In this document: one piece after another, positions 1-64,000 of the stretch | How positions within the stretch are numbered: position 1 is the first letter of the stretch | Layout: every line of letters begins with the position of its first letter | IMG/VR virus record: IMGVR_UViG_3300020048_000021 | Location: 41,848 to 105,847 of that record | Source of the DNA: a virus | Lineage: Duplodnaviria; Heunggongvirae; Uroviricota; Caudoviricetes | DNA: 64,000 bases | Reading direction: 5' to 3' (one strand) | Position numbers and translations under genes: made by a program | Notes under the pieces: model-generated | Told to the model about the DNA's origin: nothing | Database searches by the model: none | What the model saw: only the letters and a program-made list of their open reading frames with translations

Positions 1-2
1 AA

Positions 3-752
3 AAGCATTCAGTTGCTGCTCTTATTGGAGCACCTCCAGGATATGTAGGGTATGGAGAGGGAAATCTAGGTGGCGGTAAGATCATCAATGATTTGAGCAA
101 GAACCCATATTCAATCTTATTATTTGATGAAGTCGAAAAAGCTCATCCTGACGTATATAATCTATTCTTACAATTGCTAGATGAAGGTCGTATCACTGGT
201 ACTAACGGTAAAACAGTTAATGCGAAGAATACCATCGTCATCATGACTAGTAACTTAGGTAGTGCTGACAGCGAACGAAATAATATTGGTTTCGGAGATC
301 AAGATAAATCTGGTGAAGATGATAAGGCTCTTAAAGAATTCTTTAAACCAGAATTGCGTAACCGTATCGACATGATCTGTAAGTTCACTAAGCTTGATAC
401 GTTAGCCGTCAAGAAAATTGTGGTTAAGTTTATCAATGAACTCAAATTGCAACTTATCGAAGAGCATGAACTTAGTTTGAATCTAAGTGAAGATGCAATT
501 GAATACTTAGCTAAAACTGGCTATGATAGCAAAATGGGAGCTAGACCACTAGCTCGTAAGATTGATGAATTAATCAGAGTACCGCTTGCTAAAAAGGTAT
601 TATTTGAACGATTGAAACGTGCTCAGATCAATGTTATTCTAAAAGATGATACAATTGAGTTTGAGATTACTCAAAAATTGTCAGAAAATATGGCAGTAGT
701 TGGTCCAGATGGAATCATCTATGTTAAAAGTGATCCGAGTGATAACGCCTGA
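3..752 (+). CDS. clpA: ClpA/ClpC-type Hsp100 AAA+ ATPase, C-terminal part (5' truncated by window edge)
   Basis: Frame open from base 3: LIGAPPGYVGYGEG, Walker B LLFDEVEKAHPDV, IMTSNLG, PELRNRID, MGARPL; IGF loop present. Confidence 0.9.
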   Translation, partial: KHSVAALIGAPPGYVGYGEGNLGGGKIINDLSKNPYSILLFDEVEKAHPDVYNLFLQLLDEGRITGTNGKTVNAKNTIVIMTSNLGSADSERNNIGFGDQDKSGEDDKALKEFFKPELRNRIDMICKFTKLDTLAVKKIVVKFINELKLQLIEEHELSLNLSEDAIEYLAKTGYDSKMGARPLARKIDELIRVPLAKKVLFERLKRAQINVILKDDTIEFEITQKLSENMAVVGPDGIIYVKSDPSDNA

Positions 753-1509
753 TAAATTTAAGATAGACAAGTCAAGACTAAGTTTATACTTTGATAAGTT
801 TCAGTATAGACTTAGCTTGAATATGTCAGCCATTCACTATTTTAGATACATTAAGAATAATTCAGATTATGACTCTAGAGTAATTAGTCTTAGAGAACAT
901 TTATCTTCGGGTTCTGACAAGAATTGGAATGGATTTGTATATCAGCCGTTTGGCGCCAGCCGTTCATTTGCAACTATTTCTGATAATCTTCCTAGCATTG
1001 AAGCGTATTCATTATGGAGAGAAACAATAAGTGTGCCTACTGATGTTATGATTAGAATTCAATGTGACAAGTTGGATGTGTATTCGAATAAAATGTCGAT
1101 CTTTCAGTCATTGTTAGATAAACTTGATTCGGTCAATGATTTCTTAGATGTAAAATTTTTAAAATCAAAGCCGATGAAGAATTTTGAAAAGGGGATTGTA
1201 TATAGAGAAAATCCTAAATATAAATTCAGAATCTATTTGTCTTGTGAGCTTAGAACGATAGAGCAGATAAAACAATTTAATGATACACTACTACGCTATG
1301 ATATCAATCTCAGTAAATCTCTGATAAGTTGGATAGATAGCAGTGAAGTTATGGCAGAAAAGAGTCCATTCTCGACAACACCCGGAACATGGTCATGGCC
1401 TCATTTTAGTTTTGATTTTAACGACGAATCTATTATCACTATACTATGCTTACAACATCAAGAATGGATTGGAAAAGTGTGTCATATTGAAAAAAAGATA
1501 AATACTTAA
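700..1509 (+). CDS. hypothetical protein (start uncertain; ATG at 709 or 721 more likely)
   Basis: 269-aa ORF filling the gap after clpA; no motif recognised. Confidence 0.7.
   Translation: MVQMESSMLKVIRVITPDKFKIDKSRLSLYFDKFQYRLSLNMSAIHYFRYIKNNSDYDSRVISLREHLSSGSDKNWNGFVYQPFGASRSFATISDNLPSIEAYSLWRETISVPTDVMIRIQCDKLDVYSNKMSIFQSLLDKLDSVNDFLDVKFLKSKPMKNFEKGIVYRENPKYKFRIYLSCELRTIEQIKQFNDTLLRYDINLSKSLISWIDSSEVMAEKSPFSTTPGTWSWPHFSFDFNDESIITILCLQHQEWIGKVCHIEKKINT
1497..1504 (+). promoter_or_regulatory. T4-like late promoter GATAAATA
   Basis: Matches the recurrent upstream motif; 17 nt before ATG 1522. Confidence 0.65.
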
Positions 1510-1521
1510 CGGAGCAATAAC

Positions 1522-1686
1522 ATGGCAAAGATACAAGAAGAAGTAATCGTAATTAAATTGAGCAAGCTAGTTAAGGACAACGTAGACGTTGAATCAATTA
1601 CCACTAATGATGTTATTTCAGCACTGACTGAAGTAACTGAACAGTTGGTCGGAGTAGGAGTTGTAGTAGAAGTAGAGTTAGCGTAA
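1522..1686 (+). CDS. 54-aa hypothetical protein MAKIQEEVIVIKLSKLVKD... (absent from ORF track)
   Basis: GGAG RBS at 1511-1514, late promoter upstream, abuts next ORF; better supported than the antisense 1506..1742 ORF. Confidence 0.8.
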   Translation: MAKIQEEVIVIKLSKLVKDNVDVESITTNDVISALTEVTEQLVGVGVVVEVELA

Positions 1687-1687
1687 T

Positions 1688-2086
1688 ATGTCTCAGGGAA
1701 CAATTCAGACTCTAATACCACAGACAGCATATCCTGGGCCACCTGGAACAGTATGTGCGATTACTGGATTGAAAAATCAAGCAGCGGCATACTATCTTGC
1801 CAATAGCGACCTTCAAACAATTAGCTGGACTCTAGGTCCCGGCCCACAGCCTAATAATCAACCAGCAAACCCAGTGTTTATTGGAAATGTTTATATTCAA
1901 TCTAGCATTAGTACTAGTCCTAGCAGTGATGCAGATTGGATCACAGTATATCAACTACCAACCACTCCCGAGACTAACAATGTTCAGACTGGATACTATA
2001 ATCTAGTTGGAAATTATGTATGGTTGAGAGCCATTGTGAATAATTGGACACAAGGGCCAATTTCAGTAATATCTGCTAGTTATTAA
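1688..2086 (+). CDS. hypothetical protein, beta-rich, possibly virion structural
   Basis: 132 aa, late context; GNVYIQSS...GNYVWLRA segment resembles the C-terminus of 34194..34991. Confidence 0.7.
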   Translation: MSQGTIQTLIPQTAYPGPPGTVCAITGLKNQAAAYYLANSDLQTISWTLGPGPQPNNQPANPVFIGNVYIQSSISTSPSSDADWITVYQLPTTPETNNVQTGYYNLVGNYVWLRAIVNNWTQGPISVISASY

Positions 2087-2087
2087 C

Positions 2088-2273
2088 ATGAATAAATCAC
2101 AACTTCTACGTCTGATAAAAGAAAGCAGACAGCTAGTTAAAACTGCCAGTCCAGAGCAGAAGTTGCGGTTGCTCAAACTCATTAAAGAGAGTTACAGAGA
2201 AATAAAACAACAACAGCTTATCGTTGAAGATGAAGTCGAATCAAATTCCAGTGATTATCTAGACGAGAAATAA
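2088..2273 (+). CDS. hypothetical protein (61 aa)
   Basis: Tightly packed ORF, helical and charged. Confidence 0.65.
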   Translation: MNKSQLLRLIKESRQLVKTASPEQKLRLLKLIKESYREIKQQQLIVEDEVESNSSDYLDEK

Positions 2274-2325
2274 ATTTTTCGAGTGTCTTTATTGATATTA
2301 AATAGTATATCAATCAGGATACATA

Positions 2326-3276
2326 ATGACCAAAAAACTCAAAAACACAATTCCAGTAGATGCTATTCTAGAATTAGCAGATAAAGCACCACAGGCAGCA
2401 AGTATCGGCGGGACAGCACCATCGCCAGATCAAGCAGCAGATCCAGTTGCAGTGACTGATAAAAAAGAACCAGCTCCGCCAGCAGCAAATCCAAATCAAA
2501 TTCAAATTCAAGTTAACGTAGAATTTCTAAAAACTACACGATGTCATATTGGTATGCCATGTTATGGCGGTCAGTTGACTGAATCGACGTTCATGAGCTT
2601 TATTAAATTCAGTAACACTGCACGTCAGTATGGATTAGATTGGACATTAGAGACGATGGTTAATGAATCATTGATTTCAAGAGCAAGAAACACTCTTACT
2701 GCTAAATTTTTACATCAGAAAGAATCAACTCATTTGATGTTCATCGACGCTGATATCGGTTGGGAATCATGGCATTTATTAGCATTGTTGAATCATGACA
2801 AAGACATGATCGGTGGATTATACCCAATGAAGACTATGCCTATCAAGTGGGTAGTTAACGGATTCGACGGAGCAGAAGAAGGCGAAAATGGTCTTCAAGA
2901 AGTTAGCAAAACTGGCACTGGATTTTTGTTGACCAAGCGTGATGTGTTTGCTAAAATGTCTAGTCATCCAGCAGTAAAAGCATATAAGAATGACATTGGC
3001 TTAGATCCAATCTATGATCAGTATCTTCGTACATATTGGGATACTGCCGTTCGTCAAGGTCGTTATTACAGCGAAGATTGGACTGCCTGTGAGAACTGGC
3101 GTGATCTAGGTGGTCGTATTTGGGTCGATAAGCGTATTATGTTGCGTCATAGTGGTTCATACGTATTCTGTACTGAGAACCAAGATGCATTGTTGAATAG
3201 CATTGGCCCAATGTACTTAGAAGCACTGATTAAGCAAGGTAAAGCACAGTTGATTGAGCAACCTCCAGTAGCATAA
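2326..3276 (+). CDS. GT-A fold glycosyltransferase-like protein with Pro/Ala-rich N-terminal extension
   Basis: IGMPCYGG, SLISRARN, DxD motif MFIDADIGW, GTGFLL, YYSEDWTAC. Confidence 0.75.
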   Translation: MTKKLKNTIPVDAILELADKAPQAASIGGTAPSPDQAADPVAVTDKKEPAPPAANPNQIQIQVNVEFLKTTRCHIGMPCYGGQLTESTFMSFIKFSNTARQYGLDWTLETMVNESLISRARNTLTAKFLHQKESTHLMFIDADIGWESWHLLALLNHDKDMIGGLYPMKTMPIKWVVNGFDGAEEGENGLQEVSKTGTGFLLTKRDVFAKMSSHPAVKAYKNDIGLDPIYDQYLRTYWDTAVRQGRYYSEDWTACENWRDLGGRIWVDKRIMLRHSGSYVFCTENQDALLNSIGPMYLEALIKQGKAQLIEQPPVA

Positions 3277-3278
3277 TC

Positions 3279-4022
3279 ATGAATGAGATCATTACGACCG
3301 CAGACGGTATAAAGTATAAAATAATTGGGAAAAATGATCTCATTAGTAGAATTATTGCAGTCAATGGAGATTATGAACCAGAACTCAAGCAGTTATCTCA
3401 GTATTTTTTAAATACGAAACCTGGAACTTTAATCGACATTGGCGCAAACATCGGTACATATTGCATACCAATGGCTAAGAAAAATCCAGATACTTCAGTG
3501 ATAGCATTTGAAGTTCAATCTACGATTTATAAACAATTGTCTGAAAACATTGCACTAAATGACATAGAAAATATAAAAGTATATAATCACGGATTATCTG
3601 ATCAAACTGAAACTATATCAGCTTCTATTCCAGACTATGGATTAGAAACTAATATTGGTGCTTTTTCTTTAGACGAAGATGTACGAAAGAATGATTATGA
3701 AATTTCTACCACATCAGGCACTGAAAGCTTTTCTCTTTTTACGTTAGATTCTCTTAACATTGAGAATGTATCAATGATAAAAATTGACGTAGAAGGAATG
3801 GAATTGAAAGTTCTGAAAGGCGCAGCAGTCACTTTAGAAAAGAATAACTATCCACCTATCATATTTGAAGCATGGACATGGAAGCCATTTTATCAAGCTA
3901 GAAGAAAAGAACTATATGACTATTTAAACGAAATAGGATACAATATTATTGTGTTTGGTGAAAATAATTTAGCTCAACACAGATCAAATCCAAATCAAGT
4001 TACACTAACACTAAATCAGTAA
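3279..4022 (+). CDS. FkbM-family SAM-dependent methyltransferase
   Basis: LIDIGANIG, AFEVQ, MIKIDVEGME, PPIIFE. Confidence 0.9.
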   Translation: MNEIITTADGIKYKIIGKNDLISRIIAVNGDYEPELKQLSQYFLNTKPGTLIDIGANIGTYCIPMAKKNPDTSVIAFEVQSTIYKQLSENIALNDIENIKVYNHGLSDQTETISASIPDYGLETNIGAFSLDEDVRKNDYEISTTSGTESFSLFTLDSLNIENVSMIKIDVEGMELKVLKGAAVTLEKNNYPPIIFEAWTWKPFYQARRKELYDYLNEIGYNIIVFGENNLAQHRSNPNQVTLTLNQ

Positions 4023-4047
4023 GATATCAGTAGTTCTGGTAATTATC

Positions 4048-4054
4048 ATAAATA
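4048..4054 (+). promoter_or_regulatory. late promoter ATAAATA
   Basis: Directly upstream of ATG 4059. Confidence 0.65.
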
Positions 4055-4058
4055 CAAG

Positions 4059-6749
4059 ATGAACTTAAAAGAACTAGATAACTTCTCACTAAGCGACGCC
4101 ATTAAATTTCACGATCAGTTGAATCCTGCTCTCTTTAATGACGAGCATATGAAACCGGAAGTCAGACACAAACTGTTAGAAATTTCAGAAGAGTTTGTAG
4201 ACTCATTGGGCATCAATCAACTACATATTAAAGATATTGTAGTGAGTGGCAGCAATGCTGCCTATTCATACACAGATCATAGTGATATTGATCTACATAT
4301 TATCACTGATATGAATGAATTTAATAATAACAATATCTACTTAGAATTATTCACTGCAAAAAAGAATATATTCAATGATGATCATAACATTAAAATAAAA
4401 GGGTATGACGTAGAAGTTTATGTTCAAGACTCGAATAAGCCAGTTAGAACATTGGGCGAGTACAGTGTATTGAACAACAAATGGACTAAACTTCCGTCCA
4501 AGCGTAGAGCTAACTTTGATCAAAGTAGCGTTGAACTTAAATTTACTAAGTTAATTCAGTTAAGTGAGTTAGCATTACGTGATACTAATATAGATAAATT
4601 ACAAAATCTACTAGCAACACTCAGAAAGTATCGTCAGGCTGGTCTAGACGAGCATGGTGAGTTTGGACCAGAGAACCTAGCATATAAAGCGTTGCGTACT
4701 CACGGTTACGTTGATAAATTATACGATCATTTAAATGATTTAATTAGTAAAAAATTAAGTTTAGATGAAATGATAGCAGAGCAACGAGAGCCATTGGTAT
4801 GGCTCAAAGGCAAACTAAGTGGGTCATATACAGACAAGCAACTTAAAGACATGGGTGCTAGATTGCATAATGGTCAATGGGTAATGACTAAGGCTAGGTT
4901 TGATACATTGATCAGATTGGGTCAGTTACGAGAGTCTACGAGTAGACTCAGTGTGACGAAAGACTTAAACGAATTTGCCTCAGGAAGCGGTGACGATGAT
5001 TTCGGAAATAATATAGTATCTTTAGATACAGTTGCGAAAATAATAGCCATGGAGTTTGGCAACAATGTTACTATAACCAAGGGAACAAATAAGAATCAAC
5101 CATCGTTTAAAATTTCACCTAATAATCAAAGCAATAACTCTATTAGAGTATGGACTACAAGACATCCAAGAACAAAGCAGGTAAATCCTACCTATAACAC
5201 CATTCTATTCATTGATAACTACGGTAAACGAGTCGAGACTGCTAAAAGCAGTACATATGCCAATGCTTTATCTACAGCTAAGTTGTTGAAAAAACCACAA
5301 GATGTAACTGAAAACACAAGCTCTATCAGACTTAAAGATTTAGCAAGAGTTTCTGTCAATATGCCAGATGCAGATTTTTGGATAATTCGCAAAGGTAGTG
5401 ATAAAACAGTAGGCACACCTGTTAAAGAATTTAATCCAGAACGAATTGGTGTTAAAATTGTGCGTACTGACGTGCTTGAGCCACAGTATCTTTATTATGC
5501 AATAATGCATCTTCACAATCAAGGATATTTTGCTAAAGTGGCAGTTGGTACGCTCAAGTTAGTTAATATTAAAGTAGCCGACGTTGCCAATATTTCACTT
5601 GGTCAGCAAACGGTAGATGAAGATTATCATTCAAGTGATCGACCACCTGGTCCAGAATTCCCTCCTACTATGCCTCGTGGTACTGTTAAAGTAGATGTTT
5701 CTGACGTTTACGATTGGTACAAGTTGGGACAACATATTAGTAATTTGAAAGGTTTAGGTAAACATGATTTTGGTAAAGGACCGCCTAGCACTATAATATC
5801 ATTTGGCGATGAAGACACTGAACACAAATATATTAAAGATTTAGAAAAGACTGGATTGTCAACGACTGACATTGACCCGTCTGATCCTAAACAACCAAAA
5901 AATATGAAACGTCAAAAAGTTGATCCGACATATAACGTAGCGGAAGACAAAATAACATTAAGTACCGATCCTAATTGGTATGGTGCAACAATTAATAATT
6001 ATAAAGCAACCGGTCCGGTGGTCAATATACCCGTTAATCAATTAGTTGGTTTTGAGCCAGATGACAAGATGAATCAACCAAAGAGTAAAGCTAATGTTGA
6101 AAAAATAGTAATGGGATTAAAGCGTGGTGATAAACTTCCTCCATTGTTAGTTCGTAAATACAAAAATGGGTATCAAGTATTAGACGGTCATCATAGATTT
6201 TGGGCATATAAATTAGTAGGAACAAAAACTATTCCGGTACAAGTTGTTCCTGATTCTGACATAGAAGAAAAAAGTCAGCAAGTTGTATCAGAAGCCACTC
6301 CTTTTCCAAAAAGTAATGATTATATCGCCGATGAATTAGATAAACTACAGCAGTATTGTGAACAAAATAATATGATCAACTTAACAGAAGTCGTAAAAGC
6401 ATTAAGTATGATGTTCAGAGAGTCCATGAAGACCGGAATTGAAATGTTCTATTGGTTGAAAAATGAAGACTATAGAAGAGCTAAATGGATTAATAAAAAT
6501 CTTAAGACTGTTGGAAACAAAATCGATCTTTCATTATTAATTAGAAGAGAATTAGCAAGAAAGAAAAATCGTGTGACTGAAGCTAGTGGATACATTCCAA
6601 GCGAAGCAGAGAAAAATGATCCACGTTTCAAGACCGCATTAACAGTAGACATTCATCCTAATACGATGAAACAAAATGCCAAGAAATTAGGTTCTAAAAT
6701 ATCTAGAGCAGGTATTCCTCCAATTCTGAAACCATCCGGTAAAATATAA
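4059..6749 (+). CDS. multi-module protein: Pol-beta-type nucleotidyltransferase, unknown modules, HsdS-TRD-like module and ParB/Srx-like module
   Basis: GS..DxD motif VSGSNAAYSYTDHSDIDLH plus DVEVYVQ; ParB/Srx-like LPPLLV..YQVLDGHHRFWA; modules bounded by [LV]xE. Confidence 0.75.
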   Translation: MNLKELDNFSLSDAIKFHDQLNPALFNDEHMKPEVRHKLLEISEEFVDSLGINQLHIKDIVVSGSNAAYSYTDHSDIDLHIITDMNEFNNNNIYLELFTAKKNIFNDDHNIKIKGYDVEVYVQDSNKPVRTLGEYSVLNNKWTKLPSKRRANFDQSSVELKFTKLIQLSELALRDTNIDKLQNLLATLRKYRQAGLDEHGEFGPENLAYKALRTHGYVDKLYDHLNDLISKKLSLDEMIAEQREPLVWLKGKLSGSYTDKQLKDMGARLHNGQWVMTKARFDTLIRLGQLRESTSRLSVTKDLNEFASGSGDDDFGNNIVSLDTVAKIIAMEFGNNVTITKGTNKNQPSFKISPNNQSNNSIRVWTTRHPRTKQVNPTYNTILFIDNYGKRVETAKSSTYANALSTAKLLKKPQDVTENTSSIRLKDLARVSVNMPDADFWIIRKGSDKTVGTPVKEFNPERIGVKIVRTDVLEPQYLYYAIMHLHNQGYFAKVAVGTLKLVNIKVADVANISLGQQTVDEDYHSSDRPPGPEFPPTMPRGTVKVDVSDVYDWYKLGQHISNLKGLGKHDFGKGPPSTIISFGDEDTEHKYIKDLEKTGLSTTDIDPSDPKQPKNMKRQKVDPTYNVAEDKITLSTDPNWYGATINNYKATGPVVNIPVNQLVGFEPDDKMNQPKSKANVEKIVMGLKRGDKLPPLLVRKYKNGYQVLDGHHRFWAYKLVGTKTIPVQVVPDSDIEEKSQQVVSEATPFPKSNDYIADELDKLQQYCEQNNMINLTEVVKALSMMFRESMKTGIEMFYWLKNEDYRRAKWINKNLKTVGNKIDLSLLIRRELARKKNRVTEASGYIPSEAEKNDPRFKTALTVDIHPNTMKQNAKKLGSKISRAGIPPILKPSGKI

Positions 6750-6771
6750 TATTCTTTGAGTGTTAGAACTC

Positions 6772-6779
6772 TATAAATA
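6772..6779 (+). promoter_or_regulatory. late promoter TATAAATA (exact T4 late consensus)
   Basis: 25 nt before ATG 6805. Confidence 0.75.
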
Positions 6780-6804
6780 AAGTCACTAACACCAAGGAAT
6801 ACAT

Positions 6805-7479
6805 ATGCTTGATGCATCGAAAACAGTAGACACAATTAAGATTCGATTTTATATCGACTGGCTCTATAACAATCACATACACGCAGACGGCGAAAACGCC
6901 AATGAAAAAGAATTAACCACTAAGATAATTACCGATCTCATTGATCCATTAAATTTACCAAAGACTGCAAAAATTCTAGATTTGGGATGCGGCGCAGGAT
7001 ATTTTCTAGATGAAATGAAAGCTCGTGAGTATACTAATCTCACTGGCGTAACATTGAGTGTGGATGATATTAAACTATGCACCGACAAAGGACATAATGT
7101 TCAACAGCTTGATTTTAGTTTTCTTCCACAAAGTGCAGGGTACGATGACGAGAGTGTAGATTTTATATTCTTGCGCCAAGCACTAGAACACAGTCCATTT
7201 CCTGTAATTACGCTCATTGAATACAATCGAGTATTGAAACAAAATTCAAAAATATACATCGAAGTTCCAGCACCAGATACCACTCAGAATCACGAAGCAA
7301 TGTTAAATCATTATAGCGTACTTGGATCTAATCAAGTGGCGGCGCTGTTAACTAGAACTGGATTTGATGTTGATTGTTTTAAGACAATTGAATTTGACAT
7401 TACCGCCGATGACGTAACTACAAAAGAAAAATTATTTTGCATAATTGCTACTAAAAAAAGAGCATTGGACATTAAATAA
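6805..7479 (+). CDS. class I SAM-dependent methyltransferase
   Basis: ILDLGCGAG, ESVDFIF, LEH, RVLKQN, IEVP. Confidence 0.88.
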   Translation: MLDASKTVDTIKIRFYIDWLYNNHIHADGENANEKELTTKIITDLIDPLNLPKTAKILDLGCGAGYFLDEMKAREYTNLTGVTLSVDDIKLCTDKGHNVQQLDFSFLPQSAGYDDESVDFIFLRQALEHSPFPVITLIEYNRVLKQNSKIYIEVPAPDTTQNHEAMLNHYSVLGSNQVAALLTRTGFDVDCFKTIEFDITADDVTTKEKLFCIIATKKRALDIK

Positions 7480-7527
7480 ACATAATAACAACAAATTTCA
7501 GCATGATATAGATTGTTTAGTACAATA

Positions 7528-7534
7528 CTAAATA
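7528..7534 (+). promoter_or_regulatory. late promoter CTAAATA
   Basis: 7 nt before ATG 7542. Confidence 0.6.
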
Positions 7535-7541
7535 CTATATC

Positions 7542-8192
7542 ATGAAAATCAATCAAATTATAGACGAATATACTGACACTGATCCAGAAATCATTAAATA
7601 TCTCACTCATCCAGATAGAGGTTATAAGTTTTTAGGGAAAGGAAGCGATCAAACATCATTTCTTGAACCGAGAACTGGACAAGTTCTTAAAATATTTGGA
7701 ACTAAAGATGATGTTGCACTTTCTCCATCGGGAAAAAGAAAAAGACCAATATTCTCAAAAGATCAAAAAATGTTCTTTACTTGGGCCAATTATTGTAATG
7801 ATAATAGTAGCAATCCATTTCTACCTAAGTTCTATGGTTTTGAAAGTTTTTATTGGAAAAAACATGTATACTTACAAATACGTCAAGAGCATTTAATTGA
7901 TTTACGACCAACTTGGGGATGGAAGCTATACAATATGTCAACTGATGCGGAAATGGGTGATAGTTTTGATGAAATGATTCAAAAATATAACTTAAACAAA
8001 GAATTATATGATCATTTTGAAAAAACCAGCGGAAAAGATAGTTTAAAACTATTTTACAAAACTATGAGTAAACTTAGTCGCATTGCTGAGGGAAAAGGAT
8101 GGACATTTGATCTAAATCCTAGAAATTTCATGATGCGAAACAATGGGACAATAGTTATTCTTGATCCATGGATAGTTGAAGAAGAATACTAA
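7542..8192 (+). CDS. protein-kinase-like fold kinase with CTS-like N-terminus
   Basis: Gly loop FLGKGSDQ, VLKIF lysine, LPKFY, catalytic DLNPRNFM, metal-binding ILDPW. Confidence 0.75.
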   Translation: MKINQIIDEYTDTDPEIIKYLTHPDRGYKFLGKGSDQTSFLEPRTGQVLKIFGTKDDVALSPSGKRKRPIFSKDQKMFFTWANYCNDNSSNPFLPKFYGFESFYWKKHVYLQIRQEHLIDLRPTWGWKLYNMSTDAEMGDSFDEMIQKYNLNKELYDHFEKTSGKDSLKLFYKTMSKLSRIAEGKGWTFDLNPRNFMMRNNGTIVILDPWIVEEEY

Positions 8193-8197
8193 ACAAC

Positions 8198-8225
8198 AAA
8201 CTCTAGAATAATATCTAGAGTTTTT
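8198..8225 (+). terminator. Rho-independent terminator
   Basis: AAACTCTAGA-ataata-TCTAGAGTTT stem with T-tract after the kinase stop. Confidence 0.75.
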
Positions 8226-8236
8226 GCGTTATAAAA

Positions 8237-8243
8237 CTAAATA
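8237..8243 (+). promoter_or_regulatory. late promoter CTAAATA
   Basis: 7 nt before ATG 8251. Confidence 0.6.
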
Positions 8244-8250
8244 CTACACT

Positions 8251-8580
8251 ATGGCTACACAATTTTATAAAACGTTAGATGATATTCTAAAACTAAAAGA
8301 AGAAAACGCTCAGCGTATTCAAGATCGTATGTCTGAATTATCAGAACACACTATCAACTCATCATATGATGATGAGCTAGCAACACTAAAAGCAAATTTG
8401 AAACAAATGGGCGTCAGTGATGGATCATTTGAGGGACAGTCAATTGAAGATAAATTCATTGACAAAAGTAGAAGACTAGAATTCATTAAAGAAAATAATA
8501 TCAAGCATGGTTCGCCACGCTGGTTTAAAGTTATGTATGCCAAACCAGAATTAACGGGTGAAGACCCGTTTGGAGAATAA
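8251..8580 (+). CDS. hypothetical protein upstream of terminase (start moved from 8224 to ATG 8251)
   Basis: The track start lies in the terminator, upstream of the promoter; conserved-looking C-terminus IKHGSPRWFKVMYAKPELTGE. Confidence 0.7.
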   Translation: MATQFYKTLDDILKLKEENAQRIQDRMSELSEHTINSSYDDELATLKANLKQMGVSDGSFEGQSIEDKFIDKSRRLEFIKENNIKHGSPRWFKVMYAKPELTGEDPFGE

Positions 8581-10141
8581 TATGAGTGATAATAATTTAG
8601 TTAGAACAAAAAGCAGAAAGATAGATATAACACAAGATCAAGTAAATGAGATCATCAAGTGCTGTCATCCTCAAACGGGATATCGATACTTTATGGAGAA
8701 TTATTTTTATATACAGCATCCTAAGTTAGGACAATTGTTGTACACCCCCTATCCGTTTCAAATCGGATTGATTGATAACTATCATACTAACAGATTTTCA
8801 GTAAGTATGATGTCAAGACAAACCGGTAAGACTACTAGTGCCGCTGGTTATCTATTATGGTTTGCAATGTTTCATCCTGATCAAACAGTATTAATTGCCG
8901 CTCACCAATATAGTGGAGCGCAAGAGATCATGGATCGTATTCGTTATGGCTACGAGTTTTGCCCAATGTGGTTAAAAGCAGCAGTCGAAACATACAACAA
9001 GGGTAATATTGACTTTGCGAATAAAAGTAGAATTGTAGCAAGAGCAACCACTGAAAAGACCGGTCGTGGTATGTCGCTGTCATTATTATATCTAGACGAG
9101 TTCGCTTTCGTTCGCCCTAGTATAGCAAAAGAGTTCTGGACTGCCATTTCACCTACACTATCAACTGGTGGTAAATGTATTATTACATCTACTCCTAACA
9201 GTGATGAAGATCAATTTTCAAAAATATGGCGTGAAGCTAACAAGAAAGTTGATGCCTATGGCAATGCAACTAAATTGGGTGCTAATGGTTATTCAGCATA
9301 TAAGGCATATTGGTGGGAACATCCTGATCGTGATGAAGAATGGAAAGCAAGAGAAATTGCTCAAATTGGTGAAGATAGATTTAGACGAGAACACGAACTT
9401 GAATTTATTATTGATGAAGAAACACTAATAGACAACATTAAATTGACTGAATTGTCAAGCAAAGAACCATTGTATAAAACTGGTCAAGTCAGATGGTTCA
9501 AGAAACCAACTAAAGATCGAATATATGTAGTGGCATTAGATCCTAGTTTAGGTACAGGTGGTGATCCATCTGCCATACAAGTATTCGAAGCAGATACTAC
9601 TACTCAAGTAGCAGAATGGCGACACAATAAAACTACTATTCCAGAACAAATAAAAATATTAAGTGAAATAAACGAGCATATTATCGAATGTACTAATCAA
9701 CCTAATCACTTGTATTATAGTTTAGAAAATAATACAATTGGAGAAGCAGCATTAATATCATTGCAAGAATTTGGAGAAGATAAGATTCACGGAAATATGA
9801 TTAGTGAACCTAAAAAATTAGGTAGCGTCAAAAGATATCGTCGTGGATTCACAACTACCAATCGTAGTAAGCTAGAAGCATGTAGCAAATTAAAGAATCT
9901 GATTGAAAGTAAAAAGATGAAAATATCAAGCGAATTGTTGATATCAGAACTCAAGACATTTGTGGCAAGTGGTGGTAGTTATGCTGCCAAGATTGGAGAC
10001 ACTGATGATTTGGTAATGTCAACACTATTGGCTGTGAGAATATTTCAACATCTACAAAGTTTTCATGTTAATATCAATAAGCATATCAGAGATCACGGTG
10101 AAATGATAGCTCCAATGCCATTCATCGCGATGATAGGTTAA
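8558..10141 (+). CDS. terL: terminase large subunit (T4 gp17-like); true start probably ATG 8582
   Basis: YPFQ, Walker A SRQTGKTT, Walker B LYLDEFAF, TSTPN, nuclease ALDPSLGTGGD, DDLVMS. Confidence 0.95.
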   Translation: MKTRLENNMSDNNLVRTKSRKIDITQDQVNEIIKCCHPQTGYRYFMENYFYIQHPKLGQLLYTPYPFQIGLIDNYHTNRFSVSMMSRQTGKTTSAAGYLLWFAMFHPDQTVLIAAHQYSGAQEIMDRIRYGYEFCPMWLKAAVETYNKGNIDFANKSRIVARATTEKTGRGMSLSLLYLDEFAFVRPSIAKEFWTAISPTLSTGGKCIITSTPNSDEDQFSKIWREANKKVDAYGNATKLGANGYSAYKAYWWEHPDRDEEWKAREIAQIGEDRFRREHELEFIIDEETLIDNIKLTELSSKEPLYKTGQVRWFKKPTKDRIYVVALDPSLGTGGDPSAIQVFEADTTTQVAEWRHNKTTIPEQIKILSEINEHIIECTNQPNHLYYSLENNTIGEAALISLQEFGEDKIHGNMISEPKKLGSVKRYRRGFTTTNRSKLEACSKLKNLIESKKMKISSELLISELKTFVASGGSYAAKIGDTDDLVMSTLLAVRIFQHLQSFHVNINKHIRDHGEMIAPMPFIAMIG

Positions 10142-10144
10142 AAT

Positions 10145-10152
10145 GATAAATA
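10145..10152 (+). promoter_or_regulatory. late promoter GATAAATA
   Basis: Heads the 10176-16733 run of coupled ORFs. Confidence 0.7.
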
Positions 10153-10175
10153 ATAGACAAACTAGGTAACCCATC

Positions 10176-11681
10176 ATGCCAAAAAGCAGAGAATCAGTCA
10201 ACGTAGAATTAAATGATCTATTAACAACCAAAGGATTTAAAGTTAAACCACTTTCTAGCTCAGGTGAAAACGCTGTTGTGCCAGAAAAGGCAGAAGCGTT
10301 TGAATTTAATTTTAAAAGTGGTGATAAAAATTACGGAACGGTCGATATTACGATAGATGATCAAAATAATTTAATTGTTTACTATAATACCGAAGTTACA
10401 AGAGCGTTAGATGAAGACGAGGACAATGGGGGCTGGGTTAGTTTTATCAGACAATTAAGAAGTTTTGCTGTTCGTCGTGGACTTAAAGTAAAATTAGATG
10501 ACTTGGATAATATCGATTCAGATATGGCAGTAAGAGAGCATAATAGAAAGCTAGACGAAGGTTACTATGGAACTCGTCAGACAAGCTACAGTGACAATGG
10601 CCCAGCCGCTATCAAGATGATCATTAAGCACAACAAGGCTTTAGATGAAAACGATGCTAGATATCGTTATGTTGAAAGAATCTTTTTAGAAAACGAACAC
10701 GGCGAACGAGTTCTTGTGCCTAGTACTAGACCGGGAATTGGTCGTATATTTGCTAGACATCTAGCAGAGGGCGGTCTTCACAATGATGAACGATGGAAGC
10801 ATATTACCGAAATAGTAGAAGATGCTAAAAAGCTGAGTGGATTTGTTAGAGCTACAAAAACAAAACAATTTAATGAAAGCGTGCAGCGAATTGTAGTAGA
10901 AGCTACAGAACATTACAAATTCTTAAGAGAAACTCTTAAGAGATTGACTAGTGTTCGTGGATACAATAACTATTTTGAAAGTTGGACTCCTACTCTGATG
11001 GAAGATTCAGATGATTCTAGTCTAATGGAATTATTTAAAAATAGCTCGGTTGATTCTAGAATAGAAAGTGCTCTTCCTGTATTAAATAAATTAAATTTAA
11101 ACATAACAGAGACTTCGGGTGCTTCGATGTTTGAAAATTGGGCTGATAATATCTTAGATGAAATGTTAAGTCCATCACAGCCAGGACAACGTGGAGACTT
11201 GATTGAGTTACTTGGCCCTGATAGTGAATTTTTGGCTTTGGGACCTGACGCAAAAAATGCACTTGGCGAATTGAATGGATTAATTGAGAATGATAAGCTT
11301 TATGCTAGATTACGTAGAGCGGCCTCTAGAGATACTAATAGAGATGCTCGTAGTATAATTATAGCGTGGATGAGTGAGCAACGTGGCGATGAATATCATG
11401 ACATCTTAGATCAGATAGAGCCACAAAGTGATGATACTGAAGTACCAGCTGAAGCACCAGCTCCTCCAGCTTCACCAGCTCCTCCGAAAGAAGAGCCAGA
11501 GTCAGAAGAAGAGTCAGAAGAAGAGCCAGAAGAAGAGCCAGAAGAAGAACCAGCTGCTCCAGAGATGTCTCAGATTCCGGCACTAAGTGGAGGAAATCAA
11601 GTAAAAGAACATCAACAGAAAAATAATTCAACTAAACTTTCTGAATCACTACAACGAATTAAAAAATTGAGCGGACTATGA
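10176..11681 (+). CDS. hypothetical prohead core/scaffold-like protein
   Basis: Acidic, many LxE sites, Glu/Pro-rich linker, C-terminal LSESLQRIKKLSGL. Confidence 0.55.
   Translation: MPKSRESVNVELNDLLTTKGFKVKPLSSSGENAVVPEKAEAFEFNFKSGDKNYGTVDITIDDQNNLIVYYNTEVTRALDEDEDNGGWVSFIRQLRSFAVRRGLKVKLDDLDNIDSDMAVREHNRKLDEGYYGTRQTSYSDNGPAAIKMIIKHNKALDENDARYRYVERIFLENEHGERVLVPSTRPGIGRIFARHLAEGGLHNDERWKHITEIVEDAKKLSGFVRATKTKQFNESVQRIVVEATEHYKFLRETLKRLTSVRGYNNYFESWTPTLMEDSDDSSLMELFKNSSVDSRIESALPVLNKLNLNITETSGASMFENWADNILDEMLSPSQPGQRGDLIELLGPDSEFLALGPDAKNALGELNGLIENDKLYARLRRAASRDTNRDARSIIIAWMSEQRGDEYHDILDQIEPQSDDTEVPAEAPAPPASPAPPKEEPESEEESEEEPEEEPEEEPAAPEMSQIPALSGGNQVKEHQQKNNSTKLSESLQRIKKLSGL
11490..11552 (+). 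repeat. 12-bp in-frame tandem repeat (T/C)CAGAAGAAGAG encoding (S/P)EEE
   Basis: About five imperfect units seen directly. Confidence 0.8.
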
Positions 11682-12856
11682 GAGCAAAACAATTCATCAT
11701 TGAAAATTCAGAGCCGGTAGGTAGAGAATTTCAACACATCGAAGATTTGGCGTATATATACGGCCCAGAAGGCGCCATACGTGCTATAGAAAGATTAATT
11801 AGAATTAATCAAGATAGCGGACATATGGAAGTTAAGTGGGACGGTAGCCCAGCAATTATATTCGGTCGAGACGAAAAAGGACAGTTTCACTTTGGTGATA
11901 AATTCAGTCGTCAACTTAACACTAGCTCAGAAATGTTATACAAACAGTATGAGCCTAAAGATGCCAACAACGATGATCGTAGAAAATTTGCTGGAGAGAT
12001 GATGGCTTTATATAAACTATATGAAGAAGCAACTCCAATTGAGTATCGTGGATTCTTAGAGTGTGGATTACTATATAAAGTCAGACCAAAATTGGAAAAT
12101 GGAGAATTTTCATTTCAGCCTAATACAGTAATTTATCACGTAGATGCTAATAGTAAGTTGGGACAAATGATAGGTCATAGTACCAGCGCCGCCGCAGCCA
12201 CAGCATATTTTAAAATAATTCCTGGAATGGGCGGTCAACGTGAAGCAGTTGGTGACAAACATGTAGGAATTGGAAGTAGAAGCGTTCTTATTATTCCTCC
12301 TAAATTTACCGAAGTTCAGGCAAACGTTCCAATTGAAAAACTTAAAAGAGTAGAGACTTTTATTAAACAATCTGCTCCTAGAATGGAAGAATTTTTAACA
12401 CCTAGCGAAGAATGGGTACAAACATTTAGAAATGCAGAACAAGCTGGCCCTGCATGGCGTCAAGTTATTTACAAATACGTAAACAGTCAGGTAGATACGC
12501 CGGGAGCATTAGATTCACTAGGATCAAACATGAGTCAATGGGCAACTACTGATATTATATTGACTACTCGTCGTCGACCAATTGCTATTGATAAAATAAA
12601 AAGCAGTCAAAGCGGGTTAAGAGCAACGTTCTTAGTAGTTCGTGCTATTATGCATTTGAAAGATATGGTTATTGATCAAATAGAAAAACCGACACTTGGA
12701 ACTCTTGGCATTAGAGCAGAATTGCCATTTGACTATGGATCAGGAGGTGAAGGATTCGTTAGTGACCCAGCAGGCGGAGTTCAACCATTAAAATTTGTCA
12801 AACGTTCTGGATTTACAGCAGCAAATCGTTATCAAAATCGTGGCGGGAAATCGTGA
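11678..12856 (+). CDS. ATP-dependent RNA-ligase/capping-enzyme-like nucleotidyltransferase (DUF6267-like) with CTS-like N-terminus
   Basis: Motif I KWDG, motif IV GEGFV, motif V LKFVKR. Confidence 0.6.
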   Translation: MRAKQFIIENSEPVGREFQHIEDLAYIYGPEGAIRAIERLIRINQDSGHMEVKWDGSPAIIFGRDEKGQFHFGDKFSRQLNTSSEMLYKQYEPKDANNDDRRKFAGEMMALYKLYEEATPIEYRGFLECGLLYKVRPKLENGEFSFQPNTVIYHVDANSKLGQMIGHSTSAAAATAYFKIIPGMGGQREAVGDKHVGIGSRSVLIIPPKFTEVQANVPIEKLKRVETFIKQSAPRMEEFLTPSEEWVQTFRNAEQAGPAWRQVIYKYVNSQVDTPGALDSLGSNMSQWATTDIILTTRRRPIAIDKIKSSQSGLRATFLVVRAIMHLKDMVIDQIEKPTLGTLGIRAELPFDYGSGGEGFVSDPAGGVQPLKFVKRSGFTAANRYQNRGGKS

Positions 12857-13656
12857 AAATAAGAGAGCTATTAGCTGAGTCAGTTCAGAAAACTGGAAAT
12901 AATGATTCCGCTGTAGTAGGGTGGGGACGTGGAATGGGACACAAAGGGCATATGTACTTGGCTCATGCGGTCATATCTACGGCTCATAGATTGAACGCTG
13001 ATCCCTATTTTATCGTAAGTGAAACCATTGGAAAAGACGACCCGTTGATGCCCGATGAGAAATTGGAAATTTATCGTACTGTATTTCCTAATCACGCTAA
13101 TGTATTTCAAACTGCTAAAAATTTAATTGATGTATTACATGAATTAAACAATAGCGGATATAAAAACTGTATGGTTATGGTCGGAGAAGATCAGAAGAAC
13201 GAATTTCAATATTTACTCAGATACAATGGAAAACCAGCAAAAACAACTGGCAATATTATATATAATTTCGACAAATTAACGGTAATAAGTCGTCAAGAAT
13301 CTGGAGATAAATATGCTAACGAAGCTGGCCCTAGAGCTACTCCAATGAGAGATATATTAAAAGATCCAGAAGCCACTTATGAACAAAAATTTGATTTATG
13401 GCGTAGTAGTATGCCGTCAAAGTTAGATGATGGAGAGGTAGAACATTATATGCAACTTGCAGCAGAACGAATGGGATTTCCAGTAGAACAAGGATTAGAC
13501 GAGGCAGATAATCCAAACAATGGCGGAGCGGGAATGGGAAGTCAAAGTGCTATTCCTGGAACTCCAACTGATCTATCAACTAATGAACCAACTCCCAGAG
13601 AACGTAAAATTGCTGCAATAAACAATAGAAATACAGAAAAATTCATGGGTCACTAA
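12853..13656 (+). CDS. HIGH-motif (cytidyltransferase-like) nucleotidyltransferase with CTS-like N-terminus
   Basis: GWGRGMGHKGH (HxGH), DPL..EK, MVGEDQ, RATPMR; GTGA overlap with upstream gene. Confidence 0.8.
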   Translation: MKIRELLAESVQKTGNNDSAVVGWGRGMGHKGHMYLAHAVISTAHRLNADPYFIVSETIGKDDPLMPDEKLEIYRTVFPNHANVFQTAKNLIDVLHELNNSGYKNCMVMVGEDQKNEFQYLLRYNGKPAKTTGNIIYNFDKLTVISRQESGDKYANEAGPRATPMRDILKDPEATYEQKFDLWRSSMPSKLDDGEVEHYMQLAAERMGFPVEQGLDEADNPNNGGAGMGSQSAIPGTPTDLSTNEPTPRERKIAAINNRNTEKFMGH

Positions 13657-13658
13657 CT

Positions 13659-16600
13659 ATGAAATTGTACGAATTATTCAATGAAAAAAGAAATGTACAA
13701 CTGAATGAAGTTAATATGAGTTCTAGTGCATTAAAATCTTGGGCAAAAAAACATGCTAGTGGCATGAAAGCGGGGTTTGAAGCAGAGCTAATATTTAAAG
13801 ATATGCTTAACCCTACAGTAGATGATGAAGAAGATCAAGATCGAGAACCTGATTATGATAGAGATGAGCGAGCCAATACTATAGATCAAATCCTAGAGTT
13901 TTTTAGTCCATTACTTGATTTATCCACGAGAAACTCTGCTGAACAACAAATGCACGATTCTTACACTGAATGGAGAGACACTGCAGTACTTGAGGAATTT
14001 GCTGAACAGGCACGTGACTTGATAAGAGACTATATTAAAGCTGATCTTCGCTGGGAATATTCTGAAAAAATTCATGAATATTTTGTTAATGAACTGGGTA
14101 AAACTTCAGAAGAAGCAACTGATATAATGAATGATCCAGATCGCACTGATAATGATGAGTACATATTTGTAAAAAGAGAAGTATCAGATCAATTAACTCA
14201 ATTAGTTGAACGTTCTATGAGAGATCATGATGGAAACTGGCAGGGAGCTTATGACGAGTTTATAGAAAACTGGGAAGCTTCTGAAAGAAGTTGGTTGAGA
14301 AATATTGGTATCTTTAATATGCGTGATGTAGGCTCAAGATTTTCATTCGCGAATGAATGGCCATATTGGAGTCGAGTAAATAACTCTGCCCCTGCAGATG
14401 GTCACTATCATGTAGGACATGCTCTTATTTTGGCAGGTAGTCTAGAAAAAACACTAGGTGTAAAAACACAAGTAGAATCTGGTACTAGAGGCTCCGCAGC
14501 AAAACGTAATACTCCATCTGATGTTTGGGTATTTGAAGCAGATGGTAGCTTAAATTCAACTAATAGCGAAGACATGCCCGTGGAAATTGTTAGCCCACCT
14601 ATGTCTCTAGAAGAAACTCTAGCAATTATGCCTAAGTTCTTTGAATGGGCAAAAAGTCACAAAGCCTATGCTAATAAAAGTACTGGAATACACATGAGTG
14701 TTAGTATGCCAGAACACAGTGGTAATGATTTAGATTACGTTAAGGCAGCATTATTTTTGGGTGATCAATACATACTAGAACAGTTTGGTCGAACTGCCAA
14801 TTCATATGCTCAGTCGGCAATGAAAAATATTAAAGATATTATTAACTCAAGCAGATCAAGAACTGTTATACCAAGACCAGATAATAAAATTGAGCAAGCA
14901 TTTAAACAAATGCGAACAGAGTTAAATTCTTTAGCTACAAATGCATTTGCCTCTTCTGCCGGATATGGTAAGTATTTTACGATTAATCCCAAAGACAAGT
15001 ACATTGAATTTCGTTCAGCTGGTGGAGTAGATTACGTTAATAATATTTCTAAGCTACAAAATACAATGTTACGTTATGCACGTGCAATGAGTATAGGCAT
15101 GGATGTCAATGCAGAAAAGCAAGAGTATGCTAAGAAATTATATAAGTTATTAGGTGATGTTACATTACAAAAAGATTCTGATGGTAAAGTAACAACTGTA
15201 TCTAAACAAGATCCAATTTGGTATTTTTCTCAATATGTAGCTAATGAATTGCCACGAGCAGCATTAAAAAGTTTTATTAAACAAATTCAAAGCACTCGTA
15301 AGCTTTATAAAAAGTCAGATAAAGGCGAGAACATGTTTTATAGAGTTGCATATAGAGCATACGAAGGAGGAGATCGTCAAGGTGGGCCACAAACAACTGT
15401 TCAGGCCAGTAGTCAAGATGAAGCTATAGCTTTGGCTCGTGCAGAATGGCACATATCTCCAGAAACTCATCGAGGATGGCAAAATTCTGACTTTATAGCT
15501 AGACCGATAGGTTCGACTCCAACGGGCGCAGCAAATGTTACCACACAAAATAACCCCGACAATCTACCTCGATGGGAAGTATTTAATATTAACGATTTTT
15601 CATGGACGGTTCCTGGATTTGGTGATACTGAACGAGCTGCTATCATGAATGCTCTACAAAATTATCATTATAGTTTATGGACTAGAGGATCAACTGAGCC
15701 TACAGAATTTAGAGCAACATTACTATCAGATGATGCCACATCCAGACAATATGATAGTTCAAATGATATTCAGCCTGGGCATATACCGGACTATTTGCCA
15801 AATAACACTTCAGATGGAAATTGGGCAATAAGAAATAGAGATAGTAATCGTCAAGTTGGACGAGGACCAATACTGTATCAATTTCAAGCTTTGGGAAATA
15901 ATCTGGCAATTGACATAGCAATGCAGTATGCAACAGCAATAGGAGTTTCACGAGATCGTTTGTGGTTAAGTCCTATATCTGAAGTTCCACGAGAATATAG
16001 AACACAAAGATCAGAAAATCATGAAACTCGCCACCCTGTAGAATTAGACGTTAATCAAACAAGTACAACTGGATATTGGATTGTGTTTAATTCAGCCGAT
16101 GGTGTTACAAACATGGACAATCTAGCTCTTCTTCCAGCTATTACTGCACAAGATGCACAACTTGCATATCAACATTGGCTTCAAAATACTGGTTACATGC
16201 TAGGGCGTGAGGCAAGATTTTTTCTTCGCCCAGCAGATTCATATGACGTTATAGATGCACGAGATAGAAATCTTCCAGTTCCTCCCAGAATGCCGGCTAA
16301 CTCTTCACAGACTCTTGAACCAAGTAATCCTGAAGGCAATTGGGGAATAAGAGCATCAGATGGTCGTATAGTGTATCGCTTTATTAGCCACAATACCGGT
16401 ACGTTAATTGATCGTTTAAGAGCATATGCAAATGCAATAGGACAAGATTACAGAAATTATAGTATAGACAGAGTTGACCCAGAGAGTACTACTGCTGAAC
16501 CAGAACAGTCTACTAGTACGTCTACTGATCCAGATGAATCGCTACAATGGAATATTATCGACTCTGCTACTAATGAAGTTCTACATCATATTACTTTGCC

Positions 16601-16733
16601 ATCAACGACTCCGCCATCTCAAAGACATACCGATGCGTGGCAACTGGGAGTAGAATGGACAGATGATGCCAGAATTCGAGGACTTCGTATACCACGAATT
16701 GAATTAGTTCCATTGCCAATGCTGTATCCATAA
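13659..16733 (+). CDS. putative amidoligase (COOH-NH2 ligase, GCS/GS fold) paralog 1 with C-terminal repeat modules
   Basis: GFEAE, EADGS, EIVSPP, NKSTGIHMSV, KYFTIN, YIEFRSAGG. Confidence 0.8.
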   Translation: MKLYELFNEKRNVQLNEVNMSSSALKSWAKKHASGMKAGFEAELIFKDMLNPTVDDEEDQDREPDYDRDERANTIDQILEFFSPLLDLSTRNSAEQQMHDSYTEWRDTAVLEEFAEQARDLIRDYIKADLRWEYSEKIHEYFVNELGKTSEEATDIMNDPDRTDNDEYIFVKREVSDQLTQLVERSMRDHDGNWQGAYDEFIENWEASERSWLRNIGIFNMRDVGSRFSFANEWPYWSRVNNSAPADGHYHVGHALILAGSLEKTLGVKTQVESGTRGSAAKRNTPSDVWVFEADGSLNSTNSEDMPVEIVSPPMSLEETLAIMPKFFEWAKSHKAYANKSTGIHMSVSMPEHSGNDLDYVKAALFLGDQYILEQFGRTANSYAQSAMKNIKDIINSSRSRTVIPRPDNKIEQAFKQMRTELNSLATNAFASSAGYGKYFTINPKDKYIEFRSAGGVDYVNNISKLQNTMLRYARAMSIGMDVNAEKQEYAKKLYKLLGDVTLQKDSDGKVTTVSKQDPIWYFSQYVANELPRAALKSFIKQIQSTRKLYKKSDKGENMFYRVAYRAYEGGDRQGGPQTTVQASSQDEAIALARAEWHISPETHRGWQNSDFIARPIGSTPTGAANVTTQNNPDNLPRWEVFNINDFSWTVPGFGDTERAAIMNALQNYHYSLWTRGSTEPTEFRATLLSDDATSRQYDSSNDIQPGHIPDYLPNNTSDGNWAIRNRDSNRQVGRGPILYQFQALGNNLAIDIAMQYATAIGVSRDRLWLSPISEVPREYRTQRSENHETRHPVELDVNQTSTTGYWIVFNSADGVTNMDNLALLPAITAQDAQLAYQHWLQNTGYMLGREARFFLRPADSYDVIDARDRNLPVPPRMPANSSQTLEPSNPEGNWGIRASDGRIVYRFISHNTGTLIDRLRAYANAIGQDYRNYSIDRVDPESTTAEPEQSTSTSTDPDESLQWNIIDSATNEVLHHITLPSTTPPSQRHTDAWQLGVEWTDDARIRGLRIPRIELVPLPMLYP

Positions 16734-16769
16734 TCAATAACTAAAATACAGAAAAGTTTAATGTCTATA

Positions 16770-16777
16770 GATAAATA
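16770..16777 (+). promoter_or_regulatory. late promoter GATAAATA
   Basis: 5 nt before ATG 16783. Confidence 0.7.
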
Positions 16778-16782
16778 CATAT

Positions 16783-19593
16783 ATGAAACTGTATGAATTA
16801 TTTGAAAAACAATTAAACGAAGTCAATATGAGTCCCGGCTCATTAAAGTCATGGGCTAAAGAAAATGCCAGTGGAATTACTGCTGGATTTGAAGCTGAAT
16901 TGGTATTTAAAAACGCACTTCATGTTGATGAAAATCCTTCAGAACCGAATTATGAGCCTGATTATGGTACAAATGAGCGCGCTAACGACATTGATCATAT
17001 AGTTTATTTTTTCAGTGAAGACTCTAATATGAGTTCTGGAGAACAAAACAGACTTCAAGACAGACTCACTAGTGAATATGTAGAGTGGAAAGTTGAAAAA
17101 ATGCAAGATATATTTAATAGACACGTCACTCATTATGTAAGAAAATATCTTTTAAAAACTTTTCGTTTTGAAGAAGAAATGAAGGCTTATATGTCAGTTC
17201 GTATGGAAATGACAGATGATGAAATTGATGTCGCAATGGCAGGATCAAATAACAGACCTACCGACAAATATAAAGAAGCTAAAGAATTAGTATTCAATGA
17301 ATTTACTCAAAGAGTTCATGATGCGGTAGATAATCAAAACGAAGATTATGATGATGCTCGTCAAGATTTTGAATCAAATTTTGAGTATGATGACACTTAC
17401 AGTGAACGTTCGTGGTTAAGAAGTAATAGTCTGGGATCAATGATTGACGTTGCAAATGCATATGATATTCCATGGCCTCATTTTTCAGAAGTAGAAGAAA
17501 ATAATAATTCATTTGATGGACGCTATCATTCTAATATTGCACAAGAACTAGCTGACTCTCTAGCAGAAAAACTAGGTGTAAAAACACAAGTAGAAACTGG
17601 TACTAGAGGACATCGTGAAAAACTAAATACTCCTCCTGATGTTTGGGTATTTGAAAATGACGGCAGTGTACGTGCAGAAAATATCAAAGACATGCCCATA
17701 GAAATTGTTAGTCCACCCATGTCACTAGAACAAACTCTAGCAATAATGCCTAAGTTCTTTGAATGGGCAAAAAGTCATGAAGCTTATACTAATAACTCGA
17801 CTGGAATACACATGAGCGTTGGTATGCCAGAACATAGTGGTGATAAATTAGATTATACCAAAGCTGTATTATTTTTAGGTGACACATACGTACTAGAACA
17901 ATTTGGTCGAATAGCAAATTCATATGCTCAGTCTGCACTTGACGAAATTAAATCAAAAATTAACGCAAGAAGAAAAAATCTAATACCAGCTGATAATGCT
18001 GTGACAAAAGCTCTTGACTCAATGCGTACAAAATTAAATTCACTGGCTACAAGATCATTTGTCAGTTCAGCAGGATTTGGTAAATACTACACTATTAATC
18101 CTAAAGACAACTATATTGAATTTCGTTCAGCCGGCGGTAAAGATTATATCAAAGATATTCCCAAGCTACAAAGCACTATGTTACGTTATGCTCGTGCAAT
18201 GAGCATAGGTATGGATCCCGATGCAGAAAAACAAGAGTATGCTAAGAAATTATACAAGTTGCTAGGTGATGTGAGACTTACTGCAACTAGAAGTGATGAT
18301 ACATTTGGTCCACCATCTTCAATAAATAAAAAAGACACGGCAGTGTCATATGATCCAAATGATCCAGTTTGGCTTTTTGCTCGTTACGTGTCTGGTAATC
18401 TTTCAAGAACTGGATTAATTAATAATATTAGACAAATTCAATCAACACGAAAAGGTCCCCTACCTAAGTCTTCTAATAATAACAGAAAAACATGGCAATT
18501 ATATGATATGTCAACTAGTGACTCTTCATCTAGCGGAGGATTGATTCATGAATTTGAGAATCCAGAGGGTAATAGAGGAAGTGCTATAACAATTGCACGA
18601 GAATGGTTAAATTCTCATCCAGAAGAATTTCGTCCTACTCTGGGAGTAAGACCAGCTCCAGTATCGCCAGTACATAGTTGGAGAGTATGGAACATATATA
18701 GACCTGGTAATACTCGTACTGCATTTGGAAGCACAGCACAAGAGGCTATTACTAGTGCTAGAGCAGATCCTGAAAATTCAGATTGGTCTCGTGGATATAA
18801 TCAAGCAGATTTTGGAGCATCTCGTGATACTACTTACGCTGATAATCAAACTAGATCGGCGTCTATAGCGGATTTACCCCCAAGCGATCCAAGCGGTAAT
18901 TATGTTGTAAAAACTTACGATGGCACGGGCCGTGCCGGCACGGGCGGTGCTAGAGGTCAGGTAGTGTATCAATTCTCGGCTGAAAATCTTACTGCAGCGT
19001 ATAACATAAAAATACAATGGGTAGAATCAATAAATGGCGTGCAATCAGACTATATCTTAGCACGAGCAGAGACCGCTACACAACAAGAACCTGAGATGAA
19101 TTTACCTCCAAATGATCCAAATGGTAATTTTATAATAAGAGCAAGACAGCAAAATTCCTCAGGTGAATATAGCAATGAAGGATCTGGTCCGGTATTATAT
19201 CAATTTTCAGCAAGTACTGGTGGAGAAGCAGTGCAAATAAAAAGACTATGGGTACAATCAGTAGGTGGACAGAATGTGCAATATTTCTTAGGGAATGCTG
19301 CTGATATACAACGACTACAAGCAACAAATACATCTCAATCTAGTCAGTACACTCGACCACGCTATAGAACTAGTCAAAATGGTTATTGGGTTATCTATAG
19401 TACTAGTAGTCATAATAATGTTGCTATTATTCCTGCTACTACTCAAGATGATGCAGATTCTGCATATTCAAACTGGCTACAATCTGAATGGAGACCAGAC
19501 GATAACTATGGTATTCGTCCAGCAGATCCAGAAGATTTACAAAATGCTCGTGATGTTGGCATGGAAATTCCTCCGCGAAATAATAATAATTAA
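16783..19593 (+). CDS. putative amidoligase paralog 2
   Basis: GFEAE, ENDGS, EIVSPP, NNSTGIHMSV, KYYTIN, YIEFRSAGG. Confidence 0.8.
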   Translation: MKLYELFEKQLNEVNMSPGSLKSWAKENASGITAGFEAELVFKNALHVDENPSEPNYEPDYGTNERANDIDHIVYFFSEDSNMSSGEQNRLQDRLTSEYVEWKVEKMQDIFNRHVTHYVRKYLLKTFRFEEEMKAYMSVRMEMTDDEIDVAMAGSNNRPTDKYKEAKELVFNEFTQRVHDAVDNQNEDYDDARQDFESNFEYDDTYSERSWLRSNSLGSMIDVANAYDIPWPHFSEVEENNNSFDGRYHSNIAQELADSLAEKLGVKTQVETGTRGHREKLNTPPDVWVFENDGSVRAENIKDMPIEIVSPPMSLEQTLAIMPKFFEWAKSHEAYTNNSTGIHMSVGMPEHSGDKLDYTKAVLFLGDTYVLEQFGRIANSYAQSALDEIKSKINARRKNLIPADNAVTKALDSMRTKLNSLATRSFVSSAGFGKYYTINPKDNYIEFRSAGGKDYIKDIPKLQSTMLRYARAMSIGMDPDAEKQEYAKKLYKLLGDVRLTATRSDDTFGPPSSINKKDTAVSYDPNDPVWLFARYVSGNLSRTGLINNIRQIQSTRKGPLPKSSNNNRKTWQLYDMSTSDSSSSGGLIHEFENPEGNRGSAITIAREWLNSHPEEFRPTLGVRPAPVSPVHSWRVWNIYRPGNTRTAFGSTAQEAITSARADPENSDWSRGYNQADFGASRDTTYADNQTRSASIADLPPSDPSGNYVVKTYDGTGRAGTGGARGQVVYQFSAENLTAAYNIKIQWVESINGVQSDYILARAETATQQEPEMNLPPNDPNGNFIIRARQQNSSGEYSNEGSGPVLYQFSASTGGEAVQIKRLWVQSVGGQNVQYFLGNAADIQRLQATNTSQSSQYTRPRYRTSQNGYWVIYSTSSHNNVAIIPATTQDDADSAYSNWLQSEWRPDDNYGIRPADPEDLQNARDVGMEIPPRNNNN

Positions 19594-19600
19594 ATTGACT

Positions 19601-19608
19601 GATAAATA
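19601..19608 (+). promoter_or_regulatory. late promoter GATAAATA
   Basis: 5 nt before ATG 19614. Confidence 0.7.
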
Positions 19609-19613
19609 TACAT

Positions 19614-22076
19614 ATGAAATTATATGAGTTCTTAATTCAACAATTAGACGAAGTAAGTCAAGCTCCGACACGTTTAGCTCAATTTGCTAATAGTCCCGAG
19701 GCAGAAGGAATCATTGCCGGTTTTGAAGCCGAGCTATGCTTTTCTGATATTCGTGAGAACACTGATTCTGAATCAGAGCCTGATATGGAGTATGATCGTC
19801 ATTCTAATAGTATTAGTAATATTATTGATTTTTTTAGACAGGGCGATAACATGGGTTATCGAGAGCTAGATCGTCTACAAACAAATTTAACTGAAGATTT
19901 TCTTGAATGGGTAACTGAGCAAGCATCAGAAGACTTTGAAAAAAATAAAGAAAGATTAATTAAAGACTATATCATAGAAAATGAATGGGATTGGGACGAG
20001 CAAATAAAAATTGATTTAAAAGATAATGGCTATGATGATGGTAGAATAGAAGACGCGATCTTTGCTAATAACAAAATTATTAAACTTAGAAATAACTATC
20101 AAAAAGATTCATTTCAATACAAATTAGAAGTTAAACCATATTTAGATGATTATCAACTTTATTTAATTGGAAAAGAACTGGCAGACAAGACATTAGATGA
20201 TATGGTAGAAAACTCTATTAACTCTCGCGATGATATCTATGATCAAACAGAAGAGCATATCAGAGAAGAATACGGAGAAGATTCAAACATAGAGAATGAG
20301 TGGCTGGCAGCTGCCGATCTCAGTTACATGAGTGACGTGAATCTCGCTTATGATGATGCATACTGGCCATTTTGGACTAGTGATTATGACGAAGATGAAG
20401 GATTTGATGAGTCGGCAGCACAGTGGCTTGCAAATGATTTAAAAGCAAAGTTAGGAGTAAGAACATTTGTAAGTAGTGGTCATGGATCTGGCGGAGATAG
20501 ACAAAAAGATTGGGTATTTGAACCAGATGGTAGTTTACAGGCTAGTAGTACTAGCGACATGACAGTTGAAATAGTTAGTCCTCCTATGCCACTAAAAGAT
20601 TGTCTTGATATAATGCCTAAGTTTTTCAAATGGGCAAAATCACGCGATGCATATGCCAATGAAAGCACAGGTTTTCATATGAGCGTAAGTGTACCATCAC
20701 AAGATACAAGTTTAATAGACTATACTAAACTGGCATTGTTCTTAGGTGATGTGCATGTTCTAGAAGAGTTTGACAGAGATGGTAATCATTTTTGTGTGTC
20801 TGCTATGGAAAAAATCAAAGCCAGAGTAGCAAAAGGAAATATTGATATAGAAAATGTATTCACTTTGATGAAAGAGGGTCTTGATAATATTGCTAGCAGT
20901 TTAATAGCACCAAACGGTGGGTTTGGAAAATATATCAGTATAAATCCTAAAGACAAGTACATTGAATTTCGTAGTGCCGGCAATACAGATTATTTTGATG
21001 ATATAGATAAATTACAAAATACACTACGTAGATATGCACAAGCTATACACATTGCCAGTGATCCTTCTTACGAACGAAAAGAATATCAAAAGAAATTATA
21101 TAAGCTACTTGCTCCTACCGAAAAGATTGCTCCTGAGCTTGCTAAAAAATTAGCATCATTTTCTGCTGGAAGACTAAGCAAGGAAGAATTAGATAATTGG
21201 CTAAAAGAACTAAAGAGCACACTCTTTAAGAAAAATTTAATTAGAAATACAGATAGTCTAGCAGCATCAGGAAAAATATTAAACTGGGATGTTTCAGCTA
21301 AAGGCGAACCAAGATATAACTACTGTAATGTTTTTGCAAAAACCAAAAAAGATGCACTTGAGTTAGTTAAAAAATGGGAAACAGAATGGCACAACACACG
21401 TGCATCTGTCGATGACTGGGAAGCTACGCTAGTAGGAGAAAGTACAACAGAATCATCAATGAAACGTGTTGCGGTCAGAGATCATTATGGAACTTTGACT
21501 ATAGCAAATAATTCAACTAATCTTTCCGACGCGTATCTTACTCAATCTAAGTGGGAGCTAGTAAATAATAATGAATTAGTACCAGAAACAGTTTGTAAAG
21601 TACTGGCTAGTGACAAATCAGTTGCTGAGGTAATAGCTGATTCGTGGCTACGTTCTATGCATAATCAACGTAATGGACTAGCCGGTTTTGAGCTTAAACC
21701 ACTAAATGAAGTGGCTCGAACTGAAATGAATCAATCTACACAAACTAGATCAAATTCTAATGTTCAAGATATTGGAATGGATATTGCTCAAAACTTTATT
21801 CCTGGATCCACTTTGGACTTACAACATCAAGCTCAAGCTCGGCGTCAACGTCAACGAGACGCACGACTATCAGGGGGCGAATTTACTGGTGAGTGGATAG
21901 TGGTTAATGGATCGGATCAAGAAGTTTATAGATTCGGTGGCATAGGCAACTCTCAAAGTGATGCTAATCGAGTAGCTGGTGAATGGGCACAGAGAACTGG
22001 ATATTTCAACAACAACAACTCTAGATACTCAGTATATCCGGTACTGAGTCCCGATACAAATCAATCCACAACTTAA
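19614..22076 (+). CDS. putative amidoligase paralog 3
   Basis: GFEAE, EPDGS, EIVSPP, NESTGFHMSV, KYISIN, YIEFRSAGN. Confidence 0.8.
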   Translation: MKLYEFLIQQLDEVSQAPTRLAQFANSPEAEGIIAGFEAELCFSDIRENTDSESEPDMEYDRHSNSISNIIDFFRQGDNMGYRELDRLQTNLTEDFLEWVTEQASEDFEKNKERLIKDYIIENEWDWDEQIKIDLKDNGYDDGRIEDAIFANNKIIKLRNNYQKDSFQYKLEVKPYLDDYQLYLIGKELADKTLDDMVENSINSRDDIYDQTEEHIREEYGEDSNIENEWLAAADLSYMSDVNLAYDDAYWPFWTSDYDEDEGFDESAAQWLANDLKAKLGVRTFVSSGHGSGGDRQKDWVFEPDGSLQASSTSDMTVEIVSPPMPLKDCLDIMPKFFKWAKSRDAYANESTGFHMSVSVPSQDTSLIDYTKLALFLGDVHVLEEFDRDGNHFCVSAMEKIKARVAKGNIDIENVFTLMKEGLDNIASSLIAPNGGFGKYISINPKDKYIEFRSAGNTDYFDDIDKLQNTLRRYAQAIHIASDPSYERKEYQKKLYKLLAPTEKIAPELAKKLASFSAGRLSKEELDNWLKELKSTLFKKNLIRNTDSLAASGKILNWDVSAKGEPRYNYCNVFAKTKKDALELVKKWETEWHNTRASVDDWEATLVGESTTESSMKRVAVRDHYGTLTIANNSTNLSDAYLTQSKWELVNNNELVPETVCKVLASDKSVAEVIADSWLRSMHNQRNGLAGFELKPLNEVARTEMNQSTQTRSNSNVQDIGMDIAQNFIPGSTLDLQHQAQARRQRQRDARLSGGEFTGEWIVVNGSDQEVYRFGGIGNSQSDANRVAGEWAQRTGYFNNNNSRYSVYPVLSPDTNQSTT

Positions 22077-22116
22077 TAAGTTTGGACATATAAATTTATC
22101 AATTTAACCAAACAAT

Positions 22117-22124
22117 GATAAATA
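22117..22124 (+). promoter_or_regulatory. late promoter GATAAATA upstream of SSB gene
   Basis: Sits just before a sigma70-type promoter, giving a dual-promoter arrangement. Confidence 0.55.
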
Positions 22125-22127
22125 CTA

Positions 22128-22157
22128 TTGACAAAGAGATCATTGATCGTATATAAT
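22128..22157 (+). promoter_or_regulatory. sigma70-type promoter
   Basis: TTGACA-N18-TATAAT. Confidence 0.75.
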
Positions 22158-22189
22158 GTAATCTAAGTCACCATCAGAATTCCTCTGAT

Positions 22190-22229
22190 TACAACACTTA
22201 TACATAATTAATACAACACTTAAACATAA
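22190..22229 (+). repeat. 18-bp direct repeat TACAACACTTA(T/A)ACATAA x2 in the SSB leader
   Basis: Copies at 22190-22207 and 22212-22229, one mismatch, ending at the SD. Confidence 0.8.
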
Positions 22230-22241
22230 AGGAAATACAAA

Positions 22242-23264
22242 ATGAGTTTAGCAGACATTCGTGCCAAATTGCAGGCACAAGAAAATCGTGGACAATCTAC
22301 TCCATCAGCAAAAACCCCAGGTGATCAAGCATTATATCCATTCTGGAATATCAAAGCAGGCGAACAAACTGTTATTCGGTTTCTTCCAGATACAGATCCA
22401 ACCAATTCTTTTTTCTGGGTAGAAAAGGCAGTTATCAATCTTACATTCACAGGCGTAAAGGGCGATTCAACTGATGATAAAGTTCGTATCGTAAAAGTTC
22501 CATGTATGGAAACATATGGCGAAAATTGCCCAGTACTAGCCGAAGTAAGAACTTGGTACAAAGACGATAGTTTAAAAGAAATGGCTAACAAATATTGGAA
22601 AAAGCGTACATACTTATTTCAAGGTTTTGTAAAGACTAATCCATTGTTAAATACTGGAGATGCAAAAACAGAAGATTCTCCTCCAGAGAATCCAATTCGT
22701 CGTTTTGTGGTTACTCCACAATTATTCACCGTTATTAAAGCGGCAATGATGGATCCAGAAATCGAAGAATTGCCAACTGATTATCAGCGTGGTCTTGATT
22801 TTAAAATTGTCAAGGGTACTAAAGGCGAATGGGCTGATTATTCAACCTCAAGTTTCGCTCGTAAAGAAACCGCATTGACAGAAGCAGAACAGCAGGCTAT
22901 TGAACAGTATGGTTTGTTGAATCTTAAAGACTTCTTACCTAAGAAGCCAAGCGAATCAGAACAGCGAATTATCAAAGAGATGTTTGAAGCATCAGTTGAT
23001 GGTCGCCCATATGATATCGAGCGTTGGGGAGCATACTATAAGCCTTGGGGATTAGAAGTAGGTTCTGCAGCTAAATCAGATGATGACGAGCCATTCGAAA
23101 CTCAGGCTGTAGTTAATCAGCCAGCTCAATCAACCTCAACTCCACCATGGTCAGAAGACGCTTCTGAAGCATCAGAAGAAGTTAAGGTTCCTGCTACTAA
23201 GTCGAATTCTAATCCCAATGATATTTTGGCATTGATTCGTAGTAGACAGAACAAAACCGCCTAA
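22242..23264 (+). CDS. gp32: single-stranded DNA-binding protein (T4 gp32-like)
   Basis: IRFLPD, FFW, CMETYGENCP, YWKKR..Y, DF.I.K, DYSTSSF, acidic tail, DILALIRSRQ. Confidence 0.9.
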   Translation: MSLADIRAKLQAQENRGQSTPSAKTPGDQALYPFWNIKAGEQTVIRFLPDTDPTNSFFWVEKAVINLTFTGVKGDSTDDKVRIVKVPCMETYGENCPVLAEVRTWYKDDSLKEMANKYWKKRTYLFQGFVKTNPLLNTGDAKTEDSPPENPIRRFVVTPQLFTVIKAAMMDPEIEELPTDYQRGLDFKIVKGTKGEWADYSTSSFARKETALTEAEQQAIEQYGLLNLKDFLPKKPSESEQRIIKEMFEASVDGRPYDIERWGAYYKPWGLEVGSAAKSDDDEPFETQAVVNQPAQSTSTPPWSEDASEASEEVKVPATKSNSNPNDILALIRSRQNKTA

Positions 23265-23275
23265 CTATTAGGTCT

Positions 23276-23305
23276 AGAATATATCCGATTTCTCGGATAT
23301 ATTCT
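23276..23305 (+). terminator. 13-bp perfect stem-loop after SSB (terminator or processing site)
   Basis: AGAATATATCCGA-tttc-TCGGATATATTCT; weak U-tract. Confidence 0.55.
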
Positions 23306-23323
23306 TATATTCGGAGAACAAAC

Positions 23324-23557
23324 ATGACCCTACCCGATGAGCGTTATCGCGCCATAAAACAAGGTAAAAAATTACTAGAAGAACTATGCGATCCTGGAAA
23401 AACACCTAGAGTGCCAGCGATTGTGAGAGAACGAGCAAGAGGAGCACTGAGACATTATCCCAATGATTATGAATTGGATAGTATAGCAAAAGAATGCCCA
23501 GACTTACTTGACATACAGTCGTTTTCTATGTATAATTATATAAAGGATAATAAATGA
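23324..23557 (+). CDS. small hypothetical protein (recalls the BPSL0761 family)
   Basis: MTLPDERYRA...ARGALRHYP; GGAG RBS. Confidence 0.75.
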   Translation: MTLPDERYRAIKQGKKLLEELCDPGKTPRVPAIVRERARGALRHYPNDYELDSIAKECPDLLDIQSFSMYNYIKDNK

Positions 23558-24621
23558 AGAAGCCGTTTGATCTGAGTAAATTTAGAAAAGATATTACTAA
23601 GAGTATTGAAGGAATGTCAATTGGATTCTCAGATCCTACTGACTGGATCTCAACTGGTAATTATGCCCTAAATTTTCTTATTAGTGGTGATTTTAACAAG
23701 GGTATTCCTCTTGGTAAAGTAACCGTATTTGCTGGCGAAAGTGGCGCCGGTAAATCCTATATCTGTTCGGGTAATGTGATCAGAAATGCTCAAGCACAGG
23801 GTATCTTTGTTATCTTAATTGATTCAGAGAACGCACTAGATGAAAGCTGGCTTAAAGCTCTTGGCGTTGAAACATCCGAAGACAAGTTGTTGAAACTAAA
23901 CATGGCCATGATTAATGATGTCAGTAAGACTATTTCAACATTTATGAAAGACTACAAAGCGTTGCCACAAGAAGACAGACCAAAAGTCTTGTTTGTTGTT
24001 GACTCGCTTGGTATGCTAATGACTGATATTCAAGTTGAGCAATTTGATAAGGGCGATAATAAGGGTGACTTTGGTCACAAGCCTCGTCAATTGAAGACTC
24101 TTGTTACTAACTGTGTGAATATGTTTGGAAGCAACAATGTTGGATTAATAGCAACCAATCACTCGTATGAATCACAAGATCCTTATTCACCTGATCCAAA
24201 GATTTCGGGTGGTAGCGGTTTCGTTTATGCAAGTTCAATCGTAGTTGCCATGAAGAAACTCAAGCTGAAACTTGATGATGAAGGTAACAAAGTAACTGAT
24301 GTTCTTGGTATCAGGGCTGGCTGTAAGATTATGAAGACACGTTATGCTAAGCCATTTGAAGATATCGAACTTCAGATTCCATACGAAACTGGTATGAATC
24401 CATATTCAGGATTCTTTGATCTACTTGAAAAACGTAATATGATTAAGAAAGAGGGCAATCGCTATTGTTACACTGATCTTAATGGAGAAGTTCATAAATA
24501 TTTTCGTAAAGAATGGGCAAAGAATGCTAATGGAATTTTTGATTTAGTAATGTCAGAATTCAATGAAAAAACTAAAAGTGTATTGCCAACTATTACCGAC
24601 GAAGAGGAGACAGAAGAATGA
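23554..24621 (+). CDS. uvsX: RecA-like recombinase
   Basis: ISTGNYALN, Walker A GESGAGKS, IDSE, FVVDSL, TNH, ISGGSG, KTRY. Confidence 0.95.
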   Translation: MKKPFDLSKFRKDITKSIEGMSIGFSDPTDWISTGNYALNFLISGDFNKGIPLGKVTVFAGESGAGKSYICSGNVIRNAQAQGIFVILIDSENALDESWLKALGVETSEDKLLKLNMAMINDVSKTISTFMKDYKALPQEDRPKVLFVVDSLGMLMTDIQVEQFDKGDNKGDFGHKPRQLKTLVTNCVNMFGSNNVGLIATNHSYESQDPYSPDPKISGGSGFVYASSIVVAMKKLKLKLDDEGNKVTDVLGIRAGCKIMKTRYAKPFEDIELQIPYETGMNPYSGFFDLLEKRNMIKKEGNRYCYTDLNGEVHKYFRKEWAKNANGIFDLVMSEFNEKTKSVLPTITDEEETEE

Positions 24622-24902
24622 GTTTGATGTTAGTTGTTGAAATGTGGTCTGTAGTTAAAGAAAGCATTATTAGCAGTGATCGTGCCATTGTTGCTGAGAA
24701 TATCATTACAATGTTAATCGACAATGATGTTAGTGCCGATGAAATTCATCGAGCATTTCGTGGCGAAGGAGTCGTAATCGATGCACTGAAATCTTATATT
24801 GACTCAGATGATGACATTTGGAGCGATGAAGATGAATTAGATGTTGAGTTAGATTACACAGACGACGATGACGATGATGATGAAACAGATGAAAACTGGT
24901 AA
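24618..24902 (+). CDS. hypothetical protein with highly acidic C-terminus
   Basis: 94 aa, ATGA overlap with uvsX, tail DYTDDDDDDDETDENW. Confidence 0.75.
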   Translation: MSLMLVVEMWSVVKESIISSDRAIVAENIITMLIDNDVSADEIHRAFRGEGVVIDALKSYIDSDDDIWSDEDELDVELDYTDDDDDDDETDENW

Positions 24903-24905
24903 CCA

Positions 24906-25361
24906 ATGAACTGGTATCATAAAGTAACACAAGACTTGGGAGTTTTGCCTGATTTTATAGCTCATTATGAGGCTAATCTAAATCAGGCAAGATTTGCTAC
25001 TCATATTAAAGGTCTTGTTCAAAAAAGCATTTCTGAACTTCCAGGAGTGACTGAACAAGTTTTCTCTCAATTACAAGAAGTTGAATCTGTATTAAATTTT
25101 ATGAATATTCAACTTAAAAAACTTCGTAGTCAAACATTTAAAAAATATCTCGAAAATTACAACAGAGCCTTAACTAGCAGAGACGCAGAGCGTTATGTTG
25201 ATGGTGAACAGGATGTCATTGACATGGAAACTTTGTGTAATGAAGTAGCACTACTAAGAAATCGATATCTTTCAGTAATGAAAGGTTTAGAGTCTAAAAA
25301 TTTCATGCTAGGTCATTTAGTCAGACTAAAGACTGCCGGCATGGAAGACTTTCAAATTTAG
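24906..25361 (+). CDS. uvsY: recombination mediator
   Basis: Helical; AERYVDGEQDV..., next to uvsX. Confidence 0.75.
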   Translation: MNWYHKVTQDLGVLPDFIAHYEANLNQARFATHIKGLVQKSISELPGVTEQVFSQLQEVESVLNFMNIQLKKLRSQTFKKYLENYNRALTSRDAERYVDGEQDVIDMETLCNEVALLRNRYLSVMKGLESKNFMLGHLVRLKTAGMEDFQI

Positions 25362-25368
25362 GATAACA

Positions 25369-26289
25369 ATGTTTCCATACATCGGCGGCAAAAAACAACA
25401 TAGCAAATGGATTGATCCATTATTCCCAACCAACTTTAAGACTTATGTTGAGGTCTTTGGTGGTGCATTCTGGATGTACTGGATGAGCAAAAAGACTCCA
25501 GTTAAAACCAATGTGTATAACGATTTTAATCGTCATCTTTACAATGTGTTTACTTGTGCCAGCACAGACCCAAAGAAGTTTGAACTAGCTCTAAAGAATT
25601 TATATCCAAGCGTGGGAAACGCTGTGGTATTTGAGCAATTTCGTGATCAGATATTTCAAGTATACAACACTAACTTTACCACTCCTGACTATGATCTAGC
25701 AGCCAAGTATATGTTCTTACAAACACAGTTTTTTACTGGAGGCTTGGGATTACATGAAAAGACAAAAATTTATAGTAATCCAAAGTATAAATCTAAGTTT
25801 TATACCTATACAGAAAAATTCTCACAGCAACATTACTTAGATAGACTAAGTGTAATGAGTACTGAAAATATGGACTGTAGAGCGGTTATTACTAAATATG
25901 ATCATGCTGATACATTCTTCTACATTGATCCACCATACTTTAACTTAGAAGATTATTACACTAAGAACAGTTTTGGACGTGAGGATCATATTGAATTGCT
26001 AACACAAATGAGTTCCATGAAAGGTAAGTTTGCTTTAAGTTATTATTACTTTAAAGAATTAGAAGACATTATGCCCAGAGATAAATTCTACTGGCACGAG
26101 CAAGTAACTTACTCTAACAATGGCTTGACTAAGGTAGAGGGAGCAGTACGCAAAGACGGCAAATCAGCCAAGGGCGTTAGACCAGAACGAGTAGAAGTTT
26201 TGATCTTAAACTATCAACCTCCAGTTATAGTTCCAGTAGTATCTAAGAGGAAAAAAATCATAGAATCAAATCTATTTACTTTTGAATAA
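25369..26289 (+). CDS. dam: Dam-type (D12 class) N6-adenine DNA methyltransferase
   Basis: FPYIGGK, YVEVFGGA, YNDFN, FFYIDPPY, FALSY. Confidence 0.92.
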   Translation: MFPYIGGKKQHSKWIDPLFPTNFKTYVEVFGGAFWMYWMSKKTPVKTNVYNDFNRHLYNVFTCASTDPKKFELALKNLYPSVGNAVVFEQFRDQIFQVYNTNFTTPDYDLAAKYMFLQTQFFTGGLGLHEKTKIYSNPKYKSKFYTYTEKFSQQHYLDRLSVMSTENMDCRAVITKYDHADTFFYIDPPYFNLEDYYTKNSFGREDHIELLTQMSSMKGKFALSYYYFKELEDIMPRDKFYWHEQVTYSNNGLTKVEGAVRKDGKSAKGVRPERVEVLILNYQPPVIVPVVSKRKKIIESNLFTFE

Positions 26290-26292
26290 ATA
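26286..26292 (+). promoter_or_regulatory. late promoter ATAAATA
   Basis: Overlaps the dam stop, 8 nt before ATG 26301. Confidence 0.6.
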
Positions 26293-26300
26293 GTATTACT

Positions 26301-27686
26301 ATGAAAATTAATGATCTATTACAAGAAAGTTTTTGGTCCGATATTAAGAGTGGGTCTAAGCGCCTGGTCTCTTATTTCTCTAAAGTATTCAGCAAACTTC
26401 AATTTGGACAAGAGGTAGAAATAAATTTGGCTGACTATTTATCATCATCATCTTCATCGTTAGATGAAGCAAAAAAGAAAGATCGAGAAGTTTTTAATTT
26501 AACCGCAATGATAGGCTACTACAATGAGTATTGTGTCGGCTGGAAGCTGGCTTATGGATTAGAACATAACGGAATCAAAATTAAAACAAATGTCTCTGAG
26601 GGATTAAAGCAATTTGCTGACGATTATCGCTCTTACATTGTAGACAATATATTAAAGTTTAAAGCAAGTACACCAGAACAAGTTTTTGCTGAATTGAAAA
26701 GAGCCGAAGAGGGCGGTGAAATTATGGCAAAGAAGATATGGGATGAAATTCGTGATGATCATGATTTCAAACTAATCGAAGTTGAAGTACATTTAACTGG
26801 AAGTATTGTTGATAAAGATGCACCACGTTCTGAAAAGGGCAAAGAAGATGTTAAGATAACTATTAGAAAGTTAGATACAGAAGAAGTGCTAGAAGAAATA
26901 AAAGCCAGTTTAAAACTTTACAAAAGTTCTAGTGGCGTTAATATATATAATGCTACTTTTGCCTCTTATCTAATGACAGTTATAACTGGTACAGAAGATC
27001 CTCCTACTGGTAAAAAAGCAATTGAGGAATTTTTAAAAAACGCTCCTCAGTTTCGTGAAGACATTGAAACAGTACTATCTATTACTGACAAATGGCTTAC
27101 AATAAAAAATGATGCTAAGAAAAATAATGATCCAGAGTATAGAAAAAAGGCTAATCAATATATCACTCAAAATCGTGGATATCAACAAATGAGAGATTTA
27201 TTGTTTAACAAAATTTTTAAGTATTATTATGCTATTGATAAAGCAGGAATCAATAACAGAATTCTAAAACGTCTTGGATTAGACGGAGCTGATGACGTAT
27301 ATCTATTGGTAGGTAGTGATCGTGAAAAAATGATAGCCGTAAGTAGTAGAACAAGCGAGGCATTTAAACACGTTTATGAAGAATTTAAGAAAGAATTCAA
27401 CGTTAGATTTGAATTTCCAGATGATGCTGAAATTGTAAATTGTACAATGATACTTGAAAGTGAATCTGGAGAAGTTCTTGCCAGAGTTGGAATGTCATTT
27501 AAAGAAGGTGGAACATTCCCACATCAGTGGAATATGACAAACATTGTTAAGTCTGATAAAAAGAAAAATAAATCAACTCCGAGTGATGCTGAAATAGAAA
27601 AGACCAAAAAATCGAATATCACAAACATATTCAAAAAATCAACAGATTCCCCTGAAATTTCTCTAGACAGAGGAACCAGAGATTGA
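26301..27686 (+). CDS. hypothetical protein, putative PD-(D/E)xK restriction-endonuclease-like fold, CTS-like N-terminus
   Basis: N-helix E (YYNEY), GKEDV...KASLKLY spacing typical of D..(E/S)xK nucleases; weak assignment. Confidence 0.45.
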   Translation: MKINDLLQESFWSDIKSGSKRLVSYFSKVFSKLQFGQEVEINLADYLSSSSSSLDEAKKKDREVFNLTAMIGYYNEYCVGWKLAYGLEHNGIKIKTNVSEGLKQFADDYRSYIVDNILKFKASTPEQVFAELKRAEEGGEIMAKKIWDEIRDDHDFKLIEVEVHLTGSIVDKDAPRSEKGKEDVKITIRKLDTEEVLEEIKASLKLYKSSSGVNIYNATFASYLMTVITGTEDPPTGKKAIEEFLKNAPQFREDIETVLSITDKWLTIKNDAKKNNDPEYRKKANQYITQNRGYQQMRDLLFNKIFKYYYAIDKAGINNRILKRLGLDGADDVYLLVGSDREKMIAVSSRTSEAFKHVYEEFKKEFNVRFEFPDDAEIVNCTMILESESGEVLARVGMSFKEGGTFPHQWNMTNIVKSDKKKNKSTPSDAEIEKTKKSNITNIFKKSTDSPEISLDRGTRD

Positions 27687-27688
27687 TC

Positions 27689-27716
27689 AAAAAAACGACA
27701 GAAATGTCGTTTTTTT
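27689..27716. terminator. bidirectional Rho-independent terminator
   Basis: A7-CGACA-gaaa-TGTCG-T7. Confidence 0.85.
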
Positions 27717-27717
27717 A

Positions 27718-27735
27718 TGTTGTATAAAAACAACA
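27718..27735. promoter_or_regulatory. inverted-repeat operator-like site TGTTG-N8-CAACA
   Basis: Lies 7 nt upstream of the -35 box at 27743. Confidence 0.5.
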
Positions 27736-27742
27736 CAATTCT

Positions 27743-27771
27743 TTGACATTTAATCCATTTTCGTGTAAAAT
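27743..27771 (+). promoter_or_regulatory. sigma70-type promoter
   Basis: TTGACA-N17-TAAAAT. Confidence 0.75.
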
Positions 27772-27805
27772 GTACACATACACTGAAGAAAGAGAGAAAA
27801 GAAAA

Positions 27806-28453
27806 ATGGCTCGTTACACTAAAAAAGCAGTAAAAATGTATTCGACTGATTTAGTATTTGCTGCTGCTGCTACTGCCGATCGCATTAACGGCGGAGAATA
27901 CATCAAAGTCACAGATTTCAATCCAGCTAAAATTACTAATAAATTATTAGTAAGTCAAATTCTGAATGGCGAATTTGAAATTACCGAAGATGATCATGCT
28001 AAAGGCAATTTAGTACGTGCCCATTTCAAGGGTTTGTTGCTCAAAGTGTTAAAGGGCGATGTTCTCAATGAATTTGATGCTCAGTCATTATCATTAGCGT
28101 CAGCCGATGAAATGACAGAAAATAAAATTGCCTTTGTTTCTTGTCTTCCAAGTGCATTTGCCCGTTCACAAGTTCGCCGTTCTGTTGATGAGCGTCTTTC
28201 GGATTGTGAACGTCAATATGTTGGCGATATTGGGTCTAAAGTTACTCTTAGCGTCGAAATCGTCAAATGTTTCTATTCTCAGAATTATGGCTGCCATTTT
28301 ATCAGCGGAATTACTAAAGAAAATTTAGCAATGTCATTTGCTTATGCTAAACCCCCGACTTTTAAATTGGGCGATACTGTCAATTTGACTGGGAAAGTCA
28401 AGGCTCATCGTGATGGATTTGTGTCTCAATTAAACTACACTAAAATCCAGTAA
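27806..28453 (+). CDS. hypothetical early protein with C-terminal OB-fold-like segment (start moved from 27743 to ATG 27806)
   Basis: Track start is the TTG of the -35 box; C-terminus YVGDIGSKVTLSVEI...VNLTGKVKAH...QLNY. Confidence 0.7.
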   Translation: MARYTKKAVKMYSTDLVFAAAATADRINGGEYIKVTDFNPAKITNKLLVSQILNGEFEITEDDHAKGNLVRAHFKGLLLKVLKGDVLNEFDAQSLSLASADEMTENKIAFVSCLPSAFARSQVRRSVDERLSDCERQYVGDIGSKVTLSVEIVKCFYSQNYGCHFISGITKENLAMSFAYAKPPTFKLGDTVNLTGKVKAHRDGFVSQLNYTKIQ

Positions 28454-28455
28454 AT

Positions 28456-28484
28456 TTGACAATAAATGGCTATAGTGCTATAAT
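28456..28484 (+). promoter_or_regulatory. consensus sigma70 promoter with extended -10
   Basis: TTGACA-N17-TATAAT with TGn before the -10 box. Confidence 0.88.
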
Positions 28485-28516
28485 AGTTATATTGAATCAA
28501 TAAAAAAGGAATATAC

Positions 28517-29557
28517 ATGGCTACATCAATTCGTGTTTCTCGTGGGTCTTACAAAGATGTGTCGATTGACAACATGGTTTTTACTCTTGCTCGTCCGATT
28601 GAGTCAAGCAAAGATGGACGACTTCAAGTAAAAAATAACGGTCAACTTCCGACTAAAGCAAAACAAGTATATATTGACTCTGACGATTTTGAAGTGTTAC
28701 AAACTGGTCGTCAAACTCAAGTTTCAAATTTCGTAGTACAGCCCGAATTGACAATCCCAGAAGTTCCAGTCGAAACTGATGCCGAAGCCATGGCTCGTAT
28801 TCGCACTCGCTTTGCTATTCTTGATGAAATGTCTATGGCATGTATCAACAGCGACATTCGTGCCTTGATTGTTTCGGGTCCACCCGGAGTTGGAAAATCA
28901 CACGGTGTAGAATTTCAATTGGAAAAATATAGCACGTTTGATCGTCTTGCTGGCAAGAAAATTCGTTACGAGATTATCAAGGGTGCTATGTCGGCGCTTG
29001 GATTGTATTCTACTCTGTACAAGTTTAGCGATGCTAAAAATGTGTTAGTGTTCGATGACTGTGATATTTTTCATGACGAGGATGCTCTTAACATTCTCAA
29101 AGCCGCTCTCGATAGTGGCAAACGTCGTCGCATTTTCTGGAATACTGACAGTCGTAAACTTCGCGACGAAGGAATTCCAAATTACTTCGACTTCAAGGGC
29201 AGCGTGATTTTTATTACTAACTTGAATTTCAGCAATTCTCGTGGTAAAATTGCTGCTCACGTTGATGCTCTTCAGTCACGTTGTCACTACTTGGATTTGA
29301 CTATCAATACTGAGCGTGATGCCATGTTACGGGTTCGTCAGGTTCATCTTGATTCTTCTGATACTGGTGGCTTGTTCAAAGATTACGATTTTGAGAATCA
29401 AGAAGGCGAATTGATTCTTGATTATATGTGGGACAATCGCACGAAATTAAGCGAAGTGTCAATGCGTATGGCTCTCAAGATTGCCGATCTGGTACGTGTC
29501 AATTCAAAAAACTGGCGTGTTCTTACCGAAAATACTTGTTTCAAAGTTAAACGCTAA
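28517..29557 (+). CDS. AAA+ ATPase
   Basis: Walker A GPPGVGKS, Walker B VFDDCD, IFITN, ALQSR. Confidence 0.85.
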   Translation: MATSIRVSRGSYKDVSIDNMVFTLARPIESSKDGRLQVKNNGQLPTKAKQVYIDSDDFEVLQTGRQTQVSNFVVQPELTIPEVPVETDAEAMARIRTRFAILDEMSMACINSDIRALIVSGPPGVGKSHGVEFQLEKYSTFDRLAGKKIRYEIIKGAMSALGLYSTLYKFSDAKNVLVFDDCDIFHDEDALNILKAALDSGKRRRIFWNTDSRKLRDEGIPNYFDFKGSVIFITNLNFSNSRGKIAAHVDALQSRCHYLDLTINTERDAMLRVRQVHLDSSDTGGLFKDYDFENQEGELILDYMWDNRTKLSEVSMRMALKIADLVRVNSKNWRVLTENTCFKVKR

Positions 29558-29571
29558 TTTGTTCAAGTGTC

Positions 29572-29598
29572 AAAAAAACCCACTTCGGTGGGTTTTTT
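29572..29598 (+). terminator. Rho-independent terminator with C(UUCG)G tetraloop
   Basis: A7-CCCAC-ttcg-GTGGG-T6. Confidence 0.9.
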
Positions 29599-29612
29599 GT
29601 TGTCCTCAATAC

Positions 29613-29642
29613 TTGACTATCATTTAATAATTATAGTATAAT
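29613..29642 (+). promoter_or_regulatory. sigma70-type promoter
   Basis: TTGACT-N18-TATAAT. Confidence 0.7.
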
Positions 29643-29648
29643 CATTGA

Positions 29649-31106
29649 ATGAAACAATGTAAATTAATTATTAATGATGAAGTCAATGTAAAGATAGAAA
29701 ATTTAGAAGTCAGTGACAGACGAGCTTTGGTTAAGATGTTTGAATATGAAAAACCGGGAGCCAGATACATGCCCGCTGTCAGATTGGGTAGATGGAATGG
29801 AAAAGTTGCTTACTTTCAATTAAGTGGATCAACCTATATCAATCTATTGCCAGAAATACTTCCATATTTAGATGAACATGGGTACGATGTTGAATTGATC
29901 GACAATCGTGAATACAAGACTCAGTTTGATTTCTCCCAAGTAGACGAGAACTACTTTGAGGGCAAAACATGGCCAGTGGGTCATGAACGAGAGGGTCAGC
30001 CTATCATTCTACGTGACTATCAGATCAAGGTAGTCAATGATTTCTTTCAGAACCCACAAAGTATTCAAGAGGTTGCTACTGGCGCAGGTAAGACCATTAC
30101 ATCAGCGGTACTATCAAAGTCAGTTGAGCCATATGGTCGCTCTATCATAATCGTACCTAACAAGTCGCTAGTGGGTGCTACTGAGGCTGACTACATAAAT
30201 GTGGGCTTAGACGTAGGTGTGTACTTTGGTGATCGTAAAGAATTCAACAAGCAACATACAGTGTGTACATGGCAAAGTCTGAACAACATGCTCAAGAACA
30301 CCAAGAACGGCGTGGCAGATGTAACCATTCAAGAGTTTATCGAAGACGTGGTTATGGTTCTAGTGGATGAGGTACACGGCGCCAAGGCAGAAGCACTCAA
30401 AGAATTACTGGGCGGAGTAATGGCTCGAATTCCTATTCGCTGGGGCTTTACTGGAACCATTCCTAAAGATAAGTTCGCGTTCTCAGCACTGTTGGTCAAT
30501 CTTGGTCCAGTAACCAATCATCTTACTGCAAGTGAACTACAGGACAAGGAAGTGTTGGCTCGTTGTCATGTGAACATTGTACAACTACAAGATGGTGTAG
30601 AACTAGAGAACTATCAAAGCGAACTCAAACACTTATTGGGTGATAAGAAACGTCTAGATGAACTGGGCAAGATCATTGATAAGGTTGCAGAAACTGGAAA
30701 TACACTCATACTTGTTGATCGTGTGGCGGCAGGACATGAACTAGCAGCAAGAGTCAAGAACTCAGTATTCTTAAGCGGCAAAGATAAAGTCAAAGATCGT
30801 GACATAGAGTACAAAGAAGTAGCCATTACTGACGATAAAGTCATTATAGCTACTTACGGTATTGCCGCCGTTGGTCTGAACATACCACGAATCTTCAACT
30901 TAGTAATGATTGAGCCTGGAAAAGGATTCACTCGTGTAATTCAGTCAATTGGTCGTGGCATTCGTAAAGCTGAAGACAAGGACTTTGTTCAAATATGGGA
31001 TCTGACCTCATCTTGTAGATTTGCCAAACGACATTTGACAGTAAGAAAGTCATTCTATCGTGAAGCAAACTATCCATTTAGTATTGCTAAACATACCTAT
31101 AAGTGA
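29649..31106 (+). CDS. uvsW: SF2 DNA helicase
   Basis: LRDYQ, ATGAGKT, VDEVH, GFTGT, QSIGRGIR. Confidence 0.9.
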   Translation: MKQCKLIINDEVNVKIENLEVSDRRALVKMFEYEKPGARYMPAVRLGRWNGKVAYFQLSGSTYINLLPEILPYLDEHGYDVELIDNREYKTQFDFSQVDENYFEGKTWPVGHEREGQPIILRDYQIKVVNDFFQNPQSIQEVATGAGKTITSAVLSKSVEPYGRSIIIVPNKSLVGATEADYINVGLDVGVYFGDRKEFNKQHTVCTWQSLNNMLKNTKNGVADVTIQEFIEDVVMVLVDEVHGAKAEALKELLGGVMARIPIRWGFTGTIPKDKFAFSALLVNLGPVTNHLTASELQDKEVLARCHVNIVQLQDGVELENYQSELKHLLGDKKRLDELGKIIDKVAETGNTLILVDRVAAGHELAARVKNSVFLSGKDKVKDRDIEYKEVAITDDKVIIATYGIAAVGLNIPRIFNLVMIEPGKGFTRVIQSIGRGIRKAEDKDFVQIWDLTSSCRFAKRHLTVRKSFYREANYPFSIAKHTYK

Positions 31107-31118
31107 TATAATAACATT

Positions 31119-31622
31119 ATGAAAATACTCACGCTTGACAATAATTCCACATATAATCTAGAAAATCTCCCAGAAGAGATAGATGATTTACGATTTGCTA
31201 TACTGGATAATAGTAATCCGCAAAATGTAGACTATCATTATATTCCACTTATATTTTTGGAAAGTTTTAACAGTCCAGCTCTTGTATTACGAATTGGTGA
31301 TGCTCAAATTAAGATGCCGTTAGATTGGCAAATACTTATTGGTGAACCTGACATGGGAGATTTAGAAACACTTCCATTAACCTCTATCAATGATCGTGGA
31401 TTTTGTGCTTTTGAATTCAATCCACTTAGCAGTTTTAAACCGTCATTTCTTGACATTGAAATTTTAGATGTGTATCATGACGTTACGTGGTTTGCTCCTA
31501 GATTGAAGAACGGTCAATTTCTATGTGTTCCAATCGACGACGGAGATAGACCAAGATGTATCTATTTCGTAAAAGAAATCAGTAGAAATTGCGAAGTAGT
31601 GGACTATTCTCAGGCGTTCTAA
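31119..31622 (+). CDS. hypothetical protein
   Basis: 167-aa ORF within the replication cluster. Confidence 0.75.
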   Translation: MKILTLDNNSTYNLENLPEEIDDLRFAILDNSNPQNVDYHYIPLIFLESFNSPALVLRIGDAQIKMPLDWQILIGEPDMGDLETLPLTSINDRGFCAFEFNPLSSFKPSFLDIEILDVYHDVTWFAPRLKNGQFLCVPIDDGDRPRCIYFVKEISRNCEVVDYSQAF

Positions 31623-31886
31623 ATGTATTGGAAAGATAAACTATACGTTATGTGGATTGATGTAGATCAAGCTGCTAGAATAGATTGGGCAATGATAAAT
31701 GATAATCCAACCTTAACTCTAGAACATTCGATTGAATATTGGTCTGATCGCACCAGTAAATTCTTACTCAAGCACAACGCACGATACGGTGAAAAGAAAA
31801 TATCATACAACCCATATGTGTGGAGCAGAGAACTTATATTCAACACAGAACAAGATGCAATTATTTTTATATTAAAGGTATTATAA
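31623..31886 (+). CDS. hypothetical protein
   Basis: 87 aa, abuts both neighbours. Confidence 0.6.
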   Translation: MYWKDKLYVMWIDVDQAARIDWAMINDNPTLTLEHSIEYWSDRTSKFLLKHNARYGEKKISYNPYVWSRELIFNTEQDAIIFILKVL

Positions 31887-32473
31887 TGGCAACCAGAAAA
31901 TCAGCAGTATCAGTAGATGAAAAGTTCACAAATCAAGACCTTGACTTGTTTACAGCGTTGGCTCAAATTGATGCTAAGAATTATAATTGGTTTTCAGAAC
32001 TAACCGACGAACAGAAGAAAAAGTTTGTTCCATATATGATGGTTCACTGGATGTCATCTGTTAAGAAATCTGGACCAGTTGGTGCGTACTATGTAATGAG
32101 TGTCGATCATTGTGCTAATAAATATATGTTCAATGAATCAGTTCAAGATCATCCTGAACTTCAATGGCTTATGTTATGTGCCTCAAGTCCAGGAATAGGA
32201 AAGCAATTACATACATGGCTCCCACATTTAAAAGATAAAGTAACTAAATTAAAAGAACGAGCACAAAAAAAGGATGTCAAAGATTATTTTTCTAAGATAA
32301 TCAAACAAGAAACTGAATCTACTATACAAGCAGAAACATTTACTAAATCTCAGCATCATTGTTATAACTTAGCAAAATTATATCCTAATATGAAACTCGA
32401 CGATATTAAACTGTTGAGCGAATTAGTTACTGAAGAGGACATTAAACAATATGAAAAAGATAGCGGAAACTAA
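31886..32473 (+). CDS. clamp-loader small subunit-like (T4 gp62-like); start moved to ATG 31886
   Basis: LFTALAQID.KNYNWF...KKFVPYMMVHWMS; TAATG overlap. Confidence 0.6.
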   Translation: MATRKSAVSVDEKFTNQDLDLFTALAQIDAKNYNWFSELTDEQKKKFVPYMMVHWMSSVKKSGPVGAYYVMSVDHCANKYMFNESVQDHPELQWLMLCASSPGIGKQLHTWLPHLKDKVTKLKERAQKKDVKDYFSKIIKQETESTIQAETFTKSQHHCYNLAKLYPNMKLDDIKLLSELVTEEDIKQYEKDSGN

Positions 32474-33155
32474 TACAGAAGAACTTAGCTGTGATCATTG
32501 TAAGCGATCTTTCGTTAGACCTGGAAGTTTGCTTAAACATTTATGTGAGCCTAAGCGCCGCTGGATGGACAAAGATAGACCAGCGAATAGAATTGCCTTT
32601 AATTCTTGGATAAAATTTTATCAGTCAATGCAACCAAAACGAAAGAAACTGGCATATTCGGATTTCTCTAGTAGTCCATATTACATTGGATTTGTAAAGT
32701 ACGGAACATATTGCGTAGAAGCTGGAGTAGTAAACCCATCTAATTATATAGATCATTTGCTCAAAGAAAGAGTATCGCTTGACAATTGGACTAGTGATTC
32801 AGTTTATTCTAAGTACTTGATACAGTATCTTCGTAGTGAAAATGAACTAGATGCTATTCATCGTAGCGTAGAAAATATGATGAGAATTGCAGAACTAGAG
32901 TCAATTGAATTACGAGATGTATTTAGATATGTTAGTAGCAATAAAATCTGTCAGCTAATATGTAATGGGAAAATAAGCCCATGGATATTATATCAGAGTA
33001 ACACTGGTCAGGAATTTTTAAGCAAACTTAACGACGATCAGCGTGGCATAATTTATGAGTATATTGATCCAGAAAGATGGAACATTAAATTCAAACGAGA
33101 AAAAGAAGAAGTTAAAATGGTAAATTCAATTATTTCTGAGATCGGTGGACTATGA
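32451..33155 (+). CDS. hypothetical protein with N-terminal Zn-finger-like motif
   Basis: CDHC...KHLC. Confidence 0.7.
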   Translation: MKKIAETNTEELSCDHCKRSFVRPGSLLKHLCEPKRRWMDKDRPANRIAFNSWIKFYQSMQPKRKKLAYSDFSSSPYYIGFVKYGTYCVEAGVVNPSNYIDHLLKERVSLDNWTSDSVYSKYLIQYLRSENELDAIHRSVENMMRIAELESIELRDVFRYVSSNKICQLICNGKISPWILYQSNTGQEFLSKLNDDQRGIIYEYIDPERWNIKFKREKEEVKMVNSIISEIGGL

Positions 33156-33757
33156 GCGAGAAATTTGTCAGTGACGTTGATATCGATTTTGGAGACAGAA
33201 CTCAGCTTTTAAGTCTTATTAAACATGTATCTGCTTCTTTAAAATCAGGCGACAGTATTCGTCGTCACAATAGCGGAATTTATGTAACAGATGTTCCATA
33301 TGATCCAGAGCATGACATGGCATCAATATTATATGGAGAAGCTGAAGAACGTGGATACATTAAACTAGATATACTTAATGTATGGTTATATAAACTTATT
33401 CGTGATGAATCTCATTTAATTGAATTGATGAAAGAACCCAATTGGTCATTGTTACAAGATCGAGAATTCTTTGAAAAATTAGTTCAAATTGGAAATCATT
33501 ATCATACTATGGTAAAGATGAATGAGCCAATCGATAGTATACCAAGACTGGCAATGTTCATAAGTGTGATTAGACCAGGAAAATATCATTTGATTGGTAA
33601 AAGTTGGAAAGAAGTAGGTGAAAGTATTTGGAAGAAAGACGATACTGGCTATAGTTTTAAAAAGTCACATGCAATTGCGTATGCTCATTTGGTCGTTACT
33701 CATATTAATCTGTTAGCTGAAAATCCAGAAGCGTGTCAGATTATGTCATTCTCTTAA
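33152..33757 (+). CDS. dnaE: minimal DNA polymerase III alpha (DnaE) catalytic-core homolog, 201 aa
   Basis: SDVDIDF (DxD), RHNSGIY, GYIKLDIL (third Asp), IRPG, FKKSHAIAYA. Confidence 0.8.
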   Translation: MSEKFVSDVDIDFGDRTQLLSLIKHVSASLKSGDSIRRHNSGIYVTDVPYDPEHDMASILYGEAEERGYIKLDILNVWLYKLIRDESHLIELMKEPNWSLLQDREFFEKLVQIGNHYHTMVKMNEPIDSIPRLAMFISVIRPGKYHLIGKSWKEVGESIWKKDDTGYSFKKSHAIAYAHLVVTHINLLAENPEACQIMSFS

Positions 33758-34118
33758 CTAACGTAATACTTCTACGCTTAACTCGCTTTTTAGATAATTC
33801 GTTCATACTAGTACATGGCCCGTGAAGTATTTCTAGACTCTTATTATTAAATGTTTTTAAATATGGTTTAAACATTACCCAGTCGTTTCTTAAAAATATA
33901 TTGATTGGTATAAGTCTATTGCTTTCCCACCACCAATTGTCTCCTAGTTCAAGAAATAGATTCTTTAGCTCTAATTCAACTATGCTACCATAATCATAGA
34001 AAGTGGTAATAAAGTCATCACGATTTTGTATGATGCCTATATATTCAGCACTCGCGTACGAGCATACGGTGATGAATGGGTGATTCTGCGTTAATTGATG
34101 AAAGAAGTCATTTGTCAT
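33741..34118 (-). CDS. hypothetical protein; the only convincing minus-strand gene
   Basis: 125 aa, fills an otherwise empty gap, has its own minus-strand late promoter. Confidence 0.75.
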   Translation of the reverse strand: MTNDFFHQLTQNHPFITVCSYASAEYIGIIQNRDDFITTFYDYGSIVELELKNLFLELGDNWWWESNRLIPINIFLRNDWVMFKPYLKTFNNKSLEILHGPCTSMNELSKKRVKRRSITLVKRMT

Positions 34119-34139
34119 ATATGATAAATATTATGAAGT

Positions 34140-34147
34140 TATTTATC
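34140..34147 (-). promoter_or_regulatory. late promoter GATAAATA (minus strand)
   Basis: TATTTATC on + strand, 21 nt before start 34118. Confidence 0.65.
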
Positions 34148-34166
34148 TATCCAAATTCTGTACTAA

Positions 34167-34174
34167 GATAAATA
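34167..34174 (+). promoter_or_regulatory. late promoter GATAAATA
   Basis: Upstream of GTG 34194, divergent from the minus-strand promoter. Confidence 0.65.
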
Positions 34175-34193
34175 TTATAACAAGGATCACAAT

Positions 34194-34991
34194 GTGACTG
34201 CCCAAACCAATGTTTACTTATACAATCAAAGACAGTGGGTTGTTTTACTAACCACCGCCACCACGCCCATAGGAGCTTACGAAAAAGTGTATGCAAAAAA
34301 TCTAACAATTAGTAGAGGTGTTGATAACATTCTTGAATTTTCTTTCATTAATCAAAATCAAAAGCCCGTGGATATTAGCGGAAAAAACATTACCTGTAGA
34401 ATTTTGAATTCTGATGGTACTGCTATCTTGATACAAAAAACACTTACTCCCACTTTACCTGTAACTGGTATTACCACACTACAATTAACTGCTGGCGAAA
34501 TAGAAGACATTAATAGTCAGTATTGTTATTATAGTTTAGAAATTCCAGTTGGAACATTCTCGTATCCAGTTTTTGTTAATAGTCAAGGTGGTGCTCGCGG
34601 TGTTATTGACATTGTTAATAGCGTATTGCCATCGTTTGTAGAAAGTCATAGAGTTACTATTCCTAGTCATGTTCCTCCAATGGAAAATGGTAATCCGGTT
34701 ACTTACTATAGTAGTATAATCACCGGAGCTGATGCTCCAGTATTAACAACTCAAGTATATTTGAATAATTTTACTGGAAATCTACAGATACAGGGAAGCA
34801 CCACTGGCGATTTCAGCTTTTATTATAATATCGGTGATACAACATCTTATGTCAATGACAGTACAACTCAGGGATTTAATATTTCTGGATTTCATCCATA
34901 TATTAGATTTCAAATCGTCAATGCTGGCACAGAACCGGCTAATCAGCAAAATGAACTAGATGGCGATGTTGTTGACATCCTGACAAGATAA
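34194..34991 (+). CDS. hypothetical late protein, probably virion-associated beta-sandwich
   Basis: RGVDNILEFSFINQNQKPVDIS; late promoter. Confidence 0.7.
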   Translation: MTAQTNVYLYNQRQWVVLLTTATTPIGAYEKVYAKNLTISRGVDNILEFSFINQNQKPVDISGKNITCRILNSDGTAILIQKTLTPTLPVTGITTLQLTAGEIEDINSQYCYYSLEIPVGTFSYPVFVNSQGGARGVIDIVNSVLPSFVESHRVTIPSHVPPMENGNPVTYYSSIITGADAPVLTTQVYLNNFTGNLQIQGSTTGDFSFYYNIGDTTSYVNDSTTQGFNISGFHPYIRFQIVNAGTEPANQQNELDGDVVDILTR

Positions 34992-35004
34992 ACGTCCAAA
35001 CAAC

Positions 35005-35033
35005 TTGATTAATAATTAAGATCATAGTATAAT
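35005..35033 (+). promoter_or_regulatory. sigma70-type promoter
   Basis: TTGATT-N17-TATAAT. Confidence 0.7.
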
Positions 35034-35064
35034 ATACTATGATCTTTTTTCGCGTTAACTCTCA

Positions 35065-36060
35065 ATGACAAATCTTATAATAGACACCACAAAATCTCTA
35101 TGGCAGAGTGGTAGAAAAACTAAAAAAAATGGAACTGGATGGATATCTGGCAATGCCATTTGTTGCATTTATAACAATCAATCGGCTGATAAGCGCGGTC
35201 GTGGAGGTCTTATATCTACTGATGAGTCAGTGACGTACTCTTGTTTCAACTGTAACTTCAAATGTGGATACAGAGCTGGTCAAACATTGTCTAGTAGATT
35301 TAGAAATCTATTAGATTGGCTAGGAGCAGATAAGTCATTGACGGACAAACTGGCAATCGAAGCAGTTAAAATCAAAGATGAAATGTCAGGAGCACAAATT
35401 AATATAGTTCGTCGTGTGCCAACAATAGTTTCATTCACTGATATAAATTTACCAGATGGTAGCATTAGATTAGACTCAAACAATCCCGATCATCAAATTC
35501 ATATAGATTATTTAACTAGTCGTGGACTAACTGAAAGTGGTTACGAGTATTATGTTACTCCAGAATTGCTTGGCAGAAATAAAAATAGAATAATTATACC
35601 CTACTACTATGACAAGCGATTAGTCGGATATACTAGTAGATTTTACGATAATCACAAGCCTAAGTATGTACAAGAATCTCAACGTGGATATGTATTTAAT
35701 ATTGATGCTCAGCGTGATGATTTTGAAGTATGCATTCTAGTAGAAGGTCAATTTGACGCTATCAGTATAGGGGCTTGTGCTTATATGGGCAGCACTATCA
35801 ACGACGATCAAGTAACTATAATCGGAAGACTAAACAGAAAAATAATTGTAGTTCCAGACAAAGATGTAAGTGGAATGAGCATATGTGATAGAGCATTACA
35901 ACTTGGGTATCAGGTTAGTATTCCAAATTGGAATGATGATGTAAAAGATGTCAATGACGCGGTTAAACGCTACGGAAAGCTGGCGACATTATTAAGTATT
36001 ATACAGTCAGCTACTACGAACAAGATAAAAATTGAAATGGAAAAGAAAAAATATAAATGA
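35065..36060 (+). CDS. DNA primase
   Basis: Zn ribbon CCIYN...CFNC, RIIIP, TOPRIM EGQFDA, PDKD, DVNDA. Confidence 0.9.
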   Translation: MTNLIIDTTKSLWQSGRKTKKNGTGWISGNAICCIYNNQSADKRGRGGLISTDESVTYSCFNCNFKCGYRAGQTLSSRFRNLLDWLGADKSLTDKLAIEAVKIKDEMSGAQINIVRRVPTIVSFTDINLPDGSIRLDSNNPDHQIHIDYLTSRGLTESGYEYYVTPELLGRNKNRIIIPYYYDKRLVGYTSRFYDNHKPKYVQESQRGYVFNIDAQRDDFEVCILVEGQFDAISIGACAYMGSTINDDQVTIIGRLNRKIIVVPDKDVSGMSICDRALQLGYQVSIPNWNDDVKDVNDAVKRYGKLATLLSIIQSATTNKIKIEMEKKKYK

Positions 36061-37469
36061 CTAATGTTGAATATACTCGTGATGTACAAGAATTATTTTT
36101 AAGAATGATGTTAACTGACGCTCAGTTATATACTAGAATAAGTAACATTATGAATAGTGAGAATTTTGATAAATCTTTAAGAGTAGCGGCAAAATTTATT
36201 GTAGAATTTAGTGAGAAATATAATAGTATTCCAGACGCACAGCAAATACAAGCCACAACCGGAATTCAACTTGATGTGGTGCCTAATTTAAGATCCAGTG
36301 ATACCGAATGGTTTCTAGATGAATTTGAAAAATTCACTCGTAGACAAGAACTAGAACGAGCAATTGTTAAAAGTTACGATCTATTAGAAAAGGGAAATTT
36401 TGACCCAGTTGAGAAATTAATCAAAGACGCGGTTCAAATCAGCTTAACAAAAGACATGGGCACAGATTACTTTTCTGATCCTAGAGCACGTTTGTTGTCT
36501 ATTAAAAATAATAATGGGCAAATTAGTACTGGATGGCCATGTCTAGATAGTAAACTATACGGCGGATTTAATCGTGGAGAGCTTCAAATCTTTGCTGGAG
36601 GATCTGGAAGTGGTAAATCATTGTTTATGCAAAATTTGGCCGCTAACTGGGTAGAACAGGGATTAAATGGAGTTTATGTTACTTTAGAACTATCAGAAGA
36701 ATTAACTGCTTGGCGTATTGATAGTATGATTACTAACGTGGCAACTCGCGATGTTTTTAAGAATATCGATGATGTTGAGCTTAAAGTTAAAATGTCTGCC
36801 AAGAAAAGTGGTAAGTTCTTTATCAAATACATGCCAGCACAAAGTAATGTAAATGACATTAGAGCCTATATTAAAACATTACAGATGGAAAAAAATATCA
36901 CTATTGATTTTTTATGTGTTGATTACTTGGACTTATTAATGCCAGTAAGCACCAAAGTTAGTCCTAGTGATTTGTTCATCAAAGACAAATATGTATCAGA
37001 AGAATTACGAAATCTGGCTAAAGAGCTTAATGTACTACATGTTACAGCATCACAGTTAAATCGTAGTGCAGTTGAAGAAGTAGAGTTTGATCATAGTATG
37101 ATTTCTGGTGGTATCTCAAAAATCAACACAGCAGACAATGTGTTTGGTATCTTTACTAGTCGTAGTATGAGAGAACGAGGTCAGTATCAAATTCAATTGA
37201 TGAAAACTCGTAGCAGTAGTGGAGTAGGTCAAAAGATTGACTTATCTTTCAACATTGAAACTCTTAGAATCTTCGATGATGGAGAAAGTACCGGTTACGT
37301 GCCCAGCAGTCAAAGCGCAAGTACTATATTAAATAAGATTAAAACCAGTACTCAAGTCATTGATCAGTCAACTGGAGAGATAATTGAGGTAGAATCAGTT
37401 AAAAAAGTAGTGGCAGACGTTCAGGGTAGCAAACTAAATGCTATGCTTAATCAAATTAAATCTAGGTAG
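36057..37469 (+). CDS. dnaB: replicative DNA helicase (T4 gp41/DnaB-like)
   Basis: STGW, Walker A GGSGSGKS, TLELSEE, VDYLDL, ASQLNR, KTR. Confidence 0.93.
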   Translation: MTNVEYTRDVQELFLRMMLTDAQLYTRISNIMNSENFDKSLRVAAKFIVEFSEKYNSIPDAQQIQATTGIQLDVVPNLRSSDTEWFLDEFEKFTRRQELERAIVKSYDLLEKGNFDPVEKLIKDAVQISLTKDMGTDYFSDPRARLLSIKNNNGQISTGWPCLDSKLYGGFNRGELQIFAGGSGSGKSLFMQNLAANWVEQGLNGVYVTLELSEELTAWRIDSMITNVATRDVFKNIDDVELKVKMSAKKSGKFFIKYMPAQSNVNDIRAYIKTLQMEKNITIDFLCVDYLDLLMPVSTKVSPSDLFIKDKYVSEELRNLAKELNVLHVTASQLNRSAVEEVEFDHSMISGGISKINTADNVFGIFTSRSMRERGQYQIQLMKTRSSSGVGQKIDLSFNIETLRIFDDGESTGYVPSSQSASTILNKIKTSTQVIDQSTGEIIEVESVKKVVADVQGSKLNAMLNQIKSR

Positions 37470-37473
37470 TCGT

Positions 37474-37481
37474 GATAAATA
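37474..37481 (+). promoter_or_regulatory. late promoter GATAAATA
   Basis: 5 nt before ATG 37487. Confidence 0.65.
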
Positions 37482-37486
37482 CTTCT

Positions 37487-37735
37487 ATGAAAAAGATTAC
37501 TAGATCGTTACTAGAAGAACTGAACTCTATTGCAGAAAATAAAGATACAAAACTCATACTAGAAAGTAGAGCTAATAATATCATTAATTCTGCTATTCAT
37601 CTGCTTGAAGTTATCGAAAGAAATTTCACTCCAGAACAGTCAGCAATACTAGAAAAGAAACTCTTGATAGCGATAAAAAATCGCGACAGTGAGAAGTTTG
37701 CTCGTAGTCTGAAACGAACTGGGAACGAACAATGA
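37487..37735 (+). CDS. hypothetical protein (start moved from 37472 to ATG 37487)
   Basis: Track start overlaps the promoter. Confidence 0.7.
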   Translation: MKKITRSLLEELNSIAENKDTKLILESRANNIINSAIHLLEVIERNFTPEQSAILEKKLLIAIKNRDSEKFARSLKRTGNEQ

Positions 37736-40596
37736 AAATTAATGATCTTATATCAGAAAACACCGTCAATGAAGATACTTGGAGTGATCTAGGAACTTTG
37801 GCTGGTAATACTGTTAAGAAAGGTATAAATCGAGGTCTTGATAAAGTAGGATATCATCCAGAAACTGCTAAAGCAGATAAACTAGATTCTAGAGCAAAAG
37901 CCATTGGTCTTAAGATGTTCACAAAGCAACTAACTGATTTGTTAACACATGCTAAATCTAGTGGCATGTTAGTGAATGCTACGAAACCAGATTCGTCTGA
38001 AACAGATTCGTCTGAAACAGATTCGTCTGAAACAGATTCGTCTGAAACAGATTCGCCTAAAACGCCCGCGACTTCAACAATCACTTCGGCCCCAACTTCT
38101 ATTTCGACTACTCCAAAATCTGGTCAGGTCGTTCAGTTTCCAGGAACAAATTTAAACTTTACTTATACACCACGATTTGTAGACGATAATAATAAACTCG
38201 CTCCAGATGCTATAGCAAAAGTTTTAACTCAATTAGGTAATGGTGTTGCTAAAGATTCAATTCCAATGAGTGATCTGCAACGAGCAAGACAATCAATTGG
38301 ACTAACCGAGTCGCTTGTTAAACATAATCGTAGAAATAAAGCATTATTAGAAAGCGTATGTCATTCGATGACTCGTGATCAAAAAAGAATTGTCGAAGGC
38401 ATAACAAGAGAACTTCAGCCATTAATTGAAGTGACCTTAGATCAGACTAAAATTGATCAAATATTTCAGGCTGCCCAACAAAGTGCCACAGCCGCGGGCG
38501 GTAATCGCACCACTATTGGTCAAGTAAAGGATGTTGCCTCTGTAGTTAATGATACTATTAATAAAGCTGGAAAATGGATTCAAGATACAAAGCCAGTACA
38601 GTCATTTGATCAAAAGTTTGAAAAAATTAAAAATAATGTATCACAAAAATTTCCTGAATTAGAAAAAACATTAACTGGTATAGGAACTTGGGCCAAGGCA
38701 AATCCTGGAAAAACTGCTGCTGTTATTGGTATAATGACTGCTTTAGCCTCATTGGCGGGTGGTCCTGCCGGCGGCGCAATTGCTGCTCAAATTCTAAGAG
38801 GTACCTCTGAATTATTGAAAGGCGAAAAGGTATCAACTGCTGTAGGTAAGGGTGCAAAGTCTGCCGCTATTGGTGGAGCATTAGGCGCCGGTATATCCTC
38901 ACTAGGAGATTATTTTGGAAATATTAAGGTTGTTGCCGAAAAGATTCCAGGATATACACAGCTTAGTAGATTAAATTTTATTAAGCGGGCGGTGTCAATA
39001 GGAGGCAAGAATTCTGGAGCATTTTTTGGTGATCTACGTGGATTAGAGATTCCAACTCAGTTGGCTCCTAAAGTATATGCACTTTTAGATCAGACTTCGA
39101 AGTATATCAACGCTGAAGATTGGGCGGGAGCAAATAAATATTGGAATGAAGTTAAAGCTATAGTTGAAAATCCAGAGGTACTCCACGCTGTGGAAAAGAT
39201 AGCTTATAATAATCAAAAATTAGTTGATCAAGCAGTAGCTGACGCTGACAATTTTAAAAAGGTAGCTGACAAGATTTCGTCTACTCTTGCCGCAGCTGCA
39301 CAGGGTGGTGTGGCAGCCGCTCACACGGGCACCTCTGTCAAACCAACAGCTTCGGTTCCAACGGCAGAATCAATTGATTATGACATAACTAATAAAATGT
39401 GGTCATTAAATGAAAGCATAGGTCGTCGTCGTGGCGGAGTTCACTTGACAGAAGCTGGTGTCATGAACGCCATAAAACAAACTGCTGGGAAAGTAGGTCA
39501 ATATGCTCAAACTAAAGGTCAGAACTTAACTACTAAAATTACTGCTAATAAACTAAAACAAGCGTGGGTAAAAGCAGGATCACCAACTGACAGTGAAGAA
39601 ATTGAAAAAGTACTACAGAATAATGGAGTATCATCTGATATTACTAATTCTGTATTTAAATCATTGAATATACCAATCTCTGGATCTTCAGCATCAGAAA
39701 CTACCCCAACATCAGACGAAATTTCATCTGTAGAACCATCTACTTCTGAACCATCTACTTCAACAGCGGCTCAAGTTAAAGTAGAACCAGGACAAAAGAT
39801 ACAATTTCCTGGTTCTACTTTAAGTTATACGTTTAATCCCGTATGGCTTGATTCGAAGAATCAAGCAGCATCTAAAGATGCAGCTAAAGTTCTAACTCAA
39901 TTGGCTAGCGGAGTTGGAAAAGATGCTATACCAATGGGTGATCTACAACGAGCAAGACGATCAATTGGTTTACCAGAAAGCAAACAGTATAGATTGTTTA
40001 GTACATTGTTAGAATATAAAATGCTAGAGGCTGAGCAGATTACTCAAACTACAGAGCAATTTATTAATCAATTTCTTGATACACAAACTGGACAATTTAA
40101 ACACTATGATACCTATTCTAGCAATTTAAAAGTATTGGCACAAAAAGCATCTAAAGAATTTGACTCAACTGGAAAAATTAATCCAGAGACAATGAATAAA
40201 ATGTGGGAAAATCTATGGATGTGGAGCAAGATGAGTGGAGGCGGATCTCATTCTAATACTCAGTCAAGATCATCTAGTAGACAAACCTCGGGCGAAAAAA
40301 CAAACAACACTGAAAAGAAAATATCTTCTGATGACTTTGAGAGAGAATTAAGAAAAAATGTAAATTTAGATATTTCTAATTATTCTAGTAAATCTCAAAT
40401 GGAAAAATCTATCAAATCACTAATAACAAAATTAGATGGAGATTTAAGAAGTATAACCATAGCTCGTGAGATACCAGAAGACAAAATATCTGAGACGTTT
40501 CAGTCGTTAATGAATAAAAATCCAATGGATGATTATGATAAGAGCGTCATTCTCAAAAATTTGTATAATATAGCAAAAACTATAGGAGTAACATAA
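37732..40596 (+). CDS. large CTS-tagged internal/ejection-protein candidate with duplicated module and Gly/Ala hydrophobic segment
   Basis: MKINDLISE start, many LxE sites, two copies of QFPG...KVLTQL...DLQRAR.SIGL.ES. Confidence 0.6.
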   Translation: MKINDLISENTVNEDTWSDLGTLAGNTVKKGINRGLDKVGYHPETAKADKLDSRAKAIGLKMFTKQLTDLLTHAKSSGMLVNATKPDSSETDSSETDSSETDSSETDSPKTPATSTITSAPTSISTTPKSGQVVQFPGTNLNFTYTPRFVDDNNKLAPDAIAKVLTQLGNGVAKDSIPMSDLQRARQSIGLTESLVKHNRRNKALLESVCHSMTRDQKRIVEGITRELQPLIEVTLDQTKIDQIFQAAQQSATAAGGNRTTIGQVKDVASVVNDTINKAGKWIQDTKPVQSFDQKFEKIKNNVSQKFPELEKTLTGIGTWAKANPGKTAAVIGIMTALASLAGGPAGGAIAAQILRGTSELLKGEKVSTAVGKGAKSAAIGGALGAGISSLGDYFGNIKVVAEKIPGYTQLSRLNFIKRAVSIGGKNSGAFFGDLRGLEIPTQLAPKVYALLDQTSKYINAEDWAGANKYWNEVKAIVENPEVLHAVEKIAYNNQKLVDQAVADADNFKKVADKISSTLAAAAQGGVAAAHTGTSVKPTASVPTAESIDYDITNKMWSLNESIGRRRGGVHLTEAGVMNAIKQTAGKVGQYAQTKGQNLTTKITANKLKQAWVKAGSPTDSEEIEKVLQNNGVSSDITNSVFKSLNIPISGSSASETTPTSDEISSVEPSTSEPSTSTAAQVKVEPGQKIQFPGSTLSYTFNPVWLDSKNQAASKDAAKVLTQLASGVGKDAIPMGDLQRARRSIGLPESKQYRLFSTLLEYKMLEAEQITQTTEQFINQFLDTQTGQFKHYDTYSSNLKVLAQKASKEFDSTGKINPETMNKMWENLWMWSKMSGGGSHSNTQSRSSSRQTSGEKTNNTEKKISSDDFERELRKNVNLDISNYSSKSQMEKSIKSLITKLDGDLRSITIAREIPEDKISETFQSLMNKNPMDDYDKSVILKNLYNIAKTIGVT
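37990..38055 (+). repeat. perfect 15-bp tandem repeat GATTCGTCTGAAACA x4 plus partial (DSSET)
   Basis: Units start at 37990, 38005, 38020, 38035. Confidence 0.95.
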
Positions 40597-40775
40597 TGAC
40601 TCCGATGATTGGTGATTTTGGAAAATGTGGATGTGGTCGTAGCAAAGATCAACCTTACTGTGATGGATCACATGCTTTTCCTGACGATGATGAATTATCA
40701 GACGAAGTTTATAAAGTATTACCTGAATTGCCAATTGACAGCGATCAAAAGCGTAATCCATACGCTCAAACATAA
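40596..40775 (+). CDS. 59-aa CDGSH iron-sulfur (NEET-type 2Fe-2S) protein; absent from ORF track
   Basis: CGCGRSKDQPYCDGSH matches C-x-C-x2-S-x3-P-x-C-D-G-S-H; GGAG RBS 40585-40588; TAATG overlap. Confidence 0.9.
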   Translation: MTPMIGDFGKCGCGRSKDQPYCDGSHAFPDDDELSDEVYKVLPELPIDSDQKRNPYAQT

Positions 40776-40809
40776 TTCTACACATATGTTCATTTACTCT
40801 AAATAGTGA

Positions 40810-41265
40810 ATGAACATTAAATGCTACACGCTGTACGATATCACAAGAACAAATATCAATAGAAAAAAGTTTACAGATTTTGTAAGCAAAGAAGAGCATA
40901 AACAAAGAAATCAACAGTGTAATCTTGAAACTATATTTCAAATAATCAATATGCGTTCTCAACCTGAAGATATTTCAGAAGTCAAAAAGCTAACACTTCA
41001 GTGTAAAGATATCATCGATCATTATGAATTTGGATATCTTTACACTAATAACGTGGAAGATACAAAATTATTCAATATATGGGCATTTTCATTCACGATT
41101 GAGCATCCAGATGTATTCAATAATGGTCGAGAAGAGTTAGGCAATCTGATAAGCGATTGTGATCAAGTTCCGATGATTGTTAATTTAGAAGAATCATTTA
41201 AGCTGTCACAACAGTTAAACATCTCGAATGAATTACGTAATATCTACTTTGAGATAGTCAAATGA
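40810..41265 (+). CDS. hypothetical protein
   Basis: 151 aa; CTAAATA at 40799-40805. Confidence 0.75.
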   Translation: MNIKCYTLYDITRTNINRKKFTDFVSKEEHKQRNQQCNLETIFQIINMRSQPEDISEVKKLTLQCKDIIDHYEFGYLYTNNVEDTKLFNIWAFSFTIEHPDVFNNGREELGNLISDCDQVPMIVNLEESFKLSQQLNISNELRNIYFEIVK

Positions 41266-41804
41266 AAAAAACTACCAAACTATACAAACAGTTGTCAACT
41301 ATAGTAGAGCATACACTAATAGAATTGATAAACACTATAATCATAAAAGTTGGAAATCATTATGTATTGTATAATAAATATACTATCAAACGAGAAATTG
41401 ATCATGTGATCGTGTTCAAGCGAGATAACTATGAATCGTATGAATTTAGCTATATGAAGAACGCAATGATATGGGTACAGTTAGATAAAAATCAAAAATT
41501 TTCAGAAAGAAATAGAATTTATAGATTAGATAAAGAACTTACTAGTATAGAAATTGATAAAAAAATACATACTAGATTAAAGTTAAAGAACTCACATGAC
41601 ATTAATCAATTTACTGTATATGCTACTAAATTACAAAATGATAACGCTAAACAAAAGCAAATTGTGGTAGAAATTGATAAATACTTTATATTAGCTAACA
41701 GATATTCTAATAAATATCATAAACAGGAAACTAAAAATGAAATTAACCGACATGTCCCAATCAAGAAAAATTCAAACCAAGCGCGCACTTCGCGAACACT
41801 TTGA
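41262..41804 (+). CDS. hypothetical protein
   Basis: 180 aa, ATGA overlap. Confidence 0.7.
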   Translation: MKKTTKLYKQLSTIVEHTLIELINTIIIKVGNHYVLYNKYTIKREIDHVIVFKRDNYESYEFSYMKNAMIWVQLDKNQKFSERNRIYRLDKELTSIEIDKKIHTRLKLKNSHDINQFTVYATKLQNDNAKQKQIVVEIDKYFILANRYSNKYHKQETKNEINRHVPIKKNSNQARTSRTL

Positions 41805-42420
41805 ATTTGATGTAAATTTAAACAAATTAGATCAACGATCTACTCGTCAGATGTTGTCTAAGGTTCGTGGTTTATTAAAAGAAACTAGAATCAGTAATAA
41901 TTTTATTAAAAATCAAACTAAGCCATCTTATCTTAAAATGGTCATGTTAGAGCAAGTACTGTATAATCACTATCAAGATATTAGACTTCAATCAAGAATT
42001 GTAACAGAAAATGAAGAAGTTGAAAAGTCACAAGTTATTTTGGCTGCTCAAGATATGATTGATCAAATTCAAAAAATGGTCGTACAAGTTTCAAAAATGA
42101 ATGCTGAAGAATTGCCAGCCGTTGTGAATGGAATCAGCAACGAAATTGGAACTTCAGAAAGCGAAACGTATCAACAAAGCGTGGCAGAAGCGTTAACTAC
42201 TTTATTACAGTCATTGACTACTTCAAAAGGAAGCTTAACAAGTGCATTGGGTCAAATCACCGGAGAATCTTCTGACGAAGGCTTTGGCGGCGATGATATG
42301 GGTAATGATTTTGGTGGTGGTGATATGGGTGGTAATGATATGGGAAATGAACCTTCATCAGAATTTTCAGAACCAGAAGATCAAGAAGACTTTGGTTCTG
42401 CCGGCCGTGAGATGAGATAA
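41737..42420 (+). CDS. hypothetical prohead core/scaffold-like protein
   Basis: Helical, acidic Gly-rich tail, VTENEE site; ATAAATA at 41710-41716. Confidence 0.6.
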   Translation: MKLTDMSQSRKIQTKRALREHFEFDVNLNKLDQRSTRQMLSKVRGLLKETRISNNFIKNQTKPSYLKMVMLEQVLYNHYQDIRLQSRIVTENEEVEKSQVILAAQDMIDQIQKMVVQVSKMNAEELPAVVNGISNEIGTSESETYQQSVAEALTTLLQSLTTSKGSLTSALGQITGESSDEGFGGDDMGNDFGGGDMGGNDMGNEPSSEFSEPEDQEDFGSAGREMR

Positions 42421-42422
42421 TC

Positions 42423-42767
42423 GTGAGATTATTTGAATTCGCTGGAGACGACGATAATTCACTACGAATTAAGTTGACTGGTATCATCAGTCAACTTATT
42501 GGTAGACTTAATGATACTGATACAACAAAGCCTTACTCATTAAAATCTTTATTGAGTACATTAGATCATAGTGGAATATCATTAAGCCCAGAGCAATTTC
42601 GTAATATGCTTGAAGAAGAACCATTGAAAAACTTGATCTCTAATATTCAGGGAGACAATGTTATATTCAAAGGTCAAAGCAGTAGTGATAGTGAAGTAGA
42701 AGCTCCAGATGAAACTACCGATACATTGAAAAGAATGGCCGGTAGAGCAGAGAAAAAAAGAAAATAA
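42423..42767 (+). CDS. hypothetical protein (MRLFEF start)
   Basis: 114 aa, abuts upstream gene. Confidence 0.7.
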   Translation: MRLFEFAGDDDNSLRIKLTGIISQLIGRLNDTDTTKPYSLKSLLSTLDHSGISLSPEQFRNMLEEEPLKNLISNIQGDNVIFKGQSSSDSEVEAPDETTDTLKRMAGRAEKKRK

Positions 42768-42781
42768 TTTATCCAAAACAT

Positions 42782-42810
42782 TTGACTTTATATTGACAAA
42801 GTAATACAAT
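42782..42810 (+). promoter_or_regulatory. sigma70-type promoter
   Basis: TTGACT-N17-TACAAT. Confidence 0.7.
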
Positions 42811-42816
42811 AGATGT

Positions 42817-43539
42817 ATGATCACATCACATTATGTTCCAAAATTCGACTATCGCTCATTATCTAGAGAAACTGTAAATGGAAAACGTCAATATGTCACC
42901 CCAAGTGGCAAAGTCCCATCAGTTACTACAATTCTAGAAGCAACCAAACCAGCAGAAGATAAAAAAGCACTATACGAGTGGAGAAAAAGAGTCGGTCCAG
43001 AAAAGGCACAGACTATCACCACTGAAGCCGCTAATCGCGGAACAAGAATGCATACTTATCTTGAATCTTATGTAAAAACAGGCACATTACCAGCACGAGG
43101 TTCTAATCCATTTAGTTGGGCAAGTCATATGATGGCAGAACAAGTTATCGGTAATGGATTATGTAACGTAAGTGAGTATTGGGGAGTAGAAGTTCCTCTT
43201 TATTTTCCTGAAATTTATGCAGGAACAACTGATTGTTGTGGTATACACAATTCAGCAGAAAGCATATTAGACTTTAAACAAACAAATAAACCAAAAAAAG
43301 AAGAATGGATTGATGATTATAAACTTCAATTGGCGGCTTATGCTACTGCTCACAATGAAGTTTATAAAACGAATATCAACAAAGGTGTCATTTTAATGTG
43401 CATAAAGCCTGAGCTTCATGAAACGACATACGAGATCATTATACCTGCTGTATATCAAGAATTTATTATCGAAGGTAATGATTTTGATTATTGGACTAAT
43501 CGATGGTGGGATAGAGTTTATCAATTCTATAGCATGTAG
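42817..43539 (+). CDS. PD-(D/E)xK exonuclease
   Basis: PSVTTIL, RGTRMH, VEVPL, YAGTTD, LDFKQ, QLAAYA. Confidence 0.88.
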   Translation: MITSHYVPKFDYRSLSRETVNGKRQYVTPSGKVPSVTTILEATKPAEDKKALYEWRKRVGPEKAQTITTEAANRGTRMHTYLESYVKTGTLPARGSNPFSWASHMMAEQVIGNGLCNVSEYWGVEVPLYFPEIYAGTTDCCGIHNSAESILDFKQTNKPKKEEWIDDYKLQLAAYATAHNEVYKTNINKGVILMCIKPELHETTYEIIIPAVYQEFIIEGNDFDYWTNRWWDRVYQFYSM

Positions 43540-43578
43540 ATAAATATCTATCACTGTTTGTCATTGAGAAAGAGTAAT

Positions 43579-43586
43579 GATAAATA
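43579..43586 (+). promoter_or_regulatory. late promoter GATAAATA (second copy at 43539-43546)
   Basis: Tandem pair 40 bp apart heading the fibre cluster. Confidence 0.65.
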
Positions 43587-43607
43587 AGTGTATAGGAATT
43601 TATCACA

Positions 43608-45635
43608 ATGACAATAGTCCAGATCAGCAAAATACAAATCAGAAGTGGAAACGTAGCGGATCTCCCTCAGTTAGCCGTGGGCGAAATGGGGTACGCGGAA
43701 GACACTAAGCAATTATTCATTGGTACTACGCCTAATATCGGCAATATTGGTCCAAATCTCAATAACGTAGAAGTACTTACAGAATACACTCTGACCACTG
43801 GGTCAACTGGCTATACAGGCGCAACAGGGTCTGGTGCTACTGGACTCGGCGCTACAGGAGCGACTGGAGCTACTGGTTTCGATGGAGCTACTGGATATAC
43901 AGGTGCTACCGGTGCTGGAGCTACTGGTATTGGAGCAAGCGGAGCGACTGGAGCTACTGGTTTTGACGGAGCTACAGGTCAAGGCGCAACAGGAGCAAGT
44001 GGCGCAACCGGAGCTACTGGAGCTACTGGATATACGGGATCAACCGGAGCAACAGGTCAAGGCGCTACTGGCGCTAGCGGATTAACTGGTAGTACCGGAC
44101 CAATCGGTAGTACTGGAGCAAGCGGACTAGTCGGAACTACTGGATACACAGGCGCAACAGGCGCCAGCGGATTAACTGGTAGTACAGGAACAATCGGTAG
44201 TACTGGTGCTAGTGGATTAGTAGGAACTACTGGTCCAATCGGAGCTACCGGAGCTAGTGGTCTACTAGGAAGTACAGGATACGATGGAGCATCTGGATCA
44301 ACTGGATTAACTGGTAGCACTGGAACAATCGGCAGTACTGGTGCAAGCGGTCTTATCGGATTAACGGGTACTACTGGTCTAACAGGAACTACTGGTTTAA
44401 CTGGTAGCACCGGGTATTCAGGTAGTACTGGATTAAGAGGAACTACTGGTTTAACTGGAACTACAGGTCCAGCAGGAACATCAGTTAGTATCATAGGATC
44501 AGTGCCAACAGTAGGAGCAGATCCACAAGCGACTTTAAATGCTGCATTTCCAGGAGCAGTTAACGGAAACGGGGTTATTGATAATACTTCTGGTGATCTA
44601 TGGGTTTATACATCTGGAACATGGATCGATGTCGGTAAAATTCAGGGACCATCAGGAGCAACTGGATTACCCGGTGCTACTGGAGCAAGCGGTCTATCAG
44701 GAACTACAGGCGCTACGGGCGCAAGTGGATTAAGAGGAACTACTGGACCAAATGGCGCAACAGGCGCAAGTGGACTAGTCGGAACTACTGGACCAATCGG
44801 CAGTACTGGAGCTAGTGGACTAACTGGTAGTACTGGAACAATCGGTAGTACTGGTGCTAGTGGACTAGTCGGAACTACTGGATACACAGGTGCTACTGGT
44901 GCTAGTGGATTAACTGGTAGTACTGGAACAATCGGTAGTACTGGTGCTAGTGGACTAGTCGGAACTACTGGATACACAGGCGCTACGGGTGCTAGTGGAC
45001 TGGTCGGAACTACTGGGCTGATTGGTAGTACAGGAGCATCTGGATTAAGAGGAACTACTGGCTTAACTGGAACTACAGGTTCATCGGGATTAAATGGAAC
45101 AACAGGAGCATCAGGATTAACTGGTGCTACTGGAGCAGGAGCAACTGGCTCATCTGGCTTAACAGGAGCAACCGGTTCTGGCGCCACGGGTGCTAGTGGA
45201 TATACTGGTAGCACTGGAGCTGGAGCTACAGGCGCGTCGGGATTAGTAGGAGCTACCGGATATATCGGAGCAACTGGGACTGGAACTGGTGGTTCTGTAC
45301 CAGCATTTTCTTTTGACATTACTTTTGTGTCTACTCTTCCTAGTTCAATTTCAAATGCTCCAGTTGGATGGACAGTCACTATTAATCCAGACGGTAATAA
45401 TGCCAGTACCATTCAAGTCACTCATAACAGAACTGCTATCCCAATAACATCAACAGTTTGGGGATTAGGTTCAATTGCTAACAATTGGACTAATAGAATA
45501 ATCGGAACCGGTTCGATAGCGATGAATTACGTAACTTCGACCAAGATGGATGTCTTGCGATTCACTGGAGTTGATACCACTTCAGCAGCCGCAAGTGGAA
45601 ATAGTGCAACAATTTGGATAATATTCTCAGCATAA
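43608..45635 (+). CDS. collagen-like (Gly-X-Thr/Ser) fibre protein
   Basis: N-terminal [16 protein letters not shown] fibre-anchor motif; two long GXY tracts split by a ~60-aa globular insert. Confidence 0.9.
44821..44980 (+). repeat. 90-bp-period repeat in collagen gene (70 bp identical)
   Basis: 44821-44890 equals 44911-44980; related units near 44080-44240. Confidence 0.9.
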
Positions 45636-45636
45636 T

Positions 45637-46143
45637 ATGGCTAATCCTACAACCCCTCCTCTTCTATTAAGCTTAGTACAAAATACTTCTCCTACAGCAG
45701 TTGCTAATTGGCCATACGGTGGATCATGGGCTAATACTGCATATCAATGGACTTGTGGATTCAATGTCAGTGTTCAAAATACTTCTGATCCAACGTTTGG
45801 AAATCAATATAATGCCAATAATGTGTCTGCTACCAGCGCATCACCTCAATGGATAGGTTCAGGAAATGGTTCATTTGCGTGGAAAATAAAATCTGTTATT
45901 TCTCAAAGTGCGGTTACCGGAAACATAGTAGTTCAACTAGAAGATGTGAATCAATTTAACACGTACAGCAACAGTTCAGGTTCTGGCTACGGCGGTCCAG
46001 ACTCTAATGTAGGCGGTAGATATTTCTTATTTCAAGTATCTAGCACAATGATTCCTATATTGACTCCAGTTACACCTAACGTACTTCCTACTAGCTGGCA
46101 GACAGATATTATTGGTAGATTCACGTCTAACCCAACAAGTTAA
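45637..46143 (+). CDS. virion-associated beta-rich module, paralog of an internal segment of 46172..50089
   Basis: Shared ANW..GGS...AW.I.S.ISQ...ED..Q.NTY...WQTD.I.RF. Confidence 0.7.
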   Translation: MANPTTPPLLLSLVQNTSPTAVANWPYGGSWANTAYQWTCGFNVSVQNTSDPTFGNQYNANNVSATSASPQWIGSGNGSFAWKIKSVISQSAVTGNIVVQLEDVNQFNTYSNSSGSGYGGPDSNVGGRYFLFQVSSTMIPILTPVTPNVLPTSWQTDIIGRFTSNPTS

Positions 46144-46171
46144 TGAATATGATATTAGTGAGTGATTTACT

Positions 46172-49100
46172 ATGAGCGCACCTTCAGTAGTCAGTAGCGG
46201 CACCGGTCAATTTGCAGCGGGATTTCCGTTAAATATAACCATAACTAATAATCCGGTCGGTGCCGTTTATACATTAGTGACTTATTTTGTTCCACTCGGA
46301 AGTTCATCTCCTAGTCCAGCAATAACTCCGAACGTTACTATAGCTAATGTGTCGATGGGTTCTCCAATTTCTACCGTTAATGGACTAGATGCTAATGGAA
46401 ACGCAGTAGGTACAGTATTTGTTTGGGGTAAATTAAATCCAGCATCTGGCAGTATTGTAATATCAGGCGGGCAATACGTATATTATAATAGTTCTACTGC
46501 AATTGTTCTTAATTTAGCTAATGTAGCAAACGGGCTGTATCAAGTAGGTAACATAACTACTGCTGCTACTGTCGGGGCGGGAACTACCACCGCCAATTTA
46601 ACATTATCTAGCAATGATACGACTGTCATTGGATTCACTGGTCAATCTCCATATGGCGCCACTGTAATTTTGACTGGCACTCCCACTCCAACTTCAATCG
46701 CTAACATACTCTACAGTGACGGTAGTGCTTATAGTCAAGCCGCGTATCAAGCAGGTGGCAACACAGGTGCAACTAGAAGCATGACATGGACTGCTAGCTA
46801 CGGCGGCGGCACTCCTGCCACTGGACGAACATTAGAAGTAATATTACTTGAATTATATGGCACTACTAGCACTATACCACAAACGATTGGTCCAGTTACT
46901 ACAACGGCAATTAGTGCTGTATTGGGAAATGTCACTGTCACTATTGGAACTCCACAACTAATCACTGTAGATTATTTGCACATTGAATCTACCTTAGGCG
47001 GTATTACAGTTACTAATACCCCAGTAGCAGCAATACCACCAAAGTTATTAAAGATTAACATAAATTCTATTACTGCTTACGCAAATTGGACTAATGGCGG
47101 ATCATATCAAGATGCTACTTACAAATGGACAGTGATTCTCGATGTATTTGCTCAATACAATTCGATTCCTCCCAAATATTATTATAATGGGCTTGACATC
47201 AGTGCTGGTGATTGGTTATCTAATGCTATAGGCGGAAGAGCTTGGAGAATCGATAGTATAATCAGTCAGACTACTAGTTCGATGACGTGTATCATAGAAG
47301 ACGTAAGACAATACAACACTTATACTGATCCAACTGGCACTTCATCTGGATCAGGTGCTCCTACTACAGGAACTGGATTCTTATTTACATTGGTCAGTAG
47401 TGTGCCGACATTAACGCCGGTTCAAAATCTAGTTTTGCCATATACGTGGCAAACTGACACGATAAGTAGATTTGTTTCTACTTTTGTTTCTCCTCCGATT
47501 GTGTCTGTCAACTTTACTGACATAGAAACTGCTACTTTTCCTACTCCAACGCCAGTGTCGATAGTTGGTAATCAATTTGTTGATTCTGGTAGCAATGTTA
47601 TTCGATTGAATTCTATTAATTGGTATGGATATGACGGCCCGTCATTATTAGTTCACGGATTATATTCAGGACTGGCATACACTGCCATGATAGATCAAAT
47701 AGTTCAACTTGGATTTAACACTATTCGTTTACCATTCTCTGACGACATGGTCATGGGTCTGAATTCACAATTATTATTCGGCACTGTTCCCGGAAATCAA
47801 TATCTTGGTCCATTAAATTCGATTATGTGGGGAATGAATTCATTACAAACATTGGATATTATAGTTGATTATTGTGCCCAAGTTGGAGTTAGAATAATAT
47901 TAGATCAACATAGAATCAGTATGTTGGCAGACGGTAGCATATACGACAATCAATACGGCACTGATGGATGGCCACTTGCCAATCCATACGTGTTTACCGT
48001 GTCAACCGAATTACCTTTAGGTGGATATATATTTTGGGGATTACCATCTGCTAATCCAGCACCGTACAGACCTCAAGTAGAATGGGTTCAATTATGGACT
48101 CAGTTAGCAAATCACTTTAAGCGTGATAATTATACTCCGAACAATACATTAGCATCAGCAACGATAGTTGTAACTTCAACTGGCACTACGTCGCTGACAG
48201 TCAGTAGCGTTGCTAGCGGAACTATTGCACTTGGTTCTGTAATATATGGAAATGGAGTAAATATTTCGAAATTTACTGCTACGTCATCAGGCACTACATT
48301 GACAGTATCAGCAATAAGTCAGGGCATAGTATGGAATGGACAAACTATAACGGGCACTGGAATATCAGGCACTGTTATCATTGTCAATCAAATATCACCG
48401 TTAACTGGCGGAGAAACTGTTGGTGGGGTTGGTCGCTATATAACTAGCGCAGTAACTACTTGTTCGTCAGCGGCAATCACTGCTAATAATGGAACAAACA
48501 GCGTTGTTAAAATTGTAAGTCAGACTAGCGGCCCAACTGGTGGCGCCGGAGTTTACGTTACTAGTCTTGCTACTAAGTGTACAGCAGGAACAACAATCAT
48601 TGCATACGGCGACGGAGTTAGTACATCGTATTATGGAATGTACGCATCGAATCCTGTATTACAAAATGTTATTATCGGATTCGATCCACACAATGAGCCG
48701 AGAAATGCACCATGGCCTACTTGGACTAATATGTGTGAGAATTTATTCCCAATAGTCAACGCCATTGTTCCAAATTGGATCATGTTTGTTGAAGGTATTG
48801 GTAGCGGAGCATCATCATATACTGCCACTGCATCCGGAACTACATTAACCGTAACCGCACCTACTACTGTGGCAGTATTAAATAATGGCATAGTAGAAAC
48901 TGCACCTAACTTAGTATTGGTTGGACAAGCAATTAGTGGAAACGGCATTACAGGAACTCAATTCACTGGTACTGCTAATTATTCAACTACGTTAAATGTT
49001 ACATATGTAAATACTGGCACTGGAGTCGGGTATATTAATATCGGTGATGTTATTAATGGCATTGGTGTCAACGTAACTCAATTCACTGCCACTTCTTCTG

Positions 49101-50089
49101 GTAAAACTTTGACGGTATCTGCAATTTCACAAGGAATAATATATCGATATTCATCAGTTACTGGGTCTGGAATTTCACCTGAAACATCAATTGAGTCTCA
49201 AATTAGTGGAACGTCTGGCGGAGTCGGCGTTTACACCACTAATATAGCATCGTCGATGAGTACTCCAACTGCGTGTTCGAGTACAGGCGGGTCAGTTCAT
49301 ATTAATAGTCAACTTGATGGAACTCCCGGTGGAGTTGGAAATTATATTACTAACGTCATGACTTTTTGTACTGCGTCTACGTTATCAACAGCAGTGAAAA
49401 TTGTTAGTCAACTTACAACTTCTGTTCCTGGTGTAAATGGAGTTGCTGGAACATATCTTATTAGTCAGCCAACTACTATAGCAACATCGACATTAGTGTC
49501 TGCATATGACAATTGGTGGTGGGGTGGATATCTTAAAGGAGTGAGAGTTCGTCCGATTAATCCTAGTATAGTTCCTGCAAACAGACTAGCATATTCTCCG
49601 CATGACTATGGGCAATCTGTTAGTACGCAGCCGTTCTTATCATCAAATTCTTCAACCTTTCCGTTGCCTACTGGATATCCATATTCGTCTCAACAAAACG
49701 TTGTAAATTATCCCAACAATTTAGAAGCATTATGGAACGAATATTGGGGATTTATTTATATTGATTTAAATATTCCTATTTGGTTAGGAGAATTCGGTGG
49801 TGGATTCGGAGTCGATTATAGCACTGGATTACCAGATTCAAATCAAACATCATCTGAGTTTGAAAAACAATGGATGAATTCTCTTAGAGATTATTTGAAT
49901 AGACAGCTTAATAATGGCACTACTGATCTTACTGGCTCTGATCTTGGAATGTCATACGCTTACTTTGCTCTTAATCCAGAATCAGGGAATCCACTGGGTG
50001 GATTATTAGAGAATATAGATTATAGTACGGTTCAAACAATTAAGATGGACTTATTGATAGATTTGGTACAATTTAAAGGATTAACTTAA
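46172..50089 (+). CDS. GH5-family glycoside hydrolase fibre/spike protein with nested beta-module insertions
   Basis: INWYG, GFNTIRLPF, ILDQH, HNEP (E842), FVEG, YSPHDYG, LGEFGG (E1207). Confidence 0.85.
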   Translation: MSAPSVVSSGTGQFAAGFPLNITITNNPVGAVYTLVTYFVPLGSSSPSPAITPNVTIANVSMGSPISTVNGLDANGNAVGTVFVWGKLNPASGSIVISGGQYVYYNSSTAIVLNLANVANGLYQVGNITTAATVGAGTTTANLTLSSNDTTVIGFTGQSPYGATVILTGTPTPTSIANILYSDGSAYSQAAYQAGGNTGATRSMTWTASYGGGTPATGRTLEVILLELYGTTSTIPQTIGPVTTTAISAVLGNVTVTIGTPQLITVDYLHIESTLGGITVTNTPVAAIPPKLLKININSITAYANWTNGGSYQDATYKWTVILDVFAQYNSIPPKYYYNGLDISAGDWLSNAIGGRAWRIDSIISQTTSSMTCIIEDVRQYNTYTDPTGTSSGSGAPTTGTGFLFTLVSSVPTLTPVQNLVLPYTWQTDTISRFVSTFVSPPIVSVNFTDIETATFPTPTPVSIVGNQFVDSGSNVIRLNSINWYGYDGPSLLVHGLYSGLAYTAMIDQIVQLGFNTIRLPFSDDMVMGLNSQLLFGTVPGNQYLGPLNSIMWGMNSLQTLDIIVDYCAQVGVRIILDQHRISMLADGSIYDNQYGTDGWPLANPYVFTVSTELPLGGYIFWGLPSANPAPYRPQVEWVQLWTQLANHFKRDNYTPNNTLASATIVVTSTGTTSLTVSSVASGTIALGSVIYGNGVNISKFTATSSGTTLTVSAISQGIVWNGQTITGTGISGTVIIVNQISPLTGGETVGGVGRYITSAVTTCSSAAITANNGTNSVVKIVSQTSGPTGGAGVYVTSLATKCTAGTTIIAYGDGVSTSYYGMYASNPVLQNVIIGFDPHNEPRNAPWPTWTNMCENLFPIVNAIVPNWIMFVEGIGSGASSYTATASGTTLTVTAPTTVAVLNNGIVETAPNLVLVGQAISGNGITGTQFTGTANYSTTLNVTYVNTGTGVGYINIGDVINGIGVNVTQFTATSSGKTLTVSAISQGIIYRYSSVTGSGISPETSIESQISGTSGGVGVYTTNIASSMSTPTACSSTGGSVHINSQLDGTPGGVGNYITNVMTFCTASTLSTAVKIVSQLTTSVPGVNGVAGTYLISQPTTIATSTLVSAYDNWWWGGYLKGVRVRPINPSIVPANRLAYSPHDYGQSVSTQPFLSSNSSTFPLPTGYPYSSQQNVVNYPNNLEALWNEYWGFIYIDLNIPIWLGEFGGGFGVDYSTGLPDSNQTSSEFEKQWMNSLRDYLNRQLNNGTTDLTGSDLGMSYAYFALNPESGNPLGGLLENIDYSTVQTIKMDLLIDLVQFKGLT

Positions 50090-53000
50090 TGCAAAATGCC
50101 GTATTTACAGTAACACTTAATATTCCATGCACGAATACTGTATTGGTAGATTATACTACGGTCGATTTATCGGCAGTCAATTACGTTAATTATGTGATAC
50201 AAAGAGGAACATTAGTTTTTGAACCTGAGCAAACGTCACAGACTGTGACAGTAAGCTTAATGACTTCAACCGAGGCATTATCTACATCTCAGTTTCAACT
50301 TCTTCTTACTAATGCTAGAGAAGTTAATCCTACATTAGGATTAGTAATCGACCCATATTCGGCAGTATGTACCATATCGGCATCTCCATCTTATCCAGCA
50401 GTTCCATTTCCAGGGCGTAGATTGGGAATCATGGGCGACTCATTGCTATACGCAAATAATTATTGGTATCCAAGCATCATCACTCGTGGAAATGACACTG
50501 GCACAGGTGCCGGCCCAGTATTACGATCAAGTTATTATTCTAGAGGCATGACTGGAATAGTTAATTATGCCAATTCGATACTTAATAATGCATTTGAACT
50601 AGAGGCTGGGTTACAACCTAATGCCAATCCAGGTCAAAATTCTACTGCGCCTAACGTAGGCTATAATTTTTCTATATATAGTTCTAAGTTGTCTCAATGG
50701 TTCGAACCAACGTTTGACCCAGCTCCGATACCTCCTAACCCATCTGTCAACGTAGGGCCAATGATCAACGCATTAGTATACGCTGATAATTTTGACATGA
50801 TCGTAATGATGGGCGGTACTAACGACTTAGCAGCAGGGGCAACGGCAAATCAAATTGTATTTAATTTGATGACATATGCATTGCAATTTGCAGCAGTGGG
50901 AAAATGGGTATTTGTTCAAACTATTAGTCCGAGAACATCAGATTTATTTCAAGCTGCGGGTAATGCAACATTGGGGTATTCGGCTGGATATACTCAGGAT
51001 CAAGTTGCTACTTTACTTCAAACAATATTGAATATTAATGATCAACTTCGATCATGGCTCACAACAACTGATGTATATACATCGCCCCCAAATATATTTT
51101 TAGTAGATCATTGGTATGATTTGCTCGGTCCAATTCCATCAGTATTATCAACTGTTGTAGGCGGAGTATTCACTGCCAGTTCATCTGGATTTGCATTGAC
51201 TGTCACTAATGTCAGTGGATTTATAAGCGTTGGGTCATTACTCACTGGCACTGGTATTACCGGTACGGTTAGAATAGTAAGTCAGCAAAGTGGTACTAGA
51301 GGTTCAGCTGGACTTTACACTACTGATACAGTAACCACTTGTTCTAGTAATTCAATAACAGCAACTGGCATACCAACTGATCCAGCGGGACTAACATCAC
51401 CAAGCGGCTTTGCAAATTTTATAGGAAGTTCTTCTGGTACAACATTGACTGTGACTAACGTAAGTGGTTTTATTCAAACTGGTCAACGCATTACAGGATC
51501 AGGAATAACGGGAACCGTTACGATTGTTCGACAAATAACTCCGTATACTACTGGAGAAGTTCACAGAGGAGCAGGAAGATATGTGACTAGTGCAAGCACT
51601 TCATGTTCAGCAGCGGCAATTTTGGCTACTAGCACGACTGCTCAATTTACTGGCACATCTAGTGGATCTACAACATTAACAGTAACAGATGTAACTGTTG
51701 GTAGCATACTTCCCGGACAAACAATAACCGCTTTCTCTAGTACAGCAGCAGCGGTTGGAGTTCCTACTGCTCCTTATATAACAGCAACTTCATCGGGATT
51801 AACCAATGGAGCGACTCCTGGAGTCAATGCTGGACTAACGTTAACCGTATTGAGTACGAGTGGATTAATTTATCCAGGGCAAATTATATCAAGTTTAGTC
51901 GAAGCTCCTCCTCAATTTCTTTCTGGTGGAATGATTCCTCCAGTAATTGGCGGTTTTGCTGCTACTGGAATTGTATGGATCGTTGAACAACTTACCGGAA
52001 CTGTTGGCGGGGCAGGGACTTATTTAACGAGCGATGTAACGTTTTGTTCTAATTCATCAGTCACTGGTACTGTTATCATTCTAAGTCAGCTTAGCGGCAC
52101 TCCTGGTGGAGCAGGCACGTATCAAACTAGTGCTAGCACTACAGTTCCTGCTGGAACAATACTGACAACTACTGGTGGATTGATTTCAGCTAATAATTTC
52201 ATACCATCACAAACTGGTAATTTTAGACCAGACGCTCCAAAACTAAGATTTAATTATGATGGATTGCATTTTACACCAGCCGGATCATATGTAGCGGGTA
52301 AAGTGTTGGCAGCAGCAATGAAAGCAGCAGGAGTTCCAGCACCAGTGGCAGGATACTTAGGCGGAAACAATGCAGCAGCGGGCGGTACAGGAAACGTAGC
52401 ACCGTTGGTTACAAGTGCCGCCAGTATAATGACAAATTCTAATATGACATGTACACTTGGACCAAATGCCGCTCATCGTGTATCCAATACTCCAGTTGTA
52501 TTAGGGAGAGCTATTGGATTGGGTAATGTTAATGTAGTAACCGGATTTGCTGCTTGGGCAGAGGATAATAATATTACGAATGATACGTACACTAATCAAG
52601 GTGCCGGATATCAATACGGTAATGTTCCCAATTATTATTTCATATATAGAGCTAGTAATAATGATGGAGAATCATTCTCTAACTTTAATCAATATACGTT
52701 TACTACTCTTCCGGGAACTCCCGTTGGATTTCAAGACGATTCAACATGGACAAATGGATGTTTAACCACCACTATAAATCCTACTGTGACTTTCACTGAT
52801 ACGTGGAATGTCACTAGAACATTACCGGGATTATCATTGACATTTACTCAACCAAATGTAAACGGAACATCAAATACATCGCCACCTGCGTACACTATCG
52901 GTCCATGGAATTATCCATACACGGTTCCAACTCACACCGCCATAGGTAGAAGCGAAGCATTTATAGTTGAGTATATCGTCGATGAGGGACAATGGTACGG

Positions 53001-53592
53001 TCCATGGAACTCATATGGATACGAAGCTGCTCCAAGAATTCCTCCTGGAATTTCAACTAAATATTCACCAGGTGATTTATTAGCATGTGATTATTATTTA
53101 AAATTTGAAGGAATAAGTCCCAATTTAGTATCATGTAGAGGGGTACTGCAATTCTTGGCAATTGACCCTGAAAATGGAAACACAGCAGCGGCATTATTAG
53201 CATCACTTGTTCTTTCTGAAAGTTATGCTCCGGTTAGCAAAATAGAATTTTGTCATCAGCATACCGAAGATAGAGTAATGTCACTGAGAACTCCTACTGT
53301 AGTCGTTCCTACACCTAATAATACTCCCGCTAATCTTCCGAATTGGGGATCAGATCAAGATACTTCAGTGTATTTAAAAATGGTATGGCAATTTTCATTT
53401 GATTGTGCAGCACCACCTAACAAACAATCAGCCGCTATTCCAGCAACTGGAACTATTACTATTATAAATCCTTCGATTTATAAAGTAACTAATCCTAATG
53501 CTCAGCCAATGAATATTCCTAATTTGACCACTTATCCAAACGCAATTGCAAGTGCATCTACGGTTGGTATCCCTACTATTACTCTTACTTAA
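50089..53592 (+). CDS. Calx-beta-like domain plus SGNH/GDSL esterase with beta-module insertions
   Basis: DY...GTLVFEPEQTSQTVTV; GDSL (S118), GGTND (N245), DGLH (D724/H727). Confidence 0.8.
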   Translation: MQNAVFTVTLNIPCTNTVLVDYTTVDLSAVNYVNYVIQRGTLVFEPEQTSQTVTVSLMTSTEALSTSQFQLLLTNAREVNPTLGLVIDPYSAVCTISASPSYPAVPFPGRRLGIMGDSLLYANNYWYPSIITRGNDTGTGAGPVLRSSYYSRGMTGIVNYANSILNNAFELEAGLQPNANPGQNSTAPNVGYNFSIYSSKLSQWFEPTFDPAPIPPNPSVNVGPMINALVYADNFDMIVMMGGTNDLAAGATANQIVFNLMTYALQFAAVGKWVFVQTISPRTSDLFQAAGNATLGYSAGYTQDQVATLLQTILNINDQLRSWLTTTDVYTSPPNIFLVDHWYDLLGPIPSVLSTVVGGVFTASSSGFALTVTNVSGFISVGSLLTGTGITGTVRIVSQQSGTRGSAGLYTTDTVTTCSSNSITATGIPTDPAGLTSPSGFANFIGSSSGTTLTVTNVSGFIQTGQRITGSGITGTVTIVRQITPYTTGEVHRGAGRYVTSASTSCSAAAILATSTTAQFTGTSSGSTTLTVTDVTVGSILPGQTITAFSSTAAAVGVPTAPYITATSSGLTNGATPGVNAGLTLTVLSTSGLIYPGQIISSLVEAPPQFLSGGMIPPVIGGFAATGIVWIVEQLTGTVGGAGTYLTSDVTFCSNSSVTGTVIILSQLSGTPGGAGTYQTSASTTVPAGTILTTTGGLISANNFIPSQTGNFRPDAPKLRFNYDGLHFTPAGSYVAGKVLAAAMKAAGVPAPVAGYLGGNNAAAGGTGNVAPLVTSAASIMTNSNMTCTLGPNAAHRVSNTPVVLGRAIGLGNVNVVTGFAAWAEDNNITNDTYTNQGAGYQYGNVPNYYFIYRASNNDGESFSNFNQYTFTTLPGTPVGFQDDSTWTNGCLTTTINPTVTFTDTWNVTRTLPGLSLTFTQPNVNGTSNTSPPAYTIGPWNYPYTVPTHTAIGRSEAFIVEYIVDEGQWYGPWNSYGYEAAPRIPPGISTKYSPGDLLACDYYLKFEGISPNLVSCRGVLQFLAIDPENGNTAAALLASLVLSESYAPVSKIEFCHQHTEDRVMSLRTPTVVVPTPNNTPANLPNWGSDQDTSVYLKMVWQFSFDCAAPPNKQSAAIPATGTITIINPSIYKVTNPNAQPMNIPNLTTYPNAIASASTVGIPTITLT

Positions 53593-53597
53593 ACAGA

Positions 53598-53604
53598 CTA
53601 AATA
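53598..53604 (+). promoter_or_regulatory. late promoter CTAAATA
   Basis: Intergenic, upstream of 53647. Confidence 0.55.
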
Positions 53605-53646
53605 AGTATGCATAATATCATATCATTAATTTACCGAGAATTTTAA

Positions 53647-54360
53647 ATGTCAAACGCAATATATCCATTATTTAAACAAACTATGTTAAGTCCTGGTGCT
53701 GATTTAGTACACGGGCGACTAGGAAATGCATCTTCTCCGTATACACCAATAACGGCTCCATTGACGGCTGCACTATTGAGTGGATATACATATTCAACTG
53801 CTCATCAATATAAAACGTCAATTAACTCGTACATTATTGGAACTCCAGTGGCATTAGCAGGCGTAACTGCAAGTACAACTGGAGTTCTAAATGCAACTGC
53901 CACTACATTCACGGCAGTTCCTGCGAAGAAAATTGCCACCGTGACTGCTGTAGCCGGAACAGGAACTACAGCAACATTAACATTTGCTACTCAATCTGTT
54001 GCGCCATACGCCATTGGGCAAACAATACAAGTTTCGGGCATAGCTTCTACCGATTCTAATCCAGGATTATATAATGGTTTAGCTTTTGTTGTCACTGGAT
54101 GCAATCAAACGACAGTTAGTTACGCATGTGCAGCAACTGGTACATTGATATCAAGCGGAACTAATAGTATTAATTTAGGCATAACTTCAATCGCTCTTTA
54201 TATGAACACTGGCACCACCGGAACTTCTCCGTTGGCAGTGTATTTAAACACTGTTGATCCATCAGTTCCATATCCACTATCTTCAAGCCCGATAGTTCCC
54301 ACGGGCGGAAATATTATTATAAACTGGTCTACTTTGTCTCAGTATATATTTGCCTTATAA
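53647..54360 (+). CDS. phage structural protein (NAIYP...PxGGNI family) with an inserted beta-barrel module
   Basis: Paralog of 57404..57826 and of the N-terminus of 54379..57369. Confidence 0.7.
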   Translation: MSNAIYPLFKQTMLSPGADLVHGRLGNASSPYTPITAPLTAALLSGYTYSTAHQYKTSINSYIIGTPVALAGVTASTTGVLNATATTFTAVPAKKIATVTAVAGTGTTATLTFATQSVAPYAIGQTIQVSGIASTDSNPGLYNGLAFVVTGCNQTTVSYACAATGTLISSGTNSINLGITSIALYMNTGTTGTSPLAVYLNTVDPSVPYPLSSSPIVPTGGNIIINWSTLSQYIFAL

Positions 54361-54378
54361 GATCACACAGAAAAACAT

Positions 54379-57369
54379 ATGACAATCGGAAGCGTAATAT
54401 ACTCATCATTCGCAAATGTTATTTTAAGCCCAGGTGCTAATTTACTTAGCGCCAATGTAGGCTGTGCATTAGTAAGTACCACTACGGGTGACACTGGAAA
54501 TAATTACACTTATAACAGTTCTCATCAATATGCTTCTAGTATACCAACAGGAAGTATATTATCAACCACGACATTAACTAGTAAAACAGTAGCTAACGGT
54601 GCGTTTACTAGTGGAAATATAGTGTTCACATCGGTGATTCAAAAAGGGGCACAAGCTGGTCAAGCACTTGTGTTTTATCTAGCAACTAATTCAACTTCCA
54701 CTACTCAATTAGTTTCTTATACAGACATTATTAATAGCAATAGTTTTTCAGTGTTGCCAAATGGCGGCAACATTACAGCAACAGTAGGCGCAAGTTTGCT
54801 AACTGTTTCTACCCCAGCTACCTATTCTGTAATTCCTAATATTACTAGCGTAAATGAAGGCAACAGTGTGATTTTCACTGTGTCAACCACTAACGTACCC
54901 GATGGGTCAACGTATTATTGGTCATTGACTTCAGGAAGTACAGCAAATTCAATATGGTTTTCTGACGGTCAAACTTCTGGATCATTTACCATTACTAGTA
55001 ATGTCGCTACAATTACAAGAACTATAAATTATGGATTAACATCCGATATCGCTCCAAATTTTGCATTGCAAGTCATGACCGGTTCTACATCTGGAACAGT
55101 TGTTCCTAATGGAACTAGTAGTGTTGTGACTATCGTAACTCCTCCGGCAGTAACATTTTTAAGTTCTGGTACTAATTTAGGGGTTAATGGTCATAAACTT
55201 TACGACCAATATAGTAACGAATTTATAATAAAAGCTGCATCTTGGGTCGGGACGGATTCGGTATTTAGACCAAACGGATTAGAAAGTAGAAATTATAAAA
55301 ATGTAATAATTCCAGGAACAGTTAGCGTAACTAATGGTAACGTAACAGTCACTGGTTCAGGCACTGCTTGGAATGAAACTGTGGGAGTGTTGCCTCAATT
55401 GACAGTAGGGCAATCTATTCTAATAGGAGGGACTGCTCCATCCAATGCATATACTATTGCAACGATAACAAGTAACACCGTACTAACTTTAACCACTTCA
55501 TACGCCGGAGTCACGGCGAGTTCACTAGTAATCACTAAAGAAGGATTATTAGAAGAATTTAAACGAGTAGGTTTCAATACACTTAGATATATGATATGTG
55601 AAGATATTACATGGAATAGATCCATTCTGGCAACTCCACATAATTGGGATCCTGCCAGCCCTAGTTATGAATTACAGCCAGACGTTAGATTACAGGATGG
55701 TGCATATGGAACTAAACCAAATGCTACTTTAAATTATATAGATTTTTTCAATAATCAAGATTTATTTGAATCAGGTCATACCGCAATTGATACATGTACC
55801 TATGTGATGCCTCAGTGTACCTTGCCGGTACTTCAAATAGTCGATAGAATAGTAGCTCATTGTTATACAATAGGTCTTCGTGTAATATTCGATCTACACT
55901 GTTTAGCTCCAAACACTGATAATAATGCAAGTACTGGTGGTCTTTGGTACACTTCTGCGTATCCATCTGCTACAGTTAGTCCATCTATATCAATTGGAAA
56001 TATCAGAAATGAACAGCAAGCATTAGATTGTTTAACATTACTAGCGTATAGATATGCTAGTAATCCAGCGGTGTGTGGATTTGATCTGATCAATGAGCCT
56101 TTTAACGGAACATGGGATGTTAATACTAATCTTGGATCTCAACCTGCATGGCGTCCAGCGTTCGGGAGTGCATTTGGTGGAGTTAATGCACCGGCTGGAA
56201 CATGGTACGTAGGACAAGCAACTAGTGAATCATTTACTAATAGTAGTCTTGTGAGTTTCTATGAAAGATGTTCAGCGGCGATTCATGCTGTAAATCCAGG
56301 AGTTATGTTGATATGTGAAGGTCCAGCTCGTTATCAAGAAGCTAGACAACAAAGCATTGTTCCCGGAACGGTGACAGTTATTAATGGTAGTAACGTCGTT
56401 ACTGGAACTGGCACTTATTTCAGTGGAAGCACCGGAAACGTCGTTGCTCTAGCACTTACTCCAGGAACTACTGTTTCTATTTGGAATTCAGATAAAACTA
56501 CTGTAGCGAACGCTGCCACGTACACTATTGCGTCAGTTAACAATAATACTCAAGCTATATTGTCTTCAACTTACTCAGGTGCAAATGCAACTGGCATGTA
56601 TTTGTACAGACAAGATGGAGCTTGGTTTAGTACAGGTTCAACTGATTTTACTCCAGTTGGATCAGGAACAACGGGCCCAGCAGGCTATCAGTATTCAACT
56701 GATTCTACTACTGGTCAATGGAATTGGGGAGTTACTTACGCTGCGGCACTAAACAGTGTGGCAATCGTCAATAATATTCCAGCCGATACTCAGACTCAAC
56801 ACAAATACGTCGTTGCTACCGCCACCACTCTTCAGAATAAAGTTATCTATTCTCCTCATGAATACCCTTATACGGTTCAATCATTTAATCGACAGTGGTT
56901 TACATATTTGGCATCCCCGCCATATAGCTCAATTACGTTGCCTACTAATTATACAGCTCAAGGTGGATTACAATGGCCATTAAATATGCCAGAAGTATGG
57001 CGTAGACAATGGGGGTATCTAGCAGAACAAAAATTATATCCAGTGTTTATAGGAGAACTTTCATCGCAGTTTGCTTATTATAATGCCACCGCCGCCGGAG
57101 TTACTCCGGGTAGTCTTGGAACACAATTGAATTATGCTGAAGACATTGGGTGGATAAATCAAATGGGTGCATATTGTGCAACCAATTCGATTAGTTATGC
57201 TTGGTTTGCATTTAACGCAACTAACGGAGTAGAACCAGGAGATGGAAATACAGGTGGCGTATTTAGATTTAACGGAAATACTATTCCAGGTGGTGGAATA
57301 ACCGTGGCTGCTCAGCAATATAAACTATCTATATTACAAACAGCGGGCCTCTTAACCCCACTGACTTAA
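54379..57369 (+). CDS. structural domain plus Calx-beta/Ig-like domain plus second GH5 glycoside hydrolase with insertions
   Basis: SWVG, GFNTLRY, IFDLH, DLINEP (E573), CEG, YSPHEYP, IGELS (E893). Confidence 0.82.
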   Translation: MTIGSVIYSSFANVILSPGANLLSANVGCALVSTTTGDTGNNYTYNSSHQYASSIPTGSILSTTTLTSKTVANGAFTSGNIVFTSVIQKGAQAGQALVFYLATNSTSTTQLVSYTDIINSNSFSVLPNGGNITATVGASLLTVSTPATYSVIPNITSVNEGNSVIFTVSTTNVPDGSTYYWSLTSGSTANSIWFSDGQTSGSFTITSNVATITRTINYGLTSDIAPNFALQVMTGSTSGTVVPNGTSSVVTIVTPPAVTFLSSGTNLGVNGHKLYDQYSNEFIIKAASWVGTDSVFRPNGLESRNYKNVIIPGTVSVTNGNVTVTGSGTAWNETVGVLPQLTVGQSILIGGTAPSNAYTIATITSNTVLTLTTSYAGVTASSLVITKEGLLEEFKRVGFNTLRYMICEDITWNRSILATPHNWDPASPSYELQPDVRLQDGAYGTKPNATLNYIDFFNNQDLFESGHTAIDTCTYVMPQCTLPVLQIVDRIVAHCYTIGLRVIFDLHCLAPNTDNNASTGGLWYTSAYPSATVSPSISIGNIRNEQQALDCLTLLAYRYASNPAVCGFDLINEPFNGTWDVNTNLGSQPAWRPAFGSAFGGVNAPAGTWYVGQATSESFTNSSLVSFYERCSAAIHAVNPGVMLICEGPARYQEARQQSIVPGTVTVINGSNVVTGTGTYFSGSTGNVVALALTPGTTVSIWNSDKTTVANAATYTIASVNNNTQAILSSTYSGANATGMYLYRQDGAWFSTGSTDFTPVGSGTTGPAGYQYSTDSTTGQWNWGVTYAAALNSVAIVNNIPADTQTQHKYVVATATTLQNKVIYSPHEYPYTVQSFNRQWFTYLASPPYSSITLPTNYTAQGGLQWPLNMPEVWRRQWGYLAEQKLYPVFIGELSSQFAYYNATAAGVTPGSLGTQLNYAEDIGWINQMGAYCATNSISYAWFAFNATNGVEPGDGNTGGVFRFNGNTIPGGGITVAAQQYKLSILQTAGLLTPLT

Positions 57370-57371
57370 GC

Positions 57372-57379
57372 GATAAATA
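57372..57379 (+). promoter_or_regulatory. late promoter GATAAATA
   Basis: Upstream of 57404. Confidence 0.65.
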
Positions 57380-57403
57380 CATTATATAATCAGGAATAAA
57401 ATT

Positions 57404-57826
57404 ATGGCAAATGCAATATATCCATCGTTTGATACAAGTTTATTACTAGGTACTAATCTAGTGACTAGTAACGTATCATGTATGCTGGTGAGTACTACCA
57501 GTGGCTCAGGTAGCAATAATTATAGTTATAGCTCAACTAATACTGTTATCGCTAACGTAGCGACTGGTAGCGTTGTGGCAGCGTCTGTAGCACTGACTAG
57601 TAAGTCTGCTGCTAATGGCAATTTCTATTGTGGAAATGTCGTATTTGCTAACGTAACTACGCCCGCATCAGGTGGAAATGGACAAGCTCTTGTATTCTAT
57701 ATTAATACTGGCAATACTGCTACTGGCAATTTAATTTGCTACATTGATTCATTTAGTCCAGTGATACCAAACGGCGGTAACGTCACAGTTGGTTTCAACA
57801 CTGGCATTTTACTAAATATCAGCTAA
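57404..57826 (+). CDS. phage structural protein (stand-alone NAIYP...PNGGNV domain)
   Basis: 140 aa; paralog of 53647 and 54379 N-terminus. Confidence 0.72.
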   Translation: MANAIYPSFDTSLLLGTNLVTSNVSCMLVSTTSGSGSNNYSYSSTNTVIANVATGSVVAASVALTSKSAANGNFYCGNVVFANVTTPASGGNGQALVFYINTGNTATGNLICYIDSFSPVIPNGGNVTVGFNTGILLNIS

Positions 57827-57833
57827 ATACATT

Positions 57834-58079
57834 ATGTCATCACCTCCAACCCCTGTCGGCTATAGTAATTGGAACGCTTATATTGAAGAGCAAGGAGCAA
57901 TCGTTGCTGCGGCTCAAGGTCTTACTTTTCAACAAGGTAAAGCTAGTGTGAAGTTACTCAGTGTTGCTACTCCCGGAAGAACAAATCCAGCTAGTCCTGA
58001 TTATATGATATACAACGTATTCGACACTTGGGCAAACATTACAGTTTCTCCTACCGTAGGCAGACCATGGCGATTATAA
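57834..58079 (+). CDS. hypothetical protein
   Basis: 81 aa; CTAAATA at 57823-57829. Confidence 0.7.
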   Translation: MSSPPTPVGYSNWNAYIEEQGAIVAAAQGLTFQQGKASVKLLSVATPGRTNPASPDYMIYNVFDTWANITVSPTVGRPWRL

Positions 58080-58116
58080 TTCAAATTTGTTCCATAATAA
58101 CAGCGAGTGAATGATT

Positions 58117-58139
58117 ACGAGATTAACTTCATATCTCGT
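58117..58139 (+). terminator. possible terminator hairpin
   Basis: ACGAGAT-N9-ATCTCGT followed by TAATTTTT. Confidence 0.45.
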
Positions 58140-58156
58140 TAATTTTTAACATAATT

Positions 58157-58164
58157 GATAAATA
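58157..58164 (+). promoter_or_regulatory. late promoter GATAAATA
   Basis: Followed by a GAAA hairpin and AAGGAG SD. Confidence 0.72.
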
Positions 58165-58208
58165 CATTTAGAGATAGAAATATCTCATAACTCAAGGAGC
58201 TTTACAAA

Positions 58209-58625
58209 ATGGCACAATTTCCAAAAATCAACGGTGATTTTAAACCGGTTATGAACGTAGACAGCGGCGCATACGTTAATTCGTATCCTACCGCAAATGC
58301 AGTAGTTTCTGGCGCAATGGTTCAACCAGCTGGCCCGTTCTTAGCATTTTACACAGTTACAGCAAGTGGTTCTAGTGCATTGACTGGTACTCAAGTTGGC
58401 TATGCTATTCAGGCAACTGAACAGTTGGCAACAGTAATGGTATATCAATTCACAACTGCTGGCCCAGATACATTAGCATTGGCTGTTTATCCAATCAATG
58501 CATGGACCACAACTACATTGCAAGCTAACATCATTGCTACTTTAACAGCAGCAGGCGTTGCTAATTCGGTAGTAGTTACTGGAACAGCTACGTTCACTGG
58601 TGATCAATACCCACCATTGTCGTAA
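58209..58625 (+). CDS. abundant virion (decoration-like) protein A
   Basis: MAQFPKINGD...; strong SD, own promoter and terminator. Confidence 0.7.
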   Translation: MAQFPKINGDFKPVMNVDSGAYVNSYPTANAVVSGAMVQPAGPFLAFYTVTASGSSALTGTQVGYAIQATEQLATVMVYQFTTAGPDTLALAVYPINAWTTTTLQANIIATLTAAGVANSVVVTGTATFTGDQYPPLS

Positions 58626-58649
58626 TTTATATTGTAGTAAATTAGTATT

Positions 58650-58678
58650 AAAATATGAGCGCAAGACGCTCATATTTT
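58650..58678 (+). terminator. Rho-independent terminator
   Basis: AAAATATGAGCG-caaga-CGCTCATATTTT. Confidence 0.8.
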
Positions 58679-58687
58679 ATGGTTATT

Positions 58688-58695
58688 GATAAATA
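58688..58695 (+). promoter_or_regulatory. late promoter GATAAATA
   Basis: Followed by a hairpin and AGGAG SD. Confidence 0.72.
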
Positions 58696-58737
58696 AGAAT
58701 AGAGGTAACATACCTCAATTAAAATAGGAGATTTAAA

Positions 58738-59415
58738 ATGGCACAATTCCCGAGAGTCAATGGTGACTATCTACCAGTATTAAACAACAGCAGCGGTTCG
58801 TATGTTAATAGTGGCGTAAACGCAGTTCAAAGTAACGTAGCAGTTCAACCAGCAGGTCCGTTCTTGGCATTCTATACAGTTACAGCGGCTGGTCCGTTGA
58901 CTGGTACGCAAGTTGGTGTTGCTCTTCAAGCAACTGCTCAATTAGCAACAATTCATATATATGAATATTACAACGCAGTTAATGACTCGTTGGCAATGGC
59001 AATTTATCCAATCAATGCATGGAATGTTACTGATTTACAAGCTAACATTCGTGCTGCATTGACAGCCGCTAGTGTTGCTAACGCAGTTACAGTTACTGCA
59101 CAAGCAGTATTTACTGGTGATACATATCCTCCAGTTGCACCATTAGTACCTAATGCACCAACAATTGGCACTGCAACTGCCGTAACAGCAACAACTGCTA
59201 CTGTAGCCTTCACTGCTGAATTTGATGGTGGTTCGCCAATCACTTCGTTTACTGCTTTCAGTAACGTTGGTGGAATTAGCACTACTGGTACTGTATCACC
59301 GATTACTGTCGTTGGTCTTACAACTGGTACTGCTTACACATTCACAGTTAAAGCAACAAACATCACTGGTAACAGTGTTGCAAGTAGCGCAAGTAACGCA
59401 ATTACTACACCGTAA
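58738..59415 (+). CDS. paralog of 58209..58625 with a C-terminal fibronectin type III domain
   Basis: MAQFPRVNGD...; FN3 PNAPTIGTAT..TVAF..DGGSPIT...GL.TGTAYTFTVKATN.GNS..S. Confidence 0.85.
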   Translation: MAQFPRVNGDYLPVLNNSSGSYVNSGVNAVQSNVAVQPAGPFLAFYTVTAAGPLTGTQVGVALQATAQLATIHIYEYYNAVNDSLAMAIYPINAWNVTDLQANIRAALTAASVANAVTVTAQAVFTGDTYPPVAPLVPNAPTIGTATAVTATTATVAFTAEFDGGSPITSFTAFSNVGGISTTGTVSPITVVGLTTGTAYTFTVKATNITGNSVASSASNAITTP

Positions 59416-59439
59416 CAAGTCAAGTAATTTAGTAATATC

Positions 59440-59463
59440 AACGGGAACAATGTTCCCGTTTTT
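59440..59463 (+). terminator. Rho-independent terminator
   Basis: AACGGGAAC-aat-GTTCCCGTT plus T-tract. Confidence 0.82.
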
Positions 59464-59499
59464 ATTTCATTTTGAATTCAATAATGATAAGTATCTTGT

Positions 59500-59937
59500 A
59501 TGAACGTTTTTCAAAGCACCTATGAACATCGACTGAGAGATTGGAAGCAATTACGAAGTAGAATTAAAACACTATCATTGGATCAACAGTGTATAGAAAT
59601 TGATAAATGGTGGCAAGCAGCTCCATTTGTTAAACATCATTTGTCATGGACTGATTCTAGTAATTGGTCGGATCCATGGACGATATTGTCCGAAAATACG
59701 TACTGTTCATTGACTAAAGCAGTGGGAATGTGTTATACTCTACTTCTCAATGACATTGATTCAATCGAATTAGTATTAGCAAAAGATAAATCGTGCGAAG
59801 AACATTACTTAGTGTTAGTGGATAAACCAAAATATACACTTAATTACTGGCCTGACACCGTGATAAGTAATGTACTATCCAGTTTCGAAATCATCAGTTC
59901 CAAGTCATTGGAATCTATTAAAAATAAAATAAAGTGA
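59500..59937 (+). CDS. hypothetical protein
   Basis: 145 aa; GATAAGTA late-promoter variant at 59486-59493. Confidence 0.72.
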   Translation: MNVFQSTYEHRLRDWKQLRSRIKTLSLDQQCIEIDKWWQAAPFVKHHLSWTDSSNWSDPWTILSENTYCSLTKAVGMCYTLLLNDIDSIELVLAKDKSCEEHYLVLVDKPKYTLNYWPDTVISNVLSSFEIISSKSLESIKNKIK

Positions 59938-59940
59938 GCT

Positions 59941-62286
59941 ATGAACCCAATTAATGTTATTAAACGCAGTGGAGTAAAAGTCCCTCTAGATATCTCAAAA
60001 ATTCAACGACAAGTAAAATACTGCTGTACAGGAATCGATAATGTGAGTCCTAGTATGATAGAATTAAAAGCACAGATCCAATTTGCAGATGGAATGTCAA
60101 CTGAAACTATCGATCAATTGCTACTTAAAGCTATGGTTGATTTGATCGATGAAGAAGAAAATCCCGAAATCAACAATGTAAATTATCAATACGTAGCTGG
60201 TAGACAGCGAGTATCGATGCTTAGAAAAGAAGTTTACAATCAATATAATCCTCCAAAATTACACGACATTGTAAAGAAAAATGTCGAATCAGGAATGTAT
60301 ACTGATGAATTACTAGAATGGTATACAGAAGATGAATGGAATATCATAGAATTATTAATTGATCATAACAAAGACGAAGATTATGGATTTGCTGCCATTG
60401 CTCAGTTATGTGAAAAGTACTTAGTACAGAATCGCAGTACTGGACACATTTATGAAACTCCGCAGATTAGATATGCTATTGCTGCTGCTACTGCGTTTCA
60501 AAATGAAAACCCACTAAAGAGATTAAAATATGTTAAAGACTATTATGAATGTGCTAGTGACGGTCATTTTACTCTTGCTACTCCTGTACTGGCTGGTTTG
60601 GGGACAACTACTAAACAGTTTAGTTCATGTGTATTAATCAGTGCTGATGATACCTTAGATTCTATCTTTGCTTCAGGCGAAATGATGGCAAAATATGCCT
60701 CTAAACGTGCCGGTATTGGTTTGGAAATTGGCCGTCTTAGACCAGTGGGCTCTCCAATTCGTAATGGAGAAATCAAACACACGGGATTGATTCCATTCTT
60801 AAAAAAATGGTTTGGCGATCTACGTAGTTGTAGTCAAGGTGGCATTCGTAATGCATCATGTACAGTCACTCTGCCAATATGGCACTTTCAATTTGAAGAT
60901 GTGATTGTTCTAAAGAACAATCAAGGCACAGATGAAACTCGTGTTCGTCAAATGGATTACAGCATAGTTATTTCTAAAATGTTTTGGCGTCGTTATAAAA
61001 ACGATGAAACAATCACGCTATTTGATCCACATGAAGTTCCAGACTTATATGAAGCTTACTATCGTGATTCTAAATTGTTTGAGCAATTATACACTACGTA
61101 TGAAAAGCGCACTGACATTAAAAAGAAAGTAATGTCTGCTGATGATATGTTCAAGAAGTACATTCTTAAAGAACGTACCGACACTGGTCGTATTTACATT
61201 GTAAATATTGACAACGTGATTAATCAGGGTCCATTTGACTGTTTAGTTGATCCTATCTATCAAAGTAATTTATGTCAAGAGATTTTATTACCAACTAGAC
61301 CATTTCAACGTTTAGAAGATGACAAGGGCAGAATCGCTTTATGTACTCTCGGAAGTATTAATTGGGGAGCGTTTCGTAATCCACAAGAAATGCGTAAGGC
61401 ATGTAGAGTATTGGTTCGTAGTCTGAGTAATCTATTGAGCTATCAAGACTTTTTGTCAGTGCAAAGTTTCTTGGCTAATAAAGAATTTGAGCCACTAGGT
61501 GTGGGTATTACTAATCTAGCATATTGGCATGCCAAGCGAAATCTTAAATATGGAACTCCAGAGGCATTAGCTGAAGTTAAACGTTGGATGGAGCATCAAG
61601 CATATTATCTAACAGAGGCTAGCATAGAACTAGCCGAAGAACGTGGATCATGTGAATTGAGTAGTAGAACATGGTACGGAAAAGGTGTGTTCCCATGGGA
61701 GCGTAGAGCAGAAGGCAGCAATGAACTTACTGATTTCACTCCATCTTTAGATTGGGAGCCACTACGAGAAAGATTATTAGTATCTGGTATTCGTAATGCT
61801 ACATTAATGGCTATTGCTCCGGTAGAGTCATCTTCAGTAGTATTAAACAGTACCAATGGAATTGAGTTTCCAATGGAATTGATATCGGTCAAAGAATCGA
61901 AAGCAGGTTCATTCGTTCAAGTTGTACCTGAGTACAAACGATTGAAGAATCGCTATCAACTAATGTGGGATCAGAAAGATTGTATCGACTATCTAAAGAC
62001 TGCTGCTGTATTAGCCGTATATATAGATCAAAGTATTAGTACTAATACGTTTTATAACCCTGCTAACTATGCTGATGTTGATCCAGAAAAAGATCGTAAA
62101 GTTCCAGGCACATTGATCGTGAACAATTTAATGATGGGCACACACTGGGGATTAAAGAGTTTCTATTATAGCTTAGTCAATAAAGTAGGTAGCAAAGATG
62201 TAGCAGAAGAAGCACCTGCTAGTAACGTAATCGCATTCTCTTCAATAATCGAAGAAGATGAGTCCTGCGAAGCATGTAAATTATAA
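59941..62286 (+). CDS. nrdA: class Ia ribonucleotide reductase alpha subunit with ATP cone
   Basis: VIKRSG, ATP, FSSC, SNLCQEI, LCTL, APVESSS, DQSIS, YY, C-terminal CEACKL. Confidence 0.97.
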   Translation: MNPINVIKRSGVKVPLDISKIQRQVKYCCTGIDNVSPSMIELKAQIQFADGMSTETIDQLLLKAMVDLIDEEENPEINNVNYQYVAGRQRVSMLRKEVYNQYNPPKLHDIVKKNVESGMYTDELLEWYTEDEWNIIELLIDHNKDEDYGFAAIAQLCEKYLVQNRSTGHIYETPQIRYAIAAATAFQNENPLKRLKYVKDYYECASDGHFTLATPVLAGLGTTTKQFSSCVLISADDTLDSIFASGEMMAKYASKRAGIGLEIGRLRPVGSPIRNGEIKHTGLIPFLKKWFGDLRSCSQGGIRNASCTVTLPIWHFQFEDVIVLKNNQGTDETRVRQMDYSIVISKMFWRRYKNDETITLFDPHEVPDLYEAYYRDSKLFEQLYTTYEKRTDIKKKVMSADDMFKKYILKERTDTGRIYIVNIDNVINQGPFDCLVDPIYQSNLCQEILLPTRPFQRLEDDKGRIALCTLGSINWGAFRNPQEMRKACRVLVRSLSNLLSYQDFLSVQSFLANKEFEPLGVGITNLAYWHAKRNLKYGTPEALAEVKRWMEHQAYYLTEASIELAEERGSCELSSRTWYGKGVFPWERRAEGSNELTDFTPSLDWEPLRERLLVSGIRNATLMAIAPVESSSVVLNSTNGIEFPMELISVKESKAGSFVQVVPEYKRLKNRYQLMWDQKDCIDYLKTAAVLAVYIDQSISTNTFYNPANYADVDPEKDRKVPGTLIVNNLMMGTHWGLKSFYYSLVNKVGSKDVAEEAPASNVIAFSSIIEEDESCEACKL

Positions 62287-62294
62287 GGATAACA

Positions 62295-63398
62295 ATGAGT
62301 AAATATCAATACGATTTATCAAAGCAAACCAACTATCTAAGCAGAACAATGTTTCTGGACCCAGCTGGTCCAGTTACGGTTCAACGATATGAAGAAGTTA
62401 AGTATCAGAAATTACAAAAGTATGAAAAGTTAGCTCGTGGATTCTTTTGGGTTCCAGAAGAAATTAGCTTGACCAAAGACAAGATGGATCACAAAGATGC
62501 AAGTGATGCGATTAAGCATATCTTCACTTCGAATCTATTACGACAAACTGCACTTGACAGTATTCAAGGTCGAGCGCCAGCGCAAATATTTGGACCAGTT
62601 ATCTCTATTCCAGAGTTAGAATCATTGGTCAGTAACTGGAGTTTCTTCGAGACGAATATTCATAGTGCGAGTTATAGTCATATTATTCGTAATGTCTACG
62701 GTGTACCTAAAGATGAATTCAATAAGATTCACGATACAAAAGAAATCGTCGAGATGGCTGCTAGTGTCGGAAAATACTATGACAACTTGCATAGTATAAA
62801 CAGTCTTAAGCAAATTAGTCCCGAGTTAGTTACAGAGAAAGAACACATCAAAGCTATATGGTTAGCATTACATGCATCATATGCTCTAGAAGCATTTAGA
62901 TTCATGGTGTCGTTTGCTACTGCTCTTGCTATGGTAGAGAACAAGATTTACATTGGCAACGGTAACATCATTTCTCTTATTCTACAAGACGAGATTCTTC
63001 ATCGTGATTGGACCGCTTGGATTATTAATCAAGTTGTCAAAGAAGATCCACGATTCGCTGCTATCGTAGAAGAATGTCGAGACGAAGTGTATGCGATGTA
63101 TGAAGAAGTTATCGCTGAAGAAAAACGTTGGGCGCATTACTTGTTTATTAAGGGCGTAGTAATTGGTTTGAACGCCGATATTCTATGTGACTTTATGGAC
63201 TGGACTGCATTTCAAGCATTGAAAGAAATTGGAATTAAATATGTAGGGCAATATCCTAAGTCAAATCCGATTCCTTGGTTCAATAAGCATATCAACATTA
63301 ATAAAAAGCAAGTCGCTCTTCAAGAAACTGAAAGCACTAATTATGTGATTGGATTAATGAGTGATAACGTCGATAAGAATTTATTGCCTAGCATCTAA
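62295..63398 (+). CDS. nrdB: class Ia ribonucleotide reductase beta subunit
   Basis: FWVPEEI, LDSIQG, ETNIHSASY (radical Tyr), LEAFRF, DEILH, LQETE..NY. Confidence 0.97.
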   Translation: MSKYQYDLSKQTNYLSRTMFLDPAGPVTVQRYEEVKYQKLQKYEKLARGFFWVPEEISLTKDKMDHKDASDAIKHIFTSNLLRQTALDSIQGRAPAQIFGPVISIPELESLVSNWSFFETNIHSASYSHIIRNVYGVPKDEFNKIHDTKEIVEMAASVGKYYDNLHSINSLKQISPELVTEKEHIKAIWLALHASYALEAFRFMVSFATALAMVENKIYIGNGNIISLILQDEILHRDWTAWIINQVVKEDPRFAAIVEECRDEVYAMYEEVIAEEKRWAHYLFIKGVVIGLNADILCDFMDWTAFQALKEIGIKYVGQYPKSNPIPWFNKHININKKQVALQETESTNYVIGLMSDNVDKNLLPSI

Positions 63399-63415
63399 TC
63401 AGTTATCCAAAATAC

Positions 63416-63444
63416 TTGACTTACTATAGTAGGACAAGTATACT
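63416..63444 (+). promoter_or_regulatory. sigma70-type promoter
   Basis: TTGACT-N17-TATACT. Confidence 0.72.
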
Positions 63445-63466
63445 TAATGACATTAAGGAAAATATT

Positions 63467-64000
63467 ATGAGCAAAACAGTACAGTCTAATTATAAACCAA
63501 AAGAAATCTCTGCGGATGCGATATTGAAACGAATCAAAGAAGGTACGCATGTGCCACAATCAAAGAATGCTGACGGTACTAATGTCGGCTTCATGAATGA
63601 TCCTCGTTGGTCAAATGACCCAACCGGCAAGGGTGATGATCGTCTTCCAGGAACTAAGTCTATGGTGGATTTAATAGACAAGTTTGAGAAAATCAATGAT
63701 AAAGACAAATGTCTGCGTGTTCGTTTCTATGATTGGTTCGCAGACTATTTAGATCGAACAGCAATCAAGATGCGTGATCGTGCTTCCAAGATAACAAGCC
63801 CCTGTTCTATTATTCTGCCTACAATGAAATCAAAGACAGTGACCGAGACGGTACTTGTTAAGGATAAATCAAAGCCAGACACCATCAGCATGAAGTTGCC
63901 AGACGAAGAAGTTAAGAAAATTGTACCTGATTTAACGCCTGATCACAATCTTGAGTTAATTGCGGCTCAAAAAACTGCTGAAAAATTCGCAGACATTATG
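63467..64000 (+). CDS. hypothetical protein, 3' truncated by window edge (absent from ORF track)
   Basis: MSKTVQSNYKPKEISAD... open for 178 codons to the edge; AAGGA SD and promoter upstream. Confidence 0.8.
   Translation, partial: MSKTVQSNYKPKEISADAILKRIKEGTHVPQSKNADGTNVGFMNDPRWSNDPTGKGDDRLPGTKSMVDLIDKFEKINDKDKCLRVRFYDWFADYLDRTAIKMRDRASKITSPCSIILPTMKSKTVTETVLVKDKSKPDTISMKLPDEEVKKIVPDLTPDHNLELIAAQKTAEKFADIM

Follow-up and report, generated by a model that had tools for sequence, protein, structure and literature searches.

The 896-residue protein P0001, encoded in a 64,000-nt stretch of viral DNA (the window), is a chain of modules joined at eight [LV]xE sites that coincide with the breakpoints at which its homologs exchange modules. 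Reading these joints together with the capsid-targeting-like tags and the prohead protease found in the lineage, we infer that P0001 is probably cargo, a polyprotein that is packaged into the head and cleaved by the prohead protease. The source is an uncultured, giant, T4-related phage from a lake, represented by a contig that is 49% complete and that carries terminase, sheath, RIIA, UvsX and gp32 as phage markers. Megablast found no cultured relatives, and a tblastn search of 50,697 phage records matched the nucleotidyltransferase (NTase) module alone, as a stand-alone gene; more than 1200 mosaic relatives of 528–1537 aa are available for comparison.

Features of the P0001 gene, with positions in the window
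Feature	Position	Strand	Description
ATAAATA (CATAAATA with its preceding base)	4048..4054	+	T4 late-promoter-like; ends 4 nt before ATG
Whole ORF P0001	4059..6749	+	stop-free translation, 896 aa
Module 1, aa 1-237	4059..4769	+	Pol-beta-type nucleotidyltransferase, ends LDE237
Module 2, aa 238-292	4770..4934	+	small alpha/beta unit, ends LRE292
13-aa spacer, aa 293-305	4935..4973	+	STSRLSVTKDLNE, ends LNE305
Module 3, aa 306-418	4974..5312	+	ends VTE418
Module 4, aa 419-521	5313..5621	+	HsdS target-recognition-domain-like fold (a lead), ends VDE521
Module 5 (M5), aa 522-629	5622..5945	+	strongly conserved, ends NVAE629
Module 6, aa 630-745	5946..6293	+	ParB/sulfiredoxin-fold domain with DGHHR, ends VSE745
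Module 7, aa 746-841	6294..6581	+	helical unit, ends VTE841
C-module, aa 842-896	6582..6746	+	ASGYIPSE...GKI, basic, 55 aa

The original prediction of eight xxE sites, from LDE237 to VTE841, was borne out residue by residue; its description of them as regularly placed holds only loosely, the modules measuring 237, 55, 13, 113, 103, 108, 116, 96 and 55 aa in order. Joint sequences include QDVTEN, QTVDED, YNVAED, QVVSEA and NRVTEA. P0001 contains 16 [LV]xE sites against 7.4 ± 2.4 in 2000 shuffles, and 19 [LIV]xE sites against 10.4 ± 2.8 (again 2000 shuffles); the surplus over the shuffles equals the eight junction sites, and the remaining 11 are background. That eight were picked from 16 is not cherry-picking, since independent homology breakpoints confirm all eight. 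In BLAST maps of 119 relatives, homology breaks at 237, 521, 629, 745 and about 841, while at 292 the proteins P0002, P0004 and P0122 diverge immediately past LRE. Borders 305 and 418 are marked by P0121, a different polyprotein and the only other place where module 3 was found (68–74% identity), which shares residues 306–418 only, bounded by LNE/F and QGVAE/G (slash, joint). P0122, at 97% identity over residues 1–301, lacks exactly modules 3 to 6, so that module 7 follows directly after module 2. At the position of the spacer it reads STSRLSVAE/, and P0121 reads LNE/FAPGNGDD. All eight xxE sites are thus confirmed, on homology, as real module borders, and the shuffling expected at xxE junctions is what the homologs display, swapping modules exactly there with the Glu kept. 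Across the BLAST comparisons, 22% of HSP ends fall exactly at the Glu of an [LIVM]xE site, compared with 1.6% at random; all-versus-all clustering was noisy (676 and 704 breakpoints), and the enrichment was still 14-fold.

The joint before the C-module gives the clearest view of what is conserved. Among 204 distinct upstream contexts, P1 is Glu in 167 (82%), and 36 of the remaining 37 have Glu one residue earlier; P3 is V in 65, I in 51, L in 46 and M in 10 (84% of the 204), and P2 is free. For M5, 73 of the 79 distinct contexts likewise show V/I-x-E at the module's end, with varied modules coming next. The codons vary silently: among 34 distinct C-module joints we find GTA, GTT, GTC and GTG, GAA and GAG, and ATA and ATT, with no conserved nucleotide string longer than GAR. 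Since the codons differ at silent positions, selection at the joints acts on the peptide, and the codon comparison shows a peptide rule and not a DNA repeat. That comparison bears directly on the idea that cassettes are exchanged by DNA-level recombination at the joints, with the peptide motif a by-product. Module exchange exactly at the joints is what such sites would produce; the silent variation, the free P2 and the choice of V, I, L or M at P3 speak against it, as do P0001's own joints listed above, none of which reads QGVAEG. We consider this reading scarcely credible, and as the sole cause a DNA-level linker was rejected on the silent variation.

In the structure models, elements of secondary structure cluster and the joints fall in the coil or poorly predicted segments between them, whereas the internal look-alikes IEE737 and LTE777 lie within a strand or helix. 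P0001 was folded as two overlapping parts with co-linear rows, since MAFFT, given module fragments, misplaced pieces of the C-module and of the ParB unit. Beyond the NTase, module 2 and ParB the AF2 models are of poor quality, with low confidence over 294–640 and 840–896, and are uninformative for modules 3–5 and the C-module (pLDDT <50). Within these bounds they agree with the anticipated picture of domains joined by disordered linkers; in these models the sites do not lie inside folded domains, and the homologs do not keep a fixed architecture.

Two of the three predicted domain identities are supported. Module 1, predicted to be a Pol-beta NTase, matches phrog_36119 at 1e-39, carries the GS...DxD motif and has stand-alone homologs of about 235 aa in cyanophages and Maribacter phages; its AF2 model is confident over residues 17–233, and its fold matches to ANT, AadA, CD-NTase and MNT are weak. 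The ParB/Srx-like assignment of module 6 is upheld by Foldseek (E 4e-6, probability 1.0 to ParB, Noc and Srx), by the DGHHR nucleotide-binding motif (GxxR/DGHHR) and by a Pfam ParB_N match of E 2.5e-5 whose 24.7 bits fall slightly below the 26.3 cut-off; in relatives the module has QGVAE/ on either flank. The HsdS-TRD-like label of module 4 stands on fold and not on sequence: the ESM Atlas model of residues 419–518 aligns with Methylase_S clusters at TM 0.73–0.80 over 97 residues and with viral proteins of about 95 aa at TM 0.85–0.89, the AF2 model of the region is of low confidence, and Pfam gave no PF01420 (Methylase_S) match in residues 419–521 at E<=0.1. We treat it as a lead, not proof.

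The other units are recognized by recurrence, with no Pfam match to modules 2, 3, 4, 5, 7 or the C-module. Module 2 (pLDDT 79–87 over 245–290, falling afterwards) is common to P0002, P0004, P0122, P0047, P0056, P0058 and P0100, with divergence after LRE. Module 3 shows no clear fold, its ESM Atlas lead being unusable, and the model of module 7 consists of helices at low confidence. M5 has a mean column identity of 85% (alignment A1) and occurs at 310 loci in IMG/VR; its ESM Atlas matches, weak and ferredoxin-like at TM ~0.5, yielded no usable lead. The C-module is common to hundreds of differing cargo proteins (422 representatives at E<=1e-3), almost always at the extreme C-terminus.

The same motif closes short N-terminal peptides. 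Apart from the P0001 gene, six or more genes of the window begin with a peptide of nine residues whose last three are (I/L/F)xE, following the pattern MK(I/L)x(D/E)(L/I/F)(L/I/F)xE on neighbouring genes. The N-terminus of P0001, MNLKELDNF, resembles these tags (for example MKLYELFNE); its residue 9 is F and not E, so the canonical 9-aa tag is absent, and it has LKE at residues 3–5, comparable to the ITE-6 site of T4 Alt. Two stand-alone homologs of module 4, P0268 and P0269, carry a capsid-targeting-like tag that stops at the module's start: MRFTEIISE/NASPRLKDL and MKSYKALLLE/TRLKDM, where P0001 reads QDVTE/NTSSIRLKDL. These alignments show the P0001 joint to be equivalent to the end of a capsid-targeting-like tag. 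P0124 reads MKISEIINE/ASGYIP, a tag-like peptide directly before the C-module.

A protease of matching type is encoded by relatives. Peptidase_S77 (the gp21 family) is present in four of five related records, both complete genomes included, with E-values of 1e-26 to 1e-28 that pass the cut-off; related genomes span 338–364 kb, and one contig (G005) bears both the protease and an NTase–M5–C polyprotein. These relatives also encode gp23 (E ~1e-99), the major capsid protein having L-x-E/(N/S)AT near residue 42, and a scaffold with 24–29 [LIVM]xE sites. The protease-bearing relatives share only 52–59% TerL identity with the P0001 phage. On the 49%-complete contig of P0001 itself we found neither a full protease gene nor a match to gp23 or the T4 portal, and a sub-threshold S77 match there is a short, diverged 129-aa paralog, probably inactive, as it seemingly lacks the catalytic His and Ser stretches. 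Judged from these matches, the lineage is one that encodes a genuine T4 gp21-family prohead protease.

The late promoter that had been proposed for the gene is a mixed case: the motif is present, and its placement so close to the ATG is odd for a promoter. CATAAATA is one mismatch from T4's TATAAATA, and three tagged genes, at 16783, 19614 and 26301, also have ATAAATA, 12–15 nt ahead of their ATG. Exact TATAAATA occurs in two copies in the window, below chance, and neither is upstream of the P0001 gene. A T4-style late promoter that leaves room for a leader would lie farther from the ATG than the ATAAATA copy of the P0001 gene does.

In the reading that we favor, P0001 would be produced late and would enter the core of the prohead, probably via its N-terminal MNLKELDNF helix and/or a conserved module. 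A gp21-family protease would then cleave each (V/I/L/M)-x-E joint behind its Glu, releasing the Pol-beta nucleotidyltransferase, the HsdS-TRD-like unit and the ParB/Srx-like unit, together with M5, the 55-aa basic C-module and three further units, and the freed modules would enter the host along with the DNA. That P0001 is expressed late, packaged, cleaved and injected is what we infer, as is any role against host defence. Several observations count against this cargo reading: the contig has no full protease gene, the protease-bearing relatives are distant by TerL, P0001 has F where the tags end in E, the models of 294–640 and 840–896 are of low confidence, and ATAAATA lies very near the ATG. 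In addition, V is the commonest P3 residue, versus L/I in T4, and the joint before M5 is non-canonical in most relatives, with T or A at P3, and the NTase ends in L(T/S)IE(T/S/G).

Alternatively, P0001 might be an uncut polyvalent protein whose modules work jointly as a single chain, which has been proposed for many proteins of that class, and in which (V/I/L/M)-x-E serves as a linker, a domain cap or part of a fold. Its architecture fits the proteins described by Iyer et al. 2017, ParB being present in P0001 itself and ART-PolyVal, GNAT, deaminase and peptidase domains in relatives, and N4 vRNAP, Sog and TraC1 are known to move full-length (PMC5512222). The Glu before M5 may even belong to M5, as the Glu is conserved there and P3 is not. 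However, the same motif is found at the end of the N-terminal tags and on either side of modules that are unrelated, a capsid-targeting-like tag substitutes for the joint in a stand-alone module, and a protease family of matching specificity is present in the lineage; moreover, the register to the C-module shifts by one residue (xE[S/G/N]ASGYIP), against a structural role within that module. We judge the uncut reading unlikely. Cutting by an embedded or separate peptidase or by a host protease, before packaging or after injection, we hold to be very unlikely. Some relatives do carry HExxH, M48 or U49 peptidase modules, and embedded metallopeptidases are the processing enzymes proposed by Iyer et al., but no peptidase module occurs in P0001 or in most relatives, and the motif fits the T4-type rule and the ends of capsid-targeting tags. 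For P0001 itself an embedded peptidase was rejected, there being no peptidase family match at E<=1.

If the prohead protease does cleave the joints, many small effectors would be loaded in a single capsid-targeting event, anti-host modules could be gained and lost in plug-and-play fashion during evolution, and the T4 internal-protein paradigm would widen from single proteins to true polyproteins; polyvalent proteins would also gain a processing mechanism in phages with no embedded peptidase. The joint rule predicts exact neo-N-termini and flags hundreds of modules as probable injected proteins, among them TRD-like and ParB-like units, both of which may counter restriction systems. More tentatively, and with slightly less than even confidence, we envision a large clade of T4-related jumbo phages from aquatic habitats whose prohead protease doubles as a polyprotein processor. 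Cargo genes would there be beads-on-a-string cassettes, modules would interchange between single tagged genes and internal beads, and M5 and the C-module, released in abundance, would themselves serve packaging, DNA condensation or ejection.

The capsid-targeting sequence of T4 internal proteins was reportedly described by Mullaney and Black in 1996. T4 IPI, IPII, IPIII and Alt combine such a sequence with gp21 processing (PMC5694885; PMC3012670), and Alt is cut at ITE-6 and LTE-619, losing a 63-aa C-terminal piece (PMC5694885) that resembles the 55-aa C-module of P0001. The P0001 family is like these internal proteins in its diverse, fast-evolving cargo, its short N-terminal tags ending in (I/L)xE and the gp21-family protease of its lineage. 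Whereas T4 cargo consists of single units that lose short propeptides, chains of the P0001 family have up to eight or more site-bounded modules; they also differ in that V is the commonest P3 and the N-terminus of P0001 lacks the tag's final Glu. In the giant phages phiKZ and SPN3US, a gp21-related protease cleaves numerous head and ejection proteins behind a Glu, in some cases at several sites (PMC10052503, PMC5694885), but the motif there is (A/S/G)-x-E and the identified cuts, self-cleavage aside, release discarded N-terminal propeptides, not several functional domains.

Polyvalent proteins combine two to fifteen unrelated effector domains in one phage polypeptide, with delivery alongside the DNA predicted, and Iyer, Burroughs, Anand, de Souza and Aravind (2017) liken them to viral polyproteins; T4-type Alt ARTs are, per these authors, not in genuine polyvalent proteins (PMC5512222). 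P0001 likewise holds NTase, TRD-like, ParB/Srx and further modules in one phage chain, and the domain repertoire is of polyvalent type, with ParB_N in P0001 and PF18760, PF00383, PF01435/PF10463, PF00583 and PF12224 in relatives; domains of the ParB-type, NTase, ART-PolyVal, deaminase and peptidase kinds are common to both. It differs from polyvalent proteins in having no embedded metallopeptidase, in joints that bear a prohead-protease motif and in its own conserved M5 and C-modules. Polyproteins of eukaryotic RNA viruses are alike in that one product with short conserved sites yields several functional proteins; their domains, protease and processing site (versus the prohead) are unrelated, so the analogy is operational only. 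In a full-text search of the literature, no paper was found that describes protease-jointed polyproteins for T4-like phages. Taken together, the arrangement in P0001 joins two known ideas, that of polyvalent proteins and that of T4 cargo carrying a capsid-targeting sequence and processed by gp21.

The 896-codon reading frame P0001 is uninterrupted in translation, and each of the eight xxE sites that the original prediction had named as protease-like joints, comparable to those cut by T4 gp21 in the prohead, lies at the residue claimed. P0001 holds 16 [LV]xE sites against 7.4 ± 2.4 in shuffled sequences, and 19 [LIV]xE sites against 10.4 ± 2.8; the excess roughly equals the number of junction sites, eight, and the other 11 are at background level. 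More than 1200 metagenomic relatives (528–1537 aa) form a mosaic pattern against P0001 in BLAST maps. Common to them are the nucleotidyltransferase (NTase) module (residues 1–237, ~54% identity), module M5 (522–629, 83–87% identity; mean column identity 85% in alignment A1) and a 55-aa C-terminal module (C-module, 842–896), separated by variable cassettes whose domains include GNAT, deaminase, ART-PolyVal, peptidase, NT5C, amidoligase, zeta-toxin-like, HD and ParB. Homology to P0001 breaks at residues 237, 521, 629, 745 and ~841, and the three nearest relatives differ by whole modules: P0122, 97% identical over residues 1–301, passes from STSRLSVAE↓ directly into module 7, without modules 3 to 6; module 3 and ParB are missing from P0002; and P0004 has module 2 joined to ParB. 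A different polyprotein, of a second family without an NTase head, the metagenomic P0121 (525 aa, starting MRFNEIKQR), shares only module 3 (residues 306–418), bounded there by LNE↓FAPGNGDD and QGVAE↓G, and its chain is broken up by SVSEGVAE↓, LNE↓, QQGVAE↓ and EQGVAE↓; joints of this kind therefore extend beyond the NTase-headed family. Taken together, the breakpoints and the gain or loss of modules in these four proteins establish all eight sites as true borders.

In two related genome records, the M5-bearing ORFs (loci L046 of G002 and L077 of G001) come from complete relatives and have other architectures (HxGH nucleotidyltransferase, deaminase, HExxH peptidase, M5), ending in a basic tail, NFADG(K/R)NPQDKGDS..., in place of the ASGYIP C-module. 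The C-module is itself similar to the M5 tail (residues 560–629): the likeness consists of KT-x-L-(S/T)-x-D-I-x-P and then a basic stretch, and MAFFT placed C-module fragments onto residues 560–626. This may reflect an ancient duplication or a common binding motif.

The C-module, in 422 cluster representatives of 59–1566 aa, lies almost always at the extreme C-terminus and is preceded by Glu at P1 in 167 of 204 distinct upstream contexts; of the remaining 37, 36 have the Glu shifted by one position towards the N-terminus, with S, G, N, C, D or A after it. Across the 204 contexts, P3 is V (65), I (51), L (46) or M (10), P2 is unconstrained, and P1', the first residue after the presumed cut, is Ala in 181. 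Of 79 distinct contexts for M5, 73 show V/I-x-E at its end, with many different modules coming next, and ParB cassettes carry QGVAE↓ on both flanks. Over all pairs, 22% of internal HSP ends fall exactly on the Glu of an [LIVM]xE, against 1.6% for random positions. Joint codons differ at silent positions, so the constraint is on the peptide, and a QGVAEG-type linker fixed in its nucleotides is not borne out at these joints. At the border preceding M5 the rule holds less well: 71 of 72 contexts have Glu, but P3 is mainly T or A, and most relatives end the NTase in L(T/S)IE(T/S/G); P0001's own sites around these borders, LDE237 and VDE521, are canonical.

AF2 models of P0001, built in two parts (residues 1–640 and 600–896), are confident for the NTase (17–233), module 2 (245–290) and ParB (630–739) only; the predicted placement of joints between domains matches the models, weakly where pLDDT is <50. 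Foldseek bears out the ParB/Srx claim for module 6 (ParB/Noc/sulfiredoxin, E 4e-6) and gives weak matches of module 1 to ANT/CD-NTase/MNT. For module 4, a TRD-like fold is backed by an ESM Atlas model (TM 0.73–0.80), and comparisons with ESM Atlas or Pfam returned no assignment for M5 or module 3.

Features of P0001, its genome record and its predicted models
Feature	Position	Description
P0001 ORF	window 4059-6749 (+)	896 codons
M5 tail	window 5736-5945	similar to C-module
C-module	window 6582-6746	similar to M5 tail
LDE237	residue 237	pLDDT dip between domains (AF2 model)
LRE292, LNE305	residues 292, 305	onset of disordered stretch (AF2 model)
VTE418, VDE521, VAE629, VSE745, VTE841	residues 418, 521, 629, 745, 841	coil between secondary-structure clusters (AF2 model)
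IEE737 (internal site)	residue 737	within strand (AF2 model)
LTE777 (internal site)	residue 777	within helix (AF2 model)
Tagged genes	starts at window 7542, 11678, 12853, 13659, 26301, 37732	9-residue N-terminal peptide
Tag-variant genes	starts at window 16783, 19614, 42423	variants of 9-residue peptide
Three tandem large genes	window 13659-22076	1024, 936, 820 aa
ATAAATA	window 4048-4054, 16771-16777, 19602-19608, 26286-26292	11-15 nt before ATG of four cargo-type genes
gp21-type protease-like protein, 129 aa	G000:C1:144291-144680 (+) (own record; locus L006:19291-19680)	38.4 kb past window end; 33% identity to a relative's protease, E 3e-19

At least six other genes of the window start, as read in the sequence, with a nine-residue peptide, MK(I/L)x(D/E/Q)(L/I/F)(L/I/F)xE (MKINQIIDE, MRAKQFIIE, MKIRELLAE, MKLYELFNE, MKINDLLQE, MKINDLISE), which resembles the T4 capsid-targeting sequence (CTS). 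Homologs of module 4 that stand alone as single proteins read MRFTEIISE↓NASPRLKDL... and MKSYKALLLE↓TRLKDM..., where P0001 reads ...QDVTE↓NTSSIRLKDL..., and in P0124 such a peptide directly precedes the C-module start (MKISEIINE↓ASGYIP). A module thus occurs as a tagged single gene or as an internal bead, with Glu in the same register, and this swap between states is the strongest comparative argument that joints and tag ends would be the same kind of site. None of the three tandem large genes, which begin MKLYE(L/F), matches a PHROG. An amidoligase module (PF12224) lies inside the P0001 relative P0058.

A Peptidase_S77 protein (the T4 gp21 family; E 1e-26 to 1e-28, above the curated cut-off) is encoded in four of five related records carrying M5 polyproteins, among them the two complete genomes, of 364 and 339 kb; in G005 it shares one contig with an NTase–M5–C polyprotein. 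TerL of these protease-bearing relatives is 52–59% identical to that of the present phage. Their protease gene adjoins other head genes, namely a scaffold (362–372 aa, 24–29 [LIVM]xE sites) and a capsid protein of the gp23 type (E ~1e-99) with L-x-E↓(N/S)AT near residue 42, equivalent to the place where the T4 capsid protein propeptide is removed. On P0001's own contig the sole protease-like match is the short 129-aa protein; changes in the stretches around its catalytic His and Ser make it a probable inactive paralog, comparable to SPN3US gp117.

The IMG/VR record (169,847 bp; CheckV completeness 49%) encodes a large terminase, gp32-like SSB, UvsX, helicases, primase, clamp loader, tail sheath and tube, RIIA, RNA ligases and NrdAB, and hence belongs to a T4-related jumbo phage; this 49%-complete fragment carries no T4-type capsid or portal genes. 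The spacing of ATAAATA is, judged from sequence, too short for a T4-style late promoter plus leader and ribosome-binding site, and either these genes may yield leaderless late mRNAs or ATAAATA may serve a different function.

The xxE-jointed modules of P0001 are confirmed. The interpretation as a polyprotein agrees with every test run, and we consider its cleavage and packaging fairly likely. Polyvalent proteins were defined by Iyer et al. 2017, who predicted delivery accompanying the DNA and proposed embedded metallopeptidases for release (PMC5512222); full-text searches, with partial journal coverage, brought up no account of multi-module cargo proteins with prohead-protease joints. T4 internal proteins and Alt are CTS-targeted and gp21-trimmed, Alt being cut at ITE and LTE with removal of 6 N-terminal and 63 C-terminal residues (PMC5694885). 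P0001's own start, MNLKELDNF, is tag-like without the final Glu, and its LKE at residues 3–5 recalls the ITE-6 site of Alt. In SPN3US, the cuts mapped by mass spectrometry, bar protease self-cleavage, remove N-terminal propeptides (PMC10052503).

What the first reader, a model, noticed from the sequence alone, without database searches (positions are those of the whole stretch)
7542..42767. Unrelated enzymes share a T4-like capsid-targeting N-terminal peptide: candidate injected enzyme payload
Seen: N-termini MKINQIIDE (7542 kinase), MRAKQFIIE (11678 ligase-like), MKIRELLAE (12853 HIGH NTase), MKLYELFNE (13659), MKLYELFEKQLNE (16783), MKLYEFLIQQLDE (19614), MKINDLLQE (26301), MKINDLISE (37732), and more weakly MRLFEF (42423). 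Six of these place Glu exactly at residue 9, preceded by a hydrophobic residue at -2. All are under (A)TAAATA late promoters or in late-promoter operons, and none of the replication genes here starts this way. Established: T4 IPII/IPIII carry the capsid-targeting sequence MKTYQEFIAE, removed by prohead protease gp21 after (I/L)xE, and such proteins are injected with the DNA. Inference: this phage makes catalytic proteins late, loads them into the head and delivers a ready-made modification or anti-defence toolkit at the start of the next infection.
Basis: partly seen in the sequence, partly recalled or inferred. Interest (0 to 1): 0.9.

Follow-up and report, generated by a model that had tools for sequence, protein, structure and literature searches.

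The report
Capsid-loading tag on phage enzymes
Eight otherwise unrelated late proteins of an uncultured giant T4-related phage (a kinase, an RNA-ligase-like enzyme, a nucleotidyltransferase, three amidoligases and two unknowns) begin with the same nine-residue peptide, which most likely loads them into the phage head for delivery with the DNA, as the T4 capsid-targeting sequence does.

Summary
A profile built only from the first nine residues of DUF6267 homologues in other phages ranks exactly the eight flagged proteins as the top 8 of 231 ORFs. Column shuffles give 0.15 such hits. The tag is conserved in homologues of four of the families and sits outside the folded domains. In fused relatives, the same hydrophobic-x-Glu junction lies inside the protein at the domain boundary.

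In two cultured relatives with virion proteomes, tagged proteins are virion proteins:
- Cyanophage S-CREM2: 4 of 4.
- PA5oct: 4 of 5.

Homologues of the nucleotidyltransferase are among those detected.

The prohead protease is not on this half-genome contig. A complete relative and PA5oct both have a gp21-type protease, next to a small head-core protein carrying the tag.

I read the peptide as a T4-type capsid-targeting propeptide (about 0.65). Cleavage, ejection and any anti-defence role are inferred, not shown.

It is a new variant of a known kind: a different tag, large enzymes, and a polyvalent protein split into tagged genes. This scan has noted similar tags before in other uncultured phage genomes.

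The parts
7542..8192 (+). 216-aa protein-kinase-like enzyme with the tag MKINQIIDE
   Evidence: phrog_15752, a T7 gp0.7-type kinase family, E 4.7e-7. The family alignment has invariant K50, D190, N195 and D208, and E9 is conserved in at least 90% of members. Two members give weak Kinase-PolyVal Pfam hits. Of 100 stand-alone homologues, 48 score at least 8 bits on the tag profile. A TAAATA box lies at 7529-7534, 7 nt before the ATG.
10176..11681 (+). 501-aa untagged virion-type protein, first gene of the late operon that carries the next three tagged genes
   Evidence: Homologue of PA5oct gp278, a virion structural protein detected by ESI-MS/MS. phrog_13484. GATAAATA at 10147-10152.
11678..12856 (+). 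392-aa DUF6267 protein, RNA/DNA-ligase-like nucleotidyltransferase, tag MRAKQFIIE
   Evidence: Pfam DUF6267, 79 bits against a cut-off of 27. K53-x-D55-G56 is invariant. The AF2 model has pLDDT 91.6, with residues 1-10 below 50. The top 22 VIA-align hits are all ATP-dependent RNA/DNA ligases, Z 5.6-7.8. Most homologues start M[KR]xx[EDQ][FIL][IL]xE, followed by a linker of variable length and then the conserved core.
12853..13656 (+). 267-aa HIGH-motif nucleotidyltransferase (cytidylyltransferase-like), tag MKIRELLAE
   Evidence: phrog_3041, E 2e-22. GHKGH motif. 30% identical to S-CREM2 ORF154, a virion-detected cytidylyltransferase. In about 665-aa ligase-NTase fusions the tag position is an inter-domain [LM]xE linker.
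13659..16733 (+). 1024-aa Amidoligase_2 protein, tag MKLYELFNE, with a second site QLNE|VNMSS at residue 17
   Evidence: Pfam PF12224, 33 bits against a cut-off of 22. Paralogue of the next two genes. Family-wide L-x-E|V[NA]MSP junction.
16783..19593 (+). 936-aa Amidoligase_2 protein, tag MKLYELFE...QLNE|VNMSP
   Evidence: GATAAATA at 16772-16777, 5 nt before the ATG.
19614..22076 (+). 820-aa Amidoligase_2 protein, tag MKLYEFLIQQLDE|V
   Evidence: GATAAATA at 19603-19608, 5 nt before the ATG.
26301..27686 (+). 461-aa protein of unknown fold, tag MKINDLLQE, next to a Dam-type methyltransferase gene
   Evidence: E9 is invariant in 28 homologues down to 34% identity, and divergent members keep [LIV]xE|G. 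AATAAATA at 26287-26292. No Pfam, PHROG or PDB match.
37487..37735 (+). 82-aa ORF (MKKITRSLLEE...) with a late box 5 nt upstream; leads the operon that holds 37732
   Evidence: GATAAATA at 37476-37481 lies inside the longer GTG-started ORF call. Homologue of PA5oct gp259 by position, and of a G001 84-aa ORF by sequence.
37732..40596 (+). 954-aa protein of unknown function, tag MKINDLISE
   Evidence: Tag score 10.7. No family match.
42423..42767 (+). 114-aa protein with a weak tag variant, MRLFEF
   Evidence: 4.4 bits only. Its G001 homologue starts MRLFEL. Distant DUF6267 members use MRF[FYH]EF.
4059..6749 (+). 896-aa multi-domain protein of polyvalent type (N-terminal domain plus ParB/Srx); probably packaged, but without the 9-mer tag
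   Evidence: The N-domain (residues 15-235) is 36% identical to S-CREM2 ORF156, which is in the virion proteome. The same N-terminus (MDIKELQDYRLSDAVKFH) heads 1200-1600-aa amidoligase fusions. ParB-like PHROG hits. A TAAATA box lies 4 nt before the ATG.

Best explanation
The nine-residue peptide M-[KR]-[ILA]-x-[EQDK]-[LIF]-[LIF]-x-E is a capsid-targeting propeptide of the T4 type.

Proposed mechanism:
- The tagged proteins are made late.
- The tag docks them to the scaffolding core while the prohead assembles.
- The gp21-family prohead protease then cuts after the Glu, or after a second L-x-E a few residues on.
- The mature enzymes stay in the head with the DNA and are probably expelled into the next host.

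Predicted cargo of this phage, about 5,070 residues in all:
- a small protein-kinase-like enzyme
- an RNA-ligase-like enzyme and its partner HIGH-motif nucleotidyltransferase
- three amidoligases
- two proteins of unknown fold

In relatives, several of these modules are joined into single polyvalent proteins, with the same L-x-E junction between modules. Here they are split into separate genes, each with its own tag.

Shown: the shared tag, its conservation, its position outside the folds, the internal junctions, the late-promoter context, and virion detection of tagged proteins and homologues in two cultured phages.

Inferred: docking to the core, cleavage, ejection, and what the enzymes do in the host.
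For: 1. The tag is shared by 5-6 unrelated families far beyond chance.

2. It is under selection as a peptide.
- It is conserved across homologues of DUF6267.
- In the 26301 family, E9 is invariant in 28 sequences.
- In the kinase family, 48 of 100 representatives at 50% identity or less score at least 8 bits.
- It is conserved in the short amidoligases.
- Codon usage differs between copies.

3. It lies outside the folds. Residues 1-10 of the ligase model and 1-11 of the 26301 model have pLDDT below 50. The linker to the conserved core varies in length.

4. Junction evidence.
- In ligase-NTase fusions, a conserved [LM]xE sits in the linker where the split NTase has its tag.
- In 98 of 120 amidoligase homologues, a single L-x-E|V[NA]MSP junction precedes the module. 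It lies at residue 13-24 in tagged short forms and at 430-775 in polyvalent fusions.

5. Virion proteomes.
- In S-CREM2, the four annotated proteins matching a loose tag regex (SAM hydrolase, kinase, cytidylyltransferase, ORF13) are all among the 52 virion proteins out of 221. My arithmetic gives p of about 0.003.
- In PA5oct, the pre-fixed profile picks gp333, gp246, gp104 and gp309, all ESI-MS/MS positive, and gp213, which is negative. The base rate is 93/461, giving p of about 0.007.

6. PA5oct gp333 (MKINDIITE) is a 73-aa gene between the portal and the gp21-type protease, the position of T4 core proteins gp67/68.

7. The complete relative G001 (TerL 63% identical) has a portal-protease-scaffold-MCP module and its own, mostly different, tagged proteins.

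8. Published T4 work: the first 10 residues of IPIII suffice for packaging, and residues 8 and 10 govern cleavage (PMC9026906; PMC5694885). T4 IPII and IPIII start MKTYQEFIAE.

9. The S-CREM2 authors note that kinases and cytidyltransferases are often detected in cyanophage virions (PMC10665884).
Against: - There is no proteomic or genetic data for this uncultured phage.
- The contig holds no portal, protease, scaffold or major capsid gene. It has only a 129-aa gp21-like paralogue that lacks the catalytic His and Ser.
- Virion MS lists are noisy. PA5oct's list includes ribonucleotide reductase and thymidylate synthase, and the S-CREM2 authors warn of co-purification.
- I wrote the S-CREM2 regex after seeing three of its four hits. 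The fixed 9-mer profile does not transfer to S-CREM2's 10-mer tags: its best hit is ORF15, and a DNA polymerase subunit scores 7.8.
- The conserved L-x-E before a module could simply be the first turn of that module.
- Nothing here bears on ejection or on function in the host.
Confidence: 0.65

Rival explanations
1. The proteins are packaged through the tag but work inside the prohead or capsid, as core or inner-body components or as enzymes acting on head proteins or packaged DNA. They are not an injected host-directed toolkit.
For: PA5oct's tagged proteins are small (70-229 aa) and one sits in the head-core gene position. Amidoligases are predicted peptide or protein-modifying enzymes (Pfam PF12224; Iyer 2009, cited in PMC7824862). 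T4 gp67, gp68 and gp22 are core proteins that are degraded, not injected.
Against: The kinase, RNA-ligase-like and NTase activities have no obvious substrate in a DNA-filled head. T4 Alt and the IPs, which carry the same kind of tag, are ejected. The same domain types occur in polyvalent proteins predicted to enter the host.
Confidence: 0.15
2. The tag is a recognition or docking helix for another phage machine, such as the phage-encoded ClpA-like unfoldase and DnaJ (degron or chaperone signal) or an oligomerisation partner. Capsid association is secondary or absent.
For: The contig encodes DnaJ and a ClpA-like ATPase just upstream (PA5oct gp186/187). PA5oct also has ClpX, ClpS and ClpP. A review suggests such AAA+ proteins may translocate proteins into heads (PMC7824862).
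Against: The S-CREM2 record (six regions) annotates no Clp genes, yet its tagged proteins are in virions. The tag closely resembles the experimentally defined T4 CTS, including the P3/P1 cleavage residues. The same tag sits on a head-core gene in PA5oct.
Confidence: 0.1
3. The shared N-terminus reflects translation-initiation constraints on near-leaderless late mRNAs (A-rich, unstructured 5' coding sequence), not a protein signal.
For: Four tagged genes have a TAAATA box only 5-8 nt before the ATG and no Shine-Dalgarno sequence. MK starts are common in AT-rich phages.
Against: Synonymous codons vary while residues 6, 7 and 9 are kept. Other genes with the same promoter spacing lack the tag (4059, 57834). 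Three tagged genes are internal operon genes. The same motif is conserved inside fused proteins, where no initiation occurs.
Confidence: 0.04

Closest known systems
T4 capsid-targeting sequence (CTS) of IPI, IPII, IPIII and Alt, removed by prohead protease gp21
   Same: A short N-terminal peptide on otherwise unrelated late proteins. It has a basic residue at position 2, a hydrophobic pair, and Glu at the end in a (L/I)xE motif. An enzyme cargo (Alt) is already known. The cargo set varies between relatives while the tag is kept.
   Different: - The tag is 9 residues with a different consensus (T4: MKTYQEFIAE).
- The cargo is mainly large enzymes (216-1024 aa, about 5,070 aa in all) rather than small basic IPs.
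- The host phage is a roughly 340-kb PA5oct-like jumbo phage.
- Cleavage and packaging are untested here.
Polyvalent proteins of phages and conjugative elements (Iyer, Burroughs, Anand, de Souza, Aravind 2017, J Bacteriol; cited in PMC7824862)
   Same: The domain repertoire overlaps: Kinase-PolyVal-like kinase, ParB/Srx, NTase, amidoligase. Homologues of the amidoligases and of the 4059 N-domain are fused in 1200-1600-aa proteins. Both are predicted to be delivered with the DNA.
   Different: Here the modules are separate genes, each with its own N-terminal tag. The link to a CTS and L-x-E protease junction is my inference and I did not find it in the papers searched.
Virion-associated kinases and cytidylyltransferases of T4-like cyanophages (S-CREM2, S-CRM01, S-TIM5; PMC10665884)
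   Same: The same enzyme classes. The S-CREM2 cytidylyltransferase is a homologue of 12853 and ORF156 is a homologue of the 4059 N-domain. They are detected in virions by mass spectrometry.
   Different: The authors left open whether these proteins are truly packaged and did not mention a targeting peptide in the passages read. The S-CREM2 tags are 10-mers (MKxFxSFLxE), nearer to T4's.
Propeptide-targeted ejection proteins of phiKZ-like phages (SPN3US, phiKZ; PMC5694885)
   Same: Many head-internal proteins are processed by a gp21-related protease after x-x-E. The propeptides are thought to target them to the prohead. A diverged protease paralogue is present.
   Different: Those propeptides are mostly longer than 100 residues and the lineage is different (Chimalliviridae-like). 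Here the tags are T4-length.

Membership tests
T4-type CTS-bearing, gp21-processed head-internal proteins | A short (about 10-19 aa) N-terminal peptide shared by otherwise unrelated proteins of one phage | tested here: met
   Eight proteins from 5-6 families; the profile ranks them 1-8 of 231 ORFs.
T4-type CTS-bearing, gp21-processed head-internal proteins | The peptide ends in the gp21 cleavage motif (L/I)-x-E | tested here: met
   The sites are IDE, IIE, LAE, LQE, ISE, LNE and LDE. 13659 has FNE at residue 9 and LNE at 17. The motif is kept in homologues and at internal junctions.
T4-type CTS-bearing, gp21-processed head-internal proteins | The phage encodes a Peptidase_S77 (gp21) prohead protease and a scaffolding core | tested here: inconclusive
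   Not on this contig, which is 49% complete. It holds only a 129-aa paralogue without His or Ser. The protease is present in the complete relative G001 (97 bits) and in PA5oct.
T4-type CTS-bearing, gp21-processed head-internal proteins | Late expression | tested here: met
   By promoter motif only: TAAATA boxes or operon position behind one for all eight. No transcript data.
T4-type CTS-bearing, gp21-processed head-internal proteins | Physical presence in virions with the tag removed | not testable with these tools
   Proxy only: tagged proteins and homologues are in the virion proteomes of S-CREM2 and PA5oct. No peptide-level data are held.
Polyvalent proteins (Iyer et al. 2017) | One very large polypeptide combining many unrelated enzymatic and DNA-binding domains | tested here: not met
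   The tagged genes are separate ORFs. Only 4059-6749 is multi-domain. Homologues elsewhere are fused, so these are split relatives, not members in form.
DUF6267 / covalent nucleotidyltransferase (ATP-dependent ligase) superfamily | Pfam DUF6267 match; KxDG motif I; adenylyltransferase fold | tested here: met
   79 bits against a cut-off of 27. K53, D55 and G56 are invariant. The top 22 structural neighbours are all RNA/DNA ligases, but Z is only 5.6-7.8, so the fold assignment is moderate.
Amidoligase_2 (PF12224) | Pfam match above the gathering score | tested here: met
   33.0, 28.7 and 25.4 bits against a cut-off of 22.
Protein-kinase-like fold kinases (T7 gp0.7 / Kinase-PolyVal type) | Gly-rich loop, catalytic Lys, D-x-x-x-x-N catalytic loop, metal-binding Asp | tested here: inconclusive
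   The motifs are present and invariant in 36 homologues. phrog_15752 E 4.7e-7. The Pfam Kinase-PolyVal hit is weak and seen in only 2 of 36 members. No PDB sequence match.

The most novel reading that the evidence does not exclude
The tag plus the L-x-E junction form a sequence-readable packaging code used across the T4 superfamily: T-even phages, marine cyanomyoviruses and PA5oct-like jumbo phages. The code lets polyvalent proteins be split, fused and shuffled while every module stays packageable. This phage uses it to inject a ready-made kit at the start of infection: a kinase, an RNA-ligase-like enzyme with its partner nucleotidyltransferase, three amidoligases and two unknowns. The set of injected proteins of uncultured phages could then be read directly from genome sequence.
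Probability: 0.4. Interest if true: 0.8.

Novelty: new variant of a known kind. Interest (0 to 1): 0.62.

Why it matters
Which proteins a phage brings into the cell with its DNA decides the first minutes of infection, but this is known for only a few model phages.

If this tag is a capsid-loading signal, that cargo can be predicted from sequence alone for large groups of uncultured T4-related phages.

It would also explain why kinases and cytidylyltransferases keep turning up in cyanophage virion proteomes.

It gives a mechanistic link between T4's capsid-targeting sequence and the polyvalent proteins of comparative genomics.

Finally, it nominates specific enzymes as early host-takeover or counter-defence factors worth testing: an RNA-ligase-like protein paired with a nucleotidyltransferase, and the amidoligases.

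Tried and rejected
- Megablast of the amidoligase region against cultured phages: no match.
- Foldseek against PDB for both models: nothing at E of 0.001 or better.
- VIA-align for the 26301 model: best Z 5.1, helical noise, so the fold stays unknown. The atlas hint of restriction-endonuclease-like families is a weak lead only.
- Protein 37732: no family, and the atlas model has pLDDT 0.45.
- PDB profile searches for DUF6267, the 26301 family and the kinase family found nothing meaningful.
- I tried to reach the head module of a close relative through a 341,863-bp ENA scaffold, but that record is not held. I used the IMG/VR record G001 instead.
- PA5oct gp212, annotated 'head maturation protease', is a ClpP homologue by its sequence, not the gp21-type enzyme. 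The real one is gp331.
- The TPR glycosyltransferase-like protein starting MTLIELFEQ (7.0 bits, minus strand, early region) is rejected as cargo: the match lies inside its first TPR repeat.
- The fixed 9-mer profile does not recover S-CREM2's 10-mer tags.
- No peptide-level MS data are held for either proteome.
- PA5oct bases 1-15,000 were not scanned.
- I did not run complex prediction. The tag is shorter than the tool's minimum chain, and this phage's scaffold protein is not on the contig.

Full report
**What the DNA is**

The window is bases 41,848-105,847 of a 169,847-bp IMG/VR virus contig that CheckV rates 49% complete. G+C is about 36% and nearly all genes lie on one strand.

Core genes are of T4 type:
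- gp15-like sheath stabiliser, tail sheath, tube and gp4-like head closure
- large terminase, gp32, UvsX and UvsY

The closest cultured relatives are the Pseudomonas jumbo phages PA5oct and MIJ3, with TerL 50% identical. Gene order is colinear with them. A complete 348,701-bp IMG/VR relative, G001, is closer: TerL is 63% identical and 85 of 231 ORFs are shared.

**The observation**

All the quoted N-termini are present at the stated coordinates.

Column shuffling expects 0.07.
- That pattern was chosen after the fact, so I built a profile from independent data. It uses the first nine residues of 58 distinct DUF6267 homologues from other metagenomic phages, leaving out near-identical copies.
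- Scanning every ORF start of the contig with it puts the eight flagged proteins in ranks 1-8 (10.4-11.9 bits). The next ORF scores 7.0 and the median is -9.3.
- Shuffled N-termini give 0.15 hits at 10 bits or more. Internal Met-9-mers give 0 of 1,015.
- Only the three amidoligases are paralogues.
- Codons differ between copies.
- MRLFEF at 42423 is weak (4.4 bits).

**What the proteins are**

- **7542** is a small protein-kinase-like enzyme. It matches phrog_15752. Its family has an invariant Lys, a D-x-x-x-x-N loop and an Asp. Two members give weak Kinase-PolyVal hits.
- **11678** is DUF6267. It has an invariant KxDG motif. Its confident model's top 22 structural neighbours are all ATP-dependent RNA or DNA ligases, at Z 5.6-7.8.
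- **12853** is a HIGH-motif nucleotidyltransferase.
- **13659, 16783 and 19614** contain Amidoligase_2 domains.
- **26301 and 37732** have no recognisable family or fold.

**The tag is selected as a peptide and lies outside the folds**

- Homologues of DUF6267, of 26301 and of the kinase keep the tag down to 25-35% identity. The linker to the conserved core varies in length.
- Glu9 is invariant in 28 members of the 26301 family and is at least 90% conserved in the kinase family.
- In the AlphaFold models, residues 1-10 or 1-11 have pLDDT below 50.

**Junction evidence**

- About half of the DUF6267 homologues are fusions of roughly 665 aa with the nucleotidyltransferase. In these, a conserved [LM]-x-E sits in the inter-domain linker, exactly where the split gene 12853 has its N-terminal tag.
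- The amidoligase family is very large, with 750 hits. In 98 of the 120 best hits, a single L-x-E|V-[NA]-M-S-P junction precedes the module.
- That junction lies at residue 13-24 in 36 short, tagged proteins. It lies at residue 430-775 in polyvalent fusions.
- Those fusions start with the same N-terminal domain as window gene 4059-6749.
- The same boundary is therefore either just behind a tag or inside a polyprotein, and is always preceded by the motif that gp21-type proteases cut.

**Experimental cross-checks in cultured relatives**

T4 IPII and IPIII start MKTYQEFIAE. Published work shows that the first ten residues suffice for packaging and that residues 8 and 10 control cleavage.

*S-CREM2.* This T4-like cyanophage has a published virion proteome of 52 of 221 proteins.
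- Over all possible starts in its genome, a loose tag pattern finds four annotated starts: a SAM hydrolase, a kinase, a cytidylyltransferase and ORF13. All four are in the proteome.
- ORF136 (MQTFSMFFSE) and ORF15 are also in it.
- I wrote this pattern after seeing three of the hits. The fixed 9-mer profile does not transfer to these 10-mer tags.
- The S-CREM2 cytidylyltransferase is a homologue of 12853, and ORF156 is a homologue of the 4059 N-domain.
- The authors note that kinases and cytidyltransferases recur in cyanophage virions but left their packaging open.

*PA5oct.* The fixed profile picks gp333, gp246, gp104 and gp309, all ESI-MS/MS positive, and gp213, which is negative. The base rate is 93 of 461. 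gp333 (MKINDIITE) is a 73-aa gene between the portal and the gp21-type protease.

**The protease**

No portal, protease, scaffold or major capsid gene is on the contig. By synteny with PA5oct they would lie just beyond its 5' end.

G001 has the full module, with a protease scoring 97 bits to Peptidase_S77. G001 also has its own tagged proteins, mostly of other families. This echoes the variable internal proteins of T-even phages.

The contig does hold a 129-aa gp21-like paralogue, but it lacks the catalytic His and Ser.

**Promoters**

TAAATA boxes precede 42 of 231 ORFs, including tail genes. All eight tagged genes have a box or follow one in an operon. Replication genes score low on the tag profile.

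**Rivals**

- *Translation-initiation constraint.* This is contradicted by synonymous variation and by conservation of the motif inside fusions.
- *Leader for the contig's radical SAM enzyme.* This is unlikely, because S-CREM2 and PA5oct lack that enzyme.
- *Signal for the phage Clp/DnaJ system.* This cannot be excluded but explains less.
- *Ejected or not.* Whether the cargo is ejected or acts within the head is open.

**Verdict**

The capsid-targeting reading is supported by independent computational evidence and by proteomic evidence from other phages, but it is not demonstrated for this phage.

It is a new variant of a known mechanism. The tag consensus is different, the cargo is large and enzymatic, and the link to split polyvalent proteins is new.

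Earlier notes of this scan describe similar tags in other uncultured phages. In the papers I searched, I found no link between such tags and the virion-associated enzymes.

Noticed in passing
G000:C1:144291-144680 (L001:1459-1848), outside the window: A 129-aa ORF in the early-gene region is a truncated paralogue of the gp21-type prohead protease: 37% identical to PA5oct gp331 residues 43-156. It lacks the His of the GE[LV]DHP motif and the Ser-Ser of GVSSRG, so it is probably catalytically dead. SPN3US-like phages also carry a diverged protease paralogue.
   Followed up: partly
window 4049-4054, 7529-7534, 16772-16777, 19603-19608, 26287-26292, 37476-37481: A subclass of the late-promoter-like TAAATA boxes lies only 4-8 nt before the ATG, with no Shine-Dalgarno sequence. 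This implies leaderless or nearly leaderless late mRNAs. Other late genes have the box 18-26 nt upstream, with a Shine-Dalgarno sequence between.
   Followed up: partly
window 11678-13656; L021:2986-5250; L022:2977-6507: The ligase-like DUF6267 gene and the HIGH-motif nucleotidyltransferase gene form a conserved pair. It is found in T4-like cyanophages (P-TIM40), Methylophilales phage Melnitz (with one small gene between) and jumbo phages. In S-PM2 another gene also separates them. In many metagenomic phages the two are fused into one protein of about 665 aa. Its function is unknown; RNA repair or nucleotide-cofactor chemistry is a guess.
   Followed up: partly
window 37472-37735: The longest-ORF call (GTG at 37472) probably mis-sets the start. 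A GATAAATA box overlaps it, and ATG at 37487 gives an 82-aa protein, MKKITRSLLEE..., with homologues in G001 and, by position, in PA5oct.
   Followed up: partly
window 25369-27686; L014:9545-12821: The tagged unknown protein 26301 sits next to a Dam-type DNA methyltransferase. In relatives it lies between two such genes. The protein-atlas search gave weak restriction-endonuclease-like leads, so a packaged nuclease is conceivable but untested.
   Followed up: partly
G000:C1:24153-24761 and 24777-29363 (L003:7154-12364), outside the window: Two more proteins have CTS-like starts: MTIRSFRKYLAE (202 aa) and MDIKSIWQKLDQISE (1528 aa). The first is a homologue of the PA5oct virion protein gp282. The second sits in the position of PA5oct gp281, but BLASTP found no similarity between them. 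Their G001 homologues keep an [IL]xE at the same place.
   Followed up: partly
L079:4983-5936:- (G001): If the internal ATG is the true start (MRAIELYE...), a tagged G001 protein carries a sigma-70 region 4 domain. That would mean a packaged sigma-like factor.
   Followed up: no
L018:36350-37021 (PA5oct gp212): The RefSeq product name 'head maturation protease' for PA5oct gp212 looks wrong. Its sequence (printed) looks ClpP-like to me; I ran no family search on it. The gp21-type protease is gp331.
   Followed up: partly

Follow-up and report, generated by a model that had tools for sequence, protein, structure and literature searches.

The question raised by this locus is what a ligase-like protein (gene 1) and a HIGH-type nucleotidyltransferase (gene 2), encoded by two overlapping genes behind the terminase gene of a giant phage, might do together. 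The window, i.e., the whole stretch of DNA analyzed, comprises 64,000 nucleotides and corresponds to positions 41,848 to 105,847 of the IMG/VR record IMGVR_UViG_3300020048_000021 (Caudoviricetes). The source is a giant, uncultured, T4-related phage, and its record is about 49% complete (170 kb examined). An earlier note on this DNA had described open reading frames for 392 and 267 amino acids that overlap by GTGA, their nucleotidyltransferase motifs, and amidoligase genes next to them, and all of these are present in the list of open reading frames and in the DNA. Coordinates are collected in Table 1.

Table 1. Features of the locus, with positions counted from the first nucleotide of the window.
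Feature	Position	Strand	Description
Large terminase (TerL) gene	8558-10141		Directly before the 501-aa gene; phrog_36964
501-aa gene	10176-11681	+	Virion structural protein family; phrog_13484
Gene 1	11678-12856	+	392 aa, ATG start; ligase-like, Pfam DUF6267
Gene 1 leader	11678-11704	+	Residues 1-9; T4 head-targeting/processing-like; ends hydrophobic-x-Glu
Gene 1 motif I (K53-W-D-G)	11834-11845	+	Residues 53-56; presumed nucleotidyl-lysine site
Gene 1 helical insert	12332-12700	+	~120 residues (about 219-341) between motif IIIa and motif IV strands; from model secondary structure
Gene 1 motifs IV (E358-G359) and V (K372...K375)	12746-12805	+	Protein ends 16 residues further on
Gene 2	12853-13656	+	267 aa, GTG start; HIGH-type nucleotidyltransferase; cyanophage 'cytidylyltransferase' family
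GTGA overlap	12853-12856	+	Gene 1 stop and gene 2 start share four bases; junction of the split pair
Gene 2 leader	12853-12879	+	Residues 1-9; close to identical with the leader cleaved from T4 gp24
Gene 2 first strand and HxGH motif (H30, G32, H33)	12919-12951	+	Nucleotide-binding motif, invariant in 40 homologues
Gene 2 second motif (G159 to R166)	13327-13350	+	Eight consecutive invariant columns (40 homologues)
Gene 2 C-terminal tail	13495-13656	+	Low model confidence; ends K-F-M-G-H

Gene 1 matches DUF6267 (PF19782) with 79.4 bits (cut-off 27), its residues 19-383 aligning with positions 5-371 of the 376 positions of the model, and a literature search found no paper naming this family. Motifs IV (GEGFV) and V (LKFVKR) comprise residues 357-361 and 371-376, respectively, and K53, D55, G56, E358, and G359 do not vary in an alignment of 44 homologues. 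Ten further orthologues, from cyanophages, Pelagibacter phages, and Melnitz, also keep the lysine of motif I. Candidates for motif III (residues 128-133) and motif IIIa (residues 146-153) were placed by eye rather than by residue-level structural alignment, and the motif III candidate is atypical, with its acidic residue two residues earlier than in most of the family. Searches for known ligase families by sequence, i.e., in Pfam, among PDB sequences, and by hhalign against T4 Rnl1, Rnl2, gp30, and an Rnl2 alignment, found none; PF01068 was not matched, the Rnl2-type families (PF09414 plus PF18043) were matched neither by gene 1 nor by any of the DUF6267 members (0/44), and hhalign gave probabilities below 1% both for T4 Rnl2 and for an Rnl2 alignment of 21 sequences.

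In the AF2 model of gene 1 (pLDDT 92.5), K53-W-D-G sits between strands 50-52 and 59-64, and when the model was compared by VIA-align with 48,161 chains, the best 31 rows were nearly all RNA ligases, DNA ligases, or capping enzymes (Z 4.6-7.9). The best matches are ATP-dependent RNA ligases that lack an OB domain, namely NgrRnl/Rnl5 from Naegleria (Z 7.9) and, with Z scores of 6.1-6.9, the ligase domain of fungal Trl1, REL1 from Trypanosoma, T4 Rnl2 (6.5), and T4 Rnl1, with 170-207 aligned residues; capping enzymes score lower (Z 4.5-5.5). Structural Z scores for gene 1 are middling (5-8). With these RNA ligases gene 1 shares the K-x-D/H/N-G motif between two strands, the E-G of motif IV, and the lysine motif V. 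It differs from them in showing no detectable sequence similarity, in carrying the helical insert before motif IV, which is not seen in classical ligases either, in lacking the accessory domains known from these enzymes, and in possessing a head-type leader. An OB domain with motif VI is absent from the model, in which only one helix follows motif V. Its model places gene 1, as a highly divergent member, in the superfamily of lysine nucleotidyltransferases to which RNA and DNA ligases as well as capping enzymes belong. Its predicted architecture is RNA-ligase-like, consisting of a nucleotidyltransferase domain and its own helical insert without an OB domain, and its likeness to Rnl2 is, as modeled, structural only. 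The family call of the earlier note is thus borne out by the fold and the intact lysine motif; of the check by structure prediction and Foldseek that it proposed, the part on gene 2 gave a match to PPAT and NadD, whereas for gene 1 Foldseek alone gave none and the ligase fold emerged from VIA-align.

In gene 2, the H30-K-G-H33 motif comes after a strand formed by residues 19-25 in the model (pLDDT 82), and all 40 homologues aligned keep H30, G32, H33, R161, T163, and R166. By its position, the second motif may be the counterpart of the phosphate-binding ISxTxxR motif of NMNAT and PPAT. With these residues invariant, the motifs of gene 1 and gene 2 are real family signatures and not chance strings. 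Among PHROG families, gene 2 matches the 'cytidyltransferase' families phrog_3041 (2.4e-22) and phrog_395 (1.8e-14). Foldseek relates its model to PPAT and NadD with probabilities up to 0.98 (PPAT 0.98 at an E value of 6e-3), and VIA-align to the NMNAT NadM (Z 9.2 over 155 residues at 3.3 A), NadD (8.8), PPAT (8.8), and an archaeal NMNAT (8.6). Gene 2 itself does not match Pfam PF01467, which is matched by its orthologues from MED4-213 (21.0 bits, cut-off 21) and Melnitz (27.4 bits), and it reaches no threshold of the curated NMNAT families; the Melnitz orthologue has weak NCBIfam NMNAT matches far below cut-off, and one cyanophage orthologue is annotated as NadR-like. NadM, NadD, the NadR domain, and CoaD share fold and HxGH motif with gene 2 at about 10-15% identity. 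Unlike CoaD and the NMN/NaMN adenylyltransferases, gene 2 has a long disordered C-terminal tail, whose K-F-M-G-H end recurs in part of its family, and a phage-specific leader. The model and the invariant HxGH thus sustain the second family call, i.e., gene 2 has a predicted HIGH (HxGH) nucleotidyltransferase fold with NMNAT, NaMNAT, and PPAT as its nearest relatives.

The two genes are neighboring or fused in hundreds of aquatic phages: of the 76 viral contigs in which gene 2 was found, 74 have DUF6267 fused to it or adjacent, and in 20 of the 21 closest viral loci both are fused or at most 2.4 kb apart. Many homologues are fusions of about 660 amino acids whose halves match gene 1 and gene 2 at 71% and 61% identity, and relatives at 57-71% identity have a single fused reading frame where the window has the GTGA overlap. 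The pair is adjacent in the cultured cyanophages MED4-213, P-SSM4, S-RIM2, and S-SZBM1, and its members are near each other in Melnitz and HTVC008M. Conversely, 59 of 80 DUF6267 loci lack a gene 2 homologue within 8 kb. The window holds a widespread phage enzyme module in its split form, as two genes. The co-occurrence that the earlier note wanted to see checked exists and is very tight, contrary to the lack of linkage in relatives that it had named as a refutation. In cyanomyoviruses, the same families occur in the same order, overlapping or adjacent, as T4-GC71 (hypothetical protein, DUF6267) and T4-GC190 ('cytitidyltransferase'), labels that stem from the P-SSM4 record, with the same layout in MED4-213, S-RIM2, and S-SZBM1. 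These proteins are only 22-32% identical to those of the window; they are encoded after primase-helicase genes, they are leaderless, as are core cyanophage orthologues, and a motif of the G-R-F-x-P-x-T-x-G-H type replaces the window variant. Papers count the cyanophage transferase among the auxiliary metabolic genes, with an unknown role.

Within the window, the stop of the 501-aa gene overlaps the start of gene 1 by ATGA, and the gene overlaps make an operon behind TerL. The order TerL, 501-aa gene, DUF6267 is also found in the relatives L007, L012, L019, and L023. From the terminase gene to the end of gene 2, no plus-strand terminator-like site was found except for one low-stringency match inside the 501-aa gene, and a consensus sigma-70-like promoter occurs only at 22128. 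Gene 1 and gene 2 are late genes, on one transcript with the terminase and the virion protein. Three amidoligase genes follow gene 2 (starts at 13659, 16783, and 19614), and all three match Pfam Amidoligase_2. The earlier note had tied the pair to this trio, a link that does not hold, as the trio follows the pair only in the source phage and its closest relative; the amidoligases are non-conserved neighbors. In other relatives the slot after the pair is occupied by other cargo-like genes, for methyltransferases or an FG-GAP protein.

Both proteins start with nine or ten residues that fit the leader pattern of T4 IPI-III, Alt, and gp24. In T4 these leaders are capsid-targeting or processed and are cut by the gp21 protease. 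Compared with translations of the T4 record, the leaders of the pair match those of IPII/IPIII, Alt, and gp24. Residues 1-11 of gene 1 are disordered in the model, with a similar start in 31 of 44 homologues, and residues 1-7 of gene 2 are modeled with low confidence. The tags claimed by the earlier note are real as a pattern: K/R-x-x-E/Q/D-hydrophobic-hydrophobic-x-E/Q stands at the start of 7 of the 52 plus-strand genes of the window, with about 0.005 expected from its internal frequency, an enrichment with an inflated P value, as the genes had already been seen when the pattern was drawn up. The protease-type site hydrophobic-x-Glu is kept at the joint in all 22 fused relatives (22/22). A search for a prohead protease in the 170 kb examined (record about 49% complete) gave only a 16.8-bit Peptidase_S77 match in a 129-aa open reading frame outside the window, and a T4-type prohead protease was not found there. 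T4 internal proteins are small and basic, whereas the cargo of the window would consist of large enzymes. In purified virions of S-SZBM1, proteomics detected the gene 2 orthologue ('cytidylyltransferase') with two peptides, and DUF6267 is not on the list of virion proteins (PMC9146016). The leaders, the late terminase operon, and this proteomic detection suggest that both proteins probably travel in the virus head, and by the same evidence, the proteomics being from another phage, they might be injected into the host.

Most relatives add a third partner that had gone unmentioned in the earlier note, a small Pol-beta-type transferase identified by motifs only (G-S/T...S-G-D-x-D plus a third Asp), for which a profile search of the PDB gave no match. 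No copy turned up in the examined part (about 49%) of the source phage genome; its PA5oct homologue is annotated as a virion protein confirmed by mass spectrometry. Unlike the OB-less RNA ligases, gene 1 has a HIGH transferase as its constant partner and usually, in its family, a Pol-beta-type transferase as well. African swine fever virus encodes fill-and-seal repair by Pol X and a DNA ligase, and the DUF6267 relatives with their small Pol-beta-type partner resemble this arrangement, as judged by motifs only. In one relative, HAD-like, HD, Pol-beta-type, and DUF6267 domains are fused in a single frame, which may point to a repair role. DUF6267 is also fused to Cu/Zn superoxide dismutase and to long unknown tails. 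Since some of these fusions resemble cargo polyproteins of unrelated enzymes, a fusion alone is no proof of a shared pathway and may mean co-packaging.

Our best reading, held tentatively and at somewhat less than even confidence, is that gene 1 and gene 2 code for enzymes that are made late, are probably loaded into the capsid, and act on nucleic-acid ends by sealing or modifying them. The analysis establishes the predicted folds, the conservation of catalytic residues, how the genes are linked, and how the operon is laid out; packaging, ligation chemistry, substrate, and division of labor are what we infer in addition. Several findings given above weigh against this reading, namely the missing sequence link to any known ligase family, the middling Z scores, the atypical motif III candidate, the T4-type protease not found in the 170 kb examined, the S-SZBM1 virion list without DUF6267, the leaderless core cyanophage copies, the fusions of DUF6267 to unrelated enzymes, and the DUF6267 loci with no gene 2 homologue nearby. 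Both proteins would probably be loaded into the prohead, trimmed after hydrophobic-x-Glu, and delivered with the DNA. As the most likely chemistry, K53 of gene 1 would accept AMP from ATP or NAD+ and transfer this AMP to a 5'-phosphate end, which would allow nicked or broken DNA or RNA to be sealed. The HIGH enzyme might make or recycle the adenylate donor, for example from NMN and ATP to NAD+, or might itself adenylylate a phosphate end. The pair may form a two-step pathway, as the earlier note proposed.

Other explanations have to be weighed against this reading. DUF6267 might supply the DNA ligase for replication or recombination that is 'missing' from T4-like aquatic phages, replacing gp30 without being its orthologue; it would work on Okazaki fragments and recombination nicks inside the infected cell and not as cargo. 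With T4 as positive control, no canonical ATP- or NAD-dependent DNA ligase domain was found in MED4-213 and Melnitz (PF01068 and PF01653 searched), in S-SZBM1 and HTVC008M (PF01068 only), or in the partial records G000 and G001, a review of T4 relatives lists gp30 among the genes missing from some marine cyanophages (PMC2993671), and in cyanophages and many viral contigs DUF6267 lies just downstream of primase-helicase genes. We nevertheless consider this unlikely, as Stenotrophomonas phage DLP6 has a strong DUF6267 plus a canonical ligase, PA5oct has a canonical ligase and a remote ligase-like gene, and gene 1 lacks OB domain and motif VI, stands here in a terminase operon, and has a head-type leader. 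Nor would such a role explain why gene 1 is so tightly coupled to a HIGH transferase. That coupling could reflect nothing but shared capsid cargo, with one leader, separation by the head protease, and unrelated host targets; the hydrophobic-x-Glu at the joint of the fused forms, the fusions of DUF6267 to superoxide dismutase, HD, and HAD-like domains or long tails, and the changing genes in the slot after the pair would fit such a view. It seems improbable, however, because DUF6267 stands beside or is fused to gene 2 far more constantly than any other neighbor and because the pair is also adjacent in cyanophages with leaderless copies.

The remaining alternatives assign the pair another chemistry. 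A role in nucleotide-cofactor metabolism, in which the HIGH enzyme would act as a genuine NMNAT (or as an enzyme of the PPAT/FAD-synthase type), the ligase-like protein an accessory adenylyl carrier, and NAD+ or a related dinucleotide would be rebuilt against NAD-depleting defences, agrees with NMNAT/NaMNAT and PPAT being the best full-domain structural neighbors of gene 2, with the NadR-like annotation, and with the weak NMNAT matches from Melnitz. Yet gene 2 stays below all curated NMNAT and PF01467 thresholds, no NAD-salvage partner (Nampt, Nudix, ADP-ribose pyrophosphokinase) lies beside the pair, and the constant partners, a ligase fold and a Pol-beta-type transferase, are both typical of nucleic-acid work, which makes this role very unlikely. 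Alternatively, the pair might build or edit unusual 5' ends, such as adenylylated ends or NAD-type caps, either on RNA of the phage or its host or on incoming genome ends, without any joining, and so shield them from nucleases or sensors. HIGH enzymes couple nucleotides to phosphates, as is established for NMNAT and PPAT, which is cap-like chemistry; capping enzymes share the predicted fold of gene 1, and arrival together with the DNA would fit a role in protecting ends. We assign little probability to this, since gene 1 lacks the OB domain with motif VI that capping enzymes need, RNA ligases outscore capping enzymes, and the conserved core contains no methyltransferase or triphosphatase partner.

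If, as we favor, the two enzymes seal or modify nucleic-acid ends, they might even constitute a self-sufficient, pre-made sealing machine that is delivered with the genome and in which the NMNAT-like enzyme regenerates the adenylate donor or adenylylates 5'-phosphate ends, an unlikely proposal as it stands. The HIGH enzyme would convert NMN and ATP to NAD+, the ligase-fold enzyme would use NAD+ and return NMN, and nicks in the giant genome as it enters, or RNAs cut by the host, would be mended before phage gene expression. If true, gene 1 and its relatives would represent a new family of ligases that brings its own cofactor cycle, and the pair a new class of injected phage cargo.

On the predicted folds of its two products, the pair adds a new architectural variant to the ligase superfamily, within a conserved, uncharacterised phage module, which is present in the window in its split form. 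The product of gene 1 matches the Pfam family DUF6267 (PF19782) with 79 bits, at a cut-off of 27, and no other family. Database searches identify 82 homologs; when 44 of these are aligned, K53, D55, G56, E358, and G359, i.e., the residues of motif I and motif IV, are invariant. Loss of the motif I lysine is seen in none of the 54 sequences inspected. The AlphaFold2 model built on this alignment has a pLDDT of 92.5 and a pTM of 0.89, residues 1-11 being disordered. With this model, Foldseek returns only spurious CorA-type rows from the PDB (TM about 0.1); in an exhaustive comparison with 48,161 chains by VIA-align, almost all of the top 31 rows are covalent nucleotidyltransferases, among them the nick-sealing RNA ligase of Naegleria (Z 7.9), a small bacterial DNA ligase (Z 6.9), fungal Trl1 (Z 6.9), trypanosome REL1 (Z 6.8), T4 Rnl2 (Z 6.5) and Rnl1 (Z 6.1), the DNA ligases of T4, T7, and human (about Z 6), and capping enzymes (Z 4.5-5.5). 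Individual Z scores are middling. Because the match list is uniform and the lysine, E-G, and lysine motifs occur in the right order and secondary-structure setting, the model firmly places gene 1 in the covalent nucleotidyltransferase (ligase/capping) superfamily.

Searches at the sequence level are negative. PDB sequences searched with both window proteins and with profile A1 give no match, none of the 44 DUF6267 members hits a ligase family in Pfam at E values up to 10, an NCBIfam search gives no useful match, and hhalign comparisons of the DUF6267 profile with T4 Rnl2, Rnl1, and gp30 and with a 21-sequence Rnl2 alignment yield probabilities below 1%; the ligase assignment of gene 1 therefore comes from structure and motifs only. 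From the ESM Atlas comes one weak hint, a cluster that bears RNA_ligase (score 0.75). Only 16 residues follow motif V, so that the protein has no OB domain and lies outside the DNA-ligase and capping-enzyme families proper, its build being RNA-ligase-like. In the model, motif IV is preceded by an insert of about 120 residues (219-341), which is helical and peculiar to the DUF6267 family. The acid of the presumed motif III (window positions 12059-12076) is E128 in gene 1 and its closest relatives, two positions earlier than in most of the family, which has Asp at the position of G130.

Gene 2 is similar to two PHROG 'cytidyltransferase' families (2.4e-22 and 1.8e-14) and has more than 400 homologs, most of which share more than 45% identity over the core. 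Invariant columns include residues of the first strand and H30-x-G-H33, as well as eight consecutive residues (159-166) that may correspond to the second motif with which NMNAT/PPAT enzymes bind phosphate. The gene 2 model (pLDDT 82 overall, exceeding 85 for the greater part of residues 11-210) is matched by Foldseek to PPAT and NaMNAT with probabilities of up to 0.98, and the best full-domain matches in VIA-align are NadM NMNAT (Z 9.2 over 155 residues), NadD (8.8), PPAT (8.8), and archaeal NMNAT (8.6). The modeled fold class is clear, that of a HIGH nucleotidyltransferase of the NMNAT/PPAT-like kind. In the alignment of the gene 2 family (A2), some of the members have in common a disordered C-terminal tail (13495-13656 in the window) with short conserved motifs, A-D-N-P, I-P-G-T-P, and a final F-M-G-H.

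What the earlier note had observed, i.e., the extents of both ORFs, their GTGA overlap, the motifs, and the amidoligases that follow, is confirmed at every point. Its interpretation as an injected two-step nucleotide-transfer module is supported in part, namely for the predicted ligase-superfamily fold of gene 1 and the HIGH fold of gene 2. The amidoligase trio is ruled out as a member of the module, as only one relative (L007) likewise has it behind the pair.

DUF6267 is found in essentially all T4-like cyanophages of the phage collection, where Synechococcus or Prochlorococcus phages account for 456 of the 471 matching records, and in at least 575 viral metagenome contigs; a literature search found no papers naming it. 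Many gene 1 homologs are 630-680 residues long, and in one such fusion (P0005) the first 400 residues correspond to gene 1 (71% identity) and the remainder to gene 2 (61%). The two genes occur together in 74 of the 76 IMG/VR loci identified with the gene 2 profile, 13 with fusions and 61 with DUF6267 adjoining, and the two exceptions have little upstream sequence. Of 80 IMG/VR loci identified with the DUF6267 profile, the closest 21 have the transferase fused, overlapping, or at most 2.4 kb off, with one exception on an incomplete contig. Seen from DUF6267, linkage is looser overall, 59 of the 80 being without a gene 2 homolog inside 8 kb. In MED4-213, P-SSM4 (labels T4-GC71 and T4-GC190), S-RIM2, and S-SZBM1 the two genes are adjacent or overlapping, and in Melnitz and Pelagibacter phage HTVC008M they are separated by one or two genes. 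A sequencing frameshift in a fused gene is ruled out as the origin of the split form, since the same 4-base overlap and separate proteins occur in independent metagenomes (L007, P0003/P0004, P0085-P0088). PA5oct gp257 and gp278 were rejected as hidden DUF6267 homologs; the remote relative in that phage is gp256.

A third partner, a module of about 250 residues located just upstream of DUF6267 or fused to it (as in loci L018, L021, L028, L060, and L077), is present at 64 of the 80 loci identified with DUF6267 and at 57 of the 76 identified with gene 2. It has no sequence match in Pfam or, by profile search, in the PDB; its invariant residues, G...G...G-D-x-D and a later Asp, correspond to the Pol-beta-superfamily signature and suggest a Pol-beta-type transferase. 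One contig encodes gene 2, DUF6267, and the third partner in a single frame of 941 residues. PA5oct (gp256 and gp253) and Sinorhizobium phage Phosso carry a remote ligase-like gene together with a third-partner homolog in the same post-helicase slot, and their ligase-like proteins have clear K-x-D-G, E-G, and K-x-V-D-K motifs. The third partner was not found in the parent IMG/VR record, which comprises 169,847 bases including the window and is estimated to be about 49% complete; the window has the reduced two-gene form, like the nearest relatives L007 and L093-L101. A frame of 1428 residues (L060:3-4289) joins HAD-like (DUF2608), HD phosphohydrolase, Pol-beta-type, and DUF6267 parts and looks like an end-healing and end-sealing set or a cargo polyprotein.

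All genes surrounding the pair are on the plus strand, and the TerL of the window shares about 50% identity with TerL of the Pseudomonas jumbo phage PA5oct and its relatives. The 501-aa gene overlaps gene 1 by ATGA, genes 1 and 2 have GTGA in common, and the first amidoligase gene begins two bases past the end of gene 2. From the TerL gene to the end of gene 2 no plus-strand terminator-like site is seen, except for one low-stringency hit inside the 501-aa gene. Because of these overlaps and the lack of a terminator-like site, the simplest reading is that the pair belongs to a late operon together with the packaging enzyme. The hairpin upstream likely marks the end of the preceding transcription unit. 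The T4 late-promoter consensus TATAAATA is not enriched in the window, which also contains neither tRNA nor tmRNA genes.

Features of the locus and examples of third-partner modules in related loci
Feature	Position	Strand	Remarks
Methyltransferase-like gene		+	upstream end of block, first in gene order
Small leader-tagged gene		+	follows methyltransferase-like gene; without family match; putative kinase of the earlier note
Hairpin	8198-8223		10-bp stem; between small leader-tagged gene and ORF preceding TerL gene
118-aa ORF		+	between hairpin and TerL
TerL	8558-10141	+	large terminase
501-aa gene		+	virion-structural type; between TerL and gene 1
Gene 1	11678-12856	+	392 aa
Gene 2	12853-13656	+	267 aa, GTG start
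Three Amidoligase_2 genes		+	directly after gene 2
Promoter	22128-22157		sigma-70-like consensus, perfect 12-of-12; just upstream of gp32-like gene
gp32-like and UvsX-like genes		+	after promoter
Third partner, L055	5763-6530		directly upstream of DUF6267 (among L028-L086)
Third partner, L031	7124-8011		directly upstream of DUF6267 (among L028-L086)
L087 (PA5oct)	3306-4646 and 5902-6615		remote ligase-like gene and Pol-beta-type module homolog
L088 (Phosso)	4806-6041 and 5998-6858		remote ligase-like gene and Pol-beta-type module homolog

The sigma-70-like promoter stands at the border between the late cargo and packaging block and early or middle replication genes, and cargo-like genes seem to have a hot spot in the interval from the virion gene to gp32. 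What follows the pair varies among relatives (L018:2210-4597, L012:10075-11455): one clade has an FG-GAP-repeat protein, another has two methyltransferase-like genes, and the window has amidoligases. In many relatives the Pol-beta-type module and DUF6267 occupy a slot that comes after the primase, the helicase, and a virion protein of 87 aa; in the window this slot (37472-40596) holds a leader-tagged protein of 954 aa without family matches. It seems that either the ligase pair moved to the terminase operon or the content of that slot was replaced.

Residues 1-9 of both window proteins show the same pattern as the leaders of T4 IPII/IPIII, Alt, and gp24 (from the T4 record), ending in hydrophobic-x-Glu, and the gene 2 leader is almost that of gp24. 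Seven of the 52 window genes start with this pattern, compared with 0.005 expected, a significance that is inflated because the pattern was defined after seeing the genes. Leader-like starts occur in 31 of 44 DUF6267 homologs and 21 of 40 gene 2 homologs, and in all 22 fused forms examined hydrophobic-x-Glu is retained 6-12 residues ahead of the strand that opens the transferase domain, at the position of the gene 2 leader of the split form. Purified S-SZBM1 virions contain a 'cytidylyltransferase' (362 aa, two peptides) and the product of the next gene, and DUF6267 is absent from the list (PMC9146016); by length and position, this transferase is encoded beside DUF6267. In the PA5oct record, the Pol-beta-type homolog gp253 is marked as a virion protein detected by mass spectrometry. 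Against packaging, core cyanophage copies are without leader, and no clear T4-type prohead protease was found in the roughly half-complete parent record. Outside the window, a 129-aa ORF (G000:C1:144291-144680, equal to L005:1459-1848) has weak similarity to the gp21 family (16.8 bits) and is too short for a whole protease.

The module is probably made late, loaded into the capsid, and active on nucleic-acid ends. The ligase-fold enzyme, charged on K53, would seal or adenylylate 5'-phosphate ends of DNA or RNA, the HIGH enzyme would make or recycle the adenylate donor or modify the phosphate end, and the Pol-beta-type enzyme, where present, would fill or extend 3' ends. That DUF6267 simply replaces a replicative ligase has some support, as no canonical ligase domain was found in MED4-213, Melnitz, S-SZBM1, and HTVC008M. 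Searches for a recognised DNA ligase were negative in every genome of the cyanophage group that was checked, five of them for the ATP-dependent family. However, phage DLP6 carries DUF6267 along with a canonical ligase, and the late operon, the leader, and the lack of an OB domain likewise speak against replacement.

Joint packaging, rather than joint catalysis, might suffice to explain why genes 1 and 2 are fused, and the fact that DUF6267 is also fused to unrelated enzymes supports this; yet the pairing is near-constant, and the two genes are adjacent even in leaderless cyanophage copies. Clusters in the ESM Atlas join DUF6267 to Cu/Zn superoxide dismutase (547 aa, with 65 members) or to long tails (990 aa), which suggests that DUF6267 fusions often join unrelated cargo.

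With DUF6267 recognised as a ligase-fold enzyme that keeps its catalytic lysine, a gene that is nearly core in several of the sea's most abundant viruses gains a testable function, and the ligase superfamily a new architecture predicted to combine the lack of an OB domain with a helical insert and, among loci found through gene 2, a near-constant NMNAT-like partner. Cultured carriers, i.e., Stenotrophomonas phage DLP6 and cyanophage S-SZBM1, as well as Pseudomonas phage PA5oct with remote versions, permit direct tests. If packaging holds true, T4-related giant phages would inject enzymes that repair nucleic acids or modify their ends, which would widen the repertoire of virion-delivered proteins.

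Follow-up and report, generated by a model that had tools for sequence, protein, structure and literature searches.

The locus examined here raises the question of why two neighbouring phage enzymes carry rows of half-modules inside their catalytic domains, and whether these domains can nevertheless be complete. The window, i.e. the whole stretch of DNA analyzed (64,000 nucleotides, positions 41,848 to 105,847 of IMG/VR record IMGVR_UViG_3300020048_000021), derives from an uncultured T4-related giant phage. The relevant features, in window coordinates, are:

46172-50089, plus strand: P0001 (1305 aa), GH5 endoglucanase-type protein; residues 1–459 form the N-terminal part and residues 460–1305 the GH5 catalytic domain, interrupted by two inserts
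48161-48613, plus strand: insert 1 of P0001 (aa 664–814), depth-2 nest N1[N2 C2]C1 in the α3–β4 loop of the GH5 barrel; outer halves 48161-48259 and 48494-48613, inner module 48269-48487
48821-49507, plus strand: insert 2 of P0001 (aa 884–1112), depth-3 nest N1[N2[N3 C3]C2]C1 right after β5 (FVEG), on the catalytic face; N1 48821-48958, N2 48959-49072, inner module 49079-49279, C2 49289-49390, C1 49391-49507
50089-53592, plus strand: P0002 (1167 aa), Calx-beta/SGNH protein; Calx-beta at aa 4–96, an SGNH-type esterase domain at aa ~100–760, into which the module array is inserted, then a C-terminal part in common with gp20 of phage Skulduggery
51169-51633, plus strand: two uninterrupted modules opening the SGNH insert (P0002 aa 361–427 and 444–515)
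51643-52179, plus strand: depth-2 nest of the SGNH insert (P0002 outer halves aa 519–550 and 659–697, inner module aa 564–658)

P0001 is matched by Pfam family PF00150 with 89.2 bits (gathering cut-off 23.5), the match being broken into three stretches, and is assigned to PHROG 18474 (hydrolase). Its GH5 profile finds the solved structures 8FC0 (E 1e-153) and 1ECE (E 6e-142), and the protein is predicted to be a GH5_1-type endo-β-glucanase. The catalytic set sought in GH5 enzymes consists of Arg (β2), His (β3), the Asn-Glu acid/base pair (β4), His and Tyr (β6) and the Glu nucleophile (β7). These residues are R519, H580, N841-E842, H1144, Y1146 and E1207 in P0001 and are invariant in the GH5 alignment. 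P0002 is a predicted SGNH esterase with an N-terminal Calx-beta domain (PF03160, E 6e-9 in Pfam). It contains the SGNH blocks GDSL (116–119, block I), GGTND (242–246, block III) and DGLH (724–727, block V), all of which align with those of Skulduggery gp20. The preliminary description of this DNA had placed the key residues correctly, with E842 in HNEP, E1207 in LGEFGG, N245 in GGTND, and D724 and H727 in DGLH. Full-length P0002 gives no SGNH/GDSL match in Pfam (PF00657, PF13472), and its N-terminal part stays below both thresholds (15.6 vs 23.6 bits and 13.8 vs 32.9 bits, respectively), a lower score that we attribute to the 337-aa insert that splits the domain. The domain is called SGNH-type here on its motifs, outside Pfam membership. 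Since all catalytic residues are present, both enzymes are probably active. A collagen-like tail fibre gene is located upstream of the two enzyme genes, and relatives carry tail or baseplate protein annotations.

The inserts are composed of a module of ~70 aa, whose N- and C-halves are ordered NNCC and NNNCCC in P0001 and NC NC NNCC in P0002. Half-module HMMs, trained on the nine window copies, matched P0001 at N664-N700-C733-C777 in the first array and at N884-N930-N970-C1005-C1040-C1074 in the second, and P0002 at N361-C392, N444-C475 and N519-N564-C627-C660, each with an i-E of 1e-8 to 1e-18. In 400 shuffled P0001/P0002 sequences there was no half-HMM match at i-E<0.01, and the remaining ORFs, both in the window and in the entire 170-kb virus record, gave no half-module match. 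When a split N-half was joined by script to its C-half, the product was a full-length module that could be aligned over its entire length to the uninterrupted copies (35–61% identity). These results bear out the earlier proposal of nested ~70-aa modules in both proteins, and the three arrays outlined at that time correspond to ours (48170-48609, aa 667–813; 48818-49506, aa 883–1112; 51169-52178, aa 361–697). A single hinge for every insertion had also been proposed, and all four self-insertions in the window are indeed found at one turn of 3–5 residues, between GxG[IV] and V.I[VL].Q; the hinge linkers of the window arrays are only 2–6 residues long. Loops of the inner module are enlarged in the SGNH nest, including one at this common hinge. 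A recent duplication of the copies was considered and ruled out, as the inter-copy DNA repeats are only 60–86% identical over 21–47 nt.

The first nest (P0001 aa 660–816) was modeled by AF2 from an alignment that combined single modules with natural nests, in which only ~12 rows stand behind the outer barrel. The model has a pLDDT of 88.9 and a pTM of 0.78, and both barrels are formed in it. The outer barrel is built from the separated halves (pLDDT 86–95), and its strand pattern matches that of the inner barrel. VIA structural matches spanning residues 2–157 of the model align only 64–73 residues, which implies superposition on the outer N1+C1 barrel. Contacts between N1 and C1 are suggested in the model by its confidence, by the ranges of these alignments and by the secondary structure. 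The inner barrel (residues 34–118) superposes onto EF-Tu/IF2 domain-2-like barrels with a Z of 6–7.8 and an rmsd of 2.7–3.5 for 71–80 residues, values of Z below 8 that may reflect only the common barrel arrangement. The best 50 VIA matches are all EF-Tu/IF2 domain-2-like barrels or phage proteins, with no RNA polymerase, hybrid-motif or lipoyl-type entry among them, and Foldseek, run with the nest model on the PDB, returned no match at E≤0.001. Taken with the sequence, the model indicates that a complete second copy splits the module of insert 1 and that the two halves of the split module pair around it, i.e. that the halves are nested modules, as stated in the preliminary description. For insert 2 and the SGNH array, the same nesting is predicted from the order of their halves.

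A second AF2 run, on P0001:460-1305 with an 18-row alignment, gave a pLDDT of 70–91 for the GH5 core segments and ~35 for both inserts, and is useful for the core only. The whole model of 846 residues matches 1ECE and 8FC0 with a Foldseek E of 5e-16 and a TM by target of 0.77–0.83. In the model, the (β/α)8 barrel of the GH5 core is reassembled despite the inserts, in agreement with the intact TIM barrel expected in the preliminary description. The latter also stated that the inserts spread the catalytic Glu pair, which is only partly correct: E842 and E1207 are 365 aa apart, compared to 135 aa in the compact P0004, but only the 3-deep nest lies between them, while the first nest is upstream of E842. 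Of the two inserts, only the second, in the β5–α5 loop, is beside the cleft; insert 1, in the α3–β4 loop, is on the barrel face that lies away from the active site. For P0002, the motifs and a compact homologue suggest that the SGNH core may be reassembled around its insert.

The compact GH5 relatives P0004–P0006 have no inserts and are 43–58% identical to P0001 in the core; relatives at 14 loci in IMG/VR are all compact as well. Comparison with these insert-free relatives, and for P0002 with Skulduggery gp20, identifies the window arrays as true insertions into catalytic-domain loops. Nesting depth was compared across related phages on one sibling contig, where gene order and nests are the same as in the window (87–97% identity, no indels); the catalytic core is 88–100% identical. 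This retention without indels suggests that the nests are under selection, over what is a short evolutionary distance. No close relatives of the nest region were found in a metagenome scan. A paralogous GH5 at 54379-57369 has a different module in the same β5–α5 loop, suggesting that this site is permissive.

The module family as a whole comprises 3,738 clusters. PDB sequences searched with the module profiles gave nothing credible (best E 0.55–0.8, antibody light chains), and Pfam searches with 10 and 134 module copies gave only scattered matches at E>0.008 (FeoA, Big_6). Two candidate identities were rejected: FlgD_tudor, a weak match in P0038 that was not reproduced, and E1_FCCH (PF16190), for which the leads were a feature-based Atlas neighbour (0.84) and a Z of 5.4 to 4p22_B, and which is matched by 0 of 134 modules at E≤1. 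The structural neighbours of the module are almost all phage virion proteins, and the family includes fusions to cement proteins. The window-only half-HMMs were too narrow for the C-halves of distant relatives and were rebuilt from 484–487 family halves. Seven further representative proteins contain tight NNCC nests, and of 13 non-trivial N/C words 8 show balance, compared to 2.07 expected. In the whole-protein test across the family, balance was found for 8 of 53 non-trivial words; this test is noisy because a single missed half breaks the balance, and we therefore rely on the tight NNCC runs. A second insertion hinge is in use elsewhere in the family.

Our preferred reading, to which we assign a probability of about 0.8, is that P0001 and P0002 are glycan-degrading phage enzymes, probably virion-associated, in which one β-barrel is self-nested in the loops of the catalytic domain. 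In-frame arrays of a single six-stranded barrel of ~70 aa interrupt surface loops, namely the α3–β4 and β5–α5 loops of the TIM barrel and the SGNH loop just before block V (DxxH), and whole barrels sit in the β3–β4 turn of other barrels. The chain would exit via N-halves and come back via C-halves, with the barrels closing last-in-first-out on the return. Such an out-and-back path would bring the chain back near its exit point, so that the host domain and the catalytic core could stay intact. The arrays may form projections, perhaps the extensible monomeric stalk on a receptor-binding enzyme that the preliminary description proposed, and the 3-deep nest would stand beside the GH5 substrate cleft. 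As the same barrel is found on many phage surface proteins, it is likely to be an accessory surface module, acting in glycan binding, adhesion or spacing. A bolder version is conceivable, and we put it forward tentatively, as the less probable form: the barrel would belong to a very large, as yet undescribed phage surface module family with an unusual tendency to invade its own members and loops of other domains, at two or more hinges. Phages would use it to grow branched, tree-like glycan-binding projections from enzyme loops, with the 3-deep nest as a substrate-capture arm that replaces the terminal CBM2 of bacterial relatives.

The arrays could instead be decayed tandem repeats, in which deletions left orphan, unpaired halves as linkers or disordered segments and the NNCC order arose by coincidence. 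The inserts are unstructured in the full-length AF2 run, and detection of halves is noisy in the wider family, where many words are unbalanced, as might be expected from decay. However, all three window arrays are exactly balanced and ordered, rejoined halves have the full module length and conserved motifs, and the gaps between halves are too short to conceal missing ones. With a nest model that is confident over the outer halves and a sibling phage that keeps the nests without indels, we consider decay very improbable. Harder still to credit is domain swapping, with halves pairing between the chains of a trimeric tail-spike-like assembly and the arrays serving as an oligomerization device. 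Many phage depolymerases are trimers, and such an assembly would have precedent. Against it, the monomer model closes both barrels, linkers as short as those at the hinge fit an in-and-out hairpin, and the solution adopted by the Si3 insertion of RNA polymerase is nested pairing within one chain (PMC10895346).

A less drastic alternative accepts the nests as real, but regards them as tolerated in-frame expansions of permissive loops that have no binding or catalytic role. The position of insert 1 away from the catalytic face, the presence of the module on very diverse virion proteins and the different module in the same loop of the paralogous GH5 would all be compatible with neutrality. Nests and catalytic core are, however, equally conserved between the siblings, although the distance is short, and we regard neutral nests as unlikely while giving them some weight. 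Self-nested barrels with an accessory role in glycan-degrading enzymes are, in our view, the better account of the locus.

Domain-in-domain insertion is common; for a fold that repeatedly inserts into itself, the main documented case is the Si3 arm of cyanobacterial RNA polymerase. With the nests described here, this principle extends to loops of TIM-barrel and SGNH domains in phage enzymes that degrade glycans. The module family has no coverage in Pfam or in the PDB sequence set, and standard domain annotation under-calls such enzymes, as seen in the sub-threshold SGNH domain and the GH5 match in three pieces. Two widely engineered folds are represented in the window by natural, dated cases of sites that tolerate insertion, and for each an insert-free relative is available for comparison. 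The window also suggests a route by which phage depolymerases may gain binding or spacing surfaces with their termini unchanged.

Literature searches on GH5 loop insertions and on phage proteins with nested or “Russian doll” domains found no description of self-nested barrels in phage enzymes, and the known systems resemble the window proteins in separate respects. P0001 shares its GH5 catalytic core with the compact endo-β-1,4-glucanases E1 of Acidothermus cellulolyticus (1ECE) and metagenomic CelE2 (8FC0). These enzymes have 350–380 aa and no inserts, whereas two loops of P0001 are longer by 151 and 229 residues and the protein lacks the CBM2 carried by many bacterial relatives. P0002 aligns over aa 100–348 and 710–1134 with Pseudomonas phage Skulduggery gp20 (YP_010655392.1; BLASTP, 27–33% identity), which is annotated as a tail protein and whose N-terminal part is unlike P0002. 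Skulduggery gp20 has a 21-aa loop in place of the 361-aa stretch with the module array. Among solved phage proteins, the one most similar to a single module is the capsid decoration protein Gp7 of Arthrobacter phage Bridgette (PDB 8ECI; bioRxiv 10.1101/2022.09.09.507160), onto which the inner barrel superposes with a Z of 7.3 and an rmsd of 2.7 for 71 residues (28% identity; Foldseek probability 0.98). Gp7 is a single surface decoration domain that is not nested and has no sequence match to the module family profile.

Split domains are also used by the RTX adhesin AhLap to project ligand-binding domains (PMC12077191). A split host β domain is common to both systems, and in AhLap the split lets a second domain stand out from the side of a fibre-like surface protein. 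The AhLap insert is of a different fold and has a demonstrated ligand, whereas in the phage nests host and insert have the same fold and no such ligand is known. The closest published parallel is Si3 of the cyanobacterial RNA polymerase β' subunit (RpoC2), which consists of eight SBHM domains, several of them discontinuous and recursively nested (PMC10895346), and has been termed a six-level recursive insertion (PMC13114784). In both cases, one small β domain is inserted into copies of itself, and the whole array occupies a catalytic-domain loop; the Si3 array is in the trigger loop and forms an elongated arm, and the host RNA polymerase keeps its function. The two differ in host fold (GH5 TIM barrel and SGNH vs RNA polymerase) and in depth (2–3 vs 6). 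The modules may differ as well, as no hybrid-motif or RNA polymerase entry is among the best 50 structural matches of the phage module, although this is also compatible with an SBHM fold. Unlike Si3, P0001 contains two separate nests in two loops of one protein.

Half-modules of one small β-barrel family of ~70 residues are nested inside each other, and inside catalytic domains, in two adjoining genes of an IMG/VR virus record of 169,847 bp (estimated ~49% complete). The locus is organized as follows:

43608-45635, + strand: tail-fibre-type gene with long collagen triple-helix repeats (675 aa; Pfam Collagen, E 8e-52), upstream of the enzyme cluster
45637-46143: ORF of no known family (168 aa), between the collagen-repeat tail fibre and P0001, also conserved in a sibling contig
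46172-50089, + strand: P0001, GH5 endoglucanase-type protein (1305 aa; ORF and translation)
48631-48948, - strand: ORF of 105 aa, wholly within the GH5 gene in the nest-coding region; probably a chance open frame
50089-53592, + strand: P0002, Calx-beta/SGNH protein (1167 aa; ORF and translation), adjoining P0001
Downstream of P0002: ORF of 237 aa
54379-57369, + strand: second GH5 gene (996 aa), downstream of P0002

Nine N-halves and nine C-halves were aligned, and one HMM was built from each set. The start positions of the matches (aa) are:

P0001, first array: N664 N700 C733 C777
P0001, second array: N884 N930 N970 C1005 C1040 C1074
P0002 array: N361 C392, N444 C475, N519 N564 C627 C660

All matches have E-values of 1e-8 to 1e-18; no match was obtained in 400 shuffled copies of P0001/P0002 or in any other ORF of the 64-kb window, and a search of the remainder of the virus record gave no further module copy. 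These positions agree with the coordinates given in the preliminary description. An outer N-half joined in silico to its own C-half matches an uninterrupted module in length and motifs, and the rejoined modules align end to end with intact copies (35–61% identity). The break was proposed to fall at the same hinge each time, which holds for all four split modules in the window, each interrupted in the short turn between GxG[IV] and V.I[VL].Q. In the SGNH nest, a loop of the inner module is enlarged by 20 residues at this same turn.

P0001 matches Pfam Cellulase/GH5 with 89.2 bits in three separate stretches. P0002 starts with a Pfam Calx-beta domain, followed by SGNH blocks (GDSL 116–119, GGTND 242–246 and DGLH 724–727); its SGNH-type domain falls below the Pfam GDSL thresholds because it is split. 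The catalytic residue numbers quoted earlier are all correct in the two translations, and the catalytic Glu-Glu spacing is 365 aa in P0001, compared to 135 aa in its compact relative P0004. The compact GH5 proteins P0004, P0005 and P0006, 43–58% identical to P0001 in the core, align with it at 461–665, 822–880 and 1113–1300, with nothing between those stretches, and a compact enzyme of ~360 aa is present in all 14 related IMG/VR loci and in 48 GenBank phage records. Tail protein gp20 of Pseudomonas phage Skulduggery aligns with P0002 residues 100–348 and 710–1134, and has 21 residues at the insert site compared to 361 in P0002. These insert-free relatives bear out the placement of the nests within catalytic domains, and the alignments indicate that the module arrays are insertions.

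An AF2 model of P0001 residues 460–1305, computed from an 18-row alignment, has pLDDT 70–91 in the GH5 core and ~35 in the inserts. It superposes on Acidothermus E1 (1ECE) and CelE2 (8FC0) with TM by target of 0.77–0.83 across all three core segments; thus, as anticipated, the predicted TIM barrel reassembles around both inserts. The order of secondary-structure elements in the model puts insert 1 (residues 664–814) between helix α3 and strand β4, on the predicted barrel face opposite the active site. Strand β5 (FVEG) is directly followed by insert 2 (residues 884–1112), which lies ahead of the WWGG motif, on the predicted catalytic face.

To model the first nest (P0001:660–816), 11 additional nest rows (P0001 and its sibling P0003 supplied three) and ~130 diverse single modules, drawn from the best 150 of 3,738 representatives, were aligned with it. 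The mean pLDDT is 88.9 (outer halves 86–95) and the pTM 0.78. The outer strands (3–23, 31–33 and 120–125, 134–153) mirror those of the inner module (39–58, 66–69, 76–83, 95–103, 108–113). Most matches of an exhaustive structural comparison covered residues 34–118, the inner barrel. Matches to the phage tail proteins 9n71_B, 8gtc_P and 8vjh_A run from residue 1, 2 or 4 to 156 or 157 with only 64–73 residues aligned, each to one short stretch (79–91 residue numbers) of the matched chain, and so correspond to an outer barrel made of N1 and C1. The model is consistent with the expected pairing of the outer halves of this nest into a barrel; the depth-3 nest of P0001 and the SGNH nest of P0002 are assigned as nested by the order of their halves.

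The whole-module profile identified 3,738 cluster representatives (E≤0.001) among 1.84 billion proteins. The module matches no Pfam family and has no relative among PDB sequences; its only PHROG assignments are to one family without a name and one named "tail fiber protein". Structural matches to small EF-Tu/IF2 domain-2-like barrels (Z 6–7.8) and to decoration protein Gp7 of Arthrobacter phage Bridgette (8ECI, bioRxiv 10.1101/2022.09.09.507160; Z 7.3, 28% identity over 71 residues) are at values that do not fix fold membership. Almost every neighbour in ESM Atlas and BFVD is a phage virion protein (cement/decoration proteins, P22 gp10-like proteins, side tail fibres, tip attachment protein J, HK97 capsid fusions and pectate-lyase tailspikes). 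Two representatives, P0038 and P0117, fuse module arrays to XM1 gp53/Phage_cement capsid domains, so display of this barrel is not restricted to tail enzymes but extends to capsids.

Plain tandems (NCNC) make up most of the family, and seven other representatives contain tight NNCC runs. Among 13 non-trivial words with equal N and C, 8 are balanced, compared to 2.07 expected by shuffling. The words of P0027 (770 aa) and P0174 (2226 aa) reach depth 4–5; in P0027, the complete word (NNNCCNNNCCCNCNCC) balances, as though all other modules were contained in a single outermost one. These other nests use two hinges, that of the window (also in P0033) and a second after strand β4, before GGxGTY. The latter, between TITAF and GTGGxGTY rather than in the GxG[IV] turn, is used in P0042, P0056, P0116, P0135 and P0146, implying independent events. 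Thus, the half-module words indicate that self-insertion has occurred repeatedly.

DNA identity between module copies is only 60–86% over 21–47 nt (protein 35–61%), which indicates that the nests are old. The sibling phage contig (ENA) shares both the gene order and the nests; identity to it is 87–97% without indels in the nests and module array and 88–100% in the catalytic segments, which argues that the nests are folded and maintained by selection.

In the second GH5 protein, the Pfam match is stretched over residues 483–947, and a different β module of ~80 aa (GTVxVxNGSxxVTGxGT...YTIxSV) occurs at ~310–388 and ~659–747. The latter copy occupies the same β5-α5 loop as the 3-deep nest of P0001; thus, this loop seems to be an insertion hot spot. 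Pairing of GH5 with an esterase recurs in other phages without barrel modules. Several Erwinia phages (e.g. phiEaP8 6030–7347) have a compact cellulase gene directly followed by a gene starting with a Calx-beta domain, an arrangement that matches P0001 and P0002. A GCA_037975565.1 contig (L025:1328–5989) encodes Calx-beta, GH5 and GDSL domains in a single 1553-aa chain, which adjoins P0006 and a SASA esterase; an SU10-type portal is nearby.

We propose that barrels inserted into turns of other barrels would carry the chain outward through N-halves and back through C-halves, ending near its point of departure, so that inserts of 151 and 229 residues could fit TIM-barrel loops with the core unbroken. 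P0001 and P0002 would be active virion-associated depolymerases, and the modules accessory surface domains that bind glycans, mediate adhesion or act as spacers, with the 3-deep nest likely beside the substrate cleft. An "extensible monomeric stalk", as first suggested, is possible. Many bacterial relatives have, instead, a terminal CBM2.

No paper on barrel nesting was found in a literature search, whether for phage proteins or for GH5 and SGNH loops. In RTX adhesins, split host domains project binding domains (PMC12077191). In the Si3 arm of cyanobacterial RNA polymerase, one fold is inserted recursively into a catalytic loop, with 4 of 8 SBHMs discontinuous (PMC10895346); a 2026 survey termed Si3 a six-level recursive architecture (PMC13114784). 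Recursive same-fold insertion is already known from this arm; the novelty here lies in the host domains, in a module family without a name and in the two separate nests of one enzyme.
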